Part shown: positions 1-64,000 of the stretch, piece after piece
Position numbering within the stretch: the first letter of the stretch is position 1
How the letters are laid out: each line of letters begins with the position of its first letter
DNA from: Akkermansiaceae bacterium
GTDB taxonomy: Bacteria > Verrucomicrobiota > Verrucomicrobiia > Verrucomicrobiales > Akkermansiaceae
Assembly: GCA_044373465.1 (NCBI GenBank)
Contig: JBILQE010000011.1
Location: 7,523-71,522, forward strand
DNA length: 64,000 nucleotides
Reading direction: 5' to 3'
Notes under the pieces: generated by a model
Databases searched by the model: none
The model's input: only the letters and a program-made list of their open reading frames with translations
Told to the model about the DNA's origin: nothing
Position numbers and translations under genes: made by a program

Positions 1-197
1 CGCCAGCATCAAGTTTGCCCGGGCGCGGATTTTGCTCCGAGTCTTGCCAACCATCTGCGAGTGACGACAAAACCTAACAAAGTCGTAGACATAGGAGTCA
101 ACAAGGCTTGCTGCGGAGAGGAAATAATGACCAAGTAAGCGGATTTTCACATCAATTAGTGGTTGACGAGCACAAGGGAAGTGGCGGACGGATTGGC

Positions 198-1400
198 TTA
201 TTTTACGATGAGACTTGGCGGGGTCGCGCCGCCGCCGAGGATCCACGTGTAGACTTCCTTGAGGTCGCTGGCGACGTGTTGCCAGGTGAACCGGTCCTCG
301 ACGAGCTGGCGCCCATTGGTGCCGAGAGTGCGCAGGTCGGCGTCATTGAGCGTGGTCAGCTCACGGATGCCGGCGGCGATGCTGGCCACTTCGGTGGTGA
401 TGCGGATGGCGGCGTTGGCGTCGAAGCCTGAGGGAAGGTTGCAGTGGTCGGTCATGAGGACCGGTAGCCGGTAGGCCCATGCTTCCAAGACCGACATCGG
501 CAAGCCTTCGCTAAAGCTTGGGAGGATGAAGGCGGAGGCTTGCCGCAGCAGCGCGTCTTTTTTCTCGCCGAACATCGGGCCGACGAACTGCACGGAGGAA
601 GAAGTGATCAGTGAGCAGTGATCAGTGAGCAGTGGGGAGGACTGCTCGGCGGTTGATGTGTAGGAAAGCTTGAGCTCGTCGCAGAGTTGCTTGAGTTCGG
701 CTTCGTGGCCACCCTGGTCCCAGCCGGCGATGACGAACTGCCAGTCGTCGTGGCGCGCGCTTGCCCATGCGCGCAGGGCGTTGACCAGGCCTTTCTTCGG
801 ATGCAGCCGCCCGAGAAACAGCAAAATCTTCCGCTCCCCCGACCTTCGACTTTCGACTCCCTCCCCCGGCAACTCGATCCCGTTGGGGATGATCGCCACC
901 GGATTGCTCAGGCCAAACGCGCGGATGTCGGCGAGCTCCTTTTCCGTGTTGGCATGCAGGCAGGCCGCGCCGCGGAGCATTGCGTGCTCATAGAGGGCTC
1001 CGGCAATCTTCTTCTTCCACGCCGCATTCCGGAGTGCCCACGGTTCGAGCATGCCGTTTGGGGTTACGACGAATGGCCGCTTGTGACGCTGCCCCCAGCG
1101 GCTCACCGCCACGCTCGGAAACATCCACATCGAGTGGAGGTGGGCCAGGTCGCAGCCGCTCTCCTCAAGGAACCTCGCCAGCGGCGGACAGTAGCCAAAC
1201 GCGCGCGGTCCGCGGCGCGGAAAAACCTCGGCCCGCACCGGCGCCCAGCGAGGCCCGTCCTGGTCCCACCACTCGTCGCGGATCCCAACCGCGCTCGTTT
1301 CCACCCCCAGCCGTTGCAGGTGCTGGGCAAGTGCCAACTCGATTTCGAATATCCCGCCGGCGTTGCGGGTCAACGAGGCGGACACGTGGGTGACTTTCAT
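198..1400 (-). CDS. Glycosyltransferase, GT-B fold (GT4-like)
   Basis: ORF 198..1697 trimmed to the ATG at 1398-1400 (MKVTHVSASLTRNAGG...). The C-terminal half has GT4-type motifs (FLGRLHPKKG ... FILPSFSEGLPMSVLEAWAYRLPVLMTD). The first 99 codons of the ORF are Arg/Pro-rich read-through. Confidence 0.8.
   Translation of the reverse strand: MKVTHVSASLTRNAGGIFEIELALAQHLQRLGVETSAVGIRDEWWDQDGPRWAPVRAEVFPRRGPRAFGYCPPLARFLEESGCDLAHLHSMWMFPSVAVSRWGQRHKRPFVVTPNGMLEPWALRNAAWKKKIAGALYEHAMLRGAACLHANTEKELADIRAFGLSNPVAIIPNGIELPGEGVESRRSGERKILLFLGRLHPKKGLVNALRAWASARHDDWQFVIAGWDQGGHEAELKQLCDELKLSYTSTAEQSSPLLTDHCSLITSSSVQFVGPMFGEKKDALLRQASAFILPSFSEGLPMSVLEAWAYRLPVLMTDHCNLPSGFDANAAIRITTEVASIAAGIRELTTLNDADLRTLGTNGRQLVEDRFTWQHVASDLKEVYTWILGGGATPPSLIVK
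603..637. repeat. Heptanucleotide tandem repeat (AGTGATC/AGTGAGC) x5 inside the glycosyltransferase CDS
   Basis: Read directly: agtgatc agtgagc agtgatc agtgagc agtgggg. It encodes the loop ...PLLTDHCSLITSS... just before the conserved VQFVGPMFGEKK block. The related agtgagcagtgagcag recurs at 24962-24975. Confidence 0.8.
840..860. repeat. Heptanucleotide tandem repeat (CGACCTT CGACTTT CGACTCC) x3 inside the glycosyltransferase CDS
   Basis: Read directly. The 21 nt are in frame and encode ..GEGVESRRSGE.. in the inter-domain linker. The same motif family (reverse complement GGAGTCGAAGGTCG) occurs in the intergenic leaders at 23133-23150 and 27071-27105. Confidence 0.75.
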
Positions 1401-1527
1401 GATGTGGTCGGAGGTCTCGCGCAAAGGCGCAAAGGGGGACGCTAGCTTGGTTTGCTGGGGTTTGCTGGGTTTGCTGGACCGATCTTCATTTGCGGCTTTG
1501 CGCCTTTGCGCGAGACCAGCTTGCCGC

Positions 1528-2718
1528 TCACCGCGCGGCGAGCGCGCGCAGCAGCAGCCGGTCGAGGATCCCCGGCCGACGCGGGCCTGCCTTGACGGCC
1601 ATGGTTCCCGCCTCGACCAGGCCACTGGCGAACCGCTCAGGACCCCAGGCGGCGATTGTCTGGCGGCTTGCCTCGCCCATCGCCGCGCGGGCGGCATCGC
1701 TTAGGGAATTGAATTCGGTGAGCTTAGCGGTCATGTCGGTAATTTTAAACGGGTCAAACGTCCAGCCGTTGACTCCCGGAGACACGAGCTCGGAGGCGCA
1801 GCCGCAGCGATTGGAGATGATGACCGGAAGGTCGCAGGCCATCGCTTCATTCACCACCAGCCCCCATTGCTCGGTCGTACTGGCGTGCACGAAGGCATCG
1901 GCGAGCGCATAGTATTGCGGCAGCTCGTCATATTGCTTGAAGCCCGGAAGATGAACGTGGTCGGCAATTTGGAGTGCTTTGATGCAATCTTCAACCTCCT
2001 GCCGCAGCTCGCCATCCCCAAGAAGGACCAGATCCCTGAGGTTCCCACTAGCGCTCCCTCGGTAGCTTGCGTACGCCTTAAGAAGCGCAACGATGTTCTT
2101 CTTGGCAATAAATCGGCCACTCGCCAAAAAATATGAACGGGGCAGGTCCAGGGTCTGGCGGATTGTCGCAGCCGCGGCGCGGGCCTCACCCGCGCGCGCG
2201 GCGAAATAGGAATTATCTACCACGTCGTATCCGAATGCCACCCGCTCGGGTGAGATCCCAAGCTCGGTAAGATAGGCACGGTGTCCGCTACCTCCAACCA
2301 GCGCGTGTTTCGCCGTCCGGACAAGTTTGCTTTTCACCCATTCCCGCCAAGCGATCCGCGGCTCGTCCCAAGCATTGGACTCTGACATGATTACCATCGG
2401 AATCGCGCGCTCGGTGCTAAGCTTGATCGCTGCAATGGCAAGGGGGCCGCTCCACCCGGGGATAAAAACGCACTTTACAAGTGACCAATCGATAGCCGCC
2501 TTGAGCCGGATGTAGGTCTGCATTCCGGAGAAATCCTCTGAGTCTTGCTCAGCAAAAAGAGTGGCAAGAGGACATCCCAGCTCGGGAGTGATCTCATCCC
2601 AGGCATAAGTCGCATCTTTCGAGCAGCCTTGGATGGCAAGCAGCGGCGCCTGCTGAGCTGCCGCCCGGATCCGCGCTTCATGGTACGGACCAATCCGATG
2701 AAAGATCACTACGTGCAT
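1528..2718 (-). CDS. Glycosyltransferase, GT4-like
   Basis: 396-aa ORF with ATG at 2716-2718. C-terminal motifs: GRFIAKKN...LVLLGDGELR...FVHASTTEQWGLVVNEAMACDLPVIISN. Confidence 0.8.
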   Translation of the reverse strand: MHVVIFHRIGPYHEARIRAAAQQAPLLAIQGCSKDATYAWDEITPELGCPLATLFAEQDSEDFSGMQTYIRLKAAIDWSLVKCVFIPGWSGPLAIAAIKLSTERAIPMVIMSESNAWDEPRIAWREWVKSKLVRTAKHALVGGSGHRAYLTELGISPERVAFGYDVVDNSYFAARAGEARAAAATIRQTLDLPRSYFLASGRFIAKKNIVALLKAYASYRGSASGNLRDLVLLGDGELRQEVEDCIKALQIADHVHLPGFKQYDELPQYYALADAFVHASTTEQWGLVVNEAMACDLPVIISNRCGCASELVSPGVNGWTFDPFKITDMTAKLTEFNSLSDAARAAMGEASRQTIAAWGPERFASGLVEAGTMAVKAGPRRPGILDRLLLRALAAR

Positions 2719-2721
2719 CGC

Positions 2722-3798
2722 CTAACGTTTGGTTAAGAGCTCTTGATACAACCTCACCGACTCGGCCGCACAGCTTTGCCACGTATAGCGCTCGAGAACC
2801 ATGGCGCGGACGGCTTCCAGCGCTTGATCAGCTGGCAACTGGGCAAGTGCATGGTGTAGCTCGGCACCGAGCAAAGCAGAATCGGAAAGCATTTGAGCGC
2901 TGACCATCGCGAGCAACTCGGCCGCGCCCCCTTCGCAGGGGAAGGCCAGCACCGGCAACCTGCTAGCTGCAGCCTCGAGAATCACCAAGCCGAATGACTC
3001 GAACTTCGAGGTAATCAGGAAGGCGCTTGCAGTGGCATACCAACGTTCAGGCGCCGCGGTGAGCCCGACAATCGAGACGACTCCTGCGGCCACCTCTGCG
3101 GCAAGTTCGCGTTCGAGCCACCCACGGTCCGGCCCATCGCCGAGAATCGCACAGGTCCAGCCAGCAGGCAGGTGCTTGGCCACCCGCACAAGACGGTCCA
3201 TCCCCTTGGTCTCCCGGTCGTGCCGCCCAACCCAGAGAAGCACTTTGGAATCTCCCTGAACGGGGCGATCGCTAAGGTCCGTTGCCAAGACGCTGAACCG
3301 CTTAGCGTCAATGCCATTGCGAATTAGCGAAATCTTCTCTGCGGCAAACCCCGAGGCTCGCCAACTCCGGGCCACCCAATCGGAGACAGAAATGAGCGCA
3401 GCTGCTTTCCGACAGATGTACCAATGGGTAAATAGGCCGAACGAAGGCGGCGAAGTGGCCGGGGCGCCGAGGTGGCCATGCACGACCAACGGCACAGCAA
3501 TCCTCGAGGTCACCGTGATAGGCCAGAAGAGACCGTCGTGATGGTGGATAATCGCCGGTTGCTCAGCACTCAGAAGACGGTGCAGCACGCTCCGGCCCTT
3601 GGTGTACCGTGAATTCCGTTGAACTAGGCACGGTAGATCCCAAGCAGCGCTAAGCTCAGCATCAGAATCACTCGCATAAAGATAGGCTACCCGCGCATCA
3701 ATCCCGGCCTGGCGTTGGGCAGCGGCAAGACTCCGCGCCACGACGAGCGATCCGCCGATGGCCGGATCGGAACTCTGGCAAATATGGATGACCTTCAT
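2722..3798 (-). CDS. Glycosyltransferase, GT4-like
   Basis: ORF 2722..3879 trimmed to the ATG at 3796-3798 (MKVIHICQSSDPAIGGS...), which abuts the stop of the upstream gene at 3801. C-terminal motif: FLITSKFESFGLVILEAAASRLPVLAF. Confidence 0.8.
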   Translation of the reverse strand: MKVIHICQSSDPAIGGSLVVARSLAAAQRQAGIDARVAYLYASDSDAELSAAWDLPCLVQRNSRYTKGRSVLHRLLSAEQPAIIHHHDGLFWPITVTSRIAVPLVVHGHLGAPATSPPSFGLFTHWYICRKAAALISVSDWVARSWRASGFAAEKISLIRNGIDAKRFSVLATDLSDRPVQGDSKVLLWVGRHDRETKGMDRLVRVAKHLPAGWTCAILGDGPDRGWLERELAAEVAAGVVSIVGLTAAPERWYATASAFLITSKFESFGLVILEAAASRLPVLAFPCEGGAAELLAMVSAQMLSDSALLGAELHHALAQLPADQALEAVRAMVLERYTWQSCAAESVRLYQELLTKR

Positions 3799-3800
3799 CC

Positions 3801-4868
3801 TTACGTTAGTGCGCGGGAAAGAAAGTCCAGGGACTGCTGCCGGTGAGCTTCCAAATTCGTGCTCAGCTTGTCCCAGCAAATTTCCGGGACTCCGGACCGG
3901 GGTGAGCCGGTCCAGAAAATCTCCTCCGGGACATTGAGCAGATCGCAGAGGTGCCGGATCCTTTCATTTCGCGGCGCCAATGCGCCGGTGAGCGGCACAA
4001 AGATGACAGGCTTGCGCGCGAGCAAGGCAAATACCAGACCGTGAAACGAATTTGTGACCACTCCGGCTGAGTCCCGGATTGCCCCCAGCCAGGTTGCCGG
4101 GCTGTCGGCTTCGACCCGTCGGCCACAGCGCTTCCAAGGGAGCAGCGGTCCGCCGAGGGTGGTAATGGATTTCTTCATGGTACCTGCAAGATACCTCGCA
4201 GCATCGTTGAGCCCCTCGGTGGCTTGCAGCGGAAACAGGACCACCGATTCCCCCGCACGCCTCGGCGGCGCGGAGATTTCCTCGTAGTCGTCGAAAAGCA
4301 AGGTGGGATCCAGAGTCACCTCGATCGGTCGCTTTAGAAGAGACTCTAGCAATGCCTTTGCCCCTGGTTCCCGCACCGAGATGGCATGGAATCCTTCCAG
4401 GGCGCGCTTCAGGTCGGCTGCTGCGTTGCCCTCGGGTGCCCAGCCGCCCATGCTGGCGGCATACGAGATCCTCCGTGCAGACGAGTTCGGGAATGAACAG
4501 AGGAAGGCGGGATCGATCGTTTTGCCCGGAAACAGGTTGGCGTTCCAGACTTGGTCGCTTCCGCTGATGAAGGCGTCCGCCTCCGGGCGGAACCCGGCGA
4601 GTCTTCCGTGCGTCCCCTCGACCGGCTCACACAGCGGAAGGTTCTTCTCCCGGAATGCGGCGTAGTTCGCCAGGGTCCGGTCGCTGTTAGTGGCCCACCG
4701 GAGAATCGCTTGCTTGATGCTGCGCCTCCCTGGTGCGGTTTCCTTTTCGCGCCCCCCTAGGATCGTTGGGTTGTGCCCAAGCGTCCGGAGTGCCCGGTGC
4801 AAGGCATAAGCTTGAAGAACCGCGCCTGGATGCGGAATCTTATAAAATGTGACTGTGCAAACGTTCAT
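3801..4868 (-). CDS. Polysaccharide pyruvyl transferase family protein
   Basis: The N-terminus ...HPGAVLQAYAL..., then ISGSDQVWN, SYAASMGG, ISVREPG, LDPTLL and VVTNSFHG match the order of conserved blocks I recall for the PS_pyruv_trans family. Confidence 0.8.
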   Translation of the reverse strand: MNVCTVTFYKIPHPGAVLQAYALHRALRTLGHNPTILGGREKETAPGRRSIKQAILRWATNSDRTLANYAAFREKNLPLCEPVEGTHGRLAGFRPEADAFISGSDQVWNANLFPGKTIDPAFLCSFPNSSARRISYAASMGGWAPEGNAAADLKRALEGFHAISVREPGAKALLESLLKRPIEVTLDPTLLFDDYEEISAPPRRAGESVVLFPLQATEGLNDAARYLAGTMKKSITTLGGPLLPWKRCGRRVEADSPATWLGAIRDSAGVVTNSFHGLVFALLARKPVIFVPLTGALAPRNERIRHLCDLLNVPEEIFWTGSPRSGVPEICWDKLSTNLEAHRQQSLDFLSRALT

Positions 4869-4889
4869 AGTATGATGGGAAGGATGATC

Positions 4890-6059
4890 TCACTGACAGG
4901 GGCCGAGATGCAAGTCAGCCCGCACGAAGTCCGCCAACTTGGCCTTCCATGTGCGGAACGAATAGGTTTCGGCAGCAAGTTCAAGCCCGTTACGCGCCAA
5001 GCTGGCCCGCAGCTGCGGGTCATTCAGAACCCGAAGGATCGCCCGAGCGATGGCTTCAGCGTCGCGGGTCGGCACAAAGACTCCGCTTTCGCCATCTGCA
5101 AAATCAACCCCGGATGCGCGCGTGGCGACTACCGGGCAGCCGCTCGCCAGCGCCTCCAGCACCACACCTGCCTGTCCCTCTGCAAGCGATGGTAGCACAA
5201 ACACCTGCGCGTGGTTGTATTCCTCATGAATCCGGTCAAGTGGCAGGCGACCGAGGAAGCTTAGGAATTCGGCATTCGGCATTCCGAGTGCGTCCTCGGC
5301 TGCTACTCCGGCAACGACGACCTGGATCTTCGGATCAATCTGCTGCAGAATGCGGGCGGCCTCTGCTAGATAGACAAGCCCTTTGCGGACGATGTCAGTC
5401 CCAACAAAGAGGACCCGCTTTGATTGTCGGTCATGGAGCTCGGTGGCCAGCGGAATGCTGCTTGCAAATGGGATGATCCTGACACGCTCGGCCACGCTCG
5501 GTGCCAGGTCGCGCACGCCATCGGCTACATCTTGACAGGGGCACAAGATGAAATCAGCGGCGGAAAGGTGCTTTTGGAAGTAAGGCTTCATTTGCGCCCA
5601 CTTCGACGGTCGGGTTGGTAGCCATGCGTGCCGGCCGTACTCTTCATCCTCCCGTTGAGAGGAATATGGGTGAATGAATAGATCCAGGACGATCTTCAGC
5701 CCCGCCGCTTTGCAGGAGTCGATGAACGCTGGCTCGGTGCCCCACATCGCATACAAGGCCTTGGCACCCCGTGTTCCTTGCCCCGCAAAATAGGCTGCCG
5801 TCGATTGTTTCAGGTGGAGCGCCCGCTGCCATACCAGACGGTCAGTCGCCACGACCAGCTCTGGCGGAATCCCCACCGTGCTGCGCCCAGCCAACTTCTC
5901 AATCCGCGGCGTGAGCTTCCCTAGCCATGGCGCCACCCGGCCAAGCAGCGTGCGGTCGCAGGAATCGGTGTACAAGGCAGTTAGGCAGCCAAGCTCATGA
6001 AGGAGCCTCGGGACTGCATACCGTCGCCGGGCACCGAGTTGGAAGACGAGAATACTCAT
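4890..6059 (-). CDS. Glycosyltransferase, GT4-like
   Basis: 389-aa ORF. C-terminal motif: VLFVGTDIVRKG...FVLPSLAEGQAGVVLEALASGCPVVATRASG. Confidence 0.8.
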   Translation of the reverse strand: MSILVFQLGARRRYAVPRLLHELGCLTALYTDSCDRTLLGRVAPWLGKLTPRIEKLAGRSTVGIPPELVVATDRLVWQRALHLKQSTAAYFAGQGTRGAKALYAMWGTEPAFIDSCKAAGLKIVLDLFIHPYSSQREDEEYGRHAWLPTRPSKWAQMKPYFQKHLSAADFILCPCQDVADGVRDLAPSVAERVRIIPFASSIPLATELHDRQSKRVLFVGTDIVRKGLVYLAEAARILQQIDPKIQVVVAGVAAEDALGMPNAEFLSFLGRLPLDRIHEEYNHAQVFVLPSLAEGQAGVVLEALASGCPVVATRASGVDFADGESGVFVPTRDAEAIARAILRVLNDPQLRASLARNGLELAAETYSFRTWKAKLADFVRADLHLGPCQ

Positions 6060-6140
6060 AGAGGCGGACTGGATGTGGGATCGACGAATCCGGTGGCGCT
6101 GCTGGCGTCCCCGAGCGGGTTGACAAGAGCTAACGGAGGA

Positions 6141-7166
6141 TCAGCCCGGCCGTTCCTGCGCGCCATTTGCTGCGTGTCCCCGCGCCACCCGCGCTAACGC
6201 GACATTCCCCACCATAGTTTTGCGAATCAGGAAGTAGGATCCGGTTAGCAGTGCAGCCAGAGCGCCGAATCCAAGCAGGCTTATGAACGCGCTGGCCTTC
6301 TCCCAGTCGTATCCGAGGAAGAACGACGCCTTGCGCAGGGCATGGATATACAGCGAGTGGGCCACAAATAGGAACAGCGTCAACTCTGGCTGAACCACCA
6401 CCGCGGTCTTGGGAATAAGCCGCAATGCTAGGCAAACGCCGCTGACTCCGATCAGCGTCTCCGCCAGGAAAATCCCCCGGCCATAGGTCATCAGCACGTA
6501 CCAGCCTGTTGCAAGGATGATCAGATAAAGCGCTGCCCCGCCGCGTCCACGATAAACAAAGCTGTCCAACTCCCTGGGAATTATTCCGACAGCCATGCCC
6601 AACAGCGCCGCAGGGATTGCCTTGCGCCCCAGCCCGAGCGTAATCAAATCGAACTTCAGCGTGCCGAACCATGGGCTGACGGCCAACGCCAGGGCGCTAG
6701 CAGCCAGTAGCCAGGCGATGCTAACAATTAGTTTGCGGGGGAGGCGGCGGATGGCGTAGGCGCTGGCGAAGCCGATACTATTGGCGACAAGGATGAATGG
6801 AATGAACCAAAGTGCATTGTCGTAGCCAGTGAGAAAATACTCGGTCGAACTAAATCCGCGGAAGGTGGTTGGCGCACCCGCGCCGGATGACAGCATCCGC
6901 ATCCCCAAATAGAGGCTGTTCCAAACGAGAAACAAGCTATAGAGGCGGAGCGCCCTGCTCTTCAGCCAACCCCAGAAGTCGGTCTGGTGCAGGCCCGCCC
7001 GCACCGAGAAAAGAACGCTCAATAGGGCAAATGCCGGGACGGCCCCGTGGGTCAGCCGGGTCAACATCCGAAGCTCGGGGGCATGGATCAGGTGTTGAAA
7101 GATGACCGCGAAAATGGCGATCAACTTGATCCACTCGATCCGTGGGTCTCGCTGTCGGGGGTTCAT
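6141..7166 (-). CDS. Acyltransferase family 3 (AT3) membrane O-acyltransferase
   Basis: The N-terminus ...RIEWIKLIAIFAVIFQHL is typical of AT3, followed by about 10 hydrophobic segments. ATGA start/stop overlap with the upstream gene at 7163-7166. Confidence 0.75.
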   Translation of the reverse strand: MNPRQRDPRIEWIKLIAIFAVIFQHLIHAPELRMLTRLTHGAVPAFALLSVLFSVRAGLHQTDFWGWLKSRALRLYSLFLVWNSLYLGMRMLSSGAGAPTTFRGFSSTEYFLTGYDNALWFIPFILVANSIGFASAYAIRRLPRKLIVSIAWLLAASALALAVSPWFGTLKFDLITLGLGRKAIPAALLGMAVGIIPRELDSFVYRGRGGAALYLIILATGWYVLMTYGRGIFLAETLIGVSGVCLALRLIPKTAVVVQPELTLFLFVAHSLYIHALRKASFFLGYDWEKASAFISLLGFGALAALLTGSYFLIRKTMVGNVALARVARGHAANGAQERPG

Positions 7167-8653
7167 GAAACTGGGCTTACGGGCGGCGCGCTAGATTGCC
7201 GGCTGGGCTTGCGGTTGGCGGTCTTTAGCCTGCCAAGTCTTAATTGCATCGGCATCACCCATACGAGCATCCACGCGCTCAGGTTGACCATCGCCGTCAT
7301 CAGGTAGTTGGTGCTGTGGGTGATTGATACGCCCGACATGACTAGCAGATGAGAATAGCTGAAAAGTGCCGGGGCGGATCCGCGGCTAGCTTGGAGAAAC
7401 ACGCTGCGGAGGAATCTCCCGGTTAGGTAGAAGATTCCGGGCCCGAGGAGGAGGAAGGCCTGGAAGGTGTCGCTGAACCCCGTGAAGGTCGATCCTGCGG
7501 TCGAGGGCATTCCCTTGGCCATCACATCCCCTCGACTGACCCGATCGTGATCAATTTGGAGTGACCGCTTGAGGTTTTCGCCAATGATCTGGCCGGGAAC
7601 ATAGCCGTGAACCAAGGCGTTCCAGTAGCTGCATCCGAAGTTTGGCCAGCGGCCTTCAAGATAGCAGGCGACCACGGCCAGGTAGTTGTTGACCTCGACA
7701 TAGCGGAATTCGGGTGTTTGCGCTGCCTCGGTTTCGCGAGCTTCGCTGGAGACCGCCCGCATGACCCCGGCAATGGCACCGGATTCCTTGGCGACGCTGC
7801 GGTAAGTTCCGATGGTCGAGAAAAGGATCGCGCAAAATGCGCCCCCTGCGAGAATCAGCGGTTTCGGAATCGGCTTGCGCAACACAAGGCCCCAGCACAT
7901 TGCCGCGATCACGCCGGCCTCGATGATTTCGTTGCGCTTGCCGCCCAAAATTGGCGGGAGCAAGTAGAAACCGAAGGCAATGAGTCCACAGACCAGGAAG
8001 GCTCGCTTCTTGGTAATCAGATACGCGATGGGCGCCACTGCGGCGATGAAATAGCCGGGCGTGGTGAGCATGAAGTAAATCGTCTGCGGGCCGCTCCACT
8101 GGCTCTGGGCGAGGAGCTCGGAGTCGACCCCGCGTAATTTGTACGCAAAGTAAGCCGAGAATAGCATTGCGCCGCAGCAATAGGTAAGCAGTGACGAGGA
8201 TTTTGGAAACGGCCGCTTTTCGGAAAACAGCCTCCGCACCGAGCCAAACGTATGGGTCCAGCCGAGCATCGAGGCACCCAGGCACAGGGTCACGTAGATG
8301 GACGCTACCGCCATGGTCGTGGTGGGGAAGAGCTTGAACTTCTCCGCGCTGATCAGCCCGGGGACGACGAAGTAGAGCGTCGCGGCCGGCATCATCGTCG
8401 CATACGAGAAGATGAAGTCCTTGCGGCTGTAGCTCCAGATCAAGATCGCGCTGGCGGTCAGGAGCGGTAGGAATGACCAGAACATGGAGGTGATGGGTTG
8501 GTTGCTGAGAAGCTCTGGGAGCACCAAACAGAGGCCCGCGGCAGCAACGGCGGCGCCAAAGGTCAGGATGGATCCGGGCTGGATGTAGGTCCAGATGAGA
8601 ATGCCGATAGCTGCTAGGAGACACCAAATCATGAGACGGAGGGGCCGATGCAA
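7163..8653 (-). CDS. Polytopic membrane protein, candidate repeat-unit polymerase (Wzy-like)
   Basis: 496-aa ORF made almost entirely of hydrophobic segments with one larger loop. It sits between AT3 and flippase genes. TTG at 8653; the first ATG (MIWCLL...) is at 8632. The call rests on context and topology only. Confidence 0.5.
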   Translation of the reverse strand: MHRPLRLMIWCLLAAIGILIWTYIQPGSILTFGAAVAAAGLCLVLPELLSNQPITSMFWSFLPLLTASAILIWSYSRKDFIFSYATMMPAATLYFVVPGLISAEKFKLFPTTTMAVASIYVTLCLGASMLGWTHTFGSVRRLFSEKRPFPKSSSLLTYCCGAMLFSAYFAYKLRGVDSELLAQSQWSGPQTIYFMLTTPGYFIAAVAPIAYLITKKRAFLVCGLIAFGFYLLPPILGGKRNEIIEAGVIAAMCWGLVLRKPIPKPLILAGGAFCAILFSTIGTYRSVAKESGAIAGVMRAVSSEARETEAAQTPEFRYVEVNNYLAVVACYLEGRWPNFGCSYWNALVHGYVPGQIIGENLKRSLQIDHDRVSRGDVMAKGMPSTAGSTFTGFSDTFQAFLLLGPGIFYLTGRFLRSVFLQASRGSAPALFSYSHLLVMSGVSITHSTNYLMTAMVNLSAWMLVWVMPMQLRLGRLKTANRKPSRQSSAPPVSPVS

Positions 8654-8785
8654 AGGCTAGGCGACAGAGGGTTGCCGGTTGGCGGCCAGGTGCAGCATGC
8701 CGACGAACTTCGCATAGATCCGTGGACCAAACAAGTCGAGAGCCATCGGCGTGACCGGTGGCAGTTGGTGGCCATTGCTCAATTC

Positions 8786-9889
8786 TCACAACGTAGGATC
8801 CGCAGCCGTTTGCGGGGCGAGGAGAAGCATTCCGAGGCGCAGGCGCATCACTAGCTGATAGAGGGCGAGCAGGCCGCCGAGCGTCAGTCCGAAGAGCAAC
8901 AGGTTGAACAGCCAATAGCTCTCCGCGTTGGCCGCGGTTTTTGCTGGCATCACCAGATGCCTCAGCACTTGGATGAAAATCCCGTGGGCGACAAAAATGA
9001 AAATGCTCAGCAATGCCGGCGGCCGCCCGATCCTGTCCATCCGCCATCCCATGAACCCGACCAGCAGCGCGATCCCCATCAAGCACTCCCACAGAAAAAT
9101 GTTCCGGTCAAATGAGATGACCGCGGCCGCCCCGAGCAAAAACCCAGCAATCGCGCTAGCCCTGACGGCAGGGCGGCTGGGAAGCTCGGGCCGCCTGACG
9201 AGGAAAATCGCCAGAGCGATCGTCAGCAGCGTCGTCGGAATGTTTTTTAGCGCGATGGTGAAAAAATAGACCGGAAACGTGACCTGTGTGTACCCCGGTG
9301 ACATCGCCAGCGCCAGCGCGATGGCCCCCAGCACTCCGCCCCAAACTCCCAGCCGTCGACCGGTCCTGCTGCCGCGCAGATGCCCGCCCACCACATACGC
9401 GAGGCAGTTGGCGATGCCAATGAACGGCAGGAACCACAGCCCCAGGGTGAACCCGGAAAGCAGCATCCCATCGAGAGTGAATGGGTTAGCCTGGCCGGCA
9501 TGCGCCGCTCCGGCGAGTCGCGCCAGCAACCCGACCGAGTTCCAAATCAAAAACAACCCGTACAGCGCCGTGACCCGGCGCAGCATCCAGCCACCACGCT
9601 CGCCGGCCACCGACCGGTCACCGGCGGCAAATGCCAGATAGCAACTTACCGCGGTGAACGCATGGTTACCAAACCGGGTCAGTTGCATCCCTGCATGGAA
9701 CACCTCTTCAGTACAAGTATGGTTGAACACGACTGCCGTGATCGCCACCAGCTTTAGCACATCCAGCGCCACCACTCGGGCACGGCAAAGCTGCCGGGGG
9801 GTGCCATCATCTACGCCTAGTTGCTCGATGGTTTTCACGGCCGCTAGATGATGACCATGGCTAATGCCCATCGGTGGCCGGTTTGGCAT
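8786..9889 (-). CDS. Acyltransferase family 3 (AT3) membrane O-acyltransferase
   Basis: ...ALDVLKLVAITAVVFNHT then multiple TM segments; a paralog of 6141..7166. The start is uncertain: the ATG at 9889 overlaps the upstream stop by 29 nt, and an alternative ATG lies at 9871. Confidence 0.7.
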   Translation of the reverse strand: MPNRPPMGISHGHHLAAVKTIEQLGVDDGTPRQLCRARVVALDVLKLVAITAVVFNHTCTEEVFHAGMQLTRFGNHAFTAVSCYLAFAAGDRSVAGERGGWMLRRVTALYGLFLIWNSVGLLARLAGAAHAGQANPFTLDGMLLSGFTLGLWFLPFIGIANCLAYVVGGHLRGSRTGRRLGVWGGVLGAIALALAMSPGYTQVTFPVYFFTIALKNIPTTLLTIALAIFLVRRPELPSRPAVRASAIAGFLLGAAAVISFDRNIFLWECLMGIALLVGFMGWRMDRIGRPPALLSIFIFVAHGIFIQVLRHLVMPAKTAANAESYWLFNLLLFGLTLGGLLALYQLVMRLRLGMLLLAPQTAADPTL

Positions 9890-11249
9890 GCACCCTTAAC
9901 GCGTGAAGAATTCTCAGGGCGTCGTAGCGGAGAGCCAGAAGGTCGCGGGGAAGTTCCGCCAGCGATTGCCCCAGGATTCGGCAACTGGCCGGCAGGACGA
10001 ACACAGCCATGAGCACCTCCATGGCCAGAAGCCCCGCAAGCGCACCGGCGACGCCCCAGGAGCCGACCAGGGCGGCGCTGATGGCCACCCCGAGGAGCGC
10101 GCAGGCGACCCCGGCAACGGCATAACGCTCAGGCTGGTTGACCGCGCGAAAGGTGGCCGCCGCCGGCCACCACACCGCGTTGGCGGCGATCCCGGCGAGC
10201 AGCAACAGCCAGGAGTTGGCGGGTGGGTGGAGCATGTCGGCGGTCCACTTCGCATAGATCCATGGGCCAAACAAGCCGAGACCGACAATCCCGCCGGTGG
10301 CCAGCAGCGCGCTGAGTCCCAGCGCGAGCCGGAAGAGGCGCCGGGCACTGGCCATCGCGTGTTCAGCCACGGCGCGCTGGAGTTCGGGAAAGATCGTCGC
10401 TTGGACGGAATTGTACATTTGCGCGATGCTGTTGGCGACGGTCCGCAGGGTGGCGAGGATGGCGACAGCCTCCGCACCAAGGGCGATGCGGGTGACCAGC
10501 AGGGTGCCTTGCAGGTAGATCGAGCGGCGCACCGGCTCCATCAGGAACGCCAGACCCTTGCGGAAAAACAAGCGGACGTCGGCGCGCTCGATTGGCTGCC
10601 CCGCGGGGACCACCGCCGGCAGCAGCCGTCGGCCAGTCAGATAAAGCCCTGCGGCGGACACGCTGGAGATCGCAAGGTCAGCGGTGGCCAGCCAGAGCAT
10701 CCCCTTGCCGGTCATCAGCAAGCCGATGAAAGTCCCGATCTGCAGCAGCGCAAACCCCGCCTCCCACGCAATCGCCAGATGGGCTCTGCCAGCCGCGCGA
10801 AACCACCCGTCGTTGAGCTGGTTGTGGAAACTCACCAAACCCGAGGCGGCAAGCACCCCGACGACCGCCAGCGCAGTCGGTGTGTGGACGTCGGTTGCTG
10901 CCAGCGCGCCGGTCATCCAGAGCGCCGTGAGCAGCACCGCGCTGGCTGCCACACCGAGAACCATCACCAGCAACAACAACGCTTGCCCGGCCCGCATCGC
11001 GCGCGCCGCGCCCGCAAGGTCGCCGCCGAGGTAGCGCAGGACAAAGGTGTTGGCCGCCGCCGATCCGAGCCCGAGGTTGCAGAACGCCAAACTTGCGGGA
11101 ATGGCCGAAAGCGTCAGCCACTCGCCGTAGGCCGCCGCTCCCCAACTCATCAGGAAGAACGGCACAAGCACCAAATGCTGGACCGCCAGCACCCCCTTGT
11201 GGAAGAGCACGGCGCTGCCGTTGAGGACGAGGTTGCGTTTGGTCGACAT
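9861..11249 (-). CDS. wzx: Polysaccharide flippase, MOP/Wzx-like
   Basis: 462 aa with about 12-14 TM segments. N-terminus: MSTKRNLVLNGSAVLFHKGVLAVQHLVLVPFFLMSWGAAAYGEWLTLSAIP. The call rests on topology plus locus context. Confidence 0.65.
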   Translation of the reverse strand: MSTKRNLVLNGSAVLFHKGVLAVQHLVLVPFFLMSWGAAAYGEWLTLSAIPASLAFCNLGLGSAAANTFVLRYLGGDLAGAARAMRAGQALLLLVMVLGVAASAVLLTALWMTGALAATDVHTPTALAVVGVLAASGLVSFHNQLNDGWFRAAGRAHLAIAWEAGFALLQIGTFIGLLMTGKGMLWLATADLAISSVSAAGLYLTGRRLLPAVVPAGQPIERADVRLFFRKGLAFLMEPVRRSIYLQGTLLVTRIALGAEAVAILATLRTVANSIAQMYNSVQATIFPELQRAVAEHAMASARRLFRLALGLSALLATGGIVGLGLFGPWIYAKWTADMLHPPANSWLLLLAGIAANAVWWPAAATFRAVNQPERYAVAGVACALLGVAISAALVGSWGVAGALAGLLAMEVLMAVFVLPASCRILGQSLAELPRDLLALRYDALRILHALRVHAKPATDGH

Positions 11250-11257
11250 GACGCGCG

Positions 11258-12712
11258 CTAGCGACCTTCATAATGGGCCGGCGAGATCTCCTCGTTGCTG
11301 GCGTCCTCGGCCGTCGGCACCGCCGGTTTTTCCGCTGGGCGCTTCGAGCGGCGGCGCAAGGTGCGCCGGAGTTGGGCGAAGATTTCCTGGCGCAGCGCAA
11401 ACACGTCCGCTGGGAGGCGGGCAAGCGGCTGGCCGATGATCTTGCAGGTGGCCGGCAAGACGAAGGCTCCCATCAAGGTCTCCATGACGAGCAGTCCAAG
11501 CAACACCCCGTTGACTCCCATGGGTCCGACAAGGATCGCACTCAGCCCCACGCCGATGCAGGCGGTGAGAATCCCAACAACCCCCGAGGCTTCCGGACGA
11601 TTGACCGCCCGGAACGTGCATCCTGCTGCGCACCAGACGGTCGGAACAAACGCGCCGAGCAGCAGGAAGACCCACGCGTATTGGGGCGGATCAAGCTTTC
11701 CGGTCGTCCATGCATGGTACACATGCGGGCCGAACAAGCTAATCGCCGCACATCCGGCGAGCCCCACGAATATCGACAACCCGGTGCCAAACCGATAAAT
11801 CCGTCGCGCGTCTTCATCCCGCGAGGTGGCGATGGCGTGCTGCAGCTCAGGGAAAATCGTCGCGTTGATCCCCAGCGATGCTTGAGCGAGCGTATTGCCG
11901 ATCGTCCGGAGGGTCGCAATGAGGACCACCGCCTCGGGCCCGAGGGCGATCCGGGTCACAAAGATCATTCCTTGAGCGTGGATGGCTTGGCGCGCTGGAC
12001 TCATGAGGAACGCCAGCCCCTTTTTCAGGAATACGATCAATTCCGCCTTTTCGATTCGTGCGGCCGCTAGATCGATCTCAGGGAGCAATTTGCCGCCCCG
12101 GTGATGGAGCCATCCCACACCAACGATGGCTGAGGCCAGGTTCAAGGAGGCAATCCAGATCATTCCCCCACCTGCAAGCAGTGTCAGAACCGTCAGCCCC
12201 GTGGCGACCAGCGCCGCGACCGAGCCATAATGCGTCGACTCATGGTTGCGGCGCGCCGCGCGGAACCATGCCTCGTTGAGGGAACTGAAAAATCCCACTA
12301 CTGTCGCTAACGCCAGCAGACAGATCACCGCTACCGAGGTGGCCGGTGGTTGCGCGAACTCTGTGAGCAAGCCGCTTGCCGAGGCGATTCCCAACGCGAT
12401 CCCGCCAAGCAGCATGCCGACGCCCACAGCCACGAATACCAATAGCATGCCGCTGCGCATCGCACGCGCGGCACCAGCCAGATCGCCCTTGCCGTAGGCG
12501 AGGACGAACGCGTTGCCGGCGGCCGTTCCCAGGCCGAAGTTGCAAAACGAAATCGAGACCGGAATCGCCGAGAGGGTGATCCATTCACCATAGTGCTCAA
12601 GCCCCCACGAGTGGATGAAGAACGGCACGACGACGAGGTGCCGGGCGGCGATGACCGCCTTCTGAAGCACGGTGGCGGCGCCATTGAGAAGCAAGTGGCG
12701 TATGATTGACAT
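11258..12712 (-). CDS. wzx: Polysaccharide flippase, MOP/Wzx-like (tandem paralog)
   Basis: 484 aa. The N-terminus MSIIRHLLLNGAATVLQKAVIAARHLVVVPFFIHSWGLEHYGEWITLSAIP is colinear with the downstream gene. It also shares ...FLKKGLAFLMSPARQAIHAQGMIFVTRIALGPEAV... versus ...FFRKGLAFLMEPVRRSIYLQGTLLVTRIALGAEAV... Confidence 0.65.
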   Translation of the reverse strand: MSIIRHLLLNGAATVLQKAVIAARHLVVVPFFIHSWGLEHYGEWITLSAIPVSISFCNFGLGTAAGNAFVLAYGKGDLAGAARAMRSGMLLVFVAVGVGMLLGGIALGIASASGLLTEFAQPPATSVAVICLLALATVVGFFSSLNEAWFRAARRNHESTHYGSVAALVATGLTVLTLLAGGGMIWIASLNLASAIVGVGWLHHRGGKLLPEIDLAAARIEKAELIVFLKKGLAFLMSPARQAIHAQGMIFVTRIALGPEAVVLIATLRTIGNTLAQASLGINATIFPELQHAIATSRDEDARRIYRFGTGLSIFVGLAGCAAISLFGPHVYHAWTTGKLDPPQYAWVFLLLGAFVPTVWCAAGCTFRAVNRPEASGVVGILTACIGVGLSAILVGPMGVNGVLLGLLVMETLMGAFVLPATCKIIGQPLARLPADVFALRQEIFAQLRRTLRRRSKRPAEKPAVPTAEDASNEEISPAHYEGR

Positions 12713-12734
12713 TCGGGAATGGCCTTTTCAAGGG

Positions 12735-13703
12735 TTAGCGGCGCACGCGCAAACGGCGTTTGGCGCGGCTGAGGAGGTCGCGCCCATGGTCAAGTGAGCG
12801 ACGCAGGAGGCGCGGCACGGTGGCGAGCGGCCCGTGGTTGAGGAAGTGCGGGATGACCTTGGTGTCGAAGAGCTCGAGCCAATTTTGGGCGAGCGCCTCG
12901 GCGGTGAACGCGCGCGCCTTGGCGGCGCCATTTTCCACAATCCGCGCGTAGACTTCCGGGTCGTCAAGCAGCGCGAGGGCCTCCTCGAACTCCGCGGTCG
13001 TCTGGACCCGCAGGTAGTCCTCGCCTGGCGTGCCGATCTTGGAAAATGCCGAGTCGTAGCCGCCGATGAGCGGGACGCGCGCGTGCCACGCGTTGATCAA
13101 CTTGCTCGGCGGCTTGTCCGGATAGGTCTGGTTGGAAAAGCTGCGGATCCCGACGACCGCGTCGACGTTGGCCATGTTGTGCCATTGCTCCTTGGCGATG
13201 TGGAGGAAGTCGACGGTGCGCCCGTGCAGCGGGAAGTGCGGGCGGTTGAGGAACCCGTCAAGGTTGCGCGCGCCCGGGCGACCGGCGTAGGCGATGCACG
13301 CGAGCCCACGGCGGCCGGGATCCCGCGGGATGATCCCCGGCACCGGCCAATAACAAACGTATCCCTGGGTGGCCGTGCGCACCGCCTCGGGGTTCTGCAG
13401 GATCTCGAAATCCACGTCGAACACCCGCGTGTAGTCCGCCCGCATCGACACCCGGTACTCGCCAATCCGCGCACCCAGCTCGTGCCACGCCGTGACGTGC
13501 GCAATGTTGATCGCCCCGGGTTGCGCCGCGGTCCCGATCGATATCCCGTCACGCCAACCGCGCAGCTGCAAATACGTCTGGACCGGCCAGTTCACCGGCC
13601 CGCCGAGCCAATACGGGAAGTCGACGCCGAGCCGCTTGGCGCACAACTCGGCCAGCTCGCCCGGCGTCAAGCGGTTGACGACAAAATGGATCTTCGGGTG
13701 CAT
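12735..13703 (-). CDS. Hypothetical protein; only the C-terminal half looks like a GT-B glycosyltransferase
   Basis: 322 aa. The C-terminal block ...KPPSKLINAWHARVPLIGGYDSAF...GEDYLRVQTTAEFEEALALLDDPEVYARIVENG... resembles the nucleotide-sugar-binding half of GT1/GT4 enzymes. The N-terminal half is unrecognised. Confidence 0.45.
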   Translation of the reverse strand: MHPKIHFVVNRLTPGELAELCAKRLGVDFPYWLGGPVNWPVQTYLQLRGWRDGISIGTAAQPGAINIAHVTAWHELGARIGEYRVSMRADYTRVFDVDFEILQNPEAVRTATQGYVCYWPVPGIIPRDPGRRGLACIAYAGRPGARNLDGFLNRPHFPLHGRTVDFLHIAKEQWHNMANVDAVVGIRSFSNQTYPDKPPSKLINAWHARVPLIGGYDSAFSKIGTPGEDYLRVQTTAEFEEALALLDDPEVYARIVENGAAKARAFTAEALAQNWLELFDTKVIPHFLNHGPLATVPRLLRRSLDHGRDLLSRAKRRLRVRR

Positions 13704-13724
13704 AGGATATTTTTTGGAAGCTCG

Positions 13725-14222
13725 TTAGGACCTACTCCCCAGATGCTTTTTAACCTTCGCAGGGACCCCAACGGCCAACACGCCCGCGGCGATATCATCG
13801 GCAACCAATGCAAGGGCACCAATAACCGACCCCTGCCCCACAGTGACTCCCGGGACCAAGATCGCCCCGCTGGCAATCCAGGCGCCATCCTCAATCGTGA
13901 CCGCTCCAGCTCGGTGGGCCCTTCGCTCGTCACTGGTATCCAGCTCGCCGGTGTGAATCTGCACACCCGCTGATAAATGCACGTCGGCGCCAATCCAGAT
14001 CTTGCCGCGTGCGTTTAGATGGAGCCCTTCGTTGAGCGTGCAGCCGTCCCCAAGTGTTAGGTTGCGCGGGTCGCCGATGATCGTGAAGCGGCCAAACGCG
14101 CGGACGTTCTTGCCGACATGCGCGCCAAGCGCGCGGAGCCGCAGGACCCGGAGCCGGTTGATCCAGCCGAAGACCTTGCGTTCGGAGAACCGGTAGCACT
14201 TGTGGAGGAATTCGGCGGCCAT
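13725..14222 (-). CDS. Hexapeptide-repeat (LbH) O-acetyltransferase, WcaF/Mac-like
   Basis: 165 aa. Left-handed beta-helix repeats are visible (IGDPRNLTLGDGCTLNEGLHLNARGKIWIGADVHLSAGVQIHTG...VTIEDGAWIASGAILVPGVTVGQGSVIGA). Confidence 0.8.
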   Translation of the reverse strand: MAAEFLHKCYRFSERKVFGWINRLRVLRLRALGAHVGKNVRAFGRFTIIGDPRNLTLGDGCTLNEGLHLNARGKIWIGADVHLSAGVQIHTGELDTSDERRAHRAGAVTIEDGAWIASGAILVPGVTVGQGSVIGALALVADDIAAGVLAVGVPAKVKKHLGSRS

Positions 14223-14265
14223 CGAAATTGTTAGCTGAGAGGGAAATTTTTTGCGTTGGCCTTTC

Positions 14266-14289
14266 CTAGCAGGCTAGCAGGCTAGCAGG
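14266..14289. promoter_or_regulatory. Perfect (CTAGCAGG) x3 tandem octamer upstream of the minus-strand operon
   Basis: Read directly, 44-67 nt upstream of the ATG at 14222. The same heptamer CTAGCAG occurs as an inverted pair at 30737-30756, upstream of ugd. Confidence 0.35.
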
Positions 14290-14302
14290 CGCGGCGGGGA
14301 AT

Positions 14303-14407
14303 TCCGCGGTGGCGGAATCGGCGGGATGGCGGATGTTGGGGGAATTTTTAACAATCCCCCCAAACATGATCAGGAATTACCGGCTAGGAAATTTGGCGTT
14401 GGCGACG
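14303..14407 (+). repeat. 105-bp direct repeat, copy 1 (duplicate of the 5' end of the kinase-like gene)
   Basis: Near-identical to 15939-16043, with a handful of mismatches by eye. It contains ATG at 14366 followed by MIRNYRLGNLALAT..., which then diverges and stops at 14438-14440. Confidence 0.9.
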
Positions 14408-14436
14408 GTCGCGATGGCGGTGCGGCTAGCTGATTG

Positions 14437-15363
14437 CTAGAAGCAATGGCGGAAATATTCGATGGTCCGCTTGAGGCCGTCCTCGAGGGGGATGGTTGGC
14501 TGCCAGCCGAGTTCCTGTTGGGCGAGGGAGATGTCCGGGCGGCGCTGCTTCGGGTCGTCGCCGGGGAGCGGGAGGAAGACGAGTTTGGACGTGCCGCCGA
14601 CCATCTTGATGACCATCTCGGCGAGCTCGAGCATGGAGAACTCGCCGGGGTTGCCGATGTTGACCGGGCCGGTGAGCGTCGGGTGGTTCATCAAGCGGAC
14701 GAAGCCCTCGATGAGATCGTCGACATAGCAGAACGAGCGGGTCTGGGTGCCATCGCCATAGATGGTCAGGTCTTTGCCCTGGAGAGCCTGAACGATGAAG
14801 TTTGAAACCACGCGGCCGTCATCGGGCAGCATCCGCGGCCCGTAGGTGTTGAAGATGCGCACGACGCGGACTTCGACGCCGTTTTGCCGGTGGTAGTCGA
14901 AACAGAGGGTCTCGGCGCAGCGCTTGCCTTCGTCGTAGCAGGCGCGGATGCCGATCGGGTTGACGCTGCCTTTGTAGCTCTCTGGCTGCGGGTGGATTTC
15001 CGGATCGCCGTAGACTTCCGAGGTCGATGCCTGGAACATCCGCGCGCCGACCCGCTTGGCCAGCCCGAGCGCGTGCATCGTCCCCAACACCGAGGTCTTG
15101 ATCGTCTTGATCGGGTTGTGCTGGTAGTGCGGCGGGGACGCCGGGCAGGCGAGGTTGTAGATCTGGTCGACCTCGAACTTGAATGGATCGCAGACGTCGT
15201 GGCGGACGAGCTCGAAACGCGGGTCGCCTAGCAGGTGGGCGACGTTTTGTTTTCGCCCGGTGAAGAAGTTGTCCAGGCAGATGATTTCGTGGCCGGCGCC
15301 AAGCAGGCGCTCGCAGAGGTGGGAGCCGAGGAAGCCGGCCCCGCCGGTGATGAGGATGCGCAT
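14437..15363 (-). CDS. UDP-glucuronate decarboxylase (UDP-xylose synthase)
   Basis: [21 protein letters not shown]..., [20 protein letters not shown] and YDEGKR (YxxxK) are colinear with UXS/ArnA-decarboxylase-type SDR enzymes. 308 aa. Confidence 0.9.
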
Positions 15364-15369
15364 AGGATT

Positions 15370-15397
15370 GGGAGTCGGGAGTCGGGAGTCGGGGGTC
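15370..15397. repeat. Heptanucleotide tandem repeat (GGGAGTC x3 + GGGGGTC) in the uxs 5' leader
   Basis: Read directly. It starts 7 nt upstream of the uxs ATG (15363) on the coding strand. Confidence 0.85.
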
Positions 15398-15518
15398 GGG
15401 GGGGCGAGTCGCCGGTGGCGGGTGCGGGTGCGGGTGCCGGGTACGACTTGTTGCCCCCGCAGCCGCGAGATCGTGGAGGCAAGGAGCCGCGACTTCAGGC
15501 GAGTGTGCGCTGACGAGA

Positions 15519-15534
15519 AGCGACTGAAGTCGCT
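15519..15534. promoter_or_regulatory. 7-2-7 inverted repeat AGCGACT-GA-AGTCGCT (copy 1)
   Basis: Read directly. An identical copy with conserved flanks (GAAGCGACTGAAGTCGCTAsTCCTTGG) lies at 15892-15907. Confidence 0.4.
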
Positions 15535-15555
15535 AGTCCTTGGGCATGGCGTCGG

Positions 15556-15762
15556 TCAGAGTTCGATCAGCGACGAGCTGCTCGAGGACATCACAGACGG
15601 CTTGCATGATTTTTTGATGCGTTCCAGGGCCCGGGTTTCCAGGATAAGTTTGCCGATGAGGGCAATTTTCTCCGCGGCCGGAAGCGTGCGCTGGCGCTCG
15701 CGCCAGCGCGGCATGCCACGGGCGGGTCGAATTTCAAGTGGTTGGGGCGCGCTGTGCTCCAT
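15556..15762 (-). CDS. Small hypothetical protein (68 aa)
   Basis: ORF only, with no recognisable family. It lies between the two AGCGACT-GA-AGTCGCT palindromes and ends with a Ser run. Coding status is uncertain. Confidence 0.25.
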   Translation of the reverse strand: MEHSAPQPLEIRPARGMPRWRERQRTLPAAEKIALIGKLILETRALERIKKSCKPSVMSSSSSSLIEL

Positions 15763-15891
15763 GAGAGAAAGCTGCCCGGCAAATGGGACATTTGCAAGGC
15801 GTGAAGATTTCCGGCGGCTGGCAGTCAGGCCGCGTCGCGGAGCAGTGGCCCGGCCGAGCTAGGGCTCGGCGTTCCGCGTCTGGGGAAGGGA

Positions 15892-15907
15892 AGCGACTGA
15901 AGTCGCT
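15892..15907. promoter_or_regulatory. 7-2-7 inverted repeat AGCGACT-GA-AGTCGCT (copy 2)
   Basis: Read directly, 95 nt upstream of the kinase-like ATG at 16002. Confidence 0.4.
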
Positions 15908-15938
15908 ACTCCTTGGCGGTGATTTCGGGGTAAGAAAC

Positions 15939-16043
15939 TCCGCGGTGGCGGAATCGGCGGGATGGGGAATGTTGGGGGAACTTTTAACAATCCCCCCAAA
16001 CATGATCAGGAATTACCGGCTAGGAAAGTTGGCGTTGGCGACG
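15939..16043 (+). repeat. 105-bp direct repeat, copy 2 (authentic 5' UTR plus first 14 codons of the kinase-like gene)
   Basis: See 14303-14407. Confidence 0.9.
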
Positions 16044-17177
16044 ACGGGTGGCGGCGAGTTGCGCGCGTTGATTGACGCGGAGCTTGAGTCGATCGCGGTG
16101 AGTGGCGATGGCGTGGCGGCGGCGGTGGAGTTCAATTTCCCGGGCGAGTCGCCGGTGGCGGGTGCGGGTGCCGGGTATTTCAAGCCGGTGCGGGTGTGGG
16201 AGGGCGGGTATGTCGCGAGCCAGGGCGACATCGTCTACAAGGTCGAGCCGGGAGGTGGCGCGGCCGGGGCCGGCGGCGGGCGGACGCGGGTGAGCTTGCG
16301 CGCGCGGAAGCCGCGCGAGTCGTTGAAGCGGCGGATGTTGCCGGTCTGGCTGCGGCGCGCGCACCACTGGAACTACTTCACGCCGCTCGACGAGCAGGCG
16401 AAGGGGTTCATGTACAACATCTTCGATTATCTGACCCAGATCGCCAACCTGGACGCGGGGCAGACGTATGTGCACGCGAGCTCGTTTCGCAAGGGCGACC
16501 GGGGAGTGGGGATCTTTGCCTGGGGGGGGATCGGCAAGACCACGGCGATGCTCAAGATGGTCATGCAGGGCGGCTGGCAGTTTCTCAGCGACGACCTCGG
16601 GTTGCTTGATGCGGATGGCACTCTTTGGCGCTCGCCGAAGCGGATGCAGATCTACGCCTACAATTTGGTCGGCCAGCCGAAATTGCGCGCCGCGTTGATG
16701 CGCGACCGGAGCCTGCTTGACCGGTCGGCGTGGGAGTGGCGCCGGCTGCGTTACGGGACCCACCAGGTCCGGCGGCGGGTGTCGGCTGAGGAGTTGTTTG
16801 GGGTTGACGGGGTGGCGAAGTGCGCACCGTTGACCGACGCGTTGTTTGCCGAGCGGGTCGATGCCGAGACCTTCAGCTGCGTGGCGATGGCGCCGAAGCA
16901 GTTCAGCGAGCGCTGCGCGGCGATCGTGATGAGCGAGATCGAGCCGTATTCGGAGATCCTCACCGCGATCCAGGCCGCCGGGTTCTCCGAGCTGCTCCCG
17001 AGCTACCATGACCTGTTGACCCGCAGCCGCGAGATGCTTGCCAGCACCCTCGCGCGCCAGAACATCCAGCCGCTCCTCTGGCGGATCCCGAAACACGCCA
17101 GCCCGGAGGCGATCCACGACGACCTCGTGCGGATCCTCGCAAGCAGGAAGCCGGCGCGGCCGTCACCCGTGAATTGA
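16002..17177 (+). CDS. HPr-kinase-C-terminal-domain-like P-loop kinase (function unknown)
   Basis: ORF 15783..17177 trimmed to the ATG at 16002 (MIRNYRLGKL...). The core ...YVHASSFRKGDRGVGIFAWGGIGKTTAMLKMVMQGGWQFLSDDLGLLDADG... matches the HprK-like pattern hASxx...G.GxGKo(T/S)...G..hhSDD. It is the only plus-strand gene inside the minus-strand arm. Confidence 0.6.
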   Translation: MIRNYRLGKLALATTGGGELRALIDAELESIAVSGDGVAAAVEFNFPGESPVAGAGAGYFKPVRVWEGGYVASQGDIVYKVEPGGGAAGAGGGRTRVSLRARKPRESLKRRMLPVWLRRAHHWNYFTPLDEQAKGFMYNIFDYLTQIANLDAGQTYVHASSFRKGDRGVGIFAWGGIGKTTAMLKMVMQGGWQFLSDDLGLLDADGTLWRSPKRMQIYAYNLVGQPKLRAALMRDRSLLDRSAWEWRRLRYGTHQVRRRVSAEELFGVDGVAKCAPLTDALFAERVDAETFSCVAMAPKQFSERCAAIVMSEIEPYSEILTAIQAAGFSELLPSYHDLLTRSREMLASTLARQNIQPLLWRIPKHASPEAIHDDLVRILASRKPARPSPVN

Positions 17178-17219
17178 ATGGGGATGATCGGACGGATCCG
17201 ACCGATCGGTCCGATCATC

Positions 17220-17927
17220 TCATGTACCAGTCGCATTCTCCCACGGGAAATCGGCACCGGCAGGTGCCGGAAACCCGAGGAAATCCGCCAGGGCGGCGTA
17301 GGCGCCCGGCGCGGCAACATTGAGGACCAGCAGCTTTCCGGGCCTGCCGCGGAACTGGTCGATGACCGCCTGGTTGTGGCGGAGGTAGTTTTGTTGGTAG
17401 AGGTCCGGATCGTAGAGGTCAGCCTGGCCGGTGACGCCGTAGACGAGCGTTTGCCCGTCCCAGCTCCAGCCGGGATAGCAATAGGTGTCGCCCTTGAGGT
17501 CCTCGACGGTCGGGAGCCGGCCTTTGTTGATCCGCTTGGTGGCGAAGCGGGTCACCGAGGCGAACCACTGCGCCGGACTGTCGCGCACCGTGAGGATGAA
17601 TTTTGCCCGCGGAAACGCCGCGTCGAGAACCGCGTGGGTCCCCGGCAGGCTGAACGGGACATCCTGGAAGGCATCGTAGAACCGGCAGAACCAGAGCAGG
17701 CGCCGGAAATCCCGCGCATCCCACTGGCGCAGCATTCGTTCCGCCGGCCATTGCGGCGCCACTTGGTACCCGAACCCGGCAAGCGCCTTGGCCAGCGATG
17801 TCGTCCCGGTCTTGTTGCGCCCGACACAGAACACCGGCTCCGCGGCACCCAGCGACGCGCGCCCGCGCACCACCGCCCCGGCCAAATGCCGCGCCAGACG
17901 CAGCCAGCTGATGCTCTGGTCACTCAC
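17220..17927 (-). CDS. Sulfotransferase family protein (P-loop, Sulfotransfer_4-like)
   Basis: FCVGRNKTGTTSLAKAL is a 5'-PSB-like loop, and ILTVRDSPAQWFAS is an RDP..W..S-type 3'-PB-like block. The ORF extends to 18119, but that part reads through a repeat element. The in-frame GTG at 17927 (VSDQSISW...) is taken as the start, so the start is uncertain. Confidence 0.6.
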   Translation of the reverse strand: MSDQSISWLRLARHLAGAVVRGRASLGAAEPVFCVGRNKTGTTSLAKALAGFGYQVAPQWPAERMLRQWDARDFRRLLWFCRFYDAFQDVPFSLPGTHAVLDAAFPRAKFILTVRDSPAQWFASVTRFATKRINKGRLPTVEDLKGDTYCYPGWSWDGQTLVYGVTGQADLYDPDLYQQNYLRHNQAVIDQFRGRPGKLLVLNVAAPGAYAALADFLGFPAPAGADFPWENATGT

Positions 17928-17936
17928 GCTTTTTGT

Positions 17937-18035
17937 GGAGCGAACTTTTTGTGTAGCGAACTTTGTGAAAAGTTCGGCGGGGTCAAGCGTCTCCCGCCAG
18001 AACGCCCGAACGCGCAAGCGACCTCCCGCCTCCTC
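17937..18035 (+). repeat. REP-A element copy a (GTAGCGAAC family), forward
   Basis: gagcgaactttttgtGTAGCGAACTTTGTGAAAAGTTCGGCGGGGtcaagcgtctCCCGCCAGAACGCCCGaacgcg... shares its 5' two-thirds with copies d-g. The 3' part is divergent. Confidence 0.85.
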
Positions 18036-18149
18036 CAGTGTTGGACTTGCCGAGGGCGCAACCCGTTGGGGTAGATGATTTTTTTGGGGGGCCATTCCCA
18101 GGGTAGGCGGGTACGCCAACCCTGGGCTTCGGGGCGAAACCGCGCTGCG

Positions 18150-18258
18150 GTATCAAGGTGTCGAACATCCAACGTCGAAACGTCGGGAAGTCCTCCGCGG
18201 GTTCGGGCGTTCTGGTGGCAGGTGGTTACCCCGCCGAACTTTTCACAAAGTTCGCTAC
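18150..18258 (-). repeat. REP-A element copy b, reverse orientation
   Basis: The reverse complement begins GTAGCGAACTTTGTGAAAAGTTCGGCGGGGTAACCACCTGCCACCAGAACGCCCG. It is in 111-bp tandem with copy c. Confidence 0.9.
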
Positions 18259-18260
18259 CC

Positions 18261-18369
18261 GTATCAAGGTGTCGAACATCCAACGTCGAAACGTCGGGAA
18301 GTCCTCCGCGCGGCCGGGCGTTCTGGCGGCAGGTGCTTACCCCGCCGAACTTTTCACAAAGTTCGCTAC
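18261..18369 (-). repeat. REP-A element copy c, reverse orientation
   Basis: Near-identical to copy b. It ends 5 nt from the stop of the GT2 gene (18374). Confidence 0.9.
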
Positions 18370-18373
18370 CCAA

Positions 18374-19411
18374 TCACGCGCGGCGGTGGCTGAGCAGAGC
18401 GAGGAGCAGGCTGCGCGGCGGGATGAGGAGGATGACGGCCTGGTAGCGGAGCATCTCGAGCAGCCGGGCGGGACTGCGCCACGGATGCCGGAACGTCCCG
18501 GTGAGTGCCCGGAGGAATTCCCGGAGGTATTTTTTGCTCTGGGGAAAGTCGCCTACGCTCAGCGAGCTCGATAGCGCCCGCCAGGATGCGAAGGCGAGCC
18601 CGAGGCTGGCTTCCAGGACGGCGTCCGGGTGGATACTGTGCATGATCGCGCGGGTCGTCTTGACGAGTTCAGCGCGCCGGCCGTCGGCCGAGCGGGCGGA
18701 CCAAACGCCGCCGGGATGCTGGCGGTAGGCGCCCATGGACCCGCCGACCTGGTGCATTTCCCCGTGGCGCGACATCATCGCAAACAGAAACAAGTCGCCG
18801 GTGACCAGCGGTTCGGGCGGCAGGGGAATTGGCAGGTTGCGAAACACAATCGAGAGCGTCGGGATGAACGCCCGGCGGATCTGCGGGAAGCACTTCAGCT
18901 CGCGGGCCTGGTTGATCCGCCCGTAGGCGAGCATCTGCGATGGCGCCAACACCACCTTGTTCGCGTCAACACCGGCCACATCATGGAATGTCAGCGCCAC
19001 CTCGGGGTGCTTGCGCAGGTAGCCGACCTGCAACTCAAGCTTGCCCGGGTCTGTCCAGTAGTCGTCACCCTCGCAGGCGGCAAGGAACTCGCCGCGGGCC
19101 ATGGCGCGCAGTTGGGGGGCAATGCGGATCCCCTGGGAATACTGGTTGGTCTCCTGCAGGACGGCCCGAATGACGTCCGGATGTCTCGCTTGATACTCGC
19201 GGATGATCTCGGCGGTTGCGTCGGTCGACGCGTCGTCATGGATGATAATCTCAACGGGAAAGCTCGTCTCCTGCATCAGGAACCCTTCGATGGCGTCCCG
19301 AATGAACCCTGCGTGGTTGTACGTCGCGCAGCAGATGCTCAGCGTCGGCACCGTGCCCGCCGGCCAAGCCTGCGCGCGCACGGGCAGCGGATCGGGGGCG
19401 GCGCTCATCAT
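18374..19411 (-). CDS. Glycosyltransferase family 2
   Basis: LSICCATYNHAGFIRDAIEGFLMQETSFPVEIIIHDDASTD is a classic GT2 N-terminal Rossmann block with the DxD region. 345 aa; 4-nt overlap with the downstream GNAT gene. Confidence 0.85.
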   Translation of the reverse strand: MMSAAPDPLPVRAQAWPAGTVPTLSICCATYNHAGFIRDAIEGFLMQETSFPVEIIIHDDASTDATAEIIREYQARHPDVIRAVLQETNQYSQGIRIAPQLRAMARGEFLAACEGDDYWTDPGKLELQVGYLRKHPEVALTFHDVAGVDANKVVLAPSQMLAYGRINQARELKCFPQIRRAFIPTLSIVFRNLPIPLPPEPLVTGDLFLFAMMSRHGEMHQVGGSMGAYRQHPGGVWSARSADGRRAELVKTTRAIMHSIHPDAVLEASLGLAFASWRALSSSLSVGDFPQSKKYLREFLRALTGTFRHPWRSPARLLEMLRYQAVILLIPPRSLLLALLSHRRA

Positions 19412-19998
19412 TCTTCCGGGTCGACAACCTTCAGATAGGGCTCAAAGGCGCCGCGCTGGGCGTCAAACTCGCAGCGCAGCACGCTCATGACGATCACGTC
19501 GTGGAACTTCCCATGCGCAAAAATCTCACTGCGCAACACCCCGTCGCGGGTTGCGCCGAGCCGCTTCGCAATCCTCAGCGGCAGGGGGTTGTCTTTCCGG
19601 ATCTTGGTGTAAATCTTGTTGAGGTTCAGCGCTTGGTGGAGGTGGTCAAGCGCCACGACAACGGCTTCAAAACCGTGGCTAAGTCCCGCGGGCTCACCTA
19701 TGCCGATGTAAACTTCCGCCTTGGCGTTGGGCACATCAATATCGCGGAAGCCAACGTAGCCGACTGGCTGGCAATTTTCTTGAGTGTGGATGATCAGATC
19801 CAGCCGGGTCGGGTCATTGGCGAGCTTTTCGGTCCACAGACGGGTGGATTCCTCGGAGATCGCTGCGGGCAGGTTGAGCTTCCGCCCGATCTCCTCGGAG
19901 TTCATCCAGCGGGTGCGGATGGCGACAAACTCCTCGGCCATCGGGACCAGGAAAATGTGCCTTCCCTCGATGAAATTCGTTCCTGGACTGAGCATCAT
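19408..19998 (-). CDS. GNAT family N-acetyltransferase (RimJ/RimL-like)
   Basis: 196 aa. ...VGYVGFRDID..AEVYIGIGEPAGLSHGFEAVVVALDHLHQALNLNKIYTKIRKDNPLPLRIAKRLG... is a GNAT fold pattern. Confidence 0.75.
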   Translation of the reverse strand: MMLSPGTNFIEGRHIFLVPMAEEFVAIRTRWMNSEEIGRKLNLPAAISEESTRLWTEKLANDPTRLDLIIHTQENCQPVGYVGFRDIDVPNAKAEVYIGIGEPAGLSHGFEAVVVALDHLHQALNLNKIYTKIRKDNPLPLRIAKRLGATRDGVLRSEIFAHGKFHDVIVMSVLRCEFDAQRGAFEPYLKVVDPEE

Positions 19999-19999
19999 T

Positions 20000-21205
20000 T
20001 CAATCGGCTTCCGTCGCCGGCACTCGCTCGACTGACTGCGGGCGACTCAAGCAAAGATCGGCAAAGTGGGCAATCCTCTCGCAGACACGGACAACATCCT
20101 CGGTGCTCACCGCGGTGCCGGTTGGCAGCACCAGCACTTGCTGGCAGAGCTTGTCAGTCGCCGGCAGCGTGGGAGCCGTCGCCTGGCGTGAGACATACGG
20201 TTCCATCCGGTGGCAGCCGGGGAAGAAATACCGGCGGACAAAGATATCCTCCGCATGCAGCGCCGCCATCAGCTCGTCGCGGTTGAAGCCCGCTTCCGCG
20301 GCGTCAATCTCGAGGATCACGTACTGCTGGTTGCTCTCGCCAATCCCCTCGTAGGCATAAACTCTCACGCCGGCCAAGGCGCCCAGCCGGCTCTGGTAGT
20401 GGCTGAAATTCCGCCGGTTGGCTGCCGTGATGGCATCCAAGCCGGCAAAGCACGCCAGCCCCATGGCGGCGTGGATCTCGGACATTTTCGCGTTGGTCCC
20501 AAGGTCCTCGACGCAGTCAAACCCGCTGAAGCCAAAGTTGATCATCAGCCGGATCCGCGCCGCGAGCGCATCGTCGTTGGTCGCGATCGCCCCGCCTTCC
20601 GCGGTGTTGAAAAACTTCGTCGCGTGAAAACTGAACACCTCGCAGCGGCCAAAATTGCCGATCATCTTCCCCCCGTGGCGACAGCCAAACGCATGCGCCG
20701 CATCAAAATACAGCTCCAACCCGTGGCGCTGCGCAATTTCCTCGAGCCGCTCCGGATGGCACCCGCGGCCCCACGTGTGGACCCCGAGAATCGCGCTCGT
20801 CCGTGGCCCGATCAGGCGCTCGACCGCCTCCGGATCCAGTAGATGAGTCACCGGATCAATCTCGCAAAATACCGGCTCCACACCCTGCCAGCGCACCGAG
20901 TGCGCCGTGGCCACAAACGTGAAGGCCGGCATGATCACCTCCCCGGTTAGCTCCAGCGCCTGGCATACCACCTGCAATCCCAGCGTCGCATTGGCCACCG
21001 GAATGCAGTGGCGCACCCCGAGGTACCCGCACAGTTCCGCCTCGAGTTGTTGGACCAACGGCCCGTTGTTGGTTAGCCAGCGCCGCGCAAACATCCCGTC
21101 AACCAGCGCATCAAACACCGCACGCTCACCCAGGTTCGGCCGCCCAACAAATAGCGGGCTTCCGCGCTCAGGCACTGGCGCAACTGGCTTGATCACTTGA
21201 CTCAT
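20000..21205 (-). CDS. DegT/DnrJ/EryC1/StrS-family PLP-dependent sugar aminotransferase
   Basis: FSFHATKFFNTAEGGAI is the PLP-lysine block, with family-typical blocks throughout. The ORF extends to a GTG at 21265 (GTGA overlap with the upstream stop). I prefer the ATG at 21205 because 21228-21252 is a copy of a short hairpin repeat that is otherwise intergenic. Confidence 0.85.
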   Translation of the reverse strand: MSQVIKPVAPVPERGSPLFVGRPNLGERAVFDALVDGMFARRWLTNNGPLVQQLEAELCGYLGVRHCIPVANATLGLQVVCQALELTGEVIMPAFTFVATAHSVRWQGVEPVFCEIDPVTHLLDPEAVERLIGPRTSAILGVHTWGRGCHPERLEEIAQRHGLELYFDAAHAFGCRHGGKMIGNFGRCEVFSFHATKFFNTAEGGAIATNDDALAARIRLMINFGFSGFDCVEDLGTNAKMSEIHAAMGLACFAGLDAITAANRRNFSHYQSRLGALAGVRVYAYEGIGESNQQYVILEIDAAEAGFNRDELMAALHAEDIFVRRYFFPGCHRMEPYVSRQATAPTLPATDKLCQQVLVLPTGTAVSTEDVVRVCERIAHFADLCLSRPQSVERVPATEAD

Positions 21206-21261
21206 TGGACGCGTTCGATCTTGGGCTGGCCGAGCTGGGGCTCGGCGTTCCGTTCCGTCTG

Positions 21262-22221
21262 TCACCCCAGCCGGAGGACGATGTCTTTGTAGCCGCTAAC
21301 TCCGATGGCCGGCTGCAGCCACTCTGGGGCGACGGGTTCTCCGCGCGCCCAGGCGACGAGTGCGGCGGGCACGTTGGCGCCGGCCAGATGTTGGAATGGA
21401 TAGTCGCCGGTGAAGCGCGGGTTGATATCGAGAACGTAACAAACGTCGTTGGACACGATCATATCGATCCCCCAGATGCCCGCATGGTTGGTTAGCCCGG
21501 CGAGCTTGGCGGCAAGCGCGGCGAACTGCTGCGGGTCGACGGTGGTGGCGCGGTCCGACTCGCCGGCGCGCATTGAATCAACCCTGCAGGCAAAGGTCGC
21601 CCTTGGAACCCCGGCGAGATCGTTGACCAGGTTGAGCCGGAATTCGGTACCGACGACAAATTCCTGGAAAATCCGCGGCGCCTCGGCCGCTCGATCTGCC
21701 GCCCCCCAGCACTCAAGCTCCTGCCTGCTCCGGCAGACCCGCAGCCCACCTGAGCCAAACCCGCTGCGCTCCTTGATGACGATTGGCAAGCGGATCTCCC
21801 CGGAGTCAAGCGCGGCTAGCGTCTCGCTCAGCGATGGACTCGTCCACGGGCTGCTTATCCCGTGGCTGCGCAAAAATTGCTGGCACTCTAACTTGTCGAG
21901 GCAGCGTTGCGCCCAGCGCGCGTCCGGCAGGGTGCTCGCGGCGCGGGCAAACCCGCCGCCGAACTGCGCGAGCACCGTGGTGTCCAGGTCATGGAGCGAG
22001 CAGAGCAGGCCGATCTCATGGGTCGCGCAGATCTGCGCGATGCTTTCCGCGTATCCCGCGCTCGCCACCGGCGCGACCACCAAGGCCACGTCGGCCACCT
22101 GCATTCCGGCCGCCTGCGCATGGCTGTTAGTGACCACCACCTGGCCGGTCCCGCCGAGCGCCTGGCGAAAGTAGTCAACCAGATAGGCGCGGCGTCCGAC
22201 GCATGTTAGCAACACGTTCAT
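21262..22221 (-). CDS. ATP-grasp domain enzyme (carboxylate-amine ligase type)
   Basis: 319 aa. MNVLLTCVGRRAYLVDYF... is a pre-ATP-grasp region, then ...LPIVIKERSGFGSGGLRV...FQEFVVGTEF...WGIDMIVSNDVCYVLDINPRFTG, an ATP-grasp pattern. Confidence 0.75.
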   Translation of the reverse strand: MNVLLTCVGRRAYLVDYFRQALGGTGQVVVTNSHAQAAGMQVADVALVVAPVASAGYAESIAQICATHEIGLLCSLHDLDTTVLAQFGGGFARAASTLPDARWAQRCLDKLECQQFLRSHGISSPWTSPSLSETLAALDSGEIRLPIVIKERSGFGSGGLRVCRSRQELECWGAADRAAEAPRIFQEFVVGTEFRLNLVNDLAGVPRATFACRVDSMRAGESDRATTVDPQQFAALAAKLAGLTNHAGIWGIDMIVSNDVCYVLDINPRFTGDYPFQHLAGANVPAALVAWARGEPVAPEWLQPAIGVSGYKDIVLRLG

Positions 22222-22241
22222 TCGCGGTCGGAGGAAGAAGG

Positions 22242-22382
22242 ATTGACCGCGGAGAAGCGGAGGCAGCGGAGAGACGCGGAGGACAGCCGGAATAAGGAAT
22301 CAGCGCATCAGGCACTGGTGCTCATTTTGAAGCTAATCTTAAGATTCTTCTCCGCGTCCCTCCGCTTCTCCGTTTCTCCGTG
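22242..22382. repeat. REP-B element copy A (CGGAGAAGCGGAGG hairpin family)
   Basis: Arms 22248-22285 (cggagaagcggaggcagcggagagacgcggagga) and 22347-22380 (cttctccgcgtccctccgcttctccg...) are mutually complementary. 22242-22286 is the exact reverse complement of 23330-23374. Confidence 0.85.
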
Positions 22383-22402
22383 GTAAGTACCATCATCGCC
22401 CA

Positions 22403-23125
22403 TTAGACCGGCGACTCCCTCGGAAGTTCCAGTTGGCCGGCGAGCACGTGGGACCGCGCTTCGGCCCGGGACGCGCGCATGATGAGGTCGAGGATCGAGA
22501 GGCTGGGGATGAACTCGGCGCTGGCCTGCGGATAGGGACGCAGGACGGGATCGACAAACCTCAATGTTAGTCCGTTCTGCGCAAATTCCGCATGCCTATA
22601 CAGGTGGCGCCCGCCGCCGGAGTTGACATAGGTGGTTGCCCGTTCCTGGCGGCAGATATCAAACAACCGGGCGGTCCCGCGGAGGTGGGCGTTGGCGTAG
22701 CCGGTCGAGGTTTCCACAATCTCGACCGGGAGCCGGAGCCAGCGGCAGATTTCGCGGATGCTCCGCGCGTTGATCGCCGAGATCGGCGCGTCCGGGTCGC
22801 TGAGCCACTCGCCCAACATCGGGAAGATCTCCGCGAAGTTGCGCGCATCGTGGTACCCGTGGGTCACTGTCTTGAGAAACCTCCGCCGCCACGCCCGGAA
22901 CCCGTCCGCCGGGCGAAACTCGTGGATCCTCGCGGTGTGCGGGTGGCGTCGCAGCGGAATCGAAAACTCGTGGCGCTCCCCGCCCATCAGGACCGTGTTG
23001 CTCGCGATCCACCCGCCTTTGATGAACTGCACATCGTCGGCCAAGACCATCTTGTCCACCGCCGCGAGCAACTGGAAATACCCCAGATACGGGAGGAAAT
23101 ACGGCTGCATGATCCCGAGGCGCAT
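22403..23125 (-). CDS. WbqC-like family protein
   Basis: ORF 22403..23215 trimmed to the ATG at 23125. MRLGIMQPYFLPYLGYFQLLAAVDKMVLADDVQFIKGGWI.N... is the characteristic WbqC-family N-terminus as I recall it. Confidence 0.75.
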   Translation of the reverse strand: MRLGIMQPYFLPYLGYFQLLAAVDKMVLADDVQFIKGGWIASNTVLMGGERHEFSIPLRRHPHTARIHEFRPADGFRAWRRRFLKTVTHGYHDARNFAEIFPMLGEWLSDPDAPISAINARSIREICRWLRLPVEIVETSTGYANAHLRGTARLFDICRQERATTYVNSGGGRHLYRHAEFAQNGLTLRFVDPVLRPYPQASAEFIPSLSILDLIMRASRAEARSHVLAGQLELPRESPV

Positions 23126-23129
23126 TGCC

Positions 23130-23482
23130 GAGGAGGGAGTCGAAGGTCGGGGGGCGGCCGGTAGGGCGATGCGTCTCCGCAGCGCCCGCGCATGAAGCCG
23201 CCGATGCTTATGCAATGAACGGACGGCAGACTTCCCATGGGCATCCCATCCTCACCCCATGCGCCGGGCGTCGGGACCCACCGAGAAGCGGAGAAAAATC
23301 CAGGTTTCGCTTTAGAATGAGAACAAGCGCTGTCCTCCGCGTCTCTCCGCTGCCTCCGCTTCTCCGCGGTCAATCCGTCAGGTCGAAGGGATCATTGAGG
23401 AGGCTTCGCGCGCGAGCAATGGCGGTTCATTCGTGGGCGCTGCGGAGACGCATCGCCCTACCGGGCCTTCGACTCCTCCCTC
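23130..23482. mobile_element. 353-bp inverted-repeat-bounded, MITE-like intergenic element (no ORF)
   Basis: The left arm 23130-23187 (gaggagggagtcgaaggtcggggggcggccggtagggcgatgcgtctccgcagcgccc) is the imperfect reverse complement of the right arm 23435-23482. The interior contains REP-B copy B (about 23281-23374). It fills the whole wbqC/LbH intergenic gap. Confidence 0.45.
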
Positions 23483-24152
23483 ACTCGCCAATCTCGCGAA
23501 TGACCTTGCACGGGTTGCCGAAGGCGAGCACCCCCGGGGGAATGTCGCGGGTCACGACGCTGCCGCCGCCGATGATGCTGTTGGCGCCGATTTTGATGTT
23601 GTCGAAAACCACCGCGCCGATGCCGAGTTGGACCGCCTCGCCGAGGTCGCACTGGCCGGCGACATGGGCGCCCGGGTTGACCGAGACGAAGCGTCCGAGG
23701 CGCGTGTGGTGGCCGATGGTGCACCCGCGGTTAAGGGTGACGCCGAAGCCGATCTCGGCAAACGCCGAGACGACCACCCCGGGTTCGAAATAACTTCCGC
23801 GTCCGACCCGCGCACTCGAGGCAATGAACGAGTGCGGCGACACCAGCGTCCCAAAGTCATCCTCGCCCAACGGCTGCGCCGCCGCAAAAAGCTCCAGCAC
23901 CGTCCGCTTCCCGCCCGGCTTCGCCAGCGCAAACCCAAGCCGGTCGCCCCCGCGGGCAAACGTCCAGTCCGCCAGCGCGACCCGCTCGTACCTAACTGCC
24001 GGATGGGCGAACGCCACCTCGTCGCGCGCCGGGATGTTCTCGATGATCCTAACAGGCCCGGCGGCTTTGTTGGCCGCGAGGGTCTCAAAGATCAGAGCCA
24101 GAATGTTCCCGCTGAACCCCAGGAACACGTTCGGTGTTGTAGTATCCTCCAT
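23481..24152 (-). CDS. NeuD/PglD-type hexapeptide (LbH) sugar N-acyltransferase
   Basis: The N-terminal Rossmann-like ...NVFLGFSGNILALIFETL is followed by LbH repeats ...IGHHTRLGRFVSVNPGAHVAGQCDLGEAVQLGIGAVVFDNIKIGANSIIGGGSVVTRDIPPGVLAFGNPCKVI. ATG at 24150-24152 (a TTG at 24158 is also possible). Confidence 0.8.
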   Translation of the reverse strand: MEDTTTPNVFLGFSGNILALIFETLAANKAAGPVRIIENIPARDEVAFAHPAVRYERVALADWTFARGGDRLGFALAKPGGKRTVLELFAAAQPLGEDDFGTLVSPHSFIASSARVGRGSYFEPGVVVSAFAEIGFGVTLNRGCTIGHHTRLGRFVSVNPGAHVAGQCDLGEAVQLGIGAVVFDNIKIGANSIIGGGSVVTRDIPPGVLAFGNPCKVIREIGE

Positions 24153-24954
24153 TGCCAAATTCCTTTGCGGTTAGAAGCGGCCGCTCGTGGAGCTTGCGCA
24201 GCTGGTGGACCCGCTCCAACAGCGCGAGGTTGGTGGCGAGGCGGGTCCGGCGGGCGTCCAACCAGAGGTTGTCCTCGAGGCCGACGCGGACGCCGAGGCC
24301 GAGGGCGACGGCGACGCTGTTGACCCGCCACTGGAACCGGCCGATGCCGCCGAGGGCGACGGTTGCGCCGGCGGGGAGCGCCTGGGTGAGCGCGGCGATT
24401 TCCTGGACGTTGGCCTGGGCGCCGGCAACGTTGCCAAAGATCAGGTTCCAGTAGCTGGGGCCGGTGAGGATCCCCTTGCCGAGCAGATATTTCCCGTAGT
24501 TGACCATCCCCAGGTCAAAGCACTCGAGCTCAGGGTGGACGCCAAACGCGCGCATCTTTGCGGCGAGCGTCTGGATCGTCTGCGGCGCGTTGAGCGACGC
24601 CTGGGTGGGAAAATTCAGCGACCCGAGCGTCAGCGAGCACATGTCCGGGCGCAGCTCGATGACCGCGCCGCGCCGCTCGACGTCCTGGACATCGCGCCCC
24701 GACGTGCTCGCGCAGATGACCAGCTCCGGGCAATGGCGCCGGACGCCGGCAAAGATCTCGGCATAGACATCCGGTTTCCAGGTCGGCGCGCCGGCGGCGT
24801 CGCGCGCGTGAAGGTGGGCGATGGTGATCCCGAGCTCATTGGCCTGGTGGACCTGTTCGATGATCTCCTGCGGATGGACCGGCACATGCGCCGACTCATC
24901 TTTCCCGGGGACCATCCCGGTCGGACAAAAGTTGATGAGCAGCGGGGGATTCAT
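24085..24954 (-). CDS. BKACE family enzyme (3-keto-5-aminohexanoate cleavage enzyme-like, DUF849)
   Basis: ORF 24085..25143 trimmed to the ATG at 24954. MNPPLLINFCPTGMVPGK...HVPVHPQEIIEQVHQANELGITIAHLHARD...PELECFDLGM...GVRVGLEDNLWL... is colinear with the BKACE family, including the HxH and GLEDN blocks. The 3' end overlaps the next gene by 68 nt. Confidence 0.85.
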   Translation of the reverse strand: MNPPLLINFCPTGMVPGKDESAHVPVHPQEIIEQVHQANELGITIAHLHARDAAGAPTWKPDVYAEIFAGVRRHCPELVICASTSGRDVQDVERRGAVIELRPDMCSLTLGSLNFPTQASLNAPQTIQTLAAKMRAFGVHPELECFDLGMVNYGKYLLGKGILTGPSYWNLIFGNVAGAQANVQEIAALTQALPAGATVALGGIGRFQWRVNSVAVALGLGVRVGLEDNLWLDARRTRLATNLALLERVHQLRKLHERPLLTAKEFGNGGYYNTERVPGVQREHSGSDL

Positions 24955-25025
24955 GGGGAAAAGTGAGCAGTGAGCAGACCGGTCTGATGAAGCAGTGGGA
25001 AGTGGGTAGATCCGATCAATCAAAA

Positions 25026-25889
25026 TCACTCCAACAACCGGAGCAGGTAGCCGGCGTAGGTCGTCTCGCCGAGGTCGGCGGCGGCGGCGCGCAGGTCCTC
25101 TGCGCTGAGCCAGCCGTTGCGCCAGGCGATCTCCTCGAGGCACGCGACCTTGAACCCCTGGTGGTGCTCGATGGTCCGGACAAACTGCGAGGCCTCCAAC
25201 AGCGAGTCCGGCGTTCCGGTATCCAGCCAGGTGTGGCCGCGGCCGAGAATCTCGACATGGAGGTCGCCGCGCTCGAGGTAGGCGCGGTTGACGCAGGTGA
25301 TTTCCAGTTCGCCGCGTGGCGACGGTTTGACCGCCTTGGCGATCTCGACCACGTCGCGGTCATAGAAATACAACCCGGTGACGGCCAGGTCCGACTGCGG
25401 GTGGGCCGGCTTTTCCTCGATCGACAGCGCGGTGCCGTTAGAATCGCAGGCGACGACCCCGAAGCGCTGCGGGTCGTGGACCTGGTAGCCGAAGATCGTC
25501 GCGCCGCGCGCGCGCGCCGCCGCCGCCTGGAGCTTTGGCGAGAACCCCTGGCCGTAAAAAATGTTGTCCCCGAGGATCAGCGCGCAGCGGCCGCCGGCGA
25601 TGAATTCCTCACCTAGCAGAAACGCCTGCGCCAGCCCGTCGGGCCGCGGCTGGGCCACATAACTCAGGGATATCCCGAAGCGCCCGCCATCGCCTAGCAG
25701 CCGCTGATAGAGCGGCAGGTCCTCCGGGGTCGAGACGAGCAGGATCTCGCGGATGCCGGCAAGCATCAGCACCGAGAGCGGATAGAAGACCATCGGCTTG
25801 TCATAGACCGGCAGCAGCTGCTTGCTCACCGCAAGCGTGCTCGGGTAGAGCCGCTTGCCGGATCCGCCGGCGAGGATGATGGCTTTCAT
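25026..25889 (-). CDS. rfbA: Glucose-1-phosphate thymidylyltransferase
   Basis: ORF trimmed to the ATG at 25889. [55 protein letters not shown]... is a textbook RfbA/RmlA sequence. Confidence 0.92.
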
Positions 25890-25892
25890 GGG

Positions 25893-26027
25893 CGTAGCGA
25901 ACTTCTTGCGTAGCGAACTTTGTGAAAAGTTCGGCGGGGAGAACTGCCTGCCGCCAGAACGCCCGAACGCGCTAAGGACTTCCAACCTTCCCCCGCCGCA
26001 GCTACAAAACGCGACGAACCTCGCTAC
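25893..26027 (+). repeat. REP-A element copy d
   Basis: cGTAGCGAACTTcttgcGTAGCGAACTTTGTGAAAAGTTCGGCGGGGagaactgCCTGCCGCCAGAACGCCCGaacgcgctaaGGACTTCC...gaacctCGCTACg. It fills the rfbB-rfbA gap and overlaps the rfbB stop codon. Confidence 0.9.
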
Positions 26028-27067
26028 GCAACGCCGCCGCGGCGGGCCAGCGCCGGAGTGGCGGCGATGAGCGGCTGCCACCAGCCAGGATTGTCCAAGT
26101 ACCAGGCGACGGTCTGGCGGATGGCGGCATGCGGGTCGCGGGTCGGCTGCCAGCCGAGGTCACGGCGGATTTTCGCCGGGTTGATCGCGTAGCGGTGGTC
26201 GTGGCCCGGGCGGTCGGCGACCAGGCGGATTTGTTGGGCGTACCCCTGGCCGTCTGGGCGCGGGCGGAGTTCGTCGAGGATCGCGCAGAGGTGATTGACG
26301 AGGTCGATATTCCGCCACTCGTTGTTGCCTCCGATCGCGTAGGTCTCTCCCGGGGTCCCGCGCTCGGCGACGGCCAACAGCGCCGCGGCGTGGTCACCGA
26401 CAAACAACCAGTCGCGGACGTTCTCGCCGGTCCCGTAGACCGGCAGCTGCTCGCCGCCGAGCGCCTTGAGAATCGTTAGCGGAATGAGTTTCTCGGGGAA
26501 CTGGTACGGGCCAAAGTTGTTAGAGCAGTGGGTGACGACCACCGGGATGCCGAACGTCGTGTGCCAGGCGCGGGCGAGGTGGTCGGACGCCGCCTTGCTG
26601 GCCGAGTATGGCGAGTGCGGCTGATAGGGGCTGTGTTCATCGAACGCGCCGGTCGGCCCGAGCGAGCCGAAGACCTCGTCGGTGGAAACGTGGACAAAGC
26701 GGAACCCGGGGTCCGGCTGGGATGTTAGAAATGTCCGGGTAGCTTCCAACAACGTGAACGAGCCGACGATGTTGGCCTGGATGAAGGCGGCCGGGCCGTC
26801 GATGGAGCGGTCGACATGCGACTCGGCGGCGAGGTGGATGAGCCGCTGCGGGCGGAAGCCCGCGAAGGCCGAGTGGACGGCCTGGGCGTCGGCGATGTCG
26901 GCGTGGCGGAACTGATAGGCCGGGTGGTTTTCGAGGTCGGCGAGCGACGCGCGGTTGCCGGCGTAGGTGAGTTTGTCGACGTTGAGGACCTGGTGGCCGT
27001 GGGCGACGAGGAGCCTGACGAGGTTGGAGCCGATGAATCCGGAGCCGCCGGTGACGAGGATGCGCAT
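26024..27067 (-). CDS. rfbB: dTDP-glucose 4,6-dehydratase
   Basis: [20 protein letters not shown]...DKLTYAGN...[11 protein letters not shown] (YxxxK)...; colinear with RfbB/RmlB. 347 aa. Confidence 0.92.
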
Positions 27068-27072
27068 GGAGG

Positions 27073-27105
27073 AGTCGAAGGTCGGAAAGTCGAAGGTCGA
27101 AAGTC
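27073..27105. repeat. Tandem repeat (AGTCGAAGGTCGRA, 14-bp period built from two heptamers) in the rfbB 5' leader
   Basis: Read directly: agtcgaaggtcgga aagtcgaaggtcga aagtc, beginning 6 nt upstream of the rfbB ATG (27067). A related ggagtcgaaggtttcgg...gggtcgggtc lies at 27213-27243. Confidence 0.8.
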
Positions 27106-27243
27106 AATTCAAGGAGCGGCGATCTCCGAATCGCCGAGCCGATGAGATGCCGATGAAATGCGGGCACCTTCCCCCATCGACACTCCATGGTCCTGGCTGA
27201 GCTGCGGGGTGAGGAGTCGAAGGTTTCGGGGCCGGGGGTCGGG

Positions 27244-29166
27244 TCAGCGGGCCGGCGTGGCAAGCAGGGCGAGAAACGCCGGGACCAGCCGGAGGCTGCC
27301 GCGGACGCTGAGATGGTTGGAATCCCGGAAAAACACCCCGTCGCTGTCGGCCACCTGGACGAGTCCGGAGGAATCGCAGAGGGCGGGAAGCGGGTCGAGG
27401 AAGTCGAGCCCGGCAGTGCCGGTGAGAGAAGCGAAGATCGTGTCCTGCGGTGTGACGTCGTGGCGGTGCTCGGCGGCGGTGAACGAGACGCCGAGGGCGT
27501 CCCAGCCGAACATTTCCTTGAGGGCGGTGCTTTGCGGGACGTTCTTCGGCAGGCTGGGGACCTCGCGGAGAATCGTGACCTGGCAGCCGCAGGCGCGGAG
27601 GTCGTCGATGGTGCGCTTGAGTGCGGCGGCGAAGCGCCCGTCGGCGTCCGCCTGGGTGTAGGCGCGCCAGCGGGCGACGAGGATGACCCGCTCGATCGGC
27701 GCAGTTGCCGCGGCGGCGCGGATGTGGTCGAGGACCGCCTGGTTATACGCCGGGGCGCGCTCGCTCAGGCCGAAGTGGTGGACGAAATACCAGCCGAGGA
27801 CCGGGGCGGTGGCGGAGGCGGTTGCCGCCTCGGCGCGGATGCCGGCTTGCTTGCAGGCGGCGTCGATGGCTGGGAGGACTGCCATCGCGTGGCTGTCGCC
27901 CCAAACGAAGATGCGCCGGGTGGCGGCGGGATCGCCGACGGTGGTGAGGTTCTGCGGGATGTCCTCGCGGCGCATCAGCCGGTCATACGGGTTGGCCGCC
28001 GCCCCGCCGGCAAACATGAGCGCCTCGGCCGACAACCGCTGCGGGAACCCGCCGGACCCCCAAACGGTCGTCGCCTGCAGCGCCAGCGCCACCCCGGCGA
28101 GCGCCGCCAGCGCAAATGTCCGGCGCGGCGATTGACCGCTGCGCCGGCCGCGAAACGGCCGCTCGACAAACCGTAACGACAGCCAAGCAAACCCGAGCGC
28201 CACCACCACCAGCGCGCCGCTCAGCGCGTGCGAGTCGAGCCCGAGGCCAAGATAGCGGCGCAGCGCCAACAGCGGCCAGTGCCAGAGGTAGAGCGAGTAG
28301 GAAAGCAACCCGAGAGCCACCAGCGGCGCCCACCCGAGGAGCCGGTGGGCGCTCGAGCGCGGCGACCCACCCGCATCCGGGATGCCGCTCCAGATGAGCA
28401 AGACGGCGCCAAGCACCGGCGGCAGCGCTGCGAGCCCGGGAAACCGCGTGTCCTGTGAATACCACCCGGCGGCCACCGCGATCGCCGCCAACCCGGACCA
28501 CCCCATCACCTCGCGCAGCCCGCGCCGCGCAACCGGCCCGGCAAACGCCAGCAGCCCGCCGGCCGCCAGTTCCCACGCCCGCGTCGGCAGCAGGAAGAAG
28601 CTCGCCTTCGGAATCCGTGGAACCAGGATGATCGCCAGCGCCAAGCTCGCGACCACCCCGAGCGCCAGCAGCGGCGCGCACCAACCGGCCCGCCGGATCC
28701 GGAACAAGCCGATGAGCAGCAGCGGGATGAATAGGTAAAACTGTTCCTCGAGCGAGAGCGACCAGGTGTGGAGCAGCGGTTGCTGTTCGGCGGCCGCGCC
28801 AAAATACCCGGTCTCGCGCCAAAACCACAGGTTCGCCGAAAATCCCAGCAGCGCCAATACCTGCTTCCCGAGGTCCTCCAAGTGCTCCGGCAGCAGCACG
28901 ATGCTCCCGACGACGAGCACCGTGGCGACCATCACCGTCAGCGCCGGCAAGATCCTCCGCGCCCGGCGTTCCCAAAAGTCCCACAAGGAAAAGGTTCCTG
29001 ACCGCAAGTCTTTGATGATCAGACTTGTAATCAGGAACCCGGAAATCGCGAAAAACACATCCACCCCGACATAGCCGCCCGTCACGCCCAGCCCGGCGTG
29101 GAAGAGGACCACGCTGAGGATGGCTACCGCACGCAGGCCGTCGATGTCGCGCCGGTAGGTGAGCAT
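27244..29166 (-). CDS. AT3-SGNH fused O-acyltransferase (OafA/YrhL-like)
   Basis: ORF trimmed to the ATG at 29166. MLTYRRDIDGLRAVAILSVVLFHAG is an AT3 N-terminus, followed by about 10 TM segments and a C-terminal SGNH-like domain (IFVWGDSHAMA ... FRDSNHLS). Confidence 0.85.
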   Translation of the reverse strand: MLTYRRDIDGLRAVAILSVVLFHAGLGVTGGYVGVDVFFAISGFLITSLIIKDLRSGTFSLWDFWERRARRILPALTVMVATVLVVGSIVLLPEHLEDLGKQVLALLGFSANLWFWRETGYFGAAAEQQPLLHTWSLSLEEQFYLFIPLLLIGLFRIRRAGWCAPLLALGVVASLALAIILVPRIPKASFFLLPTRAWELAAGGLLAFAGPVARRGLREVMGWSGLAAIAVAAGWYSQDTRFPGLAALPPVLGAVLLIWSGIPDAGGSPRSSAHRLLGWAPLVALGLLSYSLYLWHWPLLALRRYLGLGLDSHALSGALVVVALGFAWLSLRFVERPFRGRRSGQSPRRTFALAALAGVALALQATTVWGSGGFPQRLSAEALMFAGGAAANPYDRLMRREDIPQNLTTVGDPAATRRIFVWGDSHAMAVLPAIDAACKQAGIRAEAATASATAPVLGWYFVHHFGLSERAPAYNQAVLDHIRAAAATAPIERVILVARWRAYTQADADGRFAAALKRTIDDLRACGCQVTILREVPSLPKNVPQSTALKEMFGWDALGVSFTAAEHRHDVTPQDTIFASLTGTAGLDFLDPLPALCDSSGLVQVADSDGVFFRDSNHLSVRGSLRLVPAFLALLATPAR

Positions 29167-29176
29167 GGATGGGGGC

Positions 29177-30571
29177 CTATTCGCCCTTGCCGATGATGAA
29201 CGCCTCGAAGCCGTGTTCGGCGAGCGCGGCAACCGGCAGAATCGCCCGGCCGTCAAAGACAAACGCCGGCTTGAGCATCGCCGCGTAGACCCGTGCCAGG
29301 TCGAGCGTGCGGAACTCGTCCCATTCGGTCAGGGTCGCCAGCGCGTGGGCTCCGGTGACCGCCTCGTACGGGTCGCGGCAAATTTCGACGTTGCTGGCGA
29401 TCAATGCGGGGGCCACCCCGGCGGCGGCCAGGTCGGCGCGGATCGACTCGCCATCGACGCGCGGGTCGTAGATCGCGACGTGGGCGCGCTCAAGCAGCAG
29501 TCCGCGGCAAACGTGGATGGCGGCCGACTCGCGGGTGTCGTTGGTGTCCTTCTTGAAGGCGAACCCGAGCACCGCGATGCGTTTCCCGCTGACCGTATTA
29601 TAGAGTGTGCGGACGATTTTTTCGACGAACCGGGATTTCTGCCAGTCGTTGAGGTGGACGACCTGGCGCCAATACTCGGCGACTTCCGGGAGGCGGAACG
29701 AATCGCACAGGTAGACGAGGTTGAGGATGTCCTTCTGGAAACACGAGCCGCCGAAGCCCACCGACGCCTTCAGGAACTTCGGCCCGATCCGCGAGTCGGT
29801 CCCGATCGCCCGCGCCACCTCGTCGACATCCGCCCCGGTCGCCTCGCACAGCGCCGAGATCGAGTTGATCGACGAGATCCGCTGGGCGAGGAACGCGTTG
29901 GCCACCAGCTTCGAGAGTTCCGACGACCAGAGGTTGGTGGTGATGATGCGCTCCAGCGGCACCCAGCGGGCATACACCGAGACGAGCGCGGCGACCGCGG
30001 CGTGCCCCTCGACGGTCGACTCGCCGCCGATGAGGATCCGGTCCGGCTCGTGAAGGTCGGCAATCGCCGTCCCTTCCGCCAGGAACTCGGGGTTGGAGAG
30101 CACCTGGAAGGTCGCCCCGGATTTGCAATTCGCCGCCAGGATCGACTTGATCGCCGTGGCGGTGCGCACCGGGATGGTGCTCTTCTCAACGATAATCTTA
30201 TCACAGTCGGCGACTTCCGCGATCAAGCGCGCCGCTGATTCGATGTAGCACAGGTCCGCCGCGCGCCCCGCACCGATCCCGTACGACTTCGTCGGCGTCC
30301 CGACCGAGACGAAGATCAGGTCCGCCCCGGCAATCGCCGCGCGCGCATCCGTGGTGAAATGCAGGTTCTTCCCGCGCGCCGCGCTGACAATCTCGTCAAG
30401 CCCCGGCTCGTAGACCGGCAACACCGCCGAGTTCCATGCGTCAATCCGCGCACCGTTGAGGTCCGCCACCGTCACCTGGATGTCCGGGCACTTCGCCGCG
30501 ATCATCGCCATCGTCGGCCCACCGACGTATCCCGCTCCCAAACAACAGATCGATTTGATCCGGATTGGCAT
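29177..30571 (-). CDS. ugd: UDP-glucose 6-dehydrogenase
   Basis: ORF trimmed to the ATG at 30571. [29 protein letters not shown]... plus ...[10 protein letters not shown]... (catalytic Cys block). This is the long, eukaryote-like UGDH type. Confidence 0.9.
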
Positions 30572-30736
30572 CGGCGCGCTTTTCACCGCCGCCGGTGATC
30601 CGCTCACCGCCGCCATTGATTTTGTCTTCGAGTTTGCTGCAGACATTGACTTGGTTTTTCTAATTTTTTTCCCGGCTCCCCGGGTCCGATCCTCCGCTGA
30701 AAATCCTCCCACTCTCCCTCCGCTGGTAGATATTTG

Positions 30737-30756
30737 CTAGCAGGCATTTCTGCTAG
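30737..30756. promoter_or_regulatory. Inverted pair of the CTAGCAG heptamer (CTAGCAG-gcattt-CTGCTAG)
   Basis: Read directly, in the ugd / wecA-like divergent intergenic region. The same heptamer is triplicated at 14266-14289. Confidence 0.35.
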
Positions 30757-31178
30757 GCCGGGTTTTTTCCCGGCACGCTGCGGGCCGCGGATCAACCGCT
30801 TTATCTAACCACGCTGCCGCCCGCGGTCGCTTCCCGTGGACGGGAAAACCTTCAGATGGAATCAGTTAGGCGGTCGGGGCGGTGGCCGGCTTGCACCGGC
30901 GCGCGCAGGGAAAAAAACTAGCCAGGACTCACTGCGGGGGGCGCCCGCCCTGAAATCCGCCACTCCGCCCCTGCGCGGGAGTGCCGTGGCCTAGCTGAAC
31001 AAACCCGCCGCGGTTGTTCAAGAAATTTTGAACGCCGCCATGGCCTTCGGGTTAGCCGGATTTTAATTTAAATCGGCTTGATTTTGTTAGGCCCGCAGGG
31101 TTTCAGATAGACCCTGAAATTTTTGCGAGTTCCGGCTGTTGAGCATTTGATGCTGGGCAGTTGGAGGGTTCCGGCGGG

Positions 31179-33221
31179 ATGAGTTTCCAATGGTTTGATG
31201 TGTCGATGCTGAGTTCATTTGGATTGCTGTCACTGATAGGGCTGCCGGTGCTGCTGGTCGTCTCGATGGTGCTCACGCGGGTGATGATCCGGGTGGCGCC
31301 GCGGGTTGGGTTGATTGACCACCCGTCGGAGCGGCGGATTCACGTCAAGCCGGTCCCGCGGGCCGGCGGGATCGCGGTGTATGCGACGATGGTGCTCGGA
31401 TGCGTGGCGCTGCTGGTGCTCCGGGTCGACCTTGGGACGCAAATTAGCGGGAAGTGGCTGCTGGCGTTTTTAGGGGCGGCGTCGCTGCTGGTGGTCGTCG
31501 GAATCGCCGACGACCGCTGGTCGCTTTCGGCGTGGTTCAAGCTTGGCGTCCAGTGTCTGGCGGCGGCGGTCATGTTCCGGTTCTCGGCCAATCCCGGGCA
31601 GATGTTCGGCTTCCAGATCCCGTGGATCATCGAGTTTGGCGTCCACATGGCCTGGTATGTCGCCCTTATCAACGCCTTCAACCTGATTGACGGGATGGAC
31701 GGGCTGTGCGCCGGCCTCGGGCTCATCGCCCTGACGATTCTCGGGGTGCTCGCGGCGGTGAGCGCCTCGCCGCAGAGCGCCCTGATCATCGGGGTGATGG
31801 CCATGGCGTTGTTGGGTTTCCTGCGCTACAACTTCCACCCGGCGCGAATCTTTTTGGGCGATGCCGGCTCGATGCTGATCGGGTTTTTCATTGCCGCGGT
31901 CGGGGCATCGACGGTCGGGCGCAACGCGGTGATGGCCGGGCTGCTGTTGCCGCTGCTAGTCGCCGGGGTGCCGTTGTTTGACGTGTTTCTTGCCATCTGG
32001 CGGCGTACCGCGCGGCGGCTTGCCAATTCGCGCCCCGGCCAGGCGGCGATCCGGGTGTTTGACCCGGACCGCGACCACCTGCACCACCGGCTGTTAGGCT
32101 GGGGTTTGAGCCAGCGGCAGACGGCGTTGGTGATTTACGGGTTGGCGGTGGGGGCGGCGCTCCTGGCGTTGCTGCCGATGCTTGGTGGTGAGAACTTGCT
32201 GGCGGTTTCTGCGGTCGGAGCGGTGGTCATCGGGCTGGTGGGGTTGAGGTATCTGGCGCCGGTGGAGGTCATCGAGAGCGGTGCGGGGCTGCGAGCGGTG
32301 ATCCGCCGGCCGCGCGGGGCGCGGGGGATGGTGACGCTGTATTTTTGCTATGACGCGGTGGCGCTGGCGGTCTCTGCGCTGGCGGCGTTGTTTTTGCTTG
32401 AGAAAGTGACGATGACGGTGATCGACCGGCAGCCGTTCTGGCTGGCGGTCTCGGTGTTCACGGCCGGCGGGCTTGTCGGGTTGCGGTTTGGCAAAGCGCA
32501 TGTCCGGCGGTGGATGCGCGCGGGGATGTATGACTTTGCCGAGACCCTCATCTGGTTGCTGTGCGGTGCGGGGATGAGCTTCAGCCTGCAGAGCATGGCG
32601 CTGGTGGACTTCAGTTTTCGCCAGCTGGTGTTCCACATATGCGCGCTGGCGCTGGCGGTGCCGCTGATTTTCCTGCCGCGCTGCCTTGGCTCGCTGCTGC
32701 GCGAGTTGGTCATCGACACGATGCACCGGCGGCGGCGGCTGGCGACCAAGAAGGCCACCCGCACCGCGCTGCTCTACGGGGCGGGCGACATCGCCGAGTT
32801 GTTCCTCTGCTACCTGCGGGTTTCGCCGCCGTCACGCTGGGCGGATTTCCACTTTGTCGGATTTCTTGACGACAGCGAGGCGCTCAAAGGCCGGCGCCTT
32901 GGCGGCTTCCCGATCCTCGGCGGGCTTGCCCAACTGCGCGGCATCAGCGCCAGGATGGGGGTCAACTGCCTGGTCATCACCGCCACCTTCGACGACGACC
33001 ACCGCCAGCAACTGCTTGCCGAGGCCGAGCGGCTCGACTTGGAGGTCCACGTGTGGCTGCCTGGCATGGAGCCCCAGCTATTGCGTCAGGTTGCCAGCGG
33101 GCTTGATCGGCCCGCGGCTGAGGATGAGGAACTCGCCATGGATGCCGGGCTCCTCCGGCAGGCCCCGCCAAGCGCCACCGCAGGCGCCTGTTTGGCTGGG
33201 TACAAGGCTTCCGCTTCTTGA
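31179..33221 (+). CDS. Polyprenyl-phosphate HexNAc-1-phosphate transferase (WecA/MraY family) fused to extra TM segments and a WbaP/CapD-N-like Rossmann domain
   Basis: ATG at 31179 (TTG at 31161). ...AFNLIDGMDGLCAG... and ...IFLGDAGSMLIG... are WecA/MraY motifs. The C-terminal ...ALLYGAGDIAELFLCYL...FVGFLDDSEALKGRRLGGFPILGGLAQL...NCLVITATFDD resembles the nucleotide-binding domain found at the N-terminus of sugar transferases and CapD. Confidence 0.75.
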   Translation: MSFQWFDVSMLSSFGLLSLIGLPVLLVVSMVLTRVMIRVAPRVGLIDHPSERRIHVKPVPRAGGIAVYATMVLGCVALLVLRVDLGTQISGKWLLAFLGAASLLVVVGIADDRWSLSAWFKLGVQCLAAAVMFRFSANPGQMFGFQIPWIIEFGVHMAWYVALINAFNLIDGMDGLCAGLGLIALTILGVLAAVSASPQSALIIGVMAMALLGFLRYNFHPARIFLGDAGSMLIGFFIAAVGASTVGRNAVMAGLLLPLLVAGVPLFDVFLAIWRRTARRLANSRPGQAAIRVFDPDRDHLHHRLLGWGLSQRQTALVIYGLAVGAALLALLPMLGGENLLAVSAVGAVVIGLVGLRYLAPVEVIESGAGLRAVIRRPRGARGMVTLYFCYDAVALAVSALAALFLLEKVTMTVIDRQPFWLAVSVFTAGGLVGLRFGKAHVRRWMRAGMYDFAETLIWLLCGAGMSFSLQSMALVDFSFRQLVFHICALALAVPLIFLPRCLGSLLRELVIDTMHRRRRLATKKATRTALLYGAGDIAELFLCYLRVSPPSRWADFHFVGFLDDSEALKGRRLGGFPILGGLAQLRGISARMGVNCLVITATFDDDHRQQLLAEAERLDLEVHVWLPGMEPQLLRQVASGLDRPAAEDEELAMDAGLLRQAPPSATAGACLAGYKASAS

Positions 33222-33252
33222 CAGGGAAGGTAAAATTTCAAACAACAAGTTC

Positions 33253-34524
33253 ATGACGACCCGCCCTCGGACCTCCACGCTCTGCGCAGCCCTCACCGGC
33301 CTGACTCTTGCACTGACGGCGGGTGGCTGGGCGCAGGATGTCATGTATGATCTTGAGAGCGAGGTGGCCACCCCGGTGCCGGTGACCACGGTGCTTCCTG
33401 AGTACGATGGCTCGAATGGCGCGAGCAGGTTTTTCCCGTCCGGCGATGCCATGCGGCTGTTTGATGGCTTGAGTGCCTCGCTCACGTATGGAGGGATGTA
33501 CGATTCGAACCTCCGCCGTGGCTCTGGCGGAACCGGCGTTGCTGCCGGGGACGACTTCATGCTCCACGTGGCGCCGATGCTGAGCTATTCGAATCCGGGG
33601 ACCGATTGGACGGTCACCGCGGCGGCCGGCTTGGAATATTCTGAATACCTGAGCAATTCCGACATTGGCGGCTTGGGCGGGAGTGCGATGGTGGGTCTTG
33701 GCTACGAGGGCGGGAAGGTCGCGCTGCGGGGGACCTTCGGGTTTTCCCGGGAGGTCGGTGGCAACAACCGCAACTACGATTCGGCAGCCGTCGAGCGCGA
33801 CCAGTTCAATCTGGACCTCAGCGGGTCCTATCGGCTGAGCTCGAAAACGACCATTGACGCCGGCTATTCCTACCGCTGGGACGATCCGGAGAGCGGCTTC
33901 GGCGGGACGACCAGCAGCGTTCTGCGTGGTTCGTTGATGTGGCGCTATTCGCCGCTGCTGCGGGTCGGCCCCGGGCTGCGCTACAGCCACCAGACCGGTG
34001 ACATCCAGGCCGACCGTGACACGTTCGGGCCGACGTTGCGCGCCGACTACCAGCTGACCTCGAAAGTGGCCATCAACAGCGAGATCGGCGTCGACTTCGT
34101 CAGCTTCGGTGGCCCGGGTGGGGCATCGGACGAGTTTTTCCATGCGCGGCTGGGAGCCAATTACCGGCTCTCGCCGCTGTGGAGTTTCAACCTTTCGGTG
34201 TTTCGGGATGCGCGGGCTGACTCGGCGATCGCCGACACCTACCGGGAAATCCTTTCGACCCGGGTTGGCGTCACCCGCCGGATCAAGCGCGCTACGCTGG
34301 ATCTCGGGTTGACCTACGAAACGGACGAACAGGTAGCCACCAACGGCGCAGCGATTCTCAACAATGACCGCGATTACCTGATCTTCGACTCGATGCTCTC
34401 GATGCCGGTGTTTGGCGGTCGGAGCAGTCTCGGGATTTTCTACCGCTGGAGGGACGAGAACCGGGGCGCGGGCGACTCGTGGGATGGTTACCAAGTCGGC
34501 CTAAGCCTGACGACCCGATTTTGA
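33253..34524 (+). CDS. Outer-membrane beta-barrel protein of the polysaccharide export arm
   Basis: ORF 32686..34524 trimmed to the ATG at 33253. Signal peptide: MTTRPRTSTLCAALTGLTLALTAGGWAQD. Alternating-hydrophobic Y/G/S-rich strands run throughout, and the protein ends ...GLSLTTRF with a terminal Phe. Confidence 0.65.
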   Translation: MTTRPRTSTLCAALTGLTLALTAGGWAQDVMYDLESEVATPVPVTTVLPEYDGSNGASRFFPSGDAMRLFDGLSASLTYGGMYDSNLRRGSGGTGVAAGDDFMLHVAPMLSYSNPGTDWTVTAAAGLEYSEYLSNSDIGGLGGSAMVGLGYEGGKVALRGTFGFSREVGGNNRNYDSAAVERDQFNLDLSGSYRLSSKTTIDAGYSYRWDDPESGFGGTTSSVLRGSLMWRYSPLLRVGPGLRYSHQTGDIQADRDTFGPTLRADYQLTSKVAINSEIGVDFVSFGGPGGASDEFFHARLGANYRLSPLWSFNLSVFRDARADSAIADTYREILSTRVGVTRRIKRATLDLGLTYETDEQVATNGAAILNNDRDYLIFDSMLSMPVFGGRSSLGIFYRWRDENRGAGDSWDGYQVGLSLTTRF

Positions 34525-34637
34525 TGCGGGTTTGACAGATTGCTTCGGACTACTAAGCTGTCATCTGCCAGTTGGCAGTGGCTTGCCGGCGCCCTCCGTG
34601 AAGCCGTGCCGTCTTGATTTCATCCACCTCCTAGTTC

Positions 34638-35435
34638 ATGCGATTTTTCCTCATCCTCTGTGCGCTGTTGACGATCTGCGGGCACCTATCGGCGCAGCCA
34701 GATCCGGTGTTGAAGCCGGATGACACGCTGAGGATGACGGTGTTTGGCGAGGACGACCTGACCAGCCAGGCGCGGGTGCTGAAGTCCGGTGAGGCATCGT
34801 TTCCGCTGATCGGGCTGGTCAAGGTCGGCGGGCTGACCGTCGCGGAGGCGACCGTGAAACTGCGCGAACTCTATGCGCAGGACTATCTGGTGGATCCGAA
34901 GGTTTCCCTGACGGTCGAATCCTACGCCCAGGAATTCGTCAGCGTCGTCGGGGCGGTGACCACCCCGGGGCAGGTCCCGATCCCAGCCACCGGAACGCTT
35001 GACTTGGCCGCAGCGCTGGCCGCGGCCGGCGGGCTGGCACCCGCAGCCGACCCGAACCGGATCACCCTGACGCGCCCGGACGGGACGAGCACCACCCTCA
35101 GCCTCCAGACGATCCAAGCCGATGGCGGCCCGGAGTTGGGTGCCGGGGACCGAATCATCACCTACATCAGCCCGTTTGCCGGGAAAATTGTGACGATCCG
35201 CGGGCAGGTTCGGCGTCCGGGGCCGCTGGCGCTGCCGATTGACGGGAAACTCGATATCGTCACCGCGCTGGCGCTGGCGGGCGATTTCACCGAGCTGGCC
35301 AACCCGAGGAAGATCACCCTGAGCCGCGGCGGGCGCAACATCCTCCTGAGCTTTCCCGATCTGACCGCCGACGGGGCGCCGAAATTCTACCTTGAGAGCG
35401 GCGATGTCATCCAAGTGGCTGAGCGGTTTTTCTAG
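34638..35435 (+). CDS. wza: Polysaccharide export protein (Wza/Poly_export + SLBB)
   Basis: Signal peptide, then ...LKPDDTLRMTVFGEDDLTSQARVLKSGEASFPLIGLVKVGGLTVAEA...YLVDPKVSLTV... (Poly_export block), followed by two SLBB-like repeats. Confidence 0.8.
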   Translation: MRFFLILCALLTICGHLSAQPDPVLKPDDTLRMTVFGEDDLTSQARVLKSGEASFPLIGLVKVGGLTVAEATVKLRELYAQDYLVDPKVSLTVESYAQEFVSVVGAVTTPGQVPIPATGTLDLAAALAAAGGLAPAADPNRITLTRPDGTSTTLSLQTIQADGGPELGAGDRIITYISPFAGKIVTIRGQVRRPGPLALPIDGKLDIVTALALAGDFTELANPRKITLSRGGRNILLSFPDLTADGAPKFYLESGDVIQVAERFF

Positions 35436-35492
35436 ACCTCCCAGCGAAGCGACCGCGACCACCTTTCCTGCAACCTTTCCGCCCATCTGACC

Positions 35493-37691
35493 ATGCCCCA
35501 AGCGAAGCCCGCAACCACTCAAGCACCCGCTGAAAGTTTCGAAGAGGATGCCATCCAAGCAGGTGCCTACGGTGGAAGCCGCGGGAAGCGGCTGATGCGG
35601 CGGATCTCCAGCCTGGTGTCGCGCTGGCACTGGGTCGCGCTCGGGCTGCTGGTCGGGTTTCTCGGGGCGACCTATTACCTTGCCAAGGCGCCGAAGCGTT
35701 ATTCCTCGGTGTCGACGCTGCTCATCAAGCAGCAGACGAGCACGGTGCTGAGCCGTGACCAGGTCGAGGAAATCGACATGCGGTCGGCCGAAGGGCTCAA
35801 CACCGCCGCGGAGCGGATCCGCCGGCTCGACTTGCTCGAACGGGTCGCTGCACGCCAGGACGTCCGCGCGCTGCCCGGGTTGATGCCCGAGCCGGTCGAG
35901 TGGCTGCCCGAATGGGCGGTGAAATGGCTCAAGAAAGAGAATGTTGAGCAGGTTGCCGCCGGGGTGACGCCGCCGCCGGCCGCCTTGGCGACCTGGCTTG
36001 GATCATGGATGGAAGTGTCGATCCGGCGGGGGACGCGGTTGATTGACATCACCTTCACCCACGAGGTGCCCGAGGTGGCCAAGGCGCTGGCCGACGCGGT
36101 GGCCCGCGAGCACCTCGCGGAGATCGTCGGGACCCGCAACGAAGGGCGGAGCAGCTCGATCGAGTTGCTCATGAAGGAGTCCGAGGAGGCGCGCACGAAG
36201 TTGCAGACCTACGAGAGCGCTCGGGTGATCTACACGCGGGCGTTGGAGATGCACGGGGTGCTTGATGAGAAGGAGGCGGAAGTCCAGCAGCTGGCGCGGA
36301 GGTATTTGCCGAAGCACCCGCGGATGATCGAGTTCAATGCCGAGTTGCAGCGTCTCCAGCAGCGGTTTCTGGATGAATTTGACCTGGCGGTGAAGTCGCA
36401 GGCCGACAAGGTGTATTGGGAGAACCATGTCGACCAGATCGAAGCGGTGCGTGGCGAGCCCGAGGAGCGGCTGCGGATGGCGCGGGGATTGTTGCTGGCG
36501 CGCAACGGGGTGTTGCAGAGTGAGATTGCCAGCCAGATGTCGGTGTTCAACGCGATGTTGACCCGGCTTGAGGAGGCCGGGGTCAACCAGCAGGGGCAGG
36601 AAGCGGGTGCCGAGGTCAGCAGCCTCGCGCGGGTGGCGACGAATCCATCGGCGCCGGATCCGAAGAAAGTTTACGGCCTGGGAGCGGCCGGCGGGATGGT
36701 CATCGGGCTGGCGTTTGCCTCGCTGCTGGTGCGCTTGGACAACAAATACCATACCGTCTCGCAGCTTGAGGCGGAGACCAACCAGCCGGTGCTGGCGGCG
36801 ATTTCGCAGATCAACCGGGTCCGGCTGCAGAAGGCGATCCGCAAGGAAATGCGCAAGGCGTCGCGGAAAGAGGCGGAGGCGTCCATCCCGCTTGAACAGG
36901 AGGACTGGGATCCGAATCTGTTGTTCCGGCCCGGGGCGTCGCGGACGACCTATGCGGAGATGTTCCGGGTGTTGCGCGCCTCGGTGTCGCTCCTCGGGGA
37001 TGAGACCCAGCGGCGGGTCACGTTGTTCACCAGCGCGGTGCCGCGGGAAGGAAAGTCGCTCGTCTCGGTGAACTTCGCGATGGCGGCGGCCGCCCAGGGA
37101 CGGCGCACGCTCTTGATCGACCTCGACTTGCGCAAGCCATCGGTGCACCGCGCGCTCGGCGTCGACCGGACCAGCGTGGTTGGCATCACCGAGCTGCTCG
37201 CCGGACATATCACGTTCGAGCAGGCAATCGTCCAGCAAACCGGCTGTCAGAACCTGCATGTGATTTATGCCGGCGCGCGCGCGCCCAACCCAGGGGAGTT
37301 GCTCAGCGCGGAGCGCCTGCGGGGAATTCTCGACCAGGCGTCACGTGATTACGACACGGTGGTCATCGACAGCGCGCCGCTGTTGCCGGTTCCCGACACC
37401 CGGGTGATCATCCCGTTGGTGGACAACATCGCCCTGGTCGTCCGCGCCGAGTTTGTTCCCAAGGGGGCCGTCGAGCGCGCGCTGCAGTTGCTCGCGGGCT
37501 CTGGCGCGACGGTTTCCGGACTCGTGTTCAACGGGTTCAAGGAGCGACGGCTGTTCGTCGGGCTCAACTACTCGTACGGGAGCTACAGTCGCGGCCGCTA
37601 TGGCTACGGGACCTACGGGGTCTATGGCGAGGACGACGGCGACAACCGCAACGACGCGCGGCGCAAGAAGAAGCGGCGCGCGCAGGTTTGA
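35493..37691 (+). CDS. wzc: Polysaccharide co-polymerase / BY-kinase (Wzc/GumC-like)
   Basis: TM, a long coiled periplasmic domain, then a second TM. Walker A ...SAVPREGKSLVSVN..., A' LLIDLDLRKP, Walker B VVIDSAPLL, and a C-terminal Tyr cluster ...YSYGSYSRGRYGYGTYGVYGEDD. Confidence 0.88.
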   Translation: MPQAKPATTQAPAESFEEDAIQAGAYGGSRGKRLMRRISSLVSRWHWVALGLLVGFLGATYYLAKAPKRYSSVSTLLIKQQTSTVLSRDQVEEIDMRSAEGLNTAAERIRRLDLLERVAARQDVRALPGLMPEPVEWLPEWAVKWLKKENVEQVAAGVTPPPAALATWLGSWMEVSIRRGTRLIDITFTHEVPEVAKALADAVAREHLAEIVGTRNEGRSSSIELLMKESEEARTKLQTYESARVIYTRALEMHGVLDEKEAEVQQLARRYLPKHPRMIEFNAELQRLQQRFLDEFDLAVKSQADKVYWENHVDQIEAVRGEPEERLRMARGLLLARNGVLQSEIASQMSVFNAMLTRLEEAGVNQQGQEAGAEVSSLARVATNPSAPDPKKVYGLGAAGGMVIGLAFASLLVRLDNKYHTVSQLEAETNQPVLAAISQINRVRLQKAIRKEMRKASRKEAEASIPLEQEDWDPNLLFRPGASRTTYAEMFRVLRASVSLLGDETQRRVTLFTSAVPREGKSLVSVNFAMAAAAQGRRTLLIDLDLRKPSVHRALGVDRTSVVGITELLAGHITFEQAIVQQTGCQNLHVIYAGARAPNPGELLSAERLRGILDQASRDYDTVVIDSAPLLPVPDTRVIIPLVDNIALVVRAEFVPKGAVERALQLLAGSGATVSGLVFNGFKERRLFVGLNYSYGSYSRGRYGYGTYGVYGEDDGDNRNDARRKKKRRAQV

Positions 37692-37701
37692 CCGCGGTCG
37701 G

Positions 37702-39414
37702 TTAGAGTCGGCCGGATTGGCGGGCAGCGCGGCGGAACCAGTCGAGTTCGGCGCGGAGCTCGGCGACGTCGCTGATCGAGGTGGCGGTGACCGGGAGGCG
37801 CCAGCGCCAGTTTTTTCCGCCGGCGATCCCCGGGATGTTGCAGCGGTGTTTCCAACCGAACAGGTCGGTGAGCATCACCACGGCGTCGCGCGCGCCGGAA
37901 CCGAGCAGGGCGCTGAGCAGGGCGCGGCGCAGATCACCGGTGTAGCGCGGGAGGCTAGCGTGGGCCCGCAGCCCGGCGAACTCGAGCAGCCGCCGGAGCT
38001 CATCGGCGACCAGCGGGTCGGGAGGGCGCGGCCCGTTGCAGGCATCCAGCCAGCGTGCCAACCCATCGTCCCACATGGCGGCGAGCGGGTCGTGGTCGTG
38101 GGTGGCAAACGTCGCCAAGCTCAGATACGGGAGGTGGCCGGGAGGAACGACCCGGCCGTAACGGTCGGTTTCCCAATGGGGGATGTGAAATCCGGCGATC
38201 CCCAGCGAGGCAAGGTGCGGACGAACGTAGCCCGGCACGCACCCGAGGTCCTCGCCGACGACCTCGGCGGTACCCGCGGCATCCAGCAGCGCGCGCAGCC
38301 GGAGGTCGCCATCGCGGCGGTTGGCGAGCTGGTTCTCGGTGGTGTCGTCGGGGCGCGGCGCCCAGCGCGGGAGCCTGCCGCCGGTGAGCTCGAGCGCTTG
38401 GGCATCGGTGAGGCGGAGAAACTCGCCATTGCGCTGCGGGTGCCACGGGAAGCTGTAGATCCGGTAGAACCCGAGGACGTGGTCGATCCGGAAGTGATGG
38501 AAGATCCTGGTAATCCCGTGGATTCGCCGGCGCCACCATGAGAAATCATCATCGGCCAGCACGTCCCAGCGATAGAGCGGGATCCCCCAGTTCTGCCCCC
38601 AGCGGGCGAGGAATTCATCGTGCTTGAACATCTCCTCGGGCGGGGCGCCGCCGCACCAGTCGAGGTCGAAGAACTGCGGCTCAAAGAAGGCATCGGCGCT
38701 GTGGTAGCTGATTCCGATCGGGACGTCGCCCATCAGGCAGACACCGGCGGCGTCGGCCGCATCCCGGACCCGTTGCCACTGGCCGGCCGCCACCCACTGG
38801 AGCCAGGCGAAAAAGTCCATGGCCGCGGCAACTTCCGGGCCACGCGTCGCGCGGACCTCGGCAAGGTGGCGGCGGGCCGCGGCCGGCGTGGCGAAGGCGG
38901 CGGGCCATTCGTCCCATGCTTCCGAGTCGCCGTCCTCCTGCATGAGCCAGCGGAATGCGGTGTAGTCATCCAGCCAGCCGGCCTCGGCCATGCGGAAGCG
39001 GGAAAACCCGGCCGAGTCCCGCGCGGGGTCGCCACCCCAACGGCCAAACGCCTTGCGCAGAAGCGCGCCCTTGGCGACCCGCACCGCCGGATAATCGATG
39101 AACTCCGCATGGATCTGCGCATCGAGGAGGTCGCGCGCCTCGGCGATGTCCTCCCAGCAGGCGCCCGGCAGCCAGCCGGGGTCAAGGGTCAGCAACAATG
39201 GCTCAAGGGCCATGCTGCTCAGCGTGGTATACGGGCTGTTGCCCGCTCCGGTCTCGTTGATCGGCAGCAGCTGGATGAGCCGGACCCCGCTGGTGGCGGC
39301 CCGCCCGATCCATTCGATCATTCCCGCGGTGTCACCGATTCCGAGATCGCCATCGCGGCGGACTGAAAATGCGGGCAGCAACCAGCCAGCACGGCGATCA
39401 GCGGAGGGGACCAT
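37702..39414 (-). CDS. malQ: 4-alpha-glucanotransferase (amylomaltase, GH77)
   Basis: ...LLPINETGAGNSPYTTLSSMALEPLLL..., ...WGIPLYRWD..., ...FRIDHVLGF... ATG at 39414 (TTG at 39423). Confidence 0.88.
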   Translation of the reverse strand: MVPSADRRAGWLLPAFSVRRDGDLGIGDTAGMIEWIGRAATSGVRLIQLLPINETGAGNSPYTTLSSMALEPLLLTLDPGWLPGACWEDIAEARDLLDAQIHAEFIDYPAVRVAKGALLRKAFGRWGGDPARDSAGFSRFRMAEAGWLDDYTAFRWLMQEDGDSEAWDEWPAAFATPAAARRHLAEVRATRGPEVAAAMDFFAWLQWVAAGQWQRVRDAADAAGVCLMGDVPIGISYHSADAFFEPQFFDLDWCGGAPPEEMFKHDEFLARWGQNWGIPLYRWDVLADDDFSWWRRRIHGITRIFHHFRIDHVLGFYRIYSFPWHPQRNGEFLRLTDAQALELTGGRLPRWAPRPDDTTENQLANRRDGDLRLRALLDAAGTAEVVGEDLGCVPGYVRPHLASLGIAGFHIPHWETDRYGRVVPPGHLPYLSLATFATHDHDPLAAMWDDGLARWLDACNGPRPPDPLVADELRRLLEFAGLRAHASLPRYTGDLRRALLSALLGSGARDAVVMLTDLFGWKHRCNIPGIAGGKNWRWRLPVTATSISDVAELRAELDWFRRAARQSGRL

Positions 39415-39494
39415 GATGGCCAAAGGAACCCCCGGATCGGAGTCGCCGCTACCGGAAATTCTGCTGGAGGACGAATCAGGGGAATTCGATTCGC

Positions 39495-40337
39495 TTGGAT
39501 TTCCTGTTGGGAAACCTGCTCGTCGCGGGGTATCTGAGGAGGGTGAACGCGTTGCGCATGCTCGGCAGGATGCCGCTGGACTTCATCGCCTATCTCGGCG
39601 GGGTCGGCAGCCTGGCTGGCGCGACGGGTGAATCGCTGGTCCGCGGCCGGCGGCGCTGGCGGGTGGTCATCGCCCAGATTGCGGAGATCGGCTACCGATC
39701 GCAGCCGGTGGTGATCATCACCGGGGCGTTCACCGGAGCCGTGCTCGCTGCCCAGGCGTTGTTCCAATTCAGCGCGTTGAACATGGAAACCGCGGGCGGC
39801 GCGCTGGTCAGCGTGGCGATGCTGCGCGAGCTCGGGCCAACGATCACCGCGCTGATGCTCGCCGGGCGCGTCGGCGCCGCCATGGCCGCCGAGATCGGCA
39901 CCATGAAGGTCACCGAGCAAATCGACGCGCTCCGCTCGATGGACGTCCACCCGATCGACTTCCTGGTCGCCCCGCGGTTGTTGGCGATGCTCGTCTCGAT
40001 GCCGTTGCTCATCGCCGAGAGCGCGGCGTTTGGGATTGTCGCGTCGTTCATCGTCGGCGTCTACGCGTTCGATGTCACGGAAGCCTACTGGCTGGCGAAC
40101 ATGCAGAAGTTCACCGTGCTGTCGGACATCTTCATCGCCATGGTCAAGGGGCTGGTGTTCGGCGTCCTCACCGTGATGATCTCCTGCCACCAAGGGCTCT
40201 CAACCACCAACGGCGCCGTCGGCGTCGGCCGCGCCACCACCCGCGCGATGGTCTATTCCTCCCTCGCCATCCTCATCTCCAACTTCTTCCTCACCTTGCT
40301 GATGAACGTGTTCTTCCCAAGTGGGGGGACGAGGTGA
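39495..40337 (+). CDS. mlaE: MlaE-family ABC transporter permease
   Basis: ...IAQIAEIGYRSQPVVIITGAFTGAVLAAQALFQF...LGPTITALMLAGRVGAAMAAEIGTMKVTEQIDALRSM...; colinear with MlaE/TtgB-type permeases. TTG at 39495; alternative ATG at 39558. Confidence 0.8.
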   Translation: MDFLLGNLLVAGYLRRVNALRMLGRMPLDFIAYLGGVGSLAGATGESLVRGRRRWRVVIAQIAEIGYRSQPVVIITGAFTGAVLAAQALFQFSALNMETAGGALVSVAMLRELGPTITALMLAGRVGAAMAAEIGTMKVTEQIDALRSMDVHPIDFLVAPRLLAMLVSMPLLIAESAAFGIVASFIVGVYAFDVTEAYWLANMQKFTVLSDIFIAMVKGLVFGVLTVMISCHQGLSTTNGAVGVGRATTRAMVYSSLAILISNFFLTLLMNVFFPSGGTR

Positions 40338-40340
40338 CGT

Positions 40341-40438
40341 GCGTAGCGAACTTTGTTAAAAGTTCGGCGGGGTCAACCGCCTGCCGCCAGAACGCCCGGG
40401 CTCACCAGAGGACTTCCGGGCGTTACCCCGCCGAAGCA
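40341..40438 (+). repeat. REP-A element copy e
   Basis: gcGTAGCGAACTTTGTTAAAAGTTCGGCGGGGtcaaccgCCTGCCGCCAGAACGCCCGggctcaccagaGGACTTCCgggcgttaCCCCGCCGAAGc. It begins 4 nt after the mlaE stop and overlaps the PIN gene stop. Confidence 0.9.
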
Positions 40439-40935
40439 TCCACTTCGAGCAATTCCCGGCGGATATCGCGGTAAAGGGCAATCGAGATGCGCAGATGGTG
40501 GGATGAAACCGCGGTGTCCACATCAGCCATCGCTTCTTGACCGGTGAGCAACCCGCGCCGGGCAGCAAGGACGAGCAGGCCGAGGGTGCCGATGGTGGCG
40601 ATCCCCTCGTGAGCGGCGATGCGGCGCAGCAGTCGTTCGTCAGCCACCAGCCAGTCGGCGCAGTGGCGCACGGCGTAGGCTAAAGTGCGTGCGTCACTCG
40701 CGCTGAGTCTGCCCGACGGCTGGGTTGGCTCCGGGATTGTGACAATCCGGATGCTTCCGAGAAACTCGCGCAGGCGTTGCTGTTCGGCATGGAAGTTTTC
40801 AGCCGGGGCAAGCACCTCGGCGACGACGCCTTGGAGAACGACCACCTCGCCGCCCAGCAGGGAACCGATGAGGGTCAATCGGTCCAGCTTTGCCAAGAAA
40901 ATCAGCGGACTCGCGTCACAAACCACGGTGGTCAT
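40423..40935 (-). CDS. PIN-like nuclease toxin (DUF3368 type)
   Basis: MTTVVCDASPLIFLAKLDRL... and ...ATIGTLGLLVLAARRGLL... match the DUF3368 pattern that partners UPF0175 antitoxins. 4-nt overlap with the upstream gene. Confidence 0.72.
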   Translation of the reverse strand: MTTVVCDASPLIFLAKLDRLTLIGSLLGGEVVVLQGVVAEVLAPAENFHAEQQRLREFLGSIRIVTIPEPTQPSGRLSASDARTLAYAVRHCADWLVADERLLRRIAAHEGIATIGTLGLLVLAARRGLLTGQEAMADVDTAVSSHHLRISIALYRDIRRELLEVDASAG

Positions 40936-41264
40936 GGCAAGCGGCTCAGATCGTCACGGAAGTCGCTGACATCATAGTGCAGGTCGACTTTCGCCGCTTC
41001 CATCAGCGCAAGGAAATCCCATGGGCTAAGGCCCGCGAGCTCCGCGGCGCGCGAGAGGGTCACCTTCTCCTGCCGGTAGGCGTCCACCGCCCGGTCCCGG
41101 CGCAGGTGCTCTAAGCCATTCCTCAGCAAAGTTTTGATGAGCGTCGCCCGATCACACCCTTCCAGCTCAGCCAAGGACTGGATCAGTGCCACTTCCGCAT
41201 CATTCAGACGGGTGGAAACGGTGCTAGTTGCCGGCATGTCTACAGCATCGCACACCGTAAACAT
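40932..41264 (-). CDS. UPF0175-family antitoxin
   Basis: ...AVDAYRQEKVTLSRAAELAGLSPWDFLALMEAAKVDLHY... is the characteristic UPF0175 helix-turn-helix C-terminus. Confidence 0.72.
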   Translation of the reverse strand: MFTVCDAVDMPATSTVSTRLNDAEVALIQSLAELEGCDRATLIKTLLRNGLEHLRRDRAVDAYRQEKVTLSRAAELAGLSPWDFLALMEAAKVDLHYDVSDFRDDLSRLP

Positions 41265-41277
41265 CGCGACAAGTGGT

Positions 41278-41390
41278 GCGTAGCGAACTTGGGGAAAAGT
41301 TCGGCGGGGTCAACCGCCTGCCGCCAGAACGCTCGAGCACGCCAAGGACTTCCCGCCGTCCTCCGCCGAAGCTCTCGCGAGCTTCGCTAC
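41278..41390 (+). repeat. REP-A element copy f
   Basis: gcGTAGCGAACTTggggaAAAGTTCGGCGGGGtcaaccgCCTGCCGCCAGAACGCtcgagcacgccaaGGACTTCCCGCCGTCCTCCGCCGAAGCTCTCGCGAGCTTCGCTAC. It lies between the antitoxin start and the sufD stop. Confidence 0.9.
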
Positions 41391-41397
41391 GAGGGTC

Positions 41398-42687
41398 TTA
41401 GGGGAACTTCGCGTCGAGGAAGCGCAGGGCGGCGTCCTGGAGGGCTGGGTTTGAGAGGCGGTCGATGACGTCGATGGAGAACCCGCGGGCGATGAGCTGG
41501 CGGGCGCGGACCGGGTCGATCCCGCGGGCGCGGAGGTAGAAGATCTCCTCGTCGCTGATCTGTGAGGAGGTGCTGCCGTGGGAGCACTTCACTTGGTCGG
41601 CGTTGATTTCCAGGCCGGGCATCGAGTTGGCCTCGGCGTCGTCGCTCATGAACAGGTTGCGGCAAGTCTGGTAGGCGTCGGTTTGGTGGGCGCCTTCGTC
41701 GACCGAGATCAGGCCGGAGAAGATGGTCCGCGACTTGTCGTACAAGGTGTTCTTGTAGAGCAAGTCTGAGGATGCGCCGGGAGCCACGTGGTGTTGGAAC
41801 GTGCGCTGGTCAAATTCTTGCGTCCCGGTGGGGACCGAGACGGCCAGCATGTCGGAGCGGCCGCCGCGCCCTTCGAGGCGGCTAAGGCTTTCATTGCGCG
41901 CCCAGCTGGCGCCGAGGTTGAGGATGAAGCCGGTGGCGGAGGCGTCGGCGGCCACGCTCGTCTCGTTGACCTGGATGACTTTGCTCGCTTCGTTGAACGC
42001 CTGGATGGCGACGTAGTCGAGCTTTGACCCGGGGCCGGCGATCAAGTCATTGACCGCGATCGCCAAGCCGGGATCGGCCGGGTTGCCGGACTGGAAGTAA
42101 TCGATCACGCTGACCTTCGCGCCGCGGCCGGTGACGATCAGGGTGTGCGGGAAGATCACGACGTTCTCGCCGGCGAGCCAGTGGAAAACTTCGATCGGCT
42201 CCTCAACTTCAACGCCATCAGGAACAAAAACAAACAAGCCGTTGCGCAGGCTCGCCTCGTGCAGCGCGGTGAACTTCGCCGACCCGAGGCGGGTGTCGCG
42301 GCGCATGAAGTGCTCGCGGACGAGCTCGCCGTGGGTCGCAAGCGCCTCGGCCAGCGGCAGGCAGACGACCCCGTCTGGCAGGCGCGAGTCGCTCAGGACC
42401 AGCTCGTCGTTGATGAACACGAACTTCGCCGCAGAAACCTCGAGCGAGCATGAGCGGGCCAGCAGCCGGGCCGCATCCGGAGTTTCTGCGCTAGGCATGA
42501 AGGTGCTGAAATCCAGCTCCTTGAGTGATGAGAACCGCCACTGCTCGTCGCCGCGCTTCGGTTGCGGCGTGGCAAGAAATCGCTGCCACGCGGAATCCTG
42601 GCGCGCGGAAAACCAGGCGGGGAAGCCAGCCGGTGAACTCGGGGCGGTGGTGAGCAGGGAAGTAGGATGGTCGAGCACGGCAGACAT
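41398..42687 (-). CDS. sufD: Fe-S cluster assembly protein SufD
   Basis: ORF trimmed to the ATG at 42687. ...RGDEQWRFSSLKEL... and the C-terminal ...QTCRNLFMSDDAEANSMPGLEINADQVKCSHGSTSSQISDEEIFYLRARGI... are SufD/SufB-fold blocks. Confidence 0.88.
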   Translation of the reverse strand: MSAVLDHPTSLLTTAPSSPAGFPAWFSARQDSAWQRFLATPQPKRGDEQWRFSSLKELDFSTFMPSAETPDAARLLARSCSLEVSAAKFVFINDELVLSDSRLPDGVVCLPLAEALATHGELVREHFMRRDTRLGSAKFTALHEASLRNGLFVFVPDGVEVEEPIEVFHWLAGENVVIFPHTLIVTGRGAKVSVIDYFQSGNPADPGLAIAVNDLIAGPGSKLDYVAIQAFNEASKVIQVNETSVAADASATGFILNLGASWARNESLSRLEGRGGRSDMLAVSVPTGTQEFDQRTFQHHVAPGASSDLLYKNTLYDKSRTIFSGLISVDEGAHQTDAYQTCRNLFMSDDAEANSMPGLEINADQVKCSHGSTSSQISDEEIFYLRARGIDPVRARQLIARGFSIDVIDRLSNPALQDAALRFLDAKFP

Positions 42688-42706
42688 GGGAAAAGCTAGA
42701 GGGGGC

Positions 42707-42880
42707 TCAGGATAATTTTCTGATGATGGAACGAGCGAGAACTTCATTGATCTCGTTATGGCGTGGAACAGCTTGGAAAACTTTAGTGATCGGATTGATG
42801 TACCAGTCGTGTTTGCCCCCATGGCGGACGAGTTCACAACCTAGGTCACTGAGCTTTTTCAGAAGAGCAGTGCGCTTCAT
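42707..42880 (-). CDS. hicA: HicA-family mRNA interferase toxin (57 aa; not in the supplied ORF track)
   Basis: My own translation: MKRTALLKKLSDLGCELVRHGGKHDWYINPITKVFQAVPRHNEINEVLARSIIRKLS*. The G.(K/N)H....P......(I/V)PRH.EI....A..I...L pattern is HicA-like. ATGA overlap with the hicB stop. Confidence 0.8.
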   Translation of the reverse strand: MKRTALLKKLSDLGCELVRHGGKHDWYINPITKVFQAVPRHNEINEVLARSIIRKLS

Positions 42881-43065
42881 GCGATGATCAATTCACCGCG
42901 CTGCCTCACTCCGGGTAAGCTCTTTGAAGTCAGCTCTTTGTACAGGTCGACAAGATGCTCTTTGAGATCATCAAGGCTTTCTCCCTGAGTCTGGTAGTCA
43001 GGAAAGTCGTCCAGAAAACCAAGGAAGAAGTCCCCGTCCTGCCAGTAGGTAAAGCTCGCTTTCAT
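42877..43065 (-). CDS. hicB: HicB-family antitoxin (short form, 62 aa)
   Basis: MKASFTYWQDGDFFLGFLDDFPDYQTQGESLDDLKEHLVDLYKELTSKSLPGVRQRGELIIA matches the YWQD..W.LGYL.E.PDY.TQGE..EEL.E.L.D.Y..L motif of short HicB-like antitoxins. It is the C-terminal part of ORF 42877..43374, which otherwise overlaps sufB. Confidence 0.78.
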   Translation of the reverse strand: MKASFTYWQDGDFFLGFLDDFPDYQTQGESLDDLKEHLVDLYKELTSKSLPGVRQRGELIIA

Positions 43066-43079
43066 TGGCGTAAGAATCG

Positions 43080-44513
43080 TTATCCAACCGAGCCTTCCAT
43101 CTCCAGATCGATGAGGCGCTTGAGTTCGACCGAGTACTCCATCGGGAACTCGCGCACGAGGTCGTTGATGAAGCCATTGACCGCGAGCGACATGGCCGCC
43201 GCTTCGGAGATTCCGCGCTGCTGCATGTAGAACAGCATTTCCTCGGAGACTTGGGAGACGGACGCCTCGTGCTGGGTCGCGTGCTGGTTGCCTTTGACGG
43301 TGATGGCCGGGTAGGTGTCGGTGCGGCTGTGGGAGTTGATCAGGAGCGCGTCGCACTCGGTGTTGTTGCGGCAACCCTTGAGGTGCTTCGGGATGTGGAC
43401 TTGGCCGCGGTAGGTCGCGCGCCCTTGGCCAACCGAGATGGATTTTGAAACGACGTTGGAGGTCGTTTCATCCGCGGCATGGATCATCTTGGCGCCGGTG
43501 TCCTGGTGCTGGCCGTCGTTGGCCAGGGCGATCGAGATGACCTCACCGCGGGCGCGGCGGCCCTTCATGATGACGCCCGGGTACTTCATCGTCAGGCGTG
43601 AGCCGATGTTGCAGTCGATCCAGCGGACTTCGGCGTCCTCCATCGCCAGACCGCGCTTGGTGACCAGGTTGAAGACATTGCTGCTCCAGTTCTGGACGGT
43701 GATGTACTGGATCTTGGCGCCCTTGAGGGCAACGAGCTCGACGACCGCGGAGTGCAGGGTGGCGGTCTCGAACTTCGGCGCGGTGCAGCCTTCCATGTAC
43801 ATCACCTCGGAGCCCTCGTCGGCGATGATGAGCGTGCGCTCAAACTGGCCAAAGTTCTCCGAGTTGATCCGGAAATATGCCTGGAGCGGGTGCTTCACCT
43901 TGACGCCCTTGGGGATGTAGATGAACGACCCGCCGGAGAACACCGCGCTGTTGAGGGCGGAGAACTTGTTGTCGCCCGTCGGGATGACCTTGCCGAACCA
44001 TGGGCGGAAGATCTCCTCGTGCTCGCGCAGCCCTTCGGTGGAGTTGACGAAAATCACGCCTTCCTTGGAGAGCGCTTCCTTCACGTTCGAGTAGGCGGCC
44101 TCGGAATCGTACTGGGCTTCAACGCCGGCCAGGAACTTCCGCTCCTGCTCCGGGATCCCGAGGCGCTCGAAGGTCTCCTTGATTTCATCCGGCACATCGT
44201 CCCACGAGCGCTTCGGCGCCTGGCCGTCGCTGAGGTAGTAGCGGATCTTGTCGAAGTCGATGTTCTCGAGGTCCTTGGTCGCCCAGTGGGTGGGCATTGG
44301 TTTTTCGCGGAACGCCTTGAGCGCCTTGTGGCGGAACTCGAGGAGCCACGGCGCCTCCTTCTTGACCTCCGAGATGTAGTCGATGGTCGCCTCGGTCAAA
44401 CCGACGCCGGCATCGAACTTGTGGCGTTCCGGAAACCGGAAGTCGCCCTTGCCGCGGTCGATCTCGATCGCGCTGCGGGTTTCGGCATCTAGCACTGGGG
44501 CTTCGTAGGACAT
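43080..44513 (-). CDS. sufB: Fe-S cluster assembly scaffold SufB
   Basis: 477 aa. ...[24 protein letters not shown]...[20 protein letters not shown]...[23 protein letters not shown]... is unmistakable SufB. Confidence 0.95.
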
Positions 44514-44551
44514 GGAAGTGGGTGGGTGGCCGCGGGTGCGGCGGGGTTTGG

Positions 44552-45307
44552 TCAGGCGTTTACAAGCGCCTCGTCTTTCAGGAAGTCGTAGCCTTTTTCC
44601 TCGAGTTCGAGGGCAAGTTCCGGGCCGCCGGAGCGGACGATCCGCCCCTCGGCCATGACGTGGACGTGGTCCGGCTTGATGTAGTCGAGCAGCCGCTGGT
44701 AGTGGGTGATGAGCAGGAAGCCGCGGGTGGGCGAGCGCATCTCGTTGACGCCCTTGGCGACGATCCGAAGCGCGTCGATATCGAGCCCGGAGTCGGTCTC
44801 GTCCAAGATAGCATACCCTGGCTCAAGCATCATGAGCTGGAGGATTTCGTTGCGCTTTTTTTCGCCGCCGGAGAACCCTTCGTTGACCGCGCGGGCGGTG
44901 AACTTGCGGTCCATCTCGAGGATGTCCATCTTGGCGTAGAGCTCCTTGTAGAAAGCGACGGCGTCAATTTCCTCGCCCTTCGGCAGGCGTGCCTGGCGCG
45001 CGGCGCGGAGGAAGTTCGCGTTGGAAACTCCGGGGACTTCTGCCGGATATTGGAAGGCGAGGAAGATCCCGGCGCGCGAGCGTTCATCGACCGACATCGC
45101 CAGCAGGTCGAGCCCGTCCATCGTCACCGAGCCACCGGTCACCTCGTAGCTCTCGTGGCCGGCAATGATTTTCGAGAGCGTCGACTTCCCGGACCCGTTC
45201 GGGCCCATGATCGCGTGCACCTCGCCGCGGGGGATTTCCAGGTTGACCCCTTTGAGGATCTCGGTTTCGCCGATGCGGGCGTGCAGGTCGTGGATCAGTA
45301 GGCTCAT
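44552..45307 (-). CDS. sufC: Fe-S cluster assembly ATPase SufC
   Basis: [44 protein letters not shown]...[36 protein letters not shown]... Confidence 0.95.
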
Positions 45308-45337
45308 GAAAGTTGCTCAGGGTGAAAGGTTGCTCGG

Positions 45338-45763
45338 CTAGGCGCTCGGCAGCTTGCCGCGCAGGGTGATCTCGACGTGCTCGATGACCGCGCCCTCGGG
45401 AAGGATGATGAAGTCGGAAAGTTCCACGCCCGGCTTGAAGACCACGTCGTGGATCGTGTTGCTCGCGAGGTCGTGGAAATGCCCGTGCTCGGTCAGGTTC
45501 GGGCAGTAGCGCGACGGCCCGCGCTCAAAGTTGACCTGCCGGACGAGCCGGTGCTGGACCAACGCTTCCAGGCAGTTGTAGACCGTCGCCAGGGACACCG
45601 AGGGGAGCCCCTCCTTGACCTTCATGAACACGTCGTTGGCCGTCGGGTGGTCGAGATCCCGATTCAGCACCCGGAACACCTCGCGGCGCTGCCGGGTCAT
45701 GCGCAAGCCACCCACCGCTTCGAGCGGCCCGTGGGAATCCGAATGATGCTCGTGGTTGACCAT
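45338..45763 (-). CDS. Fur-family metalloregulator
   Basis: ...RMTRQRREVFRVL....HPTANDVFMKVKE..PSVSLATVYNCLEALVQHRLVRQVNF... is a winged helix, followed by the ...EHGHFHD... metal site. The N-terminal MVNHEHHSDSHG is His-rich. No CxxC pairs are present. Confidence 0.8.
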   Translation of the reverse strand: MVNHEHHSDSHGPLEAVGGLRMTRQRREVFRVLNRDLDHPTANDVFMKVKEGLPSVSLATVYNCLEALVQHRLVRQVNFERGPSRYCPNLTEHGHFHDLASNTIHDVVFKPGVELSDFIILPEGAVIEHVEITLRGKLPSA

Positions 45764-45801
45764 GACGGCGGCAACCTAGGCGACCACCGGCCGGTTTCAA
45801 G

Positions 45802-45820
45802 AATAATTCTAATTTTAATT
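45802..45820. promoter_or_regulatory. AT-rich Fur-box-like site / promoter upstream of the fur-suf operon
   Basis: aataattctaattttaatt is an isolated AT block in GC-rich DNA, 39-57 nt upstream of the fur-like ATG. By my own alignment it matches GATAATGATAATCATTATC at 12 of 19 positions. On the coding strand it reads as three AATTAN hexamers and contains a TAGAAT -10-like hexamer. Confidence 0.4.
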
Positions 45821-46113
45821 CCAGATCTTTCCCGCGAGCGTGGACGCAATGGCGGGTCGTGGGGGAATTGGCAAGCCAAGAGCGCGGCCCATGATGCTTT
45901 GCGCGGGCGGAACCGCGTTGCGGTTCTAATAGCTTGCTGGCGGATCCCAGGGTAGGCCGCATTCGGCCAACCCTGGGCTGAAGGGCGCAAGCCCGCTGGG
46001 CTTGGGAGCGTCCTTCGGCCGGGTTGCGCCGCCCGCGCGGAACCAGCCGGCGCGGCGTGACGGACCGATGAACCGGCTTGCTGGAGCGGTAGAAAAAACA
46101 AGGCTGTCGGCCT

Positions 46114-46482
46114 ATGGCACCCGATTTTGCAAAGATATTTTTCGATGGTGGGCCGGTGATGATCTTGGTCGCGCTGGCGACCCTGGCGTGGGTTGCCGCG
46201 ATGGTGGTGTGCTTGCTGTGGAAATGGCCGTATGCGAAGCGCTTGGCGGTGATGGCGGTGTTTCCGCTGGCGTTTGTGATCCTTGGAGCGCTGAAGGCGG
46301 CGCTCAACGAGCACGCCGCGGCGCTCTATGGCATCCGGTACGGCCTGGTCGACCCGGGAATGTATTATGAAGATTTGTTGGCAGCGAGCCGTTCGAGCAT
46401 GATGATCCTGGCCATGGCCGGGTTATCAATGCTGGTGTTCGTGGTCGGGTGCTTTCTGCCGCTCGGCGCGGAAAAAAAGTAA
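46114..46482 (+). CDS. Small integral membrane protein (hypothetical)
   Basis: 122 aa with 3-4 clear hydrophobic segments (ILVALATLAWVAAMVVCLL, LAVMAVFPLAFVILGAL, MMILAMAGLSMLVFVVGCFL). No family recognised. Confidence 0.5.
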   Translation: MAPDFAKIFFDGGPVMILVALATLAWVAAMVVCLLWKWPYAKRLAVMAVFPLAFVILGALKAALNEHAAALYGIRYGLVDPGMYYEDLLAASRSSMMILAMAGLSMLVFVVGCFLPLGAEKK

Positions 46483-46557
46483 CCTTGCCCGGCGTCCCGC
46501 GCCGGAGCTCCCACGAGCGCGCGCTGCCGTCGCGCTTCCCACCCTTGGTGTCCGCGC

Positions 46558-47403
46558 TTACGCCAGCGCCTTGCGGAGGAATTTGACGCCGTTGATGGCG
46601 ATGTCTTCGCGGCGGGGTTCCATCATGCGCCAGATCGAGGCGGCCTTGGCGATGACGAGGACGTCCGGGGTGAACGACTCGATGACGACGTGGCCGTCAA
46701 AGCCGACCTCCTTGAGGGCGGCGGCGATCGAGACCCAGTCGGTGTGGTCGCCGCCGGGAGTCCCGCGGTCGCTGCCGCAGGCGTGGAAGTGTTTGAGGTG
46801 CTTGCCGGCGCGGCGGATGGCGGCGGCCGAGTGTTTTTCCTCGATGTTCATGTGGAACGTGTCGAGGTGGACGCTGAGCGCCGGGCTGGCGACATCGGCA
46901 ACCATCTGGAGCGCTTGGTCGCAGGTGTTGATGAAGTCGGTCTCGAAGCGGTTGAGTGGCTCGAGGCAGATTTGGATCCCTTTTTCCTGGGCGTAGGCGC
47001 AGACGGTTTTGAGGTTCTTGACCACGCTGGCCCACTGGGCCGGGCGTTCCTCGTCAGGGACATACTCGGCGCGGCCGACAGCCGAGTAGACCGGGCCGAT
47101 GATGCTCGGGCAGCCGAGGACGACGGCGGCGTCGATGAGGCCTTTTTGGTAGGTGATGGAGATTTGCTGTTGTTCCTCGGTCCCGCGGAGGTCGCGGTCC
47201 GGGCCGAAGGCGCCGCAGATCGACCCGCAGACGAGGCCGTTGCGCTCGAGCTCGGCCTTGACGAAGGCCGGGTCGATGTGGCTCGGGTCCTCAAGGGCGA
47301 TCTCGACGGAGTCGAAGCCCCATTCCTTGAACTGGGGGAACAACGCGGTGCTCTCGTTGGTGAACGGGGAGGCGAAGAGAAAGGTGTTGATGCCGATTTT
47401 CAT
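46558..47403 (-). CDS. Sugar phosphate isomerase/epimerase (xylose-isomerase-like TIM barrel; ketose 3-epimerase-like)
   Basis: MKIGINTFLF...WGFDSVEIAL...ICLEPLNRFETDFINT...VHLDTFHMNIEE...HFHACGSDRGTPG...; colinear with the AP_endonuc_2 / D-tagatose-psicose 3-epimerase family. Confidence 0.8.
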   Translation of the reverse strand: MKIGINTFLFASPFTNESTALFPQFKEWGFDSVEIALEDPSHIDPAFVKAELERNGLVCGSICGAFGPDRDLRGTEEQQQISITYQKGLIDAAVVLGCPSIIGPVYSAVGRAEYVPDEERPAQWASVVKNLKTVCAYAQEKGIQICLEPLNRFETDFINTCDQALQMVADVASPALSVHLDTFHMNIEEKHSAAAIRRAGKHLKHFHACGSDRGTPGGDHTDWVSIAAALKEVGFDGHVVIESFTPDVLVIAKAASIWRMMEPRREDIAINGVKFLRKALA

Positions 47404-47549
47404 GAGGACTGGTGTTTGGTGGCCGGATGAATTCCCGGCATGCGCGGAGGATTCCCAAACGAGCGGGGTCGGTCAACACCGCGGTTTGGCGGCGGATTGG
47501 CCAGCTATCCCCTTGAATTTGATGGCGGTGGCGAGTCAGCTAGCGGCGG

Positions 47550-48851
47550 ATGAGCGCAGCGGAAGAACAGGTGGTGATTGTCGGCGGCGGGCCGGCCGGC
47601 TGCACCCTGGCGGCGCTGTTGGCGATGCGGGGGATAGCGGTGGTCGTTTGCGATGACGAGAAGCGGCCGGAGTTGTTGGTCGGCGAGTCGCTGCTGCCCA
47701 CGGTGGTGGCGGTGTTGCGGCGGCTGGGGATCGAGGAGCGGGCGGCGGCGTTCTGCGAGCGCAAGCCGGGCGTCGGGCTCATCGACGCATTTGGCGGGCG
47801 GGTCGACTTCCAGTTTCCGGCCGGCGCGTTCGGCGACCTGCCAAATTACGCGTACAACGTCCCGCGGCCGCAATTCGACGACCTGCTGCGGGCGCGGGCG
47901 GTCGAGCTGGGTGTCCGGTTTGTCAGCCACCGGGCGGTGGTCGTGGTCGGCGGTCCGGGTGAGCCGGAGCTGGTCCTCAGCGCGGCGAGCCAGGAGGCGC
48001 TTGGGCTCGGGCGGCGGCCGGCATTGCTGGTCGATGCGACCGGGCGGGCGCGGACATTTGCGCGGGCGCTCGGGGTCGGCGCGCGCCGCGGGAAGCGCAA
48101 CGATGTTGCGTATTTCGCCCATTTTGAGGATTTCAAAGACGATTCGAACCAGCCCGGGCAGGTCGTCATCAGCGTGCTTGAGCGCGGCTGGTCGTGGCGG
48201 ATCCCGCTCCCCGGGCGGCTCTCGGTTGGGGTGGTCATCCCGGTGGCGCGGGCCCGCGAGCTGGGCGCAACCGCGGCGGAACGGCTCACGAACCTCATCG
48301 AGCTTGAGCCGGTGTTGCGGGCCGCCGGAGCGCGCGCGCGGCGCGTCAGCGAGGTGATGACCTACACGAACTACCAGCTCATCTCCGAGCGCGGCCATGG
48401 CCCCGGCTGGGTGATGGCCGGGGATGCCTATGGATTTGTCGACCCGATGCTTTCCCCGGGGCTGTTCATGGCCATGGAGTCGGCCACCTTGCTTGACCGC
48501 TTGGTGTTTGCCGGCGGTCCCGCGGTGCTCGCCGACCCGGCCCGCTGCGCCGCCGGGTTTGACCGCTACGTCGCGGAGCTGGAAGCGTGGCACACCGCAT
48601 GGGCCGAGCTGATCGAGTACTTTTACGACGGGAGGATTTTCTCGCTCGCCGAGGCCGGTAGGAAAATCCGCGCCGCCTCGGCAGCCAACGGGCTCATCGC
48701 CCGCTTCGACCGGCTCCTGACCCGCCAGATCGCGGGGATGGCCGCCGGCGTCTGGACCCGCCGGCGGATTAGCCGCCACCTGCTGAGGTTCTTTGCCCAG
48801 TACATGCTCCGGGATGTCCGCGAGCCGGCCGAGTATGCGATCCCTTCCTGA
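47550..48851 (+). CDS. FAD-dependent enzyme with flavin-dependent halogenase motifs
   Basis: N-terminal VVIVGGGPAGCTLAALLA...VVVCDDE...LVGESLLP is a GxGxxG dinucleotide fold, and an internal ERGWSWRIPLPG matches WxWxIP. Confidence 0.7.
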   Translation: MSAAEEQVVIVGGGPAGCTLAALLAMRGIAVVVCDDEKRPELLVGESLLPTVVAVLRRLGIEERAAAFCERKPGVGLIDAFGGRVDFQFPAGAFGDLPNYAYNVPRPQFDDLLRARAVELGVRFVSHRAVVVVGGPGEPELVLSAASQEALGLGRRPALLVDATGRARTFARALGVGARRGKRNDVAYFAHFEDFKDDSNQPGQVVISVLERGWSWRIPLPGRLSVGVVIPVARARELGATAAERLTNLIELEPVLRAAGARARRVSEVMTYTNYQLISERGHGPGWVMAGDAYGFVDPMLSPGLFMAMESATLLDRLVFAGGPAVLADPARCAAGFDRYVAELEAWHTAWAELIEYFYDGRIFSLAEAGRKIRAASAANGLIARFDRLLTRQIAGMAAGVWTRRRISRHLLRFFAQYMLRDVREPAEYAIPS

Positions 48852-48854
48852 GGG

Positions 48855-49066
48855 CGTAGCGAACTTTCCACGTAGCGAACTTCGGGAAAAGTTCGGCGGG
48901 GCGAACTGTCTGCCGCCAGAACGCCCGGACGCGCCAGGGACTTCCCGCCGTCCCCCGCCGAAGCTCTCACGAGCTTCGCTACCGAACGCCTCAACGCGTT
49001 AGGGATTCCCGCCGTCCTCCGCCGAAGCTCTCACGAGCTTCGGTGCCAGAGCACGAGCTTCGCTAC
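48855..49066 (+). repeat. REP-A element copy g (one full unit plus a partial duplicated 3' module)
   Basis: cGTAGCGAACTTtccacGTAGCGAACTTcgggaAAAGTTCGGCGGGGcgaactgtCTGCCGCCAGAACGCCCGgacgcgccagGGACTTCCCGCCGTCCCCCGCCGAAGCTCTCACGAGCTTCGCTAC, then ...GGGATTCCCGCCGTCCTCCGCCGAAGCTCTCACGAGCTTCGg...GAGCTTCGCTAC. It overlaps the rlmN stop codon. Confidence 0.9.
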
Positions 49067-50157
49067 CGCAGCTTGATCGGCGCTTCGATGATGCCCTCGG
49101 CGGTTTCTTGTTTGAGGCGGAGTTGGCCGCAGGCGGCGGCGATGTCGTGACCTTTTTCGAGGCGGAGGGAGGCGAAGTTCCCTGACCCGCGGACGATGTC
49201 GGCGAACGTGCGGCAGTGGACGGCGGGCGGGCGCTTCCACGGGAGTCCCTCGACGGTGTTGTAGGGGATCAGGTTGACCTTGGCGCGCAGTGAGCGGGCA
49301 AGTTTGGCGAGGATCCGCGCCTGGTCGAGCGAGTCGTTGACCCCGTCGATGAGGATATACTCAAAGGTGATCTTTTGCTTCTTCTTTGACGACCAGTAGT
49401 GGAGCGCGTCCATCAGCTCGGCGACCGGCCACTTTTTGTTGATCGGCATGATCCGGTTGCGGACCTCGTCGGTGGCGCCGTGGAGCGAGATGGCCAGGCG
49501 GATCTGGCGCGGGTTCTCGGCGAGCTCGCGGATTTGCGGGACGAGTCCGGAGGTCGAGATCGTCAGGTGGCGCGCGCCGATGTTGAGGCCCCACGGCGAG
49601 GTGATGATCTCGATGGCCTTGAGGAGGTTGGGGAGGTTCGCGAGCGGTTCGCCCATGCCCATGAAGACGAGGTTGTTGACCTTCTCGCCGGAGAGCGCCT
49701 CGGCCATCAGGATCTGGCTGGTGATCTCATCGGCGGTCAGATTGCGGGTGAAGCCGGCCAACCCGGAGGCGCAGAATTTGCAGCCAAACGCGCAGCCGAC
49801 CTGGGAGGAAACGCAGAGGGTCCGGCGGTCGGCGCTTTCGCCGTAGAGCGCCGGGTTTGCGGGGATCAGGACCGCCTCGACATAGCGGCCGTCATGGAGG
49901 CGGAAGAGGTATTTGAACGTGGTGTCCTGGGAGCCGGTCTCCCCGGCGGCGACGAGCGTCTGGAGCCGGAACCTGCGGGCCAGCGACTCGCGCAAGGCGG
50001 CGGGCAGGTTGGTCATCTCTGCAAAGGTCGCGGCGCGGCGCTGGTAGACCCAGTCGAGGACCTGTTTCGCGCGGTATGCGGGCTGCCCTTCCTCGGCGAG
50101 GATGGCGGCGACTTCATCGGCAGTCAGGCCGGTCAGGGCGGGCAGCGGGGCGGACAC
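49063..50157 (-). CDS. rlmN: 23S rRNA/tRNA (adenine-C2)-methyltransferase RlmN (radical SAM)
   Basis: ...YRAKQVLDWVYQR..., ...CVSSQVGCAFGCKFCASG..., ...MGMGEPLAN..., ...ISLHG... are colinear with RlmN. Confidence 0.9.
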   Translation of the reverse strand: MSAPLPALTGLTADEVAAILAEEGQPAYRAKQVLDWVYQRRAATFAEMTNLPAALRESLARRFRLQTLVAAGETGSQDTTFKYLFRLHDGRYVEAVLIPANPALYGESADRRTLCVSSQVGCAFGCKFCASGLAGFTRNLTADEITSQILMAEALSGEKVNNLVFMGMGEPLANLPNLLKAIEIITSPWGLNIGARHLTISTSGLVPQIRELAENPRQIRLAISLHGATDEVRNRIMPINKKWPVAELMDALHYWSSKKKQKITFEYILIDGVNDSLDQARILAKLARSLRAKVNLIPYNTVEGLPWKRPPAVHCRTFADIVRGSGNFASLRLEKGHDIAAACGQLRLKQETAEGIIEAPIKLR

Positions 50158-50254
50158 GGGGGCAAGCTAGCGCGGCGGCGGCGGTTTGGCACGGGGAAAC
50201 GGGCCGGGATTTTTTTGCGTGCCGGGCTGCCGGCAACCCGCTTCGATTGGCGCC

Positions 50255-50659
50255 GTGATCGAGGTTGTTTGCGCATTGGTTGAGGACGGCCGCGGGCGGG
50301 TGCTTGCCTGTTGCCGCGGGCCGGGGCGGGCGCTTGCCGGCCAATGGGAGTTTCCCGGCGGCAAGGTGGAGCCACAGGAGGATGCCCAACTGGCGCTGGT
50401 CCGCGAGATCCGCGAGGAACTCGGCTGCAGCGTCCATCTCGTCGAGCCGCTCACCCCGGTCGAACACCACTACCCGGAGGTCCACATCCGCTTGCTGCCG
50501 TGGCGCGCCGCGCTTCTCGACGGCTCAGTCCCAGAGGCCCGCGAGCACGCCGAGCTCCGCTGGGTCGGCGCGGTGGATGGCGAGGGCCTCGCCTGGGCGC
50601 CCGCGGACGTCCCGGTTTGGCGCGAGTGGTGCTCCCGCCAGGCGCGCCACGGGTGCTAG
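50255..50659 (+). CDS. NUDIX hydrolase (MutT/CTP pyrophosphohydrolase-like)
   Basis: Nudix box GQWEFPGGKVEPQEDAQLALVREIREELG. The start is uncertain: GTG at 50255 is taken, and the ORF begins at TTG 50186. Confidence 0.78.
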   Translation: MIEVVCALVEDGRGRVLACCRGPGRALAGQWEFPGGKVEPQEDAQLALVREIREELGCSVHLVEPLTPVEHHYPEVHIRLLPWRAALLDGSVPEAREHAELRWVGAVDGEGLAWAPADVPVWREWCSRQARHGC

Positions 50660-51378
50660 AACCCGTCGGCCAGGCGCAGCGCGAGCATTTCCGGGAGCCC
50701 GGCGGCGAGGATCTTCCCCTGGGCTTTTTCAACGTCATACTCGAGCCGGCGGAACGTCACCGTGCGCGTCGGCAGGTCGTAGATCGCGTAGCACGCGCGC
50801 CAGTCGCCATCGCGCGGCTGGCCGACCGAGCCGACGTTGATGAAGTATTTCGACCCGTCCTGGATGGTCACCGGATCGGCCGGAATCTGTTGGACCTTCT
50901 GGCCCTTGATGAACACCCGCGGGACGTGGGTGTGGCCGTGGAAGCAGACCTGGGTGAACTGGTAGGAGAAGTTCGACATCGCGTCGAACTTGTTGGTCAC
51001 GTAGTTCCAGCTTTGCGGCTGGTCGAGGGTCGAGTGAACGATGGTAAAGTCGGCGACTTGGCGGACCATCCGGAGCTTTGCCAGCCAGGCGCGCTGTTCC
51101 TCGCTGAGGTGCTCGCGCGTCCAGCGCAACGCCTGGGCGGCGACCGGATTCATCAGGTCGAGCGAGTGGTCGCCGGCGGCGTCTTCGTCGTGGTTCCCTT
51201 TGACCACCGGGCAGGCCATCTCGCGGATGATCTCCAGGCACGCGCTTGGGTCGGCATTGTAACCAACGATGTCTCCCAGGCAGACATAGTCGCTGCAATT
51301 CTGGGACGACGCATCCCCGAGGACCGCTTCTAGGGCCTCGAGGTTGGCGTGGATATCACCGAAAAGCGCGACTCGCAT
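50656..51378 (-). CDS. Metallophosphoesterase (YfcE/MJ0936-like)
   Basis: MRVALFGDIHANLEALEAVL...YVCLGDIVGYNADP...VKGNHDE...GHTH... are the canonical calcineurin-like motifs. Confidence 0.85.
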   Translation of the reverse strand: MRVALFGDIHANLEALEAVLGDASSQNCSDYVCLGDIVGYNADPSACLEIIREMACPVVKGNHDEDAAGDHSLDLMNPVAAQALRWTREHLSEEQRAWLAKLRMVRQVADFTIVHSTLDQPQSWNYVTNKFDAMSNFSYQFTQVCFHGHTHVPRVFIKGQKVQQIPADPVTIQDGSKYFINVGSVGQPRDGDWRACYAIYDLPTRTVTFRRLEYDVEKAQGKILAAGLPEMLALRLADGF

Positions 51379-51476
51379 GGAAACCGGTTTGGGGAAAGGT
51401 GGGGAAGCATTAGAGTCCGTCGCCGTGGGTGTCGAGTGAAACTCCTGCCATGGCGAGGGCGGCGGCGGCCTGATTG

Positions 51477-52403
51477 TTAGGGTGACTTGACAAAGATGCT
51501 TTCGGCGGGAGGGACGCCGAGGGATTGTTCGAGCTCGGTGAGTGCCTGGCGGACCCCGTCCATCGGCGCGCCCCTGGCGCGGTTGAGCCAGTAGGTGCAG
51601 AGGCTCTGGTAGGCCAGCGCGGGGGTCGGGTGGAGTTCGGCAAGCGAATGGCGCTCGGCGGGCGGGACATCCGGGTGGTGTTCCAGGGCGTAGAGGTGGG
51701 CAAGGAGGTTCGGGACGCGGTGGACGCCGTCGGGATGGGAGAAGAGGTCGCGTGCCATGGCCAGCGCCTGTTGGCGGCGCAGCGGGTGGCGCGCGACCAG
51801 GTAGAGATGCTGGCGGGCGACGTGCTCCGGGACGCGCGGCCGGCTCACGGCAAGGTCCATCCAGGCGACGGCGGCGTCCAAGTCGGGGAGCTTGGCTGGG
51901 TCGTCGTAGATTCCGGCGAGTTGGTAGGGGATTTCCCAGCTGTCGGGGTTGTTGTCAGCGCCCCGCTTGAGGAATCCTATACCCCTCTGGATGAACGACC
52001 GGCGGAGTTCAGCACGGCGTGGCGCGGGGAGTTCCGAGTCCTCCCGGTAGAACGATGCGGCATTGGTGGCCATGTGCCAGCCGCCGCTTTGCCAGTAGGA
52101 AACGGTGCGCGGAGCCAGGGTGGTGATGGTGTCGTAGGTGTCGGCGACGCGGGTCCAGTCCTGTTCCTGGAACGCGGCGTGGGCGCGGATGTTCTGGAAG
52201 GCCGCAACGATCGTCCGCAGCCCGCCAAGGGCAACCGCCGCGCTGGTCTGCCCGAGCTTCGCCTGGGTCCCCACGTCGAGTGGCTTGAGGAGCAGCCCGC
52301 GGTCCCGCATGGCGCTCGTCAGGGCGATCTCGAACGGCAGGCGCAGGACCCCGAGGACGACCACGGCGGCGGCGAGGACCAGCACTGGAGGGACGCGGAT
52401 CAT
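51477..52403 (-). CDS. Hypothetical N-terminally anchored helical-repeat protein, coupled to the ABC-2 exporter
   Basis: 308 aa with one N-terminal TM (VPPVLVLAAAVVVLGVL), then helix-rich, TPR-like sequence. Its start codon directly abuts the upstream permease stop (52403/52404). Confidence 0.55.
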   Translation of the reverse strand: MIRVPPVLVLAAAVVVLGVLRLPFEIALTSAMRDRGLLLKPLDVGTQAKLGQTSAAVALGGLRTIVAAFQNIRAHAAFQEQDWTRVADTYDTITTLAPRTVSYWQSGGWHMATNAASFYREDSELPAPRRAELRRSFIQRGIGFLKRGADNNPDSWEIPYQLAGIYDDPAKLPDLDAAVAWMDLAVSRPRVPEHVARQHLYLVARHPLRRQQALAMARDLFSHPDGVHRVPNLLAHLYALEHHPDVPPAERHSLAELHPTPALAYQSLCTYWLNRARGAPMDGVRQALTELEQSLGVPPAESIFVKSP

Positions 52404-53333
52404 TCAGAACTCCTTGCGGGCGAAGACAAACCACGAGAACACCGCGTAGATGGCGGTGTAGAAGAAGGCGATTCCGGTAAGGCTCGCGGTGACGCTCAAG
52501 GCGATGAATTTCCCCTCGATGGCGGCATCGACGACGTTGAACAACTGGAAGTCAGGGAAAACCAAGGTCATCGCCAGCGAGCCGACGCGTGCCAGCGGGC
52601 TTTGGCCGACCTCCGGGGAGGCGAGCCAGTAGTCGCGCGCCTCGGCCTGGAAGTTGCCGATGAAGTAGATGAGCGTGGTGGTGATGGTGGTGAAGAGGGT
52701 GCTGGTGGCGAAGGTGGAGATGAACAAGGCCACTGCGGCCACCACCGCGCCCTGGAGGAAAATCGCCCATACCCCGGCCTGCAGGCTGCCGGTCACCGCA
52801 TGCATCGCGACGCTGGTGCGGATCGACTCCTTGACCGCCTCCGACCAGCCGAGCTGGGTGGCGAGCGCCAGCTGGGTTTCGAGCACCCGGTGGGCGCGGA
52901 ACTGGAGCATCACGGACATGAGCAAGTCCATCAGCGCCAGCGACACGAAGATCAATGCCAGGACCCCGAGGAGCTTCCCGAGCAGGTAGTCGAGCCGCGG
53001 GACCGGCTTGGCGAGGATCGTGTAGAGCGTCCGGTCCTCGACGTCCTTGGGCAGCAAGAGCGCGGTGGCAACAATCGCGAAGATCACCGTGAAGAGCTTC
53101 ATGGTCCCCATCCCGGCGCTCTTGAGCATCCGCAACTGGTTCTCGATGAACGCTAGCGGCCCGGCATCCGGGGGCGCAAGCTGGGGCAGGATGAGGAAGT
53201 TGCTGGCAATGACGACGACCGCGAAGAAGGCGAGGAAGTAGAACACCTTCATGCGCACCAGCTGGGTGAAGGTGTGGCTGGCAATGACCGCGGTGCGGGC
53301 TGGGGAAAACAAGGGCGGGCGGGTGGCACTCAT
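52404..53333 (-). CDS. ABC-2 type transporter permease
   Basis: 309 aa with about 6 TM segments, and a 4-nt overlap with the upstream ATPase gene. The call rests on topology plus context. Confidence 0.7.
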   Translation of the reverse strand: MSATRPPLFSPARTAVIASHTFTQLVRMKVFYFLAFFAVVVIASNFLILPQLAPPDAGPLAFIENQLRMLKSAGMGTMKLFTVIFAIVATALLLPKDVEDRTLYTILAKPVPRLDYLLGKLLGVLALIFVSLALMDLLMSVMLQFRAHRVLETQLALATQLGWSEAVKESIRTSVAMHAVTGSLQAGVWAIFLQGAVVAAVALFISTFATSTLFTTITTTLIYFIGNFQAEARDYWLASPEVGQSPLARVGSLAMTLVFPDFQLFNVVDAAIEGKFIALSVTASLTGIAFFYTAIYAVFSWFVFARKEF

Positions 53334-54199
53334 CGGGGTTGGCTTTCGCTCTGGCGGGCAGCCTCGCGCAAAAACAGCCGCTCAAGGGTGCTGCGCGGCC
53401 GGCCGGTCTTCACCAGCCGGGTGGCCGGCTCGGCGGCCACCAGCGCATGGATCCGGGCGAGCAGTTCGGGCGGGGCGTTCTCAAGGATCAGCTCGGTCTG
53501 GTCCTCGATGGCGATGAGGTCGTCGAGCCGGCCTTCCTTGACCAATTGGCCATGGAAGATGATCCCGACCCGGTCGCAGACTTCCTGGACCTGCTCAAGC
53601 AGGTGGGAGCACAGAAACACCGTGATCCCGCGCTCGCGCAGCGAGAAAATCAAATCCCGGATCTGGCGCGAGCCGACCGGGTCGACGCCGGCAGTTGGCT
53701 CGTCGAGGATGACCAGCCGGGGGTCTTGGACAAGCGCCTGGGCCAGGCCGATGCGCTGCAACATCCCCTTGGAATAGCCGCCGAGCCGCCGGTCGCGCGC
53801 CGACTCGAGCCCGACGAGGGCGAGCAGCTCGTCGATCCGGGCACGCAGCGGCGCGCCGCGCAGCCCGCAGAGCCGGCCATAGAAGCGGATCGTCTCCGCG
53901 CCGGTGAGGTGCTTGTAGAAATACGGATTCTCCGGAAGAAACCCGACGTCGTTGCGCGAATCGACCTTGAGCGAGTCCCGTCCGAAGATCGCGCAGCTTC
54001 CCGACGTCGGCGCAACCAGCCCGAGCAGTGCCTTCATCGTCGTCGATTTCCCCGACCCGTTCGGGCCGATGAGCCCGTAAACCTCCCCGGCCTTGATCTC
54101 CAGACTCACCCCGTTGACCGCGCGCACCGGCAGGCGCCGGAAGGACGTCTTGAAATCCTTGACGAGGTTGTCGATTTTTACGGCGGGCGCGGCGGACAT
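53330..54199 (-). CDS. ABC transporter ATP-binding protein
   Basis: Walker [10 protein letters not shown], signature YSKGMLQR, Walker B LVILDEPTAGVD, H-loop CSHLL. Confidence 0.9.
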   Translation of the reverse strand: MSAAPAVKIDNLVKDFKTSFRRLPVRAVNGVSLEIKAGEVYGLIGPNGSGKSTTMKALLGLVAPTSGSCAIFGRDSLKVDSRNDVGFLPENPYFYKHLTGAETIRFYGRLCGLRGAPLRARIDELLALVGLESARDRRLGGYSKGMLQRIGLAQALVQDPRLVILDEPTAGVDPVGSRQIRDLIFSLRERGITVFLCSHLLEQVQEVCDRVGIIFHGQLVKEGRLDDLIAIEDQTELILENAPPELLARIHALVAAEPATRLVKTGRPRSTLERLFLREAARQSESQPR

Positions 54200-54285
54200 G
54201 GGCGGGTGGCGAGGCCCAGCATAGCCGCCGCCGGCCTCTCGTCCATGGGTTTTGGTGTCCCCACCGCCCGCCGGAAATAATAATC

Positions 54286-54315
54286 CCCCCGCCGCAGAAA
54301 TCTCCGGCAGGGGGA
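54286..54315 (-). terminator. Candidate rho-independent terminator after the Q/P-rich protein gene
   Basis: On the minus strand: CCCCCTGCCGG-agatttctg-CGGCGGGGGG followed by ATTATTATTTCC. The stem is about 9 bp with one mismatch, 30 nt downstream of the stop at 54347. Confidence 0.45.
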
Positions 54316-54346
54316 ATGTTTCAAGGAATCATGGATCCGGCGCCAA

Positions 54347-55834
54347 TCATTGCGGACCTTGCTGCAGCCCCTGATACGGCTCGCTCGGCACCTGCTGTTG
54401 CTGCTGTTGCTGCTGGCGCTGCTCGTGGTGTTGCGGGTGCATCATCCGCTGCGGCGGCTGCTGGGCGCGGGGCGGGCGGGGCAGCTGGGTCGACTCGCCG
54501 TCGACGCTTATTTGTTTGGCGACGAGGATCGACTTGCCGTCGATGAACTCGCGCTCGCCGCGCACCCGGACCTGTGAGTTGCTCTGAAGGTTGAGGTCTT
54601 CAAGGGTGGTGTCCTTGCCGAAGTCAACCACCACCGCGCTGCCGTCCTCCATCTCCAGCCTGACCAACAGGCTGTCCTGCCGCGCTTGGGCGAGGTCGAT
54701 CCGGCTCACGTCGGTGATCTTCCCGAAAACCTCGCGGCGCTGGTCGTCCCGGGCAATGTTGAATGACTGCTCGCCGGACTGGATCTGGTCGGCGATGACG
54801 ACCTTCTTGTTGTCGACCTGACCCTCGTGGCCACGGACCTGGATCTGCTGGCCTTGTTCCAGATCGATGTTTTCAAGGTCCATGCGCCGGCCGATGTCGA
54901 CGACCGACTCGCTGCCGTTCTCCAGGCGGATGCGCACCAGGGTGTGGTCCTGCCATAGCCCCGAGTCGTCGCGGATGCCCACCTCGCGGAACCCTTCAAT
55001 GCGCCCGTCCAGGGACACCTCGCGCAACTCCCCAGGCTGCTGGCGCTTCGCCTGCTGGTCGCCGCGCTGGCGCCTCCCCTCGCGCGCCTCCTTGGCTGGC
55101 TTCCCCGGCTTGGCCGGCTTGGACGCCTGCTGCGGCGCGGGCTGCGGCGCGGGCTGCGGCGCGGGCTGCGGCGCGGGCTGCACGCCTGATTGTTCGGCCT
55201 GGGGTTCGGCCTGCGGCTCCTGCTGTTGGACCGTGAACCGCTGGTCATCAGCCTGTTGCTGAAGCTGCTGGTGTTCGGCGGGGCTGAGCCGCTGGATTTT
55301 TTCCGGGTCGGCCACCGGCGGGATTTCGCCGCGCTGGAGCGCCTGGTAGTGCTCGGTGACGAGGTTGCGATCGATGATGATCCACGTCTGGGTCTGCGGG
55401 TCCCAGACATGGAAGGGCGCGCCGGTGCTCGGCGGGGTCGGCTTCCAGCTTTCCCGGCCCGCCTCGACCGGGGTCTTGAACCATGCCTCGCCCGAATGCC
55501 ACTGGCCTACCTCCGGCTCGTCGGTCGGGCGCACCTGCGGGCGCTCCCGGGCGGCTTCCCGGGCCGCTTGTTCAAGCCGCTCGGCGTTCTGGGCGCGCTC
55601 CGGGTTTTGAGGCGGGACGTCGCCGAATGGCTGTGCCACCGGCGGCTGGAATGGCTGGAATGGCTGGGCGGCTTCCTGGGATGGCTGGCGGCCAGGGTCG
55701 CCACCCGCGGTCTGGGCGCCGGCGGGTGCAAGCTGGATCACCAGGCCGGCGGCAACAAGGGACGCCAGACAGCGCGGGACGCGTGGCGTGAGCAGCGGGG
55801 CATGGACAAGCTGGGGGGTGTTTTTCATGTTCAT
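54347..55834 (-). CDS. Secreted Gln/Pro-rich protein with two copies of a roughly 80-aa beta-rich domain
   Basis: ORF trimmed to the ATG at 55834 (MNMKNTPQLV..., signal-like LASLVAAGLVIQLAPAGAQT). It contains (APQP)n and Q8 runs. The internal duplication is ...HTLVRIRLENGSESVVDIGRRMDLENIDLEQGQQIQVRGHEGQVDNKKVVIADQI versus SLLVRLEMEDGSAVVVDFGKDTTLEDLNLQSNSQVRVRGEREFIDGKSILVAKQI. Confidence 0.65.
   Translation of the reverse strand: MNMKNTPQLVHAPLLTPRVPRCLASLVAAGLVIQLAPAGAQTAGGDPGRQPSQEAAQPFQPFQPPVAQPFGDVPPQNPERAQNAERLEQAAREAARERPQVRPTDEPEVGQWHSGEAWFKTPVEAGRESWKPTPPSTGAPFHVWDPQTQTWIIIDRNLVTEHYQALQRGEIPPVADPEKIQRLSPAEHQQLQQQADDQRFTVQQQEPQAEPQAEQSGVQPAPQPAPQPAPQPAPQQASKPAKPGKPAKEAREGRRQRGDQQAKRQQPGELREVSLDGRIEGFREVGIRDDSGLWQDHTLVRIRLENGSESVVDIGRRMDLENIDLEQGQQIQVRGHEGQVDNKKVVIADQIQSGEQSFNIARDDQRREVFGKITDVSRIDLAQARQDSLLVRLEMEDGSAVVVDFGKDTTLEDLNLQSNSQVRVRGEREFIDGKSILVAKQISVDGESTQLPRPPRAQQPPQRMMHPQHHEQRQQQQQQQQVPSEPYQGLQQGPQ
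55131..55181. repeat. Perfect 12-bp tandem repeat (TGCGGCGCGGGC) x4.25 inside the CDS
   Basis: Read directly. It encodes APQPAPQPAPQPAPQ on the minus strand. Confidence 0.9.
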
Positions 55835-56198
55835 CGGGGGGTTTTCTGGAGGTGTTGGAAAGCTGGGCCCGCGCTCACCGTCGGGCGCCCTGGCGCGCGC
55901 GGCCGCCGCCCGTCTTGCTAGCCGCAGCGGCCATGCCAAACCCCCGCTCTAACACCCTCGCGGGGTTCACCAGCGACCCGCCATGGGCGCACCTCCAGAG
56001 ACATCCGCCCCCGCGCCGCGACCCGTGGCGACCCCGCCGGCGGGGCCCGCGGCGCCCGGCCGCGGCGCCGGGCCGCGGCATCCTGCGGCGCCCGCGCCGA
56101 TGTTAGGAGCAGATTGCACAGCCGCCCCCGGCGGGATTTCCTTTCTTGCCAACCGCCCGGAATCGCGGATGCTCGGCCCAACCCCTAACAAAAAAACA

Positions 56199-57020
56199 AT
56201 GCGTAACAAACTTATCGGTCTGCTCGGCGGACTTGTGGCGATTTTTGGCCTTAACTCGTGCTTGCAGAACGAGTCGGTGATGACCCTGAAGAAGGATGGC
56301 AGCGGCACGATCGTCGAGGAGACGGTGATGGGTGCGCAGGTCGTGGCGATGATGGAAGGGATGGGCGCGGCGGCCGGCGAGGGAGCCGCCGAGGGCGCAG
56401 CTCCCGATCCGCTTGCCGAACTCTATGACGAGGCGAAATACAAGGCCGCCGCGGCCGGCTACGGCGAGGGTGTCGAGTTTGTCAGCGTTGAGAAGGTCGC
56501 CCGGGATGGCGGCAAGGGAGTGAAGGTGACCTACAAGTTTGCCGACATCAACAAGGTGAAGTTCAACCCGGGCGGTTCGCTCCAGGAAATGGGCGGCGGC
56601 GAGGGCGAGGCGGCCGAGGGCGACAAGCCCAAGGAGGAACCGATCGGCTTCGTCTACGCCGGGGGCAAGCTGACCATCAAGTTCCCTGATCCGGAGAAGC
56701 CGGCCGCCGAGGAGGACACCGAGATGCCTGCCGAGGACGACCCGCAGGCGGCCATGGCCATGGCCATGATGAAGGACATGCGCATCTCCGCACGCCTCGT
56801 CGTCGAACCGGGCATCGCCAAGACCAATGCCACCTACGTCAAGGACAACGCCATCACCCTCGTCGACATCCGCTTCGGCGAACTGCTCGCCAACGAGGGC
56901 GGCATGAAGGTCATGAAGAAGCTTGAAACCAACGACCGCGCCGCCCTGGCCGCCGCCGTCAAGGGGCTCAAGGGCATCGAGCTTGAAACCCAGAAGGAAG
57001 TCAGCGTCGAGCTGAAGTAG
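56199..57020 (+). CDS. Lipoprotein (hypothetical, acidic)
   Basis: ORF 55983..57020 trimmed to the ATG at 56199. MRNKLIGLLGGLVAIFGLNSCLQ has a lipobox (L-N-S-C). No family recognised. Confidence 0.65.
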   Translation: MRNKLIGLLGGLVAIFGLNSCLQNESVMTLKKDGSGTIVEETVMGAQVVAMMEGMGAAAGEGAAEGAAPDPLAELYDEAKYKAAAAGYGEGVEFVSVEKVARDGGKGVKVTYKFADINKVKFNPGGSLQEMGGGEGEAAEGDKPKEEPIGFVYAGGKLTIKFPDPEKPAAEEDTEMPAEDDPQAAMAMAMMKDMRISARLVVEPGIAKTNATYVKDNAITLVDIRFGELLANEGGMKVMKKLETNDRAALAAAVKGLKGIELETQKEVSVELK

Positions 57021-57062
57021 CCGCCGCGCCGGCGGTGTTAGACCGCCCTGTTGGATGTTCCG

Positions 57063-57098
57063 GTCCCCGGGAGGCGCGCCTCCCGGGGACTTTTTTTT
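57063..57098 (+). terminator. Rho-independent terminator
   Basis: GTCCCCGGGAGG-cgcg-CCTCCCGGGGAC is a perfect 12-bp stem followed by T8, 43 nt after the stop at 57020. Confidence 0.88.
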
Positions 57099-57299
57099 GG
57101 CGCCCGGGGCGCCAGCATGTGGCTGTTAATCTATTGGTTGGTATGGCTGCTGCTAGGTTGGGCAGGCGCCGCGCGCGCTAACAGGAGGAAAAAAAGGTTT
57201 GCCGGGGGTCCGGCGGCTAAGTATCCACCCTGAGTCTTTTCAATTGCGGGCGGGCGACGACCCGTGGAACTCCCAACAAACTCCACCCAACCTAACATC

Positions 57300-57965
57300 A
57301 TGCTGCGGCCCCTCACCCTGTTGGCAGCCCTCGTAGGAGGCGCATTTTTGAGCTCATGCAGCAGCACGACCGGATCGAGCGTGCGGGTGATGTCGCGGGC
57401 GGACTCGACGCAGCTTGTCGGGTTGTTTGGCGGCGGTCAAACCGGGGCGGTGGGCCTTCCTGCGGAGCCCTCGGCGAAGGTGGCGAATGCGGCGGCGGGA
57501 TTGCCGCGGGACCGCCACGGGATGCCGCGCTACGCGCAGAGCGAGCGCAGTCGGCTGGTGCGGACGACGGCGTTTTCCTGCAAGGAGAACGAGCCGGGGG
57601 CCTACAAGAACCTCAACGCGACCGGCACGGAGCTGCGGTATACGAGCAACATCCGGAGCGCGGCGGCCGACTGGTCGCGCTATCCGCTGGGGACGAAGTT
57701 CAAGATCAAGGGGCTGCCGTACACCTACATCGTCGACGACTATGGGTCGGGGCTGGTGGGGGCTGGCACGCTCGACATTTACCACCCGTGCCTTGAGTCG
57801 ATGCGGGCGTGGGGGACGCGCAAGGCGGAGGTCACGGTGATCCAGTGGGGGTCGTTTGAGCGCAGCGCCGCGCTGCTGTCCCGCCGCCAACAGTATCCGC
57901 ACTGCCACGCGATGTACGCCGCGATCCTGCGCCAGCACGGGTCGCAGGTGGCGATGTCCCGGTAG
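57300..57965 (+). CDS. 3D-domain (RlpA/MltA-like double-psi beta-barrel) lipoprotein
   Basis: ATG at 57300. MLRPLTLLAALVGGAFLSSCSS has a lipobox. ...RTTAFSC......GAYKNLNATGTEL......AADWSRYPLGTKFKIKGLPYTYIVDDYGSGLVGAGTLDIY resembles 3D-domain proteins. Confidence 0.6.
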   Translation: MLRPLTLLAALVGGAFLSSCSSTTGSSVRVMSRADSTQLVGLFGGGQTGAVGLPAEPSAKVANAAAGLPRDRHGMPRYAQSERSRLVRTTAFSCKENEPGAYKNLNATGTELRYTSNIRSAAADWSRYPLGTKFKIKGLPYTYIVDDYGSGLVGAGTLDIYHPCLESMRAWGTRKAEVTVIQWGSFERSAALLSRRQQYPHCHAMYAAILRQHGSQVAMSR

Positions 57966-58068
57966 CGGCGGCGGAGTAACCGTTGGAGTTTTCAGCCAAC
58001 AGCTAACAGCTAACCGGTAACAGCCGTGGGCGCGCGGCTGGCCGGCGCGCCCACCACCACCTTGCTAG

Positions 58069-58740
58069 ATGAGGCGCCAGGAGCGAGCGCGGGTGGTAGC
58101 GGAGCGGCTTGAGGCGCTCTATCCGGAGACGCCGGTGCCGCTGGACCACCGGGACGCGTTCACGCTGTTGGTGGCGGTGTTGCTTTCGGCGCAGTGTACC
58201 GACGCGCGGGTGAACCTGGTGACGCCGGGGTTGTTTCGGCGGGCGGGGACGCCCGAAGAGATGCAGCGGGTGCCGGTTGGCGAGGTGTACGAGTTGATCC
58301 GGACGTGCGGGCTGGCGCCGCGCAAGGCGGCGGCGATTGTCGAGTTGTCGCGCTTGTTGGTTGAGCGGCACGGGGGCGAGGTGCCGGCGGATTTTGCGGC
58401 GCTTGAGGCGCTGCCGGGAGTCGGGCACAAGACCGCCTCGGTGGTGATGGCGCAGGCGTTTGGGGTGGCGGCGTTTCCGGTTGACACGCACATCCACCGG
58501 CTGGCGCGGCGCTGGCGGTTGAGCAGCGGGCGGAATGTGGAGACCACCGAAAAGGACCTCAAGGGGCTCTTTCCGCAGGCGAGCTGGAACCAGCTGCACC
58601 TGCGGATGATCTTTTGCGGGCGCGAGCACTGCACCGCGCGCGGGTGCGACGGGACAAAATGCATTCTTTGCCGGGAATTGTTTCCTGCCATTAGTACAAC
58701 GAAGCGTAGGAAACCCGCGGACGGGTCAGGAAGCCGGTGA
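58069..58740 (+). CDS. nth: Endonuclease III
   Basis: ...FTLLVAVLLSAQCTDARVN..., HhH LPGVGHKTASVVM, ...VDTHIHRL..., and a C-terminal 4-Cys cluster CTARGCDGTKCILC. Confidence 0.9.
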   Translation: MRRQERARVVAERLEALYPETPVPLDHRDAFTLLVAVLLSAQCTDARVNLVTPGLFRRAGTPEEMQRVPVGEVYELIRTCGLAPRKAAAIVELSRLLVERHGGEVPADFAALEALPGVGHKTASVVMAQAFGVAAFPVDTHIHRLARRWRLSSGRNVETTEKDLKGLFPQASWNQLHLRMIFCGREHCTARGCDGTKCILCRELFPAISTTKRRKPADGSGSR

Positions 58741-58858
58741 TTTCCTGACCGTGAGTGTCAAAACGCCCAGCGTAAAAGAACGCAGGAATTTATCAAAATC
58801 TTTCTTGTGATCCCGCGATGAATCCAGAGAATCGCCCGCTGTCTACACGAGTAATTCT

Positions 58859-59647
58859 ATGATCAAAAAACTTGCCACCCGAAGGACCCGCACTGCTTTG
58901 GTATCACTCGCCACCCTGGTGCTCGCCGCCCCAGCCGCCTTTGCGCAGGCCGCAACGAAAGCCTCGGAAAAGAGCGCGCTTCAAACCTACGTCATCGACG
59001 GTGGCCCGACGATGGTCTTCATCGGCATCGCGACCATGGCGCTGATCGCGCTGGCGGTTTACAACTACATCACCTTGAGCAAGGCGAAGTTCGTCCCCGA
59101 CGACCTGCGGGTGGCCCTGATGGACCACATGATCAATTGCCGGGTCCGCTCGGCCATCGAGCTCGCCTCATCGCACCCGAGCTACCTTGGGCGGATGGTC
59201 GCCTACTCGATGCCCAACATTGACGCGACCAGCCCGGACGACCTTGGGCGGGAAAACGTCGAGGACGCGATGGCCGACTTCTCGATCAACGAACAGCGGA
59301 AGAACATGATGTGGATCAACTACATCTCGCTCGTCGCCCAGGCCGCGCCGATGCTCGGGCTGCTTGGAACGGTGCTCGGGATGGTCGGCGCCTTCACGAC
59401 CTTGGCGGAATCCGGCCAGGCTGACCCGGGGATGCTGGCGGGCGACATTTCCGAAGCGTTGTTGACCACCCTGTGGGGTCTGATCACCGCGATTCCGGCG
59501 CTGTTGGCTTACTACTTCTTCAAGGCCCGCCTGGGCAACCTGACGGCCGACGCGCAGCACGCGGTTGAGGAGATGCTCAACGCCTCGATCCAGACGGTCA
59601 ACCAGGACGCTTACCTTGCTAAGATTCCTGAAGGGATTGCCGTTTAA
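58859..59647 (+). CDS. exbB: MotA/TolQ/ExbB proton-channel protein
   Basis: Signal/TM, then ...LVAQAAPMLGLLGTVLGMVGAF...ISEALLTTLWGLITAIPALLAYYFF, the ExbB/TolQ core. Confidence 0.85.
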   Translation: MIKKLATRRTRTALVSLATLVLAAPAAFAQAATKASEKSALQTYVIDGGPTMVFIGIATMALIALAVYNYITLSKAKFVPDDLRVALMDHMINCRVRSAIELASSHPSYLGRMVAYSMPNIDATSPDDLGRENVEDAMADFSINEQRKNMMWINYISLVAQAAPMLGLLGTVLGMVGAFTTLAESGQADPGMLAGDISEALLTTLWGLITAIPALLAYYFFKARLGNLTADAQHAVEEMLNASIQTVNQDAYLAKIPEGIAV

Positions 59648-59733
59648 GCCGCAACTGGAGGAGTCCCGCTTGCCGACGACGGCCGGCGGGATGCCTCCGG
59701 GAGGTTTTGAAAATCTATTAGCGTCCCAACGCC

Positions 59734-60180
59734 ATGGCAAAATCAGAGAAACTACGCTCGGCTCAGTCCGACACGGGTGATGAGTGCAAGCTGGACCTCT
59801 CGCCGATGATCGACATGGTCTTCCTGCTGCTGATCTTCTTCCTGGTCAACGCGACGATGATCGTGGTCAAAAAAGACCCGAAGGTGATCCCCGCGGTGGC
59901 CTCGAAGTCGCAGCCGGCGGAGGATGGGACTGGCCGGATCGTCATCAACGTGCGCGAGGACGGGACGTTCACCGATGAGAACGGTCAGACATTGCTCACC
60001 GAGGACGACATGCGCGCCTGGGTGCGGGTCCAGCGCGAGAAGGTCGACCTGAAGGGCAAGACGCCCAAGCTCCACCTGCGCGGCGACCGTGAAACGACCT
60101 TCAGCTTTGCCCGCAAGGCGATTCGCGCGGCGGCGGCCGAAGGCGTCAACCAGGTCGTGTTTGCCGTTTATCTGAAGTGA
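59734..60180 (+). CDS. exbD: ExbD/TolR family protein
   Basis: ...LDLSPMIDMVFLLLIFFLV... is the N-terminal TM, followed by a periplasmic domain. Confidence 0.85.
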   Translation: MAKSEKLRSAQSDTGDECKLDLSPMIDMVFLLLIFFLVNATMIVVKKDPKVIPAVASKSQPAEDGTGRIVINVREDGTFTDENGQTLLTEDDMRAWVRVQREKVDLKGKTPKLHLRGDRETTFSFARKAIRAAAAEGVNQVVFAVYLK

Positions 60181-60216
60181 TTTGAGCCAATCTAAACCCA
60201 TTCCGAACCCACCACT

Positions 60217-60678
60217 ATGGCACGCCGCAAGAGAGCCGAAGCACCGGAGGAAGATGAGCCAGCGTTGGACATCTCCTCGCTGATTGACGTCACGTTCCTG
60301 TTGTTGATCTACTTCTTGGTCACCACAACGATCGGGAAGAAAGAGACGGACTTGAACATGGCGCTGCCCGGGATAGCGACCGAGGGCAAGAAGACCGACA
60401 TCGCCCCGATGTTCATCAAGCTGGATAATTCCGGCGCGGTTTTCACCGGCGCTGGTGGCAACGAGCAGGCGCTCGACACCAACACCGCCAGCCACGACCT
60501 GCCGCAGCTCAGCGCGCAGCTGCAGATCTACGCGGCGGCCTCGCTGGCGACGGCATCGACGCCGCTGGTGCAGGTGTATGTTGAGCCGAACGCGAAGCAG
60601 CAGCGGGTGGTTGACGTGCTCAATGCTCTGGCTGGAGCAAAGATCACGACCATCACGTTCACCGATCTGGTCGAGTAA
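60217..60678 (+). CDS. exbD: ExbD/TolR family protein (second copy)
   Basis: ...LDISSLIDVTFLLLIYFLV..., then a periplasmic domain. Confidence 0.85.
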   Translation: MARRKRAEAPEEDEPALDISSLIDVTFLLLIYFLVTTTIGKKETDLNMALPGIATEGKKTDIAPMFIKLDNSGAVFTGAGGNEQALDTNTASHDLPQLSAQLQIYAAASLATASTPLVQVYVEPNAKQQRVVDVLNALAGAKITTITFTDLVE

Positions 60679-60816
60679 GCTTTAGCAGCCAACGGGAGCT
60701 ATGGGAGCTTGGCGCTTGGCCCGGCTCCGTTGAACCTTCCCCGGTGGGCGGACCCGCCGCAGTTCCACGATTGCCTCCGCACGAGGAAACCCGATTTTCA
60801 ACTCTCCAAAAACCCG

Positions 60817-63800
60817 ATGAATCTCCGTAAATTGTTCCCTGGCCTAATGGCCATTTGCGCATGGATGATGGTGGCCGCGCCGCCAAGCGCCCGCGCCCAG
60901 GACGGGCCGGACCTCTCCACCCTCGTCGACCAGTCGCTCAAGGCGATGAGCGCGGAAAAGTGGGATGAAGCGAACAAGATGCTGGGCGAGGCGATCAAGA
61001 AGCTCGGCCCGAATGTGATGCTCGTCCACGGTCCGCAGGCCGGGGTGTTGTATTACCGCAAGGGGATCTGCGAGATGAAGCTCGGCCAGTTCAAGGAGGC
61101 GATGAGCTCGTTCGAGACCTGCTACAAGGATTTCCCGAACAAGGGCGAGGCCGTCAAGGGGGGTGGCAACCCGTTCAACAAGCGCGCGTTGCTCCGCTGG
61201 GGCGAGGCCGCCCAGGGCAATGAGCAATACCAGGAGGCGATCGACCTCTACAAGAAGTTCATCGCCGAGCGCGACAAGGCTCCGGGCTCTCCGGACACCT
61301 ACGAGCAGGGGGTCTATTTCATCAACATGGCGATCTGCCACTTCAAGGTGAAGAAGATCCCGGAGGGGATCGAGAACCTCGAGATCGCCATCGACAACAA
61401 GGTGAAGTTCAAGACGCCGCCTCCGGGGATCATCGCCGCTTACCAGGCGCTCGTCGAGGCCGCCATCGAGGCGAAGAACGAGCAGGCGATCCTTGATTTC
61501 ATCAACCGCAACCGGGCCCACGTGGCGCTGCGGCCCTACGAGATGGTGACCTACTCGCCGCTGTTTTTGAAGCTGGCGGTGGATGCGTTCGGAGCGGACA
61601 TGGAAGCCGCGGCGCTGGAAATGTACGGGATGATTCCCGACACCAACTTGGCGGTCGCCGACCTGAAGGGGCGCATCGCCGAAGTCGAGCCGCGCAAGGG
61701 GATCGTCGACGGGGTCAACACCCTGAACGTGACCAAGATGAAGGCCGACCTGGCGCGCATCGAGGAAGCCCTCAGCAAGCACCAGTACATGGACGTCTTC
61801 ATCCTCGAGGGCTTGGCGATCCTGCATGAGCGCTCGGAGATCAACCACGCCGCCTACGCGGCCTATCTTGAAATCGAGCAGCGCTTCCCGAAAAACCCGA
61901 AGCGCGAGGACCATCTCTACCATCTCGTCCGGACCTCCTCGGTGGTTGGCGCGGTGCTTGAGACCGAGAAATACGGCGAGCTGTTCCGCAAGGAGTTCCC
62001 AAAGAGCCAGTACATCCCGGCAGTCGAGCAACTCATGCTCAGCTCATTGTTCTACGATGGCGAGTACGAGAAGGTCATCACCGTGGCCACCGCGCTCATC
62101 GACAAGCTCCAGGAGGGGACCGACCAGCACGACATCTGCCTTCACGTGCTCGGCGGCAGCTACTACTACACCGGCCAATACGACACGGCGGCGCCGCTCT
62201 TGGCGAAGCACGTGGAGCTTTATCCGAAGAGCCGGTTTGCGATGGCGGCGCAGTTCTTCGAAGGGTCGAACCAGATCCGTCTGCAGCGGTGGTCGGCGGC
62301 GGCGGCGTTGCTCGACAAGTTCCTCGAGAAATTCCCGGACGCGGCCAACAACCCATACCTGCCGTTCGCGTTGTATGACCGGGCGACCGCCCATTTCTAC
62401 GAGGACCAGCCGGACGAGGCGCTGACCAAGATCGAGCGGATCGAGAAGGAGTTCGGCACCTCGCCGATCATGGCGCCGTCCTACAACCTGCGCGGCAACG
62501 TCCTCCAGTCGAAGGAGGACCTTGCCGGAGCGGAAACCGCCTTCCGGGCCGCTCTGAAGATTGCCGAGGACTCATCCAACCGGATGGTCGCCGGCGAATC
62601 GCTCTCGTATCTCATCTCGCTGCTCGGCGGCGAAAAGATGCCCGAGGAAAGCCTGAAGGCCGCCGCGGAGCTTGCAGACCAGTTCTGGACGAAATACGCC
62701 GACGGCTCGGCCTACAAGATCCAGGTGTCGGTGGGCGGCGTGCGCCCGTACCGCGCGGTCGGCAAGGGCGAGGAAGCGCTTGGGCGCCTGCGCGATGCGA
62801 TCGCCGAACTCGCTGGCCGGGAGAACAACAACGGGATGGAGGAGGCGATCAACTCGTACACCGAGTTCTATCTTGAGGAGCACACGCCCGAGGAGCTCAA
62901 GGAGCACTACTACAACTTCCCGAAGGTGCGGCGCGACGACAAGGCGGCGCGGGCGCTGCTGCACATCGCAGTCATCGGGGTGTTTGAGAAGGAACAGCAA
63001 AAGGCCGGGGAAAACCAGGAGGCTGCCCGGCGTGCCGAGGCGATGATCACCGTGTTGTTCCGCGAGCTGGGCGCCGAGTTCACCCCCAAGGATCTCTCGC
63101 CGTTCATTCTGGTGCGCCTCGGCGATTACCTCCGGGAAAAAACCAAGAAGCCGGAAGAATCGCTCCCGTATTACGACGAGGCGATCGCGCGCAACGACCC
63201 GACGTACCAGTTCAGCGCGTTGTTTGGGCGCGCCGACGTCAAGGGGAAGTCGGCCAGCCCAGCCGACCTTGACCAGGCGATCGCCGACCTGAGCCTGGTC
63301 TACAAGGATGTCACCAGCCGGGCCCAGAAGGAGTCCGCGTTGTACCGCCTCATCGAGATCAGCGCCAAGAAGAAGGACCACGAAAAGGTCGAAAAGCTCA
63401 CCTCCGAGTATCTCGATCGCAAGGGGAACAACTTCGTCAAATGGTCCGGTCCGGTCGGCTTGCTCCGTGGCCAATCGTTTGAGGCGCGCGGCGACACCGA
63501 GTCGGCTCTGGCAACCTATTTGCAGGTCTGGAGTTCCAAGATCGGCACGATCCATATCTCCGCTCCCGCCATCGAGGCGTGGCTCCGGCTCGTCTGGCAG
63601 CGCAACAAGCCGGCGAGCGACAAGGCGCCGGCCGACCGCCAGGGTGCCTACGAGCGCGGCTACGAGTATGTCGAGATGACCCGGCCGTTCCTCGAGAAGA
63701 TGACCCCCGAGGAGAAGGAAATGTGGAAGAAGGTTGAGAACCTTGTCGCCGACTACCAGGCGACGCCGGGGATCAAGTCGATGGAGGAAGTCCGCCGGGA

Positions 63801-63819
63801 GAAAGAAGAACAGCGCTAA
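60817..63819 (+). CDS. Large secreted TPR/helical-repeat protein (about 1000 aa)
   Basis: ORF 60709..63819 trimmed to the ATG at 60817 (MNLRKLFPGLMAICAWMMVAAPPSARAQD, a signal peptide). Repeated ...W..A...L..A......Y...A.Y..G.C...LG.F.EA...F... TPR-like units run throughout. Confidence 0.75.
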   Translation: MNLRKLFPGLMAICAWMMVAAPPSARAQDGPDLSTLVDQSLKAMSAEKWDEANKMLGEAIKKLGPNVMLVHGPQAGVLYYRKGICEMKLGQFKEAMSSFETCYKDFPNKGEAVKGGGNPFNKRALLRWGEAAQGNEQYQEAIDLYKKFIAERDKAPGSPDTYEQGVYFINMAICHFKVKKIPEGIENLEIAIDNKVKFKTPPPGIIAAYQALVEAAIEAKNEQAILDFINRNRAHVALRPYEMVTYSPLFLKLAVDAFGADMEAAALEMYGMIPDTNLAVADLKGRIAEVEPRKGIVDGVNTLNVTKMKADLARIEEALSKHQYMDVFILEGLAILHERSEINHAAYAAYLEIEQRFPKNPKREDHLYHLVRTSSVVGAVLETEKYGELFRKEFPKSQYIPAVEQLMLSSLFYDGEYEKVITVATALIDKLQEGTDQHDICLHVLGGSYYYTGQYDTAAPLLAKHVELYPKSRFAMAAQFFEGSNQIRLQRWSAAAALLDKFLEKFPDAANNPYLPFALYDRATAHFYEDQPDEALTKIERIEKEFGTSPIMAPSYNLRGNVLQSKEDLAGAETAFRAALKIAEDSSNRMVAGESLSYLISLLGGEKMPEESLKAAAELADQFWTKYADGSAYKIQVSVGGVRPYRAVGKGEEALGRLRDAIAELAGRENNNGMEEAINSYTEFYLEEHTPEELKEHYYNFPKVRRDDKAARALLHIAVIGVFEKEQQKAGENQEAARRAEAMITVLFRELGAEFTPKDLSPFILVRLGDYLREKTKKPEESLPYYDEAIARNDPTYQFSALFGRADVKGKSASPADLDQAIADLSLVYKDVTSRAQKESALYRLIEISAKKKDHEKVEKLTSEYLDRKGNNFVKWSGPVGLLRGQSFEARGDTESALATYLQVWSSKIGTIHISAPAIEAWLRLVWQRNKPASDKAPADRQGAYERGYEYVEMTRPFLEKMTPEEKEMWKKVENLVADYQATPGIKSMEEVRREKEEQR

Positions 63820-63847
63820 AGCAACCCCCAACCGGGAAACCCAGATC

Positions 63848-64000
63848 ATGTTTACGACCACTCAAATCAAACTGGCAGCCATCGCGCTGCTGGCGGCAGG
63901 CACCCTTGGGAGCGCCACCGCGGCGCTAGCGCCGGTGCACCTCGTGTTTCCTGACGGGGCGCGCCAGGACGCCTGGGTCGAGGTGGCCACCGAGGTGGCG
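63848..64000 (+). CDS. Partial CDS (5' end): secreted protein of unknown function
   Basis: ATG at 63848. MFTTTQIKLAAIALLAAGTLGSATAALAPVHL... is signal-peptide-like. It runs off the window. Confidence 0.4.
   Translation, partial: MFTTTQIKLAAIALLAAGTLGSATAALAPVHLVFPDGARQDAWVEVATEVA

Follow-up and report, generated by a model that had tools for sequence, protein, structure and literature searches.

The window analysed here, a stretch of 64,000 nucleotides probably from an Akkermansiaceae-type Verrucomicrobium, contains a surface-glycan locus of mosaic build, in which a WecA-like gene (31161-33221) and the gene of a Wzc-type tyrosine autokinase (35493-37691) are present and the gene at 11258-12712 was judged to encode a divergent Wzx from a 54% relative carrying PF01943. 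No Wzy polymerase was identified in the window, and three further polytopic membrane proteins gave no significant match. Throughout the minus-strand arm (1-30.7 kb) there is a single credible plus-strand gene, as the preliminary description had observed, and its surroundings contain the following features.

14300-14420, plus strand: junction repeat, copy B, left over from the 5' end of the kinase gene and stopping after about 14 codons, between the UXS-like gene and a hexapeptide-transferase gene
14437-15363, minus strand: gene for a UXS-like NAD-dependent epimerase/dehydratase (Pfam Epimerase, E=2e-52; GDP_Man_Dehyd, E=3e-51), flanked by copies A and B of the junction repeat
15556-15714, minus strand: small ORF of 52 aa from the gene calls, ending …VMSSSSSSLIEL, divergent from the kinase-like gene
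15936-16054, plus strand: junction repeat, copy A, comprising the 66 nt before the kinase start and the first 17 codons
16002-17177, plus strand: gene for a soluble 391-aa P-loop protein of predicted HprK/PEPCK fold, from ORF and gene calls
16473-16598, plus strand: catalytic core of the kinase-like protein, with H158-A-S-S, Walker A A173-W-G-G-I-G-K-T180 and S196-D-D198
17181-17221, no strand assigned: stem-loop of 13 + 4 base pairs that occupies the space between the convergent genes, resembling a bidirectional terminator without a T-run
17220-17927, minus strand: sulfotransferase gene, 235 aa from a GTG at 17927, or 265 aa from an alternative start at 18017
17949-18373, no strand assigned: REP-like repeat block upstream of the sulfotransferase gene, with a 111-nt tandem in two copies (18150-18371) and an inverted partial copy (17949-18028)

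The open reading frame at 16002-17177 is a real gene, called identically on four independent metagenome contigs, and its product is predicted to be soluble, since no TM segments were found in it. The HprK-like core for which the gene was originally singled out lies where the list places it, and its columns H158, G176-x-G-K-T180 and D197-D198 are invariant across 48 aligned family members (alignment A1). Comparison with a 72%-identical orthologue gave a dN/dS of 0.24, indicating purifying selection; together with the intact reading frame and the retention of all 34 invariant family residues, this rules out a decaying pseudogene. PADLOC defence models matched neither the kinase-like protein and three of its relatives nor the sulfotransferase.

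Assignment of the core to the HprK type had been made from the letters alone, and it is upheld by profiles and structure, even though Pfam by itself finds nothing in the window protein, including PF07475 and Hpr_kinase_N, at E<=10. Among NCBIfam profiles, HprK-related kinase A (E=3e-6, 26.4 bits) and kinase B (18 bits) matched weakly, both below the cut-off of 200, with the former match confined to a 60-residue core (profile positions 88-150 of 280); HprK_rel_A was nonetheless matched by 48/48 aligned members, and TIGR00679, the profile of true HPr(Ser) kinase, weakly by 18/48 (best E=2.7e-5). PF07475 Hpr_kinase_C reached 17-19 bits in relatives, under its cut-off of 33.3. Searches of PDB sequences with phmmer and with the family profile returned chance matches only, and HprK/P was reached only through a 41%-identical relative (P0031), which matches the Staphylococcus xylosus enzyme 1ko7 at E=0.005 and through which LHGV…GDSGIGKSE…VADD of 1ko7 lines up with the His, P-loop and DD motifs of our protein. 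With an AF2 model of the window protein (pLDDT 94.2), every Foldseek match at E<=1e-3 was a PEPCK or an HprK/P; the HprK/P matches 2qmh, 1jb1, 1kkm and 3tqf fell at E 4e-4 to 3e-3, with a TM of about 0.5 normalised to the target. Judged by this model and by the aligned motifs, the protein is of the HprK/PEPCK-type P-loop fold. A shikimate- or gluconate-type kinase, the kind of unrelated P-loop family against which the assignment was to be checked, is ruled out, as neither profiles nor structure gave any such match.

Resemblance to HprK/P (PF07475, TIGR00679; 1ko7, 1jb1, 2qmh) lies in the P-loop fold of the C-terminal domain and in the spacing of its motifs (His, 21 residues, the Walker A Lys, about 18 residues, Asp-Asp), although by sequence the two can be aligned over just about 50-110 residues, with scores under the family cut-offs. 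In the model the N-terminal 125 residues are beta-rich and unlike the N-terminal domain of HprK/P, a C-terminal extension of about 170 residues is added, and R210, R257-R259, R285 and E312 may line a putative substrate pocket; the gene context of HprK/P is the PTS, whereas that of the window family is glycan assembly. The nearest profiles are those of HprK-related kinase A/B and ScmC (TIGR04352, TIGR04355, TIGR04249, PF27840), yet the window protein stays below their cut-offs and matches in the core only; the PF27840 'ScmC' label appears on about half of the relatives' annotations and is missing from the window protein. These families are uncharacterised, and we take them to be tied to PqqD-type peptide systems.

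The window protein belongs to a distinct and unstudied family of 331 clusters (50% identity) at E<=1e-30, and is 36-44% identical to 47 members (66-74% to P0002 and P0003) over about 96% of its length. A metagenome scan for close relatives returned matches at 33-41% identity only. The preliminary description had held that a kinase is no standard component of Wzx/Wzy loci; on the contrary, direct adjacency to Wzx defines this family, as a flippase gene adjoins the kinase homologue on the same strand in 24/36 full-length loci. Surveying the homologues' neighbourhoods, which it had proposed, revealed co-occurrence with glycan genes. The Wzx-adjacent loci span at least five phyla (Bacteroidota, Gemmatimonadota, Myxococcota, Alphaproteobacteria and Planctomycetota). 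Measured from the first codon of the aligned kinase sequence, the Wzx stop falls at -4 to +125 nt in 15/18 loci, often overlapping, with distances recomputed from tblastn match starts because greedy ORF calling over-extends some kinase ORFs in high-GC loci. Cultured carriers exist in Sphingopyxis (S. panaciterrulae DSM 27163, locus L040), Aurantiacibacter (A. hainanensis H149, locus L026) and, for the distant form, Arthrobacter.

The Wzx-kinase pair is usually followed by an orthologous GT4 glycosyltransferase. The GT4 genes of this module are mutually orthologous, as are its Wzx genes, and the GT4 HMM scores 449-634 bits in the module against 71 for the best GT4 of the window. Clustering of the neighbouring genes gave no recurrent family besides Wzx and GT4, and neither PqqD/RRE nor a nucleotidyltransferase. 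In distant relatives from Arthrobacter and Chloroflexia the gene is flanked by GT2 genes on one side and a Polysacc_synt gene on the other. A locus from Chitinophagaceae (L091) has the overlapping Wzx-kinase pair (7535-9004 and 9001-10107) by itself, with 0 glycosyltransferases within 9 kb, an arrangement that suits action on the flippase no less well than action on a glycan. Literature searches on the HprK-related and ScmC families, or on HPr kinase with wzx or flippase, found no paper on the Wzx-linked family.

The window copy departs from this arrangement. Across the window the HMM of the module-type Wzx found no match and that of the GT4 remained at its low maximum; the kinase-like gene is inverted and 3.3 kb from the divergent Wzx gene. 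The copy in the locus of P0002 (L009) is likewise without module-type Wzx and GT4. Since both copies keep all invariant residues and are conserved, with the low dN/dS given above, this argues for a stand-alone enzyme rather than an obligate subunit. The kinase-like gene sits at a cassette boundary, or rearrangement junction: copy B of the repeat at its 5' end is 92.6% identical to copy A across 121 nt, another repeated piece of 33 nt occurs at 15402-15434 and 16142-16174, and of two remnants of the kinase 5' end one is in the window and the other in a sister locus that has no kinase-like gene. A duplication marking this spot as rearranged had been noticed before; it is real and the junction is supported, while its extent exceeds the 14303-14407 first given. 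Two sister loci (L092 and L093) share their backbone with the locus of the window and have neither the kinase-like gene nor the sulfotransferase, from which we infer that the gene is optional, as expected of variable tailoring functions.

As the best explanation of these observations we tentatively favour, with confidence somewhat short of an even chance, a cytoplasmic phosphotransferase that modifies a lipid-linked glycan before its export. The product would be an ATP-using enzyme of HprK/PEPCK P-loop fold with a role in polysaccharide or glycolipid assembly, and probably in neither the PTS nor a peptide natural product. The invariant HprK-type His and Asp-Asp point to phosphotransfer chemistry, and phosphorylation of a lipid-linked sugar unit is proposed because the usual operon contains Wzx and GT4: in that putative setting of a single operon, with the flippase and kinase genes abutting or overlapping from stop to start and the orthologous GT4 alongside, phosphate would be added to a hydroxyl of the sugar unit at the cytoplasmic face, ahead of export by the flippase. 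Parted from Wzx and GT4, and alone and inverted at the cassette boundary of a Wzx/Wzc-type locus, the window copy may serve as an optional tailoring enzyme. Precedent is provided by lipopolysaccharide core synthesis, where the genes of WaaG (a GT4) and WaaP (a sugar kinase) are neighbours. WaaP, too, is a cytoplasmic kinase encoded next to a GT4 and acts on a lipid-linked glycan before export, which makes for a functional analogy; it has a eukaryotic-protein-kinase-like fold, and no homology to the window protein was found. On the current view, Wzx flippases function with no nucleotide-binding partner, and we know of no HprK-type enzyme linked to polysaccharide synthesis. The family could, though we consider this rather doubtful, represent the first HprK/PEPCK-fold enzyme of glycan assembly, partnering a Wzx-type MOP flippase as a kinase or in another nucleotide-dependent way, and either phosphorylating the lipid-linked unit recognised by that flippase or acting on the flippase itself. 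The conserved Wzx-kinase(-GT4) module offers a testable handle on how some lipid-linked glycans become phosphorylated, and also on a possible cytoplasmic control of flipping.

Several other functions have to be weighed against modification of a lipid-linked glycan. Characterised HprK homologues all phosphorylate Ser of a protein or peptide, and none a sugar (PMC8498205, PMC13381572). The enzyme might accordingly be a Ser kinase/phosphorylase for an assembly protein (Wzx, the partner GT4 or another protein of the locus), regulating export or polymer synthesis as HprK/P does through HPr, much as the preliminary description had suggested with Ser phosphorylation of a locus protein; the close association with a single Wzx orthologue group, and the lone pair in L091, likewise suggest a protein partner. 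We nevertheless regard this as unlikely, as the window and L009 copies are maintained by purifying selection in loci that have no module-type Wzx or GT4, the locus already has its tyrosine autokinase, and both sister loci manage without the gene. Overlap of the Wzx and kinase genes in many phyla, and their occurrence as a two-gene unit in L091, would also suit an accessory protein that binds nucleotides, gates or powers flipping by the Wzx-type MOP transporter, and phosphorylates no separate substrate. The invariance of the catalytic His and Asp-Asp, and the survival of the gene without a cognate Wzx in the clade of the window protein, make such an accessory fairly improbable; moreover, we know of no MOP flippase that needs an ATPase. 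A third kind of activity is suggested by the structure search, in which ATP-dependent PEPCKs gave the best alignments (E of about 3e-5, about 300 columns covering the N-terminal and P-loop parts), namely a PEPCK-type small-molecule enzyme that produces or consumes a phosphorylated compound from which an unusual sugar substituent is built. These alignments have a TM of only about 0.43 and 15% identity, ATP-dependent PEPCK is about 530 aa long compared with 391 aa, the PEPCK profiles of Pfam and NCBIfam do not match the window protein and match one of 48 members weakly, and no recurrent gene of a precursor pathway lies beside the family, so we give this activity a low probability.

Even less probable, in our judgement, are two readings that assign the kinase-like protein a partner among its present neighbours. 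HprK-like kinases of RiPP pathways (paeninodin-type lasso peptide; LppK) belong to the same superfamily, phosphorylate Ser in lasso and LPP precursors and thereby tailor an intermediate of the pathway at a hydroxyl (PMC8498205, PMC13381572), and the divergent 52-aa ORF, with its hexa-serine tail, could be a peptide substrate of this sort. The 265-nt segment in which it lies is 97.7% identical to that of L092, and the encoded peptides are 100% identical, 3/3 substitutions being synonymous. The ORF is however intact in L092, from which the kinase-like gene is deleted, and is absent from all other loci of the family, including L009; it had no Pfam match and no tblastn match in plasmids. In contrast to the RiPP systems, the family's neighbourhoods have no recurrent precursor peptide, RRE/PqqD, nucleotidyltransferase, protease or cyclase: ten annotated neighbourhoods yielded no RiPP-type Pfam family (precursor, RRE/PqqD, processing enzymes), and neither an RRE, a protease nor a lasso cyclase is near the ORF. 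A peptide Ser kinase acting on this ORF is therefore highly improbable. The other neighbour is the convergent sulfotransferase, whose identity, as earlier surmised, was confirmed by Pfam Sulfotransfer_4 (PF17784, E=3e-23, 83.2 bits against a gathering cut-off of 22.8) and whose stop lies 42 nt (17178-17219) from that of the kinase-like gene. PAPS-binding-type motifs, GRNKTGTTS and RDSPAQWFAS, are legible in its sequence. One earlier hypothesis was that the two genes form a dedicated pair installing phosphate and sulfate, and as convergent neighbours with a common terminator-like hairpin they could both decorate one polymer here. Synteny already contradicts such a pair, to which we accord a very slight chance: an iterated HMM run over fetched flanks placed a sulfotransferase near the kinase homologue in 0/36 other family loci (matches to overlapping antisense ORFs in the window's own copies were disregarded), the 72%-identical closest relative converges instead on an RfbB-like dehydratase gene, and the sister loci do without both genes. 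The enzyme is itself a clear, ordinary member of a very large free-standing family, with at least 1618 homologues (identity up to 59%, with the exception of a near-identical cluster at 97%). Cassette shuffling seems to have brought it next to the kinase-like gene by chance, and it is probably an independent PAPS-dependent tailoring enzyme. The more modest, practical message for the window is that of two independent, optional tailoring genes in one mosaic surface-glycan locus.

Homologues of the sulfotransferase are mostly 205-250 aa long and span the C-terminal 80% or so of the 265-aa form. Rfam gave no match over 14200-18450. The stem-loop between the convergent genes has a folding energy of -29.5 kcal/mol (z=-4.3), equalled in stability by 0/200 shuffles, and the 28-mer core of the REP-like repeats upstream of the sulfotransferase gene occurs in 7 copies in the window, against 0 expected.

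The kinase-like reading frame is intact in the window (391 codons), and gene callers picked the same start on four independent metagenome contigs. With its convergent neighbour it is placed as follows:

16002-17177, plus strand: HprK-like kinase gene
17220-17927, minus strand: sulfotransferase gene

Every other credible gene from 198 to 30712 lies on the minus strand, which bears out the preliminary description of a sole plus-strand gene in a minus-strand arm. The kinase-like protein is soluble, and no membrane segments are predicted in it. The 42-nt gap between the two stops (17177 and 17220) is filled by a hairpin of 13 + 4 bp (-29.5 kcal/mol on folding, z=-4.3). The neighbour, proposed to be sulfotransferase-like, is a clear Sulfotransfer_4 protein by Pfam (PF17784, E=3e-23) and an ordinary one; its homologues number at least 1618 and are mostly of 205-250 aa, lengths that favour the GTG start at 17927.

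The core in which a likeness to HPr kinase/phosphorylase (HprK/P) had been seen is the translation of 16473-16598, HASSFRKGDRGVGIFAWGGIGKTTAMLKMVMQGGWQFLSDDL. Pfam gave no match to the protein even at E<=10, a phmmer search against PDB sequences returned noise only, and the NCBIfam models HprK-related kinase A (E=3e-6, 26 bits against a cut-off of 200) and HprK-related kinase B were matched weakly, both within residues 146-208. By every curated threshold the protein falls outside HprK/P, HprK_rel_A/B and ScmC. A set of 5.8 billion proteins held 142 homologues, two of them close (72% and 65% identity) and the remainder a full-length family at ~40%. Invariant in an alignment of 48 members are H158-A-S, G176-x-G-K-T180 and S196-D-D198, together with R210, P212, Q216, Y220, N221, R257-R-R259, R285 and E312. 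When each member was scanned with profiles, HprK_rel_A was matched by all 48, HprK_rel_B by 36, ScmC by 20 and TIGR00679, the true HPr(Ser) kinase, by 18. One member (P0031) aligned with S. xylosus HprK/P (1ko7) at E=0.005 with His, P-loop and Asp-Asp in register, an AlphaFold2 model from the family alignment was confident (pLDDT 94.2, pTM 0.92), and all 29 Foldseek matches to this model at E<=1e-3 were ATP- or GTP-dependent PEP carboxykinases or HprK/P, which have one P-loop fold in common. Together, these results demonstrate that the HprK-type fold was assigned correctly and that HprK-type catalytic residues are carried on a P-loop fold.

The main interest lies in the coupling of this kinase to Wzx across the family, and less in the window's kinase-sulfotransferase gene pair. 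With homologues clustered at 50% identity, exhaustive searching with the family profile reached 1087 clusters at E<=1e-10, of which 331 passed the stricter limit of E<=1e-30; among the best 150 clusters, full-length members were nearly all of 330-440 aa and gave no sign of an added domain. In eight of nine annotated relatives a Polysacc_synt (Wzx) gene adjoins the kinase-like gene or lies one gene off, the exception being a Longimicrobiales locus (L005) without such a gene, and one or two GT4 genes usually come next in these nine neighbourhoods. When 80 genome loci were scored with HMMs made from the annotated neighbour genes, Wzx was directly adjacent on the same strand in 24 of 36 distinct full-length loci (18 upstream, 6 downstream), several of the 12 without adjacent Wzx being truncated by contig ends. 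An upstream Wzx stops -4 to +125 nt from the first aligned kinase codon in 15/18 cases. The adjacent Wzx proteins (median identity 47%) and the adjacent GT4s (449-634 bits with the GT4 HMM) each constitute a single orthologue group, and clustering of all neighbours yielded no other recurrent family and no PqqD/RRE, nucleotidyltransferase or sugar-precursor gene. We demonstrate that the kinase-like gene is operonically coupled to Wzx and GT4 across phyla, an association on which we found no publication. The module also occurs almost in isolation: in Gemmatimonadaceae, unrelated genes flank Wzx-kinase-GT4-GT4, and a Chitinophagaceae MAG (L091, 7535-10107) has a bare Wzx-kinase pair overlapping by 4 nt, with unrelated neighbours (an esterase, a TonB receptor and GH16) and no glycosyltransferase within 9 kb. 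Distant relatives in Arthrobacter and Chloroflexia (~26% identity) have GT2 genes on one side and a Polysacc_synt gene on the other.

The window gene is a displaced member of this uncharacterised family, a branch of the HprK superfamily linked to Wzx. The module-type Wzx HMM found no match over the window, and the best window GT4 reaches only 71 bits with the module-type GT4 HMM; the window's own divergent Wzx (11258-12712; PF01943 is borne by a 54%-identical relative) is 3.3 kb away on the opposite strand. The closest relative (72%), in an Akkermansiaceae MAG from Lake Mendota (L009), also stands alone, flanked by a divergent gene, read from its translation as putative AT3-type acyltransferase-like, and a convergent RfbB-like dehydratase gene. 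A dN/dS of 0.24 between the two orthologues indicates that the gene is maintained, and it persists without Wzx/GT4 partners in one clade. No sulfotransferase lies beside the Lake Mendota gene, and HMM scoring found none in the 36 other family loci (0/36); a dedicated kinase-sulfotransferase pair, as initially proposed, is thus largely contradicted by synteny and in our opinion highly improbable. Overall, the original observation is confirmed and its interpretation partly supported.

The remark that this spot is rearranged also proved correct, as judged from repeats of the kinase 5' end, a remnant in a sister locus and a block missing there. The sequence at 15936-16054 (66 nt upstream and the first 17 codons) recurs at 14300-14420 (121 nt, 92.6%), 15402-15434 repeats a further 33 nt of the gene (16142-16174), and the two repeated pieces bracket a UXS-like gene. 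Two sister loci reached via the divergent Wzx, L092 and L093, have a backbone in common with window 1-12712 (65-82% nucleotide identity) and lack both the kinase-like gene and the sulfotransferase. What L092 retains of the kinase-like gene is its first ~30 codons and the region upstream, at 92.9% identity to the window; these adjoin a 265-nt segment 97.7% identical to window 15554-15818. L092 has no counterpart of block 16093-27576, which holds the kinase body, sulfotransferase, GT2, GNAT, DegT, ATP-grasp, WbqC and dTDP-sugar genes. The kinase-like gene and the sulfotransferase both belong to the part of this mosaic locus that varies, and the former is dispensable between sister loci.

As to function, it is quite possible, and our tentative preference, that the kinase-like protein would transfer phosphate from ATP, or from PPi, which HprK/P is able to use, to a hydroxyl on a lipid-linked glycan at the cytoplasmic face, ahead of flipping. 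Serine phosphorylation of an assembly-machinery protein seems rather unlikely; the locus already has a Wzc-type tyrosine autokinase (35493-37691), the usual kinase for regulation in pathways of this kind. We give somewhat less credence to a nucleotide-dependent accessory of the flippase, and a PEPCK-like reaction on a small molecule is improbable. The 52-aa ORF at 15556-15714 (minus strand; MPRWRERQRTLPAAEKIALIGKLILETRALERIKKSCKPSVMSSSSSSLIEL), which lies inside the 265-nt segment matched in L092, ends in a hexa-serine run and adjoins the Ser-kinase-like gene; its protein is identical in L092, all three substitutions being synonymous, and has no database match. A RiPP-like role with this Ser-tailed product as kinase substrate is largely contradicted by synteny and scarcely credible.

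The ~540 nt running from this ORF through the intergenic region into the kinase 5' end (window 15554-16092, L092 7820-8276) are 93-98% identical, whereas the flanking genes are only 67-86% identical between window and L092; the segment looks like a cassette boundary, a hot spot of recombination or a conserved leader region. A hairpin-bearing short repeat containing AGCGACTGAAGTCGCT occurs three times upstream of the kinase-like gene, direct and inverted (15480-15543, 15885-15916), and the 8-mer CTAGCAGG three times in tandem at about 14266-14290, just ahead of the kinase 5'-end remnant. The REP-like palindromic 28-mer GCGAACTTTGTGAAAAGTTCGGCGGGGT has seven copies in the window against none expected (17949-18373, 25913, 40346, 41283, 48875), three of them between the sulfotransferase gene and GT2, where they form part of a 111-nt tandem/inverted block.

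Elsewhere in the glycan locus, a WecA-like initiating transferase gene (31161-33221, plus strand, 686 aa) encodes an N-terminal half that is WecA-like (PF00953) joined to a C-terminal portion that looks like the N-terminal/CoA-binding region of polyprenyl glycosylphosphotransferases; judged by these domains, the fusion is probably an unusual two-part initiating enzyme. Four polytopic membrane proteins with 6-11 hydrophobic segments each are encoded in succession at 7163-12712 (minus strand), with no Pfam match and at most one weak NCBIfam match (WZX_like, E=4e-4); one is the divergent Wzx, with the Wzy polymerase presumably one of the other three. The run of GNAT, DegT aminotransferase, ATP-grasp (PylC-like), WbqC, LbH acyltransferase and BKACE genes at 19408-25143 (minus strand) suggests an amino sugar that bears an uncommon acyl or aminoacyl group. 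In L093 (642-2143) the hexapeptide acetyltransferase gene and the 322-aa GT-like gene of window 12735-14222 are in swapped order. L092 carries at 1751-5476 a phosphonate-type cassette that the window lacks (PEP mutase-cytidylyltransferase fusion, TPP decarboxylase, Fe-ADH), which suggests a related glycan with phosphonate decoration.

Follow-up and report, generated by a model that had tools for sequence, protein, structure and literature searches.

REP-A, a verrucomicrobial family of GTAG-tagged REP doublets with a probable RAYT partner

The window analyzed here, a stretch of 64 kb from an Akkermansiaceae contig, carries seven copies (a to g) of a repeat termed REP-A. The canonical unit is 111 nt long and reads GTAG-CGAACTTC-GTGA-GAAGTTCG-GCGGGG, followed by a conserved spacer of ~52 nt and CCCCGC-CGAAGCTC-TCAC-GAGCTTCG-CTAC. 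It consists of two inverted modules of ~30 nt, each composed of GTAG, a perfect 8-9-bp hairpin with a GTGA loop, and GGCGGGG, with the GTAG tags of both modules pointing outward. All modules described in an earlier, sequence-only reading of this DNA are present. However, four features listed there separately (a terminal inverted repeat, a 5' stem-loop, a long-range complementarity, and a 3' stem-loop) turned out to be, taken together, the two inverted copies of this single module. The 5' module (GTAGCGAACTTCGTGAGAAGTTCGGCGGGG) and the reverse-complemented 3' module (GTAGCGAAGCTCGTGAGAGCTTCGGCGGGG) differ at 4 positions, and all of these differences are compensatory inside each hairpin.

Complete 111-nt units within the window are found only in copies f and g, while a, b, c, and e cover model positions 1 to ~80-98 and are missing the 3' hairpin. 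Copy a (17937-18062, +; model match 17953-18062) starts with GGAGCGAACTT (17937-17947), a partial extra head, followed by the 5' REP hairpin and spacer from 17953 to ~18038 (model positions 1-86), with no 3' REP. It adjoins and possibly overlaps the 5' end of a sulfotransferase ORF, for which the public gene call starts inside the copy. Copies b (18150-18258, -; model match 18174-18258) and c (18261-18369, -; model match 18285-18369) form a head-to-tail tandem of 111 nt with 95% identity, of which b is the first unit. In copy b, the 5' REP and spacer occupy 18181-18258 (model positions 1-79), and the alternative 3' module that had been noted before is indeed a different module, located at 18150-18180. 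The GTAG end of copy c lies 5 nt from the stop of a GT2 glycosyltransferase gene (18374-19411, -). Copy d (25894-26027, +; model match 25910-26032) lies antisense to both rfbB and rfbA, in the gap between these genes; its partial extra head spans 25894-25904, its unit begins at 25910, and its 3' REP is degenerate with an insertion, ending in ...GACGAACCTCGCTAC. Copy e (40343-40442, +; model positions 1-98, model match 40343-40451), which has no 3' REP, separates two convergent genes, mlaE (stop at 40337) and a 170-aa ORF (40423-40935, -); of the latter, the stop and final five codons fall inside the copy. Copy f (41280-41390, +), a complete unit of 5' REP, spacer, and 3' REP, is situated between a sufB/D-like gene (stop at 41398) and a UPF0175 antitoxin gene (start at 41264). 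Finally, copy g (48856-49066, +) is a composite of a partial extra head (48856-48866), a complete unit (48872-48982), an extra 3' half-unit (48984-49044; model match 48984-49042, +), and a third 3' terminus, CAGAGCACGAGCTTCGCTAC, at 49047-49066, which bears out the previously reported duplication of its 3' module.

All copies are intergenic or overlap gene ends only, and the description of the family as strictly intergenic was slightly too strong, since gene ends are overlapped at d, e, g, and possibly a. The reported overlap with stop codons holds: the terminal CTAC of copy d (26024-26027) and that of copy g (49063-49066) contain the TAG stops of rfbB and rlmN, respectively.

From 50 full-length copies, a covariance model was built; run unfiltered on the window, it returned seven top-strand matches and one extra half-copy, recovering all seven copies of the sequence-only reading. 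Beyond these, nothing convincing was found in the window, the next matches scoring at most 18.2 bits (E ≥ 0.0057). The motif GTAGCGAACTT (allowing at most 1 mismatch) occurs 10 times in the window as compared to 0.33 expected occurrences, a count reached by 0 of 100 shuffles. It should also be noted that a possible decayed 3' REP relic, GCCGGAGCTCCCACGAGCGCGCG, lies at 46503-46527 (+); this match is weak (10.3 bits, E 0.48), and the site is one at which a relative (L011) has a full copy.

Extending the search to 45 further loci yielded 107 non-overlapping matches together with the window, in a sample that is biased towards copies. Complete 111-nt doublets with the conserved spacer account for 54 of the 107 matches, and nearly all copies contain GTAG-CGAACTTC-GTGA-GAAGTTCG and GTAG-CGAAGCTC-GTGA-GAGCTTCG. 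This agrees with the definition of GTAG-class REPs, in which a 5' GT[AG]G tetranucleotide stands at the foot of a palindromic stem-loop of 20-40 nt (PMC6006769, PMC3733652), and with the literature definitions more generally (PMC3733652, PMC6006769, PMC8266576, PMC3337134). The 50 aligned full-length copies are almost all 111 nt long, with near-invariant ends and a variable center. The doubling of the 5' head, noticed earlier in copies a, d, and g, is widespread in REP-A as a whole: of 82 copies whose 5' end is intact, 31 have it. 'Stuttered' partial heads of 13-18 nt are frequent as well.

Within the alignment, conservation is strongest in the two terminal hairpins, and these local hairpins are 97.9% paired. 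Pair 12-17 changes from C-G in 36 copies to U-A in 12, with an observed score that was reached by 0 of 500 shuffles. Compensatory substitutions, on which the sequence-only reading had made a structured element depend, therefore do occur in the larger alignment; across it, however, no covariation was detected beyond the two terminal hairpins, including none in the spacer. Such stems would also be expected if REP-A were a family of cis-regulatory or small RNAs conserved for a functional fold. In line with this, stems are conserved and loops variable within the window, GTGA is a GNRA-type loop, one copy (f) is kept at an orthologous site, and single copies fold somewhat better than shuffled sequences (z -1.0 to -3.6, clearly better only for g and e). 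Nevertheless, we regard a structured RNA as very improbable. The covarying hairpins are themselves inverted copies of each other, and truncated halves and tandem arrays exist. Furthermore, no Rfam match was obtained for the window at gathering score, nor for the elements at E ≤ 1 except for a chance miRNA match near e and f (E 0.54), and no T-tract terminators were found at the elements. Orientation relative to flanking transcription is random (11 sense, 9 antisense), with one cluster being of mixed orientation, and a transposase-like gene is flanked by the same modules (see below).

The near-perfect terminal inverted repeats of 30 nt, the uniform length of 111 nt, and the dispersed, multicopy occurrence are also what a classical MITE would display, i.e., a deletion derivative of a DDE-transposase IS that is mobilized in trans via its ~30-bp ends. 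However, none of 53 full-length copies is bordered by a target-site duplication: flank matches are limited to a 2-nt 'gc', position -1 being C in 41 and position +1 being G in 35 of the 53 copies. Across ~0.56 Mb (window and loci), neither a parent IS or longer element with REP-A ends nor an adjacent DDE transposase was found. The sole IS detected, an IS110-family element in locus L026, is not bounded by REP-A but interrupts a copy, its insertion point lying precisely at GTAG|CGAAC within the unit. Elements of the IS110 family are known to target classical REPs, and this insertion is further support for a REP identity. Moreover, each supposed terminal repeat is a GTAG-tagged hairpin, and compensatory changes maintain these hairpins and not end-to-end pairing: folding the whole element back on itself leaves only 85.5% of positions paired and is accompanied by no compensatory change. 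The MITE variant of the mobile-element reading, which had been offered before, is therefore likewise very improbable.

The sequence-only reading had suggested looking for a cognate RAYT outside the window, and such a gene was found in two close relatives. While the 64-kb window itself contains no RAYT gene, so that the link between REP-A and RAYT comes from two related metagenome contigs of other samples, both of these carry a gene for an HUH/Y1 protein of 191 aa flanked on both sides by REP-A. On contig Ga0136639_10000296 (L040 and L030), 2 units (+) precede the 191-aa ORF and 5 units (-) follow it; the first of the latter contains, within its GTAG, the TAG stop of the ORF. At locus L061, 1 unit (+) and 3 units (-), scoring 135-140 bits, enclose a protein that is ~87% identical to the 191-aa protein as aligned (same 90% cluster). 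The RAYT gene is hence bracketed by REP-A in both relatives, an arrangement known as a REPtron.

By profile and predicted fold, the 191-aa protein is a RAYT. It contains the motifs PDHGH (HUH, with glycine as the middle residue) and YVLKNP (Y...NP), which align to PEHMH and YIYINP of the Escherichia coli TnpA-REP structure 4ER8; across 57 homologues, the residues D, H, H, Y, and N never vary, and the P of the motif hardly does. The NCBIfam model REP_Tyr_transpos (NF047646) matches with an E value of 1.3e-10 over profile positions 13-145 of 146, although its score of 41.3 bits is below the curated cut-off of 80. Similarly, Pfam Y1_Tnp (PF01797) gives 21 bits against a cut-off of 23, a shortfall that reflects the model and not the protein, since E. 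coli TnpA-REP itself scores just 15.7 bits. The best match of the family profile is E. coli TnpA-REP (PDB 4ER8; hmmsearch E 2e-8, hhalign 95%). For the homologue P0002 (66% identical), an AlphaFold model (pLDDT 93.5, pTM 0.88) likewise has 4ER8_A as its top Foldseek match (E 4.5e-8, TM 0.63/0.70, rmsd 2.5 Å over 144 columns), with IS200/IS605 TnpA structures as the next-best matches. In addition, several homologues have been named 'REP element-mobilizing transposase RayT' by JGI. Further homologues, in L056, L057, L058 (Luteolibacter sp. LG18), L059, and L060, each have GTAG hairpins of their own in the flanking DNA. These mostly follow the scheme GTAG-stem-GTGA-stem-GGCGGGG(-like) with different but complementary stems, the 100% pairing in the cross-species hairpin alignment arising partly by construction, as this alignment was made in part with a finder that required perfect stems.

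Taken together, the inverted GTAG-tagged hairpin ends, the lack of target-site duplications, and the RAYT gene flanked by REP-A in two close relatives support the REP-type reading proposed earlier. We are therefore highly confident that REP-A represents REP doublets of the REPIN/BIME type with a RAYT partner enzyme. This partner would be a single-domain HUH/Y1 'REP-associated tyrosine transposase' (RAYT, TnpA-REP), presumably still encoded in the genome of the window organism. By analogy with the enzymes of E. coli, Stenotrophomonas, and Marinomonas, it would bind the folded hairpin on single-stranded DNA, read the 5' GTAG at its foot, and then cleave and rejoin beside GTAG. RAYT would thereby cleave or mobilize REP-A hairpins, and units could be spread or rearranged without target-site duplication. 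Tandem arrays, which in relatives contain as many as 5 full units and 8 half-units, as well as half-units and stuttered heads, may represent by-products of RAYT processing and recombination or slippage.

Comparison of orthologous sites revealed no clean pair of a filled and an empty site; mobility of REP-A is therefore inferred and not observed. Relative L011, which carries a copy where the window has a relic at most, is devoid of both copy g and its neighboring gene. In relative L033, the orthologous site still has copy f, and the two sequences agree at 100 of 111 positions; every stem position is unchanged, while loops and spacer have changed. That two species with ~11% divergence share this copy at one site shows stability and not recent movement. 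With just 2 intact copies among the 7 in the window, REP-A may be in decay or inactive in this lineage.

The conservation of the stems in copy f could also point to upkeep by host selection and not by RAYT activity, i.e., REP-A units might be domesticated as gene-end modules that act as mRNA 3'-end stabilizers, attenuators, or gyrase/IHF-like protein sites, which would be compatible with a REP origin. Host roles of this type are documented for classical REPs (PMC6006769). The 34 classifiable sites comprise 21 between codirectional, 9 between convergent, and 4 between divergent genes, placing 30 of the 34 at gene 3' ends, and the stops of rfbB and rlmN are supplied by GTAG. However, copy f evolves at about the rate of the flanking DNA (90% versus 87% identity), one hairpin is missing in 5 of the 7 window copies, copy g is absent from L011 along with its neighbor, and a terminator signature is absent. 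We consider it unlikely that host selection maintains the family; REP doublets could have a secondary host role, e.g., in mRNA 3'-end effects. There is a similarly small chance that both aspects are joined in a verrucomicrobial RAYT-REPIN clade of fixed frame and rewritten 8-bp stems, with units partly domesticated at gene ends. In such a clade, the frame (GTAG, the GNRA-like GTGA loop, and the 3' GGCGGGG box) could be mostly constant, and units could donate stops to rfbB, rlmN, and the RAYT gene and keep intact stems at orthologous sites. If so, the units would serve the host, as RNA or as DNA, instead of being purely selfish.

As REP doublets, the units, halves, and arrays of REP-A explain highly 'structured' intergenic DNA in freshwater Verrucomicrobiota (Akkermansiaceae/Luteolibacter-like), over-extended or mis-started ORF calls, and stop codons within repeats. 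They also explain contig breaks in metagenome assemblies of these organisms, since many contigs end in a copy. Furthermore, RAYT orthologues of 45-90% identity form a natural series within the clade, in which the hairpin frame is mostly kept and the stems differ, and this series is useful for studying the recognition of perfect-palindrome REPs.

Among known systems, MITEs of the Correia/NEMIS, ERIC, and RUP types resemble REP-A in being intergenic, ~100-150 nt long, bounded by terminal inverted repeats, and capable of forming hairpins. In contrast to REP-A, they have target-site duplications (e.g., TA in Correia) and a relation to DDE transposases. GTAG-17/18/19 repeats have been reported in the verrucomicrobium Opitutus terrae (PMC3733652), where GTAG-tagged REPs are likewise abundant. 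However, these differ in sequence (the string GTAGCG is absent from the text and supplements of PMC3733652), only 1-2 bp separate the partners of a dimer, and many copies lie within genes. The BIMEs of E. coli (Y, Z1, and Z2 REPs) share with REP-A two slightly different, inverted REPs with a defined linker and the GTAG tag, and the protein associated with REP-A matches E. coli TnpA-REP best in both structure and profile. Yet the palindromes of E. coli REPs are imperfect and contain a bulge, whereas REP-A has perfect stems of 8-9 bp with a 4-nt loop, and no counterpart of the BIME linkers or of the known IHF and gyrase sites could be recognized in REP-A.

The REPINs, or 'HH heterodimers' of GTAG-type REPs with a RAYT, of Pseudomonas fluorescens, Stenotrophomonas, and Marinomonas (PMC3116915, PMC3337134, PMC3733652, PMC8266576) likewise consist of two inverted REP hairpins with 5' GTAG at the foot and pointing outward, perfect-palindrome stems, and a conserved spacer, ~110 nt in total. 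They are extragenic and multicopy, occur as singlets, doublets, and tandem clusters, and lack target-site duplications; as in REP-A, repeats bracket the RAYT gene in a REPtron, overlapping its 3' end. REP-A differs in its host phylum, Verrucomicrobiota (Akkermansiaceae/Luteolibacter-like), and in its frequent stuttered heads of 13-18 nt. Its RAYT clade is divergent, with ~19% identity to E. coli TnpA-REP, an HUH motif of H-G-H or H-A-H, and scores below curated HMM cut-offs, and most verrucomicrobial flanking hairpins share the GTGA-type loop and a 3' GGCGGGG-like box with rewritten stems. REP-A is not a new class of element or of RNA: the earlier statement that it matches no named element is true of this verrucomicrobial sequence family, which is new, whereas its kind (REP, BIME, REPIN, 'GTAG HH heterodimer') is already well described.

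The 11-mer GTAGCGAACTT of the REP-A repeat family occurs 10 times in the window when up to one mismatch is allowed, compared to 0.33 expected occurrences. A covariance model (R1), trained on 50 full-length copies and run on the window without filtering, exactly recovered the seven copies listed in a sequence-only reading: a (17953-18062, +), b (18174-18258, -), c (18285-18369, -), d (25910-26032, +), e (40343-40451, +), f (41280-41390, +), and g (48872-48982, +). The same run revealed an extra half-copy at 48984-49042 and no further convincing copies in the window, and reading and aligning the seven sites confirmed the stems and termini (modules i-v) that had been described for them. Complete units are restricted to copies f and g; copies a, b, c, and e end after approximately model position 80-98, and the 3' end of copy d is degenerate. 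Since 5 of 7 window copies are truncated, the family may be decaying in this lineage. Copies b and c form a tandem with a period of 111, which together with copy g and its extra halves represents a miniature of the arrays found in relatives, where tandems comprise up to five full units plus eight 3' half-units.

In pattern scans, public genomes and metagenomes yielded true copies from two sources, a lake Akkermansiaceae MAG (loci L002-L006) and mainly one metagenome, Ga0136639 (L011-L055). Loci L001, L018, L025, L035, L037, and L043 from these scans were discarded as chance matches in coding or otherwise unrelated sequence. The consensus of 52 full-length copies, nearly all of which are exactly 111 nt long, reads GTAGCGAACTTCGTGAGAAGTTCGGCGGGG tgAACCgCCTGCCGCCAGAACGCCCGAACGCGCaAaGGACTTCCCgCCTCC CCCCGCCGAAGCTCTCACGAGCTTCGCTAC. 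Its first and last 30 nt are reverse complements except for four positions, which are compensatory within each hairpin (CTTC/GAAG vs. GCTC/GAGC); thus, the REP-A unit consists of two inverted copies of one module. Each module comprises, in this order, GTAG, a perfect 8-9-bp stem, a GTGA loop, and GGCGGGG, with GTAG on the outer side and a conserved spacer between the modules.

The local hairpins are 97.9% paired, with none of 500 shuffles reaching the observed score, and pair 12-17 in the 5' hairpin switches among family members, being C-G in 36 copies and U-A in 12. A fold-back of the whole unit is just 85.5% paired and devoid of compensatory change. The conserved structure is that of the individual hairpins, and neither a long stem nor a structure of the spacer. 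Furthermore, a stuttered partial head, GTAGCGAA(CT..) and then a C-rich linker, precedes the true 5' end by 13-18 nt in 31 of the 82 copies whose 5' end is intact. This head is sometimes present two- or threefold and was found at many loci as well as in the window (17937-17947, 25894-25904, and 48856-48866); it lies outside what a simple REPIN model explains.

Two loci from Ga0136639, L033 and L011, are syntenic with the window (41.3-46.5 kb and 46.6-60.3 kb, respectively) at 78-93% identity. Copy f is kept at the same site in L033, with 100 of 111 positions identical compared to 87% identity over the next 310 nt, and all stem positions are unchanged, the 11 differences being confined to loops and spacer. 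L011 lacks copy g together with the adjoining halogenase-like gene (window 47550-48851), yet it harbors a full copy at a site that in the window retains a relic at most; REP-A has therefore been subject to turnover between species. A clean empty site was not found in the comparison of the window with L033 and L011. In L011, a 9-nt microsatellite array, (GGTCAATCC)n at 12120-12370, is found in the position that the halogenase-like gene and copy g have in the window (47404-49066).

A phmmer search of all ORFs of the window and the loci with E. coli TnpA-REP (query identical to structure 4ER8) gave no match; the clade has diverged too far to be reached with one query sequence. While a first HUH/Y regular expression was too strict, the relaxed pattern [ND]H.H...Y..NP matched one ORF, which lies immediately beside the five units arrayed in L030. 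This locus and L040 belong to a single contig, on which they adjoin each other; joined, they encompass two REP-A units (+), a 191-aa ORF, and five REP-A units (-), matching the REPtron arrangement already described for genes of REP-associated tyrosine transposases (RAYTs; PMC6006769, PMC3733652). In a second REPtron, L061, the RAYT gene is preceded by one REP-A unit and followed by three inverted ones (135-140 bits). This RAYT falls into the same 90% cluster as the 191-aa protein (approximately 87% identical as aligned), and the hairpin variants of L061, TTTGTGAAAAG and TTTGTTAAAAG, are those found in the window. The sample holding L061, 3300050211, did not come up in a look-up with the rfbB of the window; the organism of the window occurs in JGI samples 3300044972, 3300042870, and 3300033992 and in ENA ERZ27272053. 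A RAYT flanked by REP-A, for which a search elsewhere in the genome had been suggested, was found in two related contigs, L040+L030 and L061.

The 191-aa protein contains the motifs PDHGH and YVLKNP and covers almost the full NCBIfam profile 'REP-associated tyrosine transposase' (E 1.3e-10; 41 bits, under the cut-off of 80), while its match to Pfam Y1_Tnp is weak. A database search returned 195 homologues, several of which are named RayT by JGI, and others carry NCBI names referring to Luteolibacter, Opitutae/Opitutales, and Verrucomicrobiota. For a 57-sequence profile, the best solved structure was 4ER8 (E 2e-8, hhalign 95%), and the HUH and Y motifs coincided in the alignment. Likewise, the AlphaFold model of P0002, a 66%-identical homologue (pLDDT 93.5), had 4ER8 as its best Foldseek match (E 4.5e-8, TM 0.63/0.70), followed by IS200/IS605 transposases.

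Five further homologues are flanked on either side by GTAG hairpins particular to each: P0002 (L056) by CGAAGCTT-GTGA-AAGCTTCG; the protein of Luteolibacter sp. LG18 (L058) by CTGCGTTG-GTGA-CAACGCAG and CGGAAGTG-GTGA-CACTTCCG; P0008 (L060) by CGGAAGTC-GTGA-GACTTCCG; P0004 (L059) by related variants with GTAA/GTCA loops; and P0011 (L057) by a longer stem with a TGCG loop. In a cross-lineage alignment of 13 units, some of which had been picked by a perfect-stem finder, both sides changed in 6 of the 8 stem pairs, and none of 500 shuffles reached the observed score. In 5 of 7 REPtrons, the RAYT stop is a TAG within the GTAG of the downstream REP (L030 537-539, L056 821-823, L057 3610-3612, L058 4559-4561, and L060 3565-3567).

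By analogy with TnpA-REP enzymes (PMC8266576, PMC3479197), we infer that the RAYT would recognize, on single-stranded DNA, the hairpin in its folded form together with the 5' GTAG and would cleave and rejoin beside the hairpin. Such cleavage and rejoining would explain spread without duplications, arrays, and heads and half-units as by-products. Target-site duplications, proposed as a check in the sequence-only reading, were absent from the flanks of 53 copies, in which position -1 is C in 41 and position +1 is G in 35.

The Pfam-assigned neighbors of REP-A include a sulfotransferase, a GT2 glycosyltransferase, RfbA, RfbB, MlaE, a UPF0175 antitoxin, SufB/D, an FAD halogenase-like protein, and RlmN. 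Copies d and g provide the TAG stops of rfbB and rlmN, respectively, in their CTAC ends, the same trick that ends five of the seven RAYT genes, and the final five codons of a 170-aa ORF are part of copy e. This ORF, which has a weak DUF3368 match and had been read as a PIN gene, forms with a UPF0175-family antitoxin (40932-41264) a two-gene module (40423-41264) bracketed by copies e and f. While this bracketing of a toxin-antitoxin-like pair prompted a reading as integron attC sites and cassettes, that reading was rejected because housekeeping genes surround the copies, whose orientation is mixed and which are spaced 1-14 kb apart. According to a rough GC3-based gene call, the 34 classifiable sites of window and loci comprise 21 codirectional, 9 convergent, and 4 divergent ones. 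Relative to transcription, 11 are sense and 9 antisense, with one mixed cluster, which argues against a strand-specific RNA; the proposed Rfam search assigned no family to REP-A. Intrinsic terminators were rejected as well, as a T tract is absent at every copy. Furthermore, copy g had no blastn match among plasmids, and a search of the protein database with a concatenated three-frame profile of the translated elements left none of 8000 word candidates at E <= 0.001.

Additional repeats were noted. A GTAG-containing palindrome, CCCAGGGTAGGC-N6-8-GCCAACCCTGGG, occurs at 18097-18126, between REP-A copies a and b, and at 45946-45977, both followed by a similar GGGCG.AA.CCGC tail. A 51-nt inverted repeat (22237-22287/23329-23379; 98% complementary, GCGGAG/CTCCGC-rich) brackets a WbqC-like gene (22403-23215, -) in a polysaccharide gene cluster, and a second, 39-nt pair (23158-23196/23426-23464) overlaps this region. 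Upstream of the REP-A region, another repeat family is represented by direct repeats of 108 nt (14300-14407 and 15936-16043; 95% identical) and 32 nt (15512-15543 and 15885-15916), and approximately six copies of the 12-nt tandem repeat GCGGGCTGCGGC lie at 55113-55183. In L026, an IS110-family element (10489-12262; ORF 10697-11959, -; Pfam Transposase_20 and DEDD_Tnp_IS110) interrupts a REP-A unit inside an array, its insertion point being precisely the junction of GTAG and CGAACTT. It resembles members of the IS110 family that target REPs in Pseudomonas and E. coli.

REP-A is a real, well-defined repeat family of a known kind (REPIN/REP-RAYT), and a literature search found no description of this family or of the verrucomicrobial RAYT clade. 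Its value lies mainly in annotation, plus a natural series of RAYT/hairpin pairs. A reading as IS200/IS605 'PATE' was rejected because the hairpins are inverted with GTAG outside, rather than sharing one orientation, and lack an attached TnpB or TnpA IS. GTAG repeats were already reported in the verrucomicrobium O. terrae, but these differ from REP-A in sequence and have spacers of just 1-2 bp (PMC3733652), and the string GTAGCG is absent from the text and supplements of that study. REP-A corresponds to a GTAG 'HH heterodimer' whose spacer is conserved in the nomenclature of the same study, and to a REPIN in the terms of Bertels and Rainey.

Follow-up and report, generated by a model that had tools for sequence, protein, structure and literature searches.

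Locus and gene content

Eight genes on the minus strand, from rfbB to a GNAT gene (19408–27067), form a sub-cluster embedded in a ~37-kb Wza/Wzc-type polysaccharide locus. The locus lies in a 64,000-nt stretch of DNA from an Akkermansiaceae bacterium, the whole of which is referred to here as the window. The features considered are as follows.

26024–27067, minus: rfbB, dTDP-glucose 4,6-dehydratase (TIGR01181; Pfam GDP_Man_Dehyd and Epimerase)
25026–25889, minus: rfbA, glucose-1-phosphate thymidylyltransferase (TIGR01207; Pfam NTP_transferase)
24085–24954, minus: BKACE (PF05853, 2e-74)
23481–24152, minus: LbH (hexapeptide-repeat) acyltransferase of the VioB/PerB/PglD class (Hexapep, 3.7e-14)
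23130–23482, no strand: intergenic inverted-repeat element of ~353 nt between the LbH and WbqC genes
22403–23125, minus: WbqC-family protein (PF08889, 5.1e-58)
21262–22221, minus: ATP-grasp carboxylate-amine ligase with a PylC-like N-terminal domain (ATP-grasp_3, 8.7e-17; PylC-like_N, 4.2e-16)
20000–21205, minus: DegT-family aminotransferase, DesI/VioA-like (PF01041, 2.2e-100)
19408–19998, minus: GNAT N-acetyltransferase, Acetyltransf_3 (PF13302, 2.3e-12)
18374–19411, minus: GT2 glycosyltransferase (PF00535, 6.2e-16)
29177–30712: Ugd, identified among the scanned ORFs

The eight families and their order had been set out in an original prediction, with which the Pfam and NCBIfam HMM matches agree. 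RfbB scores 446.7 bits against TIGR01181 (equivalog cut-off 365.1; GDP_Man_Dehyd, 7.5e-84) and RfbA 463.3 bits against TIGR01207 (equivalog cut-off 360.65; NTP_transferase, 1.6e-70). A scan of 198–45316 that covered ORFs of at least 120 aa revealed no protein resembling RfbC, RfbD or a cupin ketoisomerase, in line with the predicted absence of rfbC, rfbD and a 3,4-ketoisomerase. Third-position GC is 0.77–0.85 across the five genes from BKACE to DegT and lower, 0.75, in the GNAT gene. The region is best explained as the nucleotide-sugar tailoring part of the Wza/Wzc-type locus.

The BKACE active site

BKACE matches PF05853 (DUF849) with 250.8 bits (cut-off 24.8), covering profile positions 1–267 of 274. 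It also matches four NCBIfam BKACE models, in each case with a score under the cut-off. The best of these, 3-oxoadipate:acetyl-CoA acetyltransferase (NF053568), was rejected as an assignment, the score of 202.9 bits lying far below the equivalog cut-off of 350. Kce (NF052387) was likewise rejected, given a score of 201 bits vs 382, the replacement of Glu14 by Val, and neighbours that are glycan rather than lysine-fermentation genes.

The catalytic metal ligands, on which the predicted function depended, are retained. In an alignment to Kce (2Y7D), the motifs AHLHARD, GLEDN and PELECFD match VIHLHIRE, GFEDN and PEVEVYE, keeping the HxH and Glu zinc ligands (Kce His46, His48 and Glu230) and the catalytic Glu143. 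No variation occurs at H47, H49, E227 or E144 in the alignment of the subfamily, whose members are 57–74% identical to this BKACE, and the Ser and Arg of Kce are kept as well. Phe (F146), also invariant in the subfamily, stands in place of Kce Tyr145, through which canonical enzymes have been proposed to contact the CoA sulfur. Because the closest solved homologues (3NO5, 3FA5 and 3CHV) carry Phe there as well, this residue may be compatible with canonical cleavage.

Family chemistry converts a β-keto acid and acetyl-CoA into acetoacetate and an acyl-CoA (bioRxiv 10.1101/205583). Canonical members (Kce, the 3-oxoadipate and dehydrocarnitine enzymes, and one converting ketodeoxyribonate to glyceryl-CoA) share with the present protein the Pfam family, TIM-barrel fold relatives, zinc ligands and catalytic Glu. 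They differ from it in having the amine-binding Glu14 and Tyr145, in the model cut-offs that it fails to reach, and in their catabolic setting, as opposed to a biosynthetic one paired with an acyltransferase. BsfD, the BKACE of flavophos biosynthesis, C-acetylates and decarboxylates without acyl-CoA release; encoded in a phosphonate gene cluster, it carries a ~20-residue insertion with Arg91 for its phosphonate substrate (bioRxiv 10.64898/2026.01.15.699783). It resembles the present enzyme as a biosynthetically recruited BKACE with Phe at the Tyr145-equivalent position, whereas the latter aligns to 3NO5 and Kce without a BsfD-type insertion and resides in a glycan locus. Acyl-CoA formation by BKACE in this locus is a candidate activity.

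A BKACE–acyltransferase cassette

An acyltransferase gene lies within 300 nt of the BKACE gene in 32 of the 49 loci where identity to this BKACE exceeds 40%, compared with 1 of the 34 where it is 40% or lower. Within ~5 kb the former count rises to 38 of 49, with 11 clade members having no nearby acyltransferase. At 54% identity or more, every BKACE has an LbH gene no further than 1 kb away, and in 10 of the 12 loci the two genes abut or overlap. The partner is an LbH in some loci and a GNAT-like protein of 213–239 aa, unrelated to LbH, in others; either gene order occurs, with overlaps of 4–65 nt. Fusion proteins were also found, comprising ten representative GNAT–BKACE proteins in both domain orders, a BKACE–aldo/keto-reductase fusion, and one BKACE–DegT fusion with an LbH as its neighbouring gene. 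The co-occurrence with DegT and LbH genes that the original prediction proposed to look for extends to contiguous DegT–LbH–BKACE runs in Methylopumilus and Limnocylindrales genomes and to a cluster of the three genes in Syntrophorhabdus. BKACE–acyltransferase adjacency spans about ten phyla, GT2 genes are frequent neighbours of the BKACE–LbH pair in other genomes, and the BKACE-adjacent LbHs mostly group together in a neighbour-joining tree. BKACE and its acyltransferase are a conserved unit that recurs over many phyla. From genome comparison, a functional coupling of BKACE and LbH, as predicted, is strongly supported by this adjacency, by partners of two unrelated acyltransferase folds, and by the fusions.

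Overlap of the two genes by 68 nt was reproduced with the LbH start at ATG 24152; gene calls in close relatives instead imply GTG 24128, which reduces it to 44 nt. Because BKACE residues 267–273, which the subfamily conserves, fall within it, the overlap is genuine dual coding. BKACE is also kept in syntenic relatives rather than being absent from them, as a passenger gene might be: a 74% identical relative (L001) has the same six-gene block, and relatives at least 90% identical (L088–L090) are syntenic over the full locus.

Other instances of the cassette are smaller or differently placed. Minimal cassettes, consisting of BKACE–LbH alone or with GT2, have no gene obviously making a special β-keto acid, and BKACE–LbH–WbqC stands by itself, without DegT, in L002–L004. 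Cassettes outside recognisable glycan or amino-sugar contexts occur in L002, where an SDR gene lies two genes upstream in divergent orientation; in L014, where the BKACE–GNAT pair neighbours an arginine decarboxylase gene and a deoxyhypusine-synthase-like gene; in L019, where the pair neighbours a peptidase gene; and in L096, where a thiolase gene adjoins a GNAT–BKACE fusion. By blastn, a DNA-level search that would miss divergent genes, a low-GC BKACE–LbH pair (L007) matched none of 5,426 complete E. coli genomes. The original view of the eight genes as one pathway does not survive these comparisons, which point instead to a portable BKACE–LbH(–WbqC) cassette beside a separately coupled ATP-grasp–DegT–GNAT–GT2 block.

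LbH, WbqC and the intergenic element

LbH reaches 128.1 bits against TIGR03570 (NeuD/PglB/VioB; subfamily cut-off 160.8), with the alignment limited to residues 85–218 and the N-terminal domain alignable only in part. Its top solved relatives are PerB (4EA7), PglB (4M98), VioB (7TXP) and PglD, and the catalytic His aligns (IGHHTRLG vs VDHDCRLG of PerB). Homology places it in the class of 4-amino-sugar N-acetyltransferases formed by PerB, PglB, VioB and PglD.

The WbqC-family protein matches PF08889 over its full length (196.9 bits vs cut-off 21.3), and its AF2 model has a pLDDT of 94.4; searches of the PDB by fold and by sequence gave no significant match and no solved relative. We know of no defined function for this family, which recurs beside BKACE–LbH and also beside DegT and LbH in flagellar gene neighbourhoods. 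Between the LbH and WbqC genes, the element at 23130–23482 has long terminal inverted-repeat arms of 39 nt (95% complementary) and 22 nt (82%), occurs once in the window, is present in the close relatives L088 and L090, and is missing from L001. Though it interrupts the cassette, it is probably outside the pathway.

The ATP-grasp–DegT–GNAT–GT2 block

For the ATP-grasp ligase, both the ATP-grasp domain (PF02655) and the N-terminal pre-ATP-grasp domain were matched; NF009404 gives 252 bits, below its cut-off of 316, and its nearest solved relative is 2PN1, whose PDB entry labels the protein a carbamoylphosphate synthase large subunit. Orthologues occur in polysaccharide loci with Ugd, in contexts that fit sugar aminoacylation and GlcA amidation alike; one in Halomonas has an Orn/Arg decarboxylase gene and Ugd nearby.

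By far the nearest solved relative of DegT is the C4 aminotransferase DesI (2PO3), which acts on dTDP-4-keto-6-deoxyglucose (E = 8.4e-110, 370.6 bits; next, 1e-47, 166 bits). The translation carries an SFHATK motif with the PLP Lys. TIGR04427 is the best NCBIfam model at 466.3 bits; as its equivalog cut-off is 650, the claim to DesI orthology is weakened, leaving that of C4 amination unaffected. These matches support the predicted site, and DegT is likely to aminate C4 of dTDP-4-keto-6-deoxyglucose. With GTG 21265 as an alternative start, DegT would overlap the ATP-grasp stop by 4 nt. The GNAT gene lies directly against DegT and shares 4 nt with GT2, and its product has weak similarity to PseH and SpeG. 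The four-gene block is translationally coupled, and GT2 is the likely transferase of the modified sugar.

Comparison with known systems

In the anthrose pathway of Bacillus anthracis (AntA–AntD), a DegT-type aminotransferase makes dTDP-4-amino-4,6-dideoxyglucose, an LbH acyltransferase N-acylates it with a non-acetyl acyl-CoA, and the same operon encodes a dedicated enzyme that prepares the acyl-CoA. That enzyme, AntA, is an enoyl-CoA hydratase acting on an existing CoA ester. To our knowledge, none of the anthrose genes encodes a WbqC, ATP-grasp or GNAT protein. The likeness, one of logic only, lies in the sugar, the LbH and the operon-encoded donor enzyme; here, a zinc-dependent BKACE would instead create the thioester from a free β-keto acid and acetyl-CoA, and WbqC, ATP-grasp and GNAT are present. 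No AntA-like crotonase-family enoyl-CoA hydratase was found among the proteins scanned at 198–45316.

The VioA/VioB pathway to dTDP-Qui4NAc shares RmlA, RmlB, a C4 aminotransferase and a VioB-class LbH with this locus. N-acyl-aminoacyl Qui4N sugars occur in E. coli O121, O123 and O49, and the substituents known on Qui4N include N-acetylglycyl, N-(3-hydroxybutanoyl)-D-alanyl and 3-hydroxybutanoyl (PMC7685785). Products of all these kinds could come from the present gene set. In Burkholderia glumae and Sideroxydans, DegT–WbqC–methyltransferase–LbH clusters similarly unite DegT, WbqC and LbH beside flagellin or flagellar genes, and their LbHs nest among the BKACE-adjacent LbHs in the neighbour-joining tree. 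Unlike the locus here, these clusters lack BKACE, ATP-grasp and GNAT genes and include extra methyltransferase and PhyH dioxygenase genes.

Proposed pathway and alternatives

By equivalog-level homology, RfbA and RfbB would give dTDP-4-keto-6-deoxy-D-glucose; close homology further suggests that the DesI-like DegT aminates C4 to yield dTDP-4-amino-4,6-dideoxy-D-glucose (dTDP-viosamine). The VioB/PerB-like LbH would N-acylate an amine of this sugar. BKACE would most likely act as its dedicated partner, converting a β-keto acid and acetyl-CoA into acetoacetate and a non-acetyl acyl-CoA for use by LbH and thereby activating the acyl group without ATP; this step draws on family chemistry and comparative-genomic coupling. 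Because two acyl-CoA-dependent acyltransferases accompany a single aminotransferase, the ATP-grasp ligase probably brings in a second amine, either as an amino acid on the sugar or its acyl group or as an amine on GlcA, and GNAT probably then acetylates this second amine. GT2 would then move the finished sugar. We give about an even chance to this reading, in which BKACE provides, or else modifies, a non-acetyl acyl group that LbH sets on dTDP-4-amino-4,6-dideoxyglucose. No paper linking a BKACE to glycan biosynthesis was found in the searchable literature, as the original prediction had supposed.

Some observations run against this proposal. BKACE has Phe for Kce Tyr145, as does BsfD, which releases no acyl-CoA; minimal cassettes carry no obvious gene for a special β-keto acid; some cassettes lie beyond glycan contexts and 11 of 49 clade members stand without a nearby acyltransferase; and LbH, with its partly alignable N-terminal domain, falls below the NeuD/VioB subfamily cut-off.

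The order of the two reactions could also be reversed, though we consider this rather unlikely. LbH (or a GNAT elsewhere) would add a malonyl-type group, a β-carbonyl acid, from the ubiquitous malonyl-CoA, whereupon BKACE would C-acetylate it with acetyl-CoA in the manner of BsfD, and decarboxylation would leave an acetoacetyl group with no free acyl-CoA released. Minimal cassettes would then require no extra supply of β-keto acid, and the invariant Phe would match that of the C-acetylating, decarboxylating BsfD, although its presence in 3NO5, 3FA5 and 3CHV suggests that it may also suit canonical cleavage. The acetoacetyl group could be reduced to 3-hydroxybutanoyl, a known Qui4N substituent in E. 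coli O49 and O123 (PMC7685785); the aldo/keto-reductase fusion and the SDR gene of L002 fit such a later reduction, and the thiolase gene beside a GNAT–BKACE fusion hints at C4 chemistry, but the sub-cluster itself has no reductase gene. Moreover, known BKACE substrates are all small free acids, and one bound to a nucleotide sugar or polymer would be unprecedented.

Less probable still is a scheme in which the BKACE–acyltransferase pair acylates an amino acid, a diamine, a polyamine or another amine that is not part of a sugar. Here, the target would be an amine-bearing substituent attached by the ATP-grasp ligase to the sugar or GlcA, with GNAT acetylating the Qui4N C4 amine. The BKACE–GNAT pairs and fusions outside glycan loci (L014, L019 and L096), the DegT-free cassettes of L002–L004, and the Halomonas ATP-grasp orthologue near a decarboxylase gene and Ugd are consistent with this scheme, as is a GNAT weakly similar to PseH, a 4-amino-sugar N-acetyltransferase, and translationally coupled to DegT. 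Against it, the nearest characterised relatives of LbH all act directly on NDP-4-amino sugars, DegT–LbH–BKACE is contiguous in several unrelated genomes, and the BKACE–DegT fusion has an LbH neighbour.

It is very improbable that BKACE is a passenger catabolic gene in a locus making only ordinary N-acetylated or aminoacylated viosamine: the literature and family models searched assign no reaction to its clade, most BKACEs with a characterised function serve in catabolism or natural-product pathways, and nearby acyltransferases are missing in 11 of 49 members, but the conserved dual-coding overlap, codon usage like that of neighbouring genes, synteny in relatives, adjacency in both gene orders over about ten phyla, and fusion proteins argue otherwise.

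If the BKACE–LbH pair works as proposed, a 4-amino sugar of the surface polysaccharide would carry an unusual acyl group derived from a dedicated acyl-donor enzyme.

Gene Content of the Sub-Cluster and Its Polysaccharide Locus

The amino-sugar sub-cluster consists of eight minus-strand genes (19408-27067) followed by a GT2 gene. [quoted passage not shown]

Genes of the sub-cluster and the GT2 gene that follows
26024-27067, minus strand, rfbB (NCBIfam equivalog)
25026-25889, minus strand, rfbA (NCBIfam equivalog)
24085-24954, minus strand, BKACE (Pfam)
23481-24152, minus strand, LbH acyltransferase (Pfam)
22403-23125, minus strand, WbqC-family protein (Pfam)
21262-22221, minus strand, ATP-grasp ligase (Pfam)
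20000-21205, minus strand, DegT aminotransferase (Pfam)
19408-19998, minus strand, GNAT acyltransferase (Pfam)
18374-19411, minus strand, GT2 glycosyltransferase

The 68-nt overlap of the BKACE and LbH genes described earlier holds if LbH starts at ATG 24152; with GTG 24128, the start chosen by the gene callers of near-identical relatives, it is 44 nt. Since BKACE residues G267, G270, Y272, and N273, all conserved across the subfamily, lie inside this overlap, both reading frames are constrained. The ATP-grasp/DegT (if DegT starts at GTG 21265), DegT/GNAT, and GNAT/GT2 pairs abut or overlap by 4 nt, and third-position GC is 0.77-0.85 in all five genes from BKACE through DegT. A ~353-nt element (23130-23482) with long terminal inverted repeats, whose arms measure 39 nt (95% complementarity) and 22 nt (82%), occupies all of the space from the LbH stop codon to the WbqC start codon. 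Present once in the window and shared by close relatives L088 and L090, it is absent from comparison locus L001, in which 5 nt separate LbH from WbqC; the element is a MITE-like insertion or else a large hairpin. Scanning 17-28 kb for promoters, terminators, and Rfam families returned nothing above background.

The sub-cluster sits within a ~37-kb polysaccharide locus, which also encodes four GT4 glycosyltransferases.

Other genes of the polysaccharide locus
35436-37691, Wzc-like kinase
34635-35435, Wza
31161-33221, WecA/WbpL-type initiating transferase
29177-30712, Ugd
27244-29262, AT3-family O-acyltransferase with a fused SGNH domain
17220-18119, Sulfotransfer_4 protein
14437-15363, SDR epimerase/dehydratase
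3801-4868 and 6141-7166, polysaccharide pyruvyl transferase and second AT3-family acyltransferase

Given the pyruvyl transferase and the two AT3 genes, the product is likely a heavily decorated acidic heteropolysaccharide. As originally noted, RfbC, RfbD, and a cupin ketoisomerase are missing among the ORFs of at least 120 aa in this locus. Five large ORFs (369-497 aa; 7163-12727 and 15783-17177) had no Pfam match even at E = 0.1; their third-position GC is 0.73-0.84, and Wzx, Wzy, or ligase-type membrane proteins are presumably among them. The Sulfotransfer_4 gene lies near BKACE-LbH-GT2 here, and another is similarly near these genes in an unrelated Wzm/Wzt-type locus (L092, 6298-6948); this could reflect sulfation of the polymer or coincidence.

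Features of the BKACE Protein

The original prediction hinged on an intact BKACE metal site. Alignment with Kce (2Y7D), the canonical BKACE of lysine fermentation, confirmed that the His-x-His and Glu zinc ligands and the catalytic Glu, Ser, and Arg are all retained, and these residues are invariant across 21 aligned subfamily members. Against NCBIfam models, the protein scored 203 for 3-oxoadipate cleavage (cut-off 350), 201 for Kce (cut-off 382), and lower for two others; falling below all four matched cut-offs, it is by this measure not orthologous to any BKACE with an NCBIfam model. Kce Glu14, which binds the substrate amine, is replaced by Val. Kce-type function is rejected on score, on this substitution, and on gene context. 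Kce Tyr145 is replaced by Phe. In canonical BKACEs, this Tyr is thought to touch the CoA sulfur, and Phe occupies the position in BsfD of flavophos biosynthesis, which C-acetylates and then decarboxylates its substrate without releasing an acyl-CoA (bioRxiv 10.64898/2026.01.15.699783). The three solved BKACEs most similar to the window protein (3NO5, 3FA5, and 3CHV) have Phe as well, so the substitution does not settle the chemistry.

Pairing of BKACE and Acyltransferase Genes across Genomes

The association of BKACE with acyltransferases is robust and broad. At locus L001, a 74%-identical BKACE occupies an identical six-gene block (BKACE-LbH-WbqC-ATP-grasp-DegT-GNAT) with rfbA ahead of it, and three closer relatives (L088-L090, ≥90% identical) retain Wza ... 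WbpL-Ugd-AT3-RfbB-RfbA-BKACE-LbH-WbqC. BKACE is thus kept in syntenic relatives, and the possibility raised earlier that it is a passenger gene is rejected on synteny, gene overlap, and the fusion proteins described below.

For a wider view, a subfamily profile was searched against one genome per GTDB species, and the best 80 of at least 590 matches, a non-random sample, were annotated with HMMs derived iteratively from the window proteins. Where BKACE shared >40% identity with the window protein, an acyltransferase gene lay within 300 nt in 32 of 49 loci and within ~5 kb in 38; at 40% identity or less, one of 34 loci had such a gene at either distance, counts from which divergent partners may have escaped since the HMMs were seeded from the window. 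LbH is the usual partner; at least eight loci carry instead a GNAT-like protein (213-239 aa) unrelated to it. Either gene can come first, and overlaps of 4-65 nt are seen. The carriers belong to Bacteroidota, Verrucomicrobiota, Planctomycetota, several proteobacterial orders, Desulfobacterota, Chloroflexota, Actinomycetota, KSB1, and Omnitrophica. Among the 49 loci, 12 have a DegT gene within 6 kb of BKACE (contiguous as DegT-LbH-BKACE, for example, in one Methylopumilus and one Limnocylindrales genome), six combine the pair with WbqC, and GT2 genes are frequent neighbors. In a neighbor-joining tree of LbH proteins, computed without support values, most BKACE-adjacent members fall into two of three main clades. 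The window LbH belongs to one of these and two BKACE-less, WbqC-linked LbHs from flagellar regions to the other; the majority of distant or BKACE-free LbHs are either in the third clade, which is mixed, or outside.

Two loci lie outside this pattern. At L014 (1623-3319), a 50%-identical BKACE adjoins genes for a pyruvoyl-dependent arginine decarboxylase and a deoxyhypusine-synthase-like protein and has no acyltransferase nearby, a polyamine setting left unexplained by the glycan model. A Providencia alcalifaciens BKACE (L051, 9992-10862) was uninformative and does not belong to an O-antigen locus: it is frameshifted into two ORFs in a non-glycan neighborhood and flanked by further split genes (gamma-glutamyltranspeptidase and MFS transporter), which indicates pseudogenes or assembly errors. 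A DNA-level blastn search of E. coli genomes with a low-GC BKACE-LbH pair gave no match.

Fusion Proteins

A search of 1.84 billion cluster representatives, with Pfam run on the long matches, retrieved 177 representatives (50% clustering) at E ≤ 1e-30 to the window BKACE. Ten of the long matches are GNAT-BKACE fusions (P0381, P0391, P0398-P0402, P0409, P0413, and P0428), eight with GNAT at the N-terminus and two at the C-terminus. One BKACE-DegT fusion (P0403) adjoins an LbH gene, P0417 joins BKACE to an aldo/keto reductase, and a more distant BKACE is fused to a class I/II aminotransferase (P0477). The fusions derive from metagenome gene calls; ten GNAT-BKACE examples in both domain orders and in separate 50%-clustering representatives argue against artefact. 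At L096 (101-2946), a GNAT-BKACE fusion gene is immediately preceded by a thiolase gene, a possible hint of acetoacetyl or C4 chemistry tied to this clade.

Adjacency in both orders, partners of two unrelated folds, and repeated fusion together argue that BKACE and acyltransferase form a functional unit, and it is difficult to account for the tie to sugar aminotransferases in any other way.

Predicted Chemistry

Beyond family membership, we infer all functions described here. The closest solved relative of DegT is DesI (2PO3), the C4 aminotransferase of dTDP-4-keto-6-deoxyglucose (371 bits, compared with 166 for the second), and its top NCBIfam model is the DesI equivalog, albeit below the cut-off (466 vs 650). 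With the SFHATK lysine motif also present, this similarity makes C4 amination, the position favored originally, the best-supported reading, with dTDP-viosamine (dTDP-Qui4N) as the product. The nearest solved relatives of LbH (PerB, PglB, VioB, and PglD) are all N-acetyltransferases of NDP-4-amino sugars, and its catalytic His aligns with theirs; LbH scores below the NeuD/VioB subfamily cut-off, with residues 85-218 alone matching that model.

Both types of partner use acyl-CoA and canonical BKACEs make it, so the simplest model is that BKACE feeds the acyltransferase. BKACE would convert a beta-keto acid and acetyl-CoA to acetoacetate and a new acyl-CoA, from which LbH would acylate the sugar amine, releasing CoA. 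We give this sequence of steps about an even chance. C4 keto or hydroxy acyl, glyceroyl, and dicarboxylic acyl groups can be named only as guesses; a preprint on deoxyribonate catabolism describes a BKACE that makes glyceryl-CoA (bioRxiv 10.1101/205583).

In the leading alternative, the order of the two enzymes is reversed: the acyltransferase would add a malonyl-type beta-carbonyl acid, which BKACE would C-acetylate and decarboxylate in the manner of BsfD to give an acetoacetyl group. Such a route dispenses with a special beta-keto acid and agrees with Phe at the Tyr145 position, with the aldo/keto reductase fusion, and with the thiolase gene at L096, but it demands a bulky substrate unprecedented for the family, and we consider it rather unlikely. 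Acylation of a non-sugar amine by the pair, here whatever the ATP-grasp ligase attaches, appears improbable, even though some pairs adjoin polyamine, peptidase, or thiolase genes and BKACE-LbH-WbqC can occur alone.

ATP-Grasp, GNAT, and WbqC

A second amine is probably introduced and then capped, since one DegT is set against two acyl-CoA-dependent acyltransferases and an ATP-grasp ligase. Qui4N substituents of this type include N-acetylglycyl in E. coli O121 and N-(3-hydroxybutanoyl)-D-alanyl in E. coli O123 and Salmonella O58 (PMC7685785). Two contexts of ATP-grasp orthologues (45-50% identical) are informative: RmlB-RmlA-DegT-LbH-ATP-grasp-Wzx-GT2 in Psychrobacter, with Ugd also in the locus, and, in Halomonas, a locus that carries Ugd together with an Orn/Arg decarboxylase gene. 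Both roles first proposed for the ligase, sugar aminoacylation and GlcA amidation, are possible by these contexts.

WbqC also occurs apart from BKACE: in Burkholderia glumae and Sideroxydans (L086 and L087), it is part of DegT-WbqC-methyltransferase-LbH clusters that neighbor flagellin or flagellar genes. Its AF2 model (pLDDT 94.4) had no Foldseek match in the PDB at E < 0.001; the best was BshC (4WBD, E = 0.076, rmsd 17 Å), followed by weak matches to nucleotidyltransferase/cytidylyltransferase, class I tRNA-synthetase, and E1-like folds, and a profile search of PDB sequences found no match. A nucleotide-binding or adenylate-forming fold is offered as an unproven lead.

Relation to Known Systems and Significance

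In anthrose biosynthesis, dTDP-Qui4N is acylated by an LbH whose special acyl-CoA is made by an enzyme encoded in the operon. The pathway logic predicted for the sub-cluster resembles that of this system and of VioA/VioB; the putative donor-making enzyme here differs from that of anthrose in family and chemistry. Consistent with the original remark, whose author was not aware of a characterized glycan pathway using BKACE, a literature search found no BKACE in glycan biosynthesis, and the words acetyltransferase, acyltransferase, aminotransferase, and hexapeptide are absent from the NetSyn preprint on BKACE genomic contexts.

Taken jointly, the gene pairs and fusions suggest a widespread, uncharacterized two-enzyme cassette of BKACE and acyltransferase, found in about ten phyla and sometimes as one polypeptide, that would use a beta-keto acid and acetyl-CoA, independently of ATP, to decorate amino sugars and other amines with a new acyl group. 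It would yield a class of N-acyl substituents for glycans, or a way of making known ones such as 3-hydroxybutanoyl or glyceroyl, and the frequently co-occurring WbqC would be an enzyme whose fold has no solved relative. The odds of this reading being right seem to us evenly balanced.

Non-acetyl N-acyl groups on bacterial amino sugars affect antigenicity and phage and immune recognition, and for many of them we know of no established acyl-donor source. If BKACE feeds or edits such a group, this would be the family's first biosynthetic role in glycan assembly. A function would be assigned to a BKACE clade that is both large (177 representatives) and phylogenetically broad, and testable partners are provided for the hitherto uncharacterized WbqC family. 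A BKACE gene adjoining an LbH or GNAT gene would offer a simple genomic marker for unusually acylated glycans, and the cassette, if the joint reading is true, would supply the genetics of N-acyl substituents that currently lack assigned genes.
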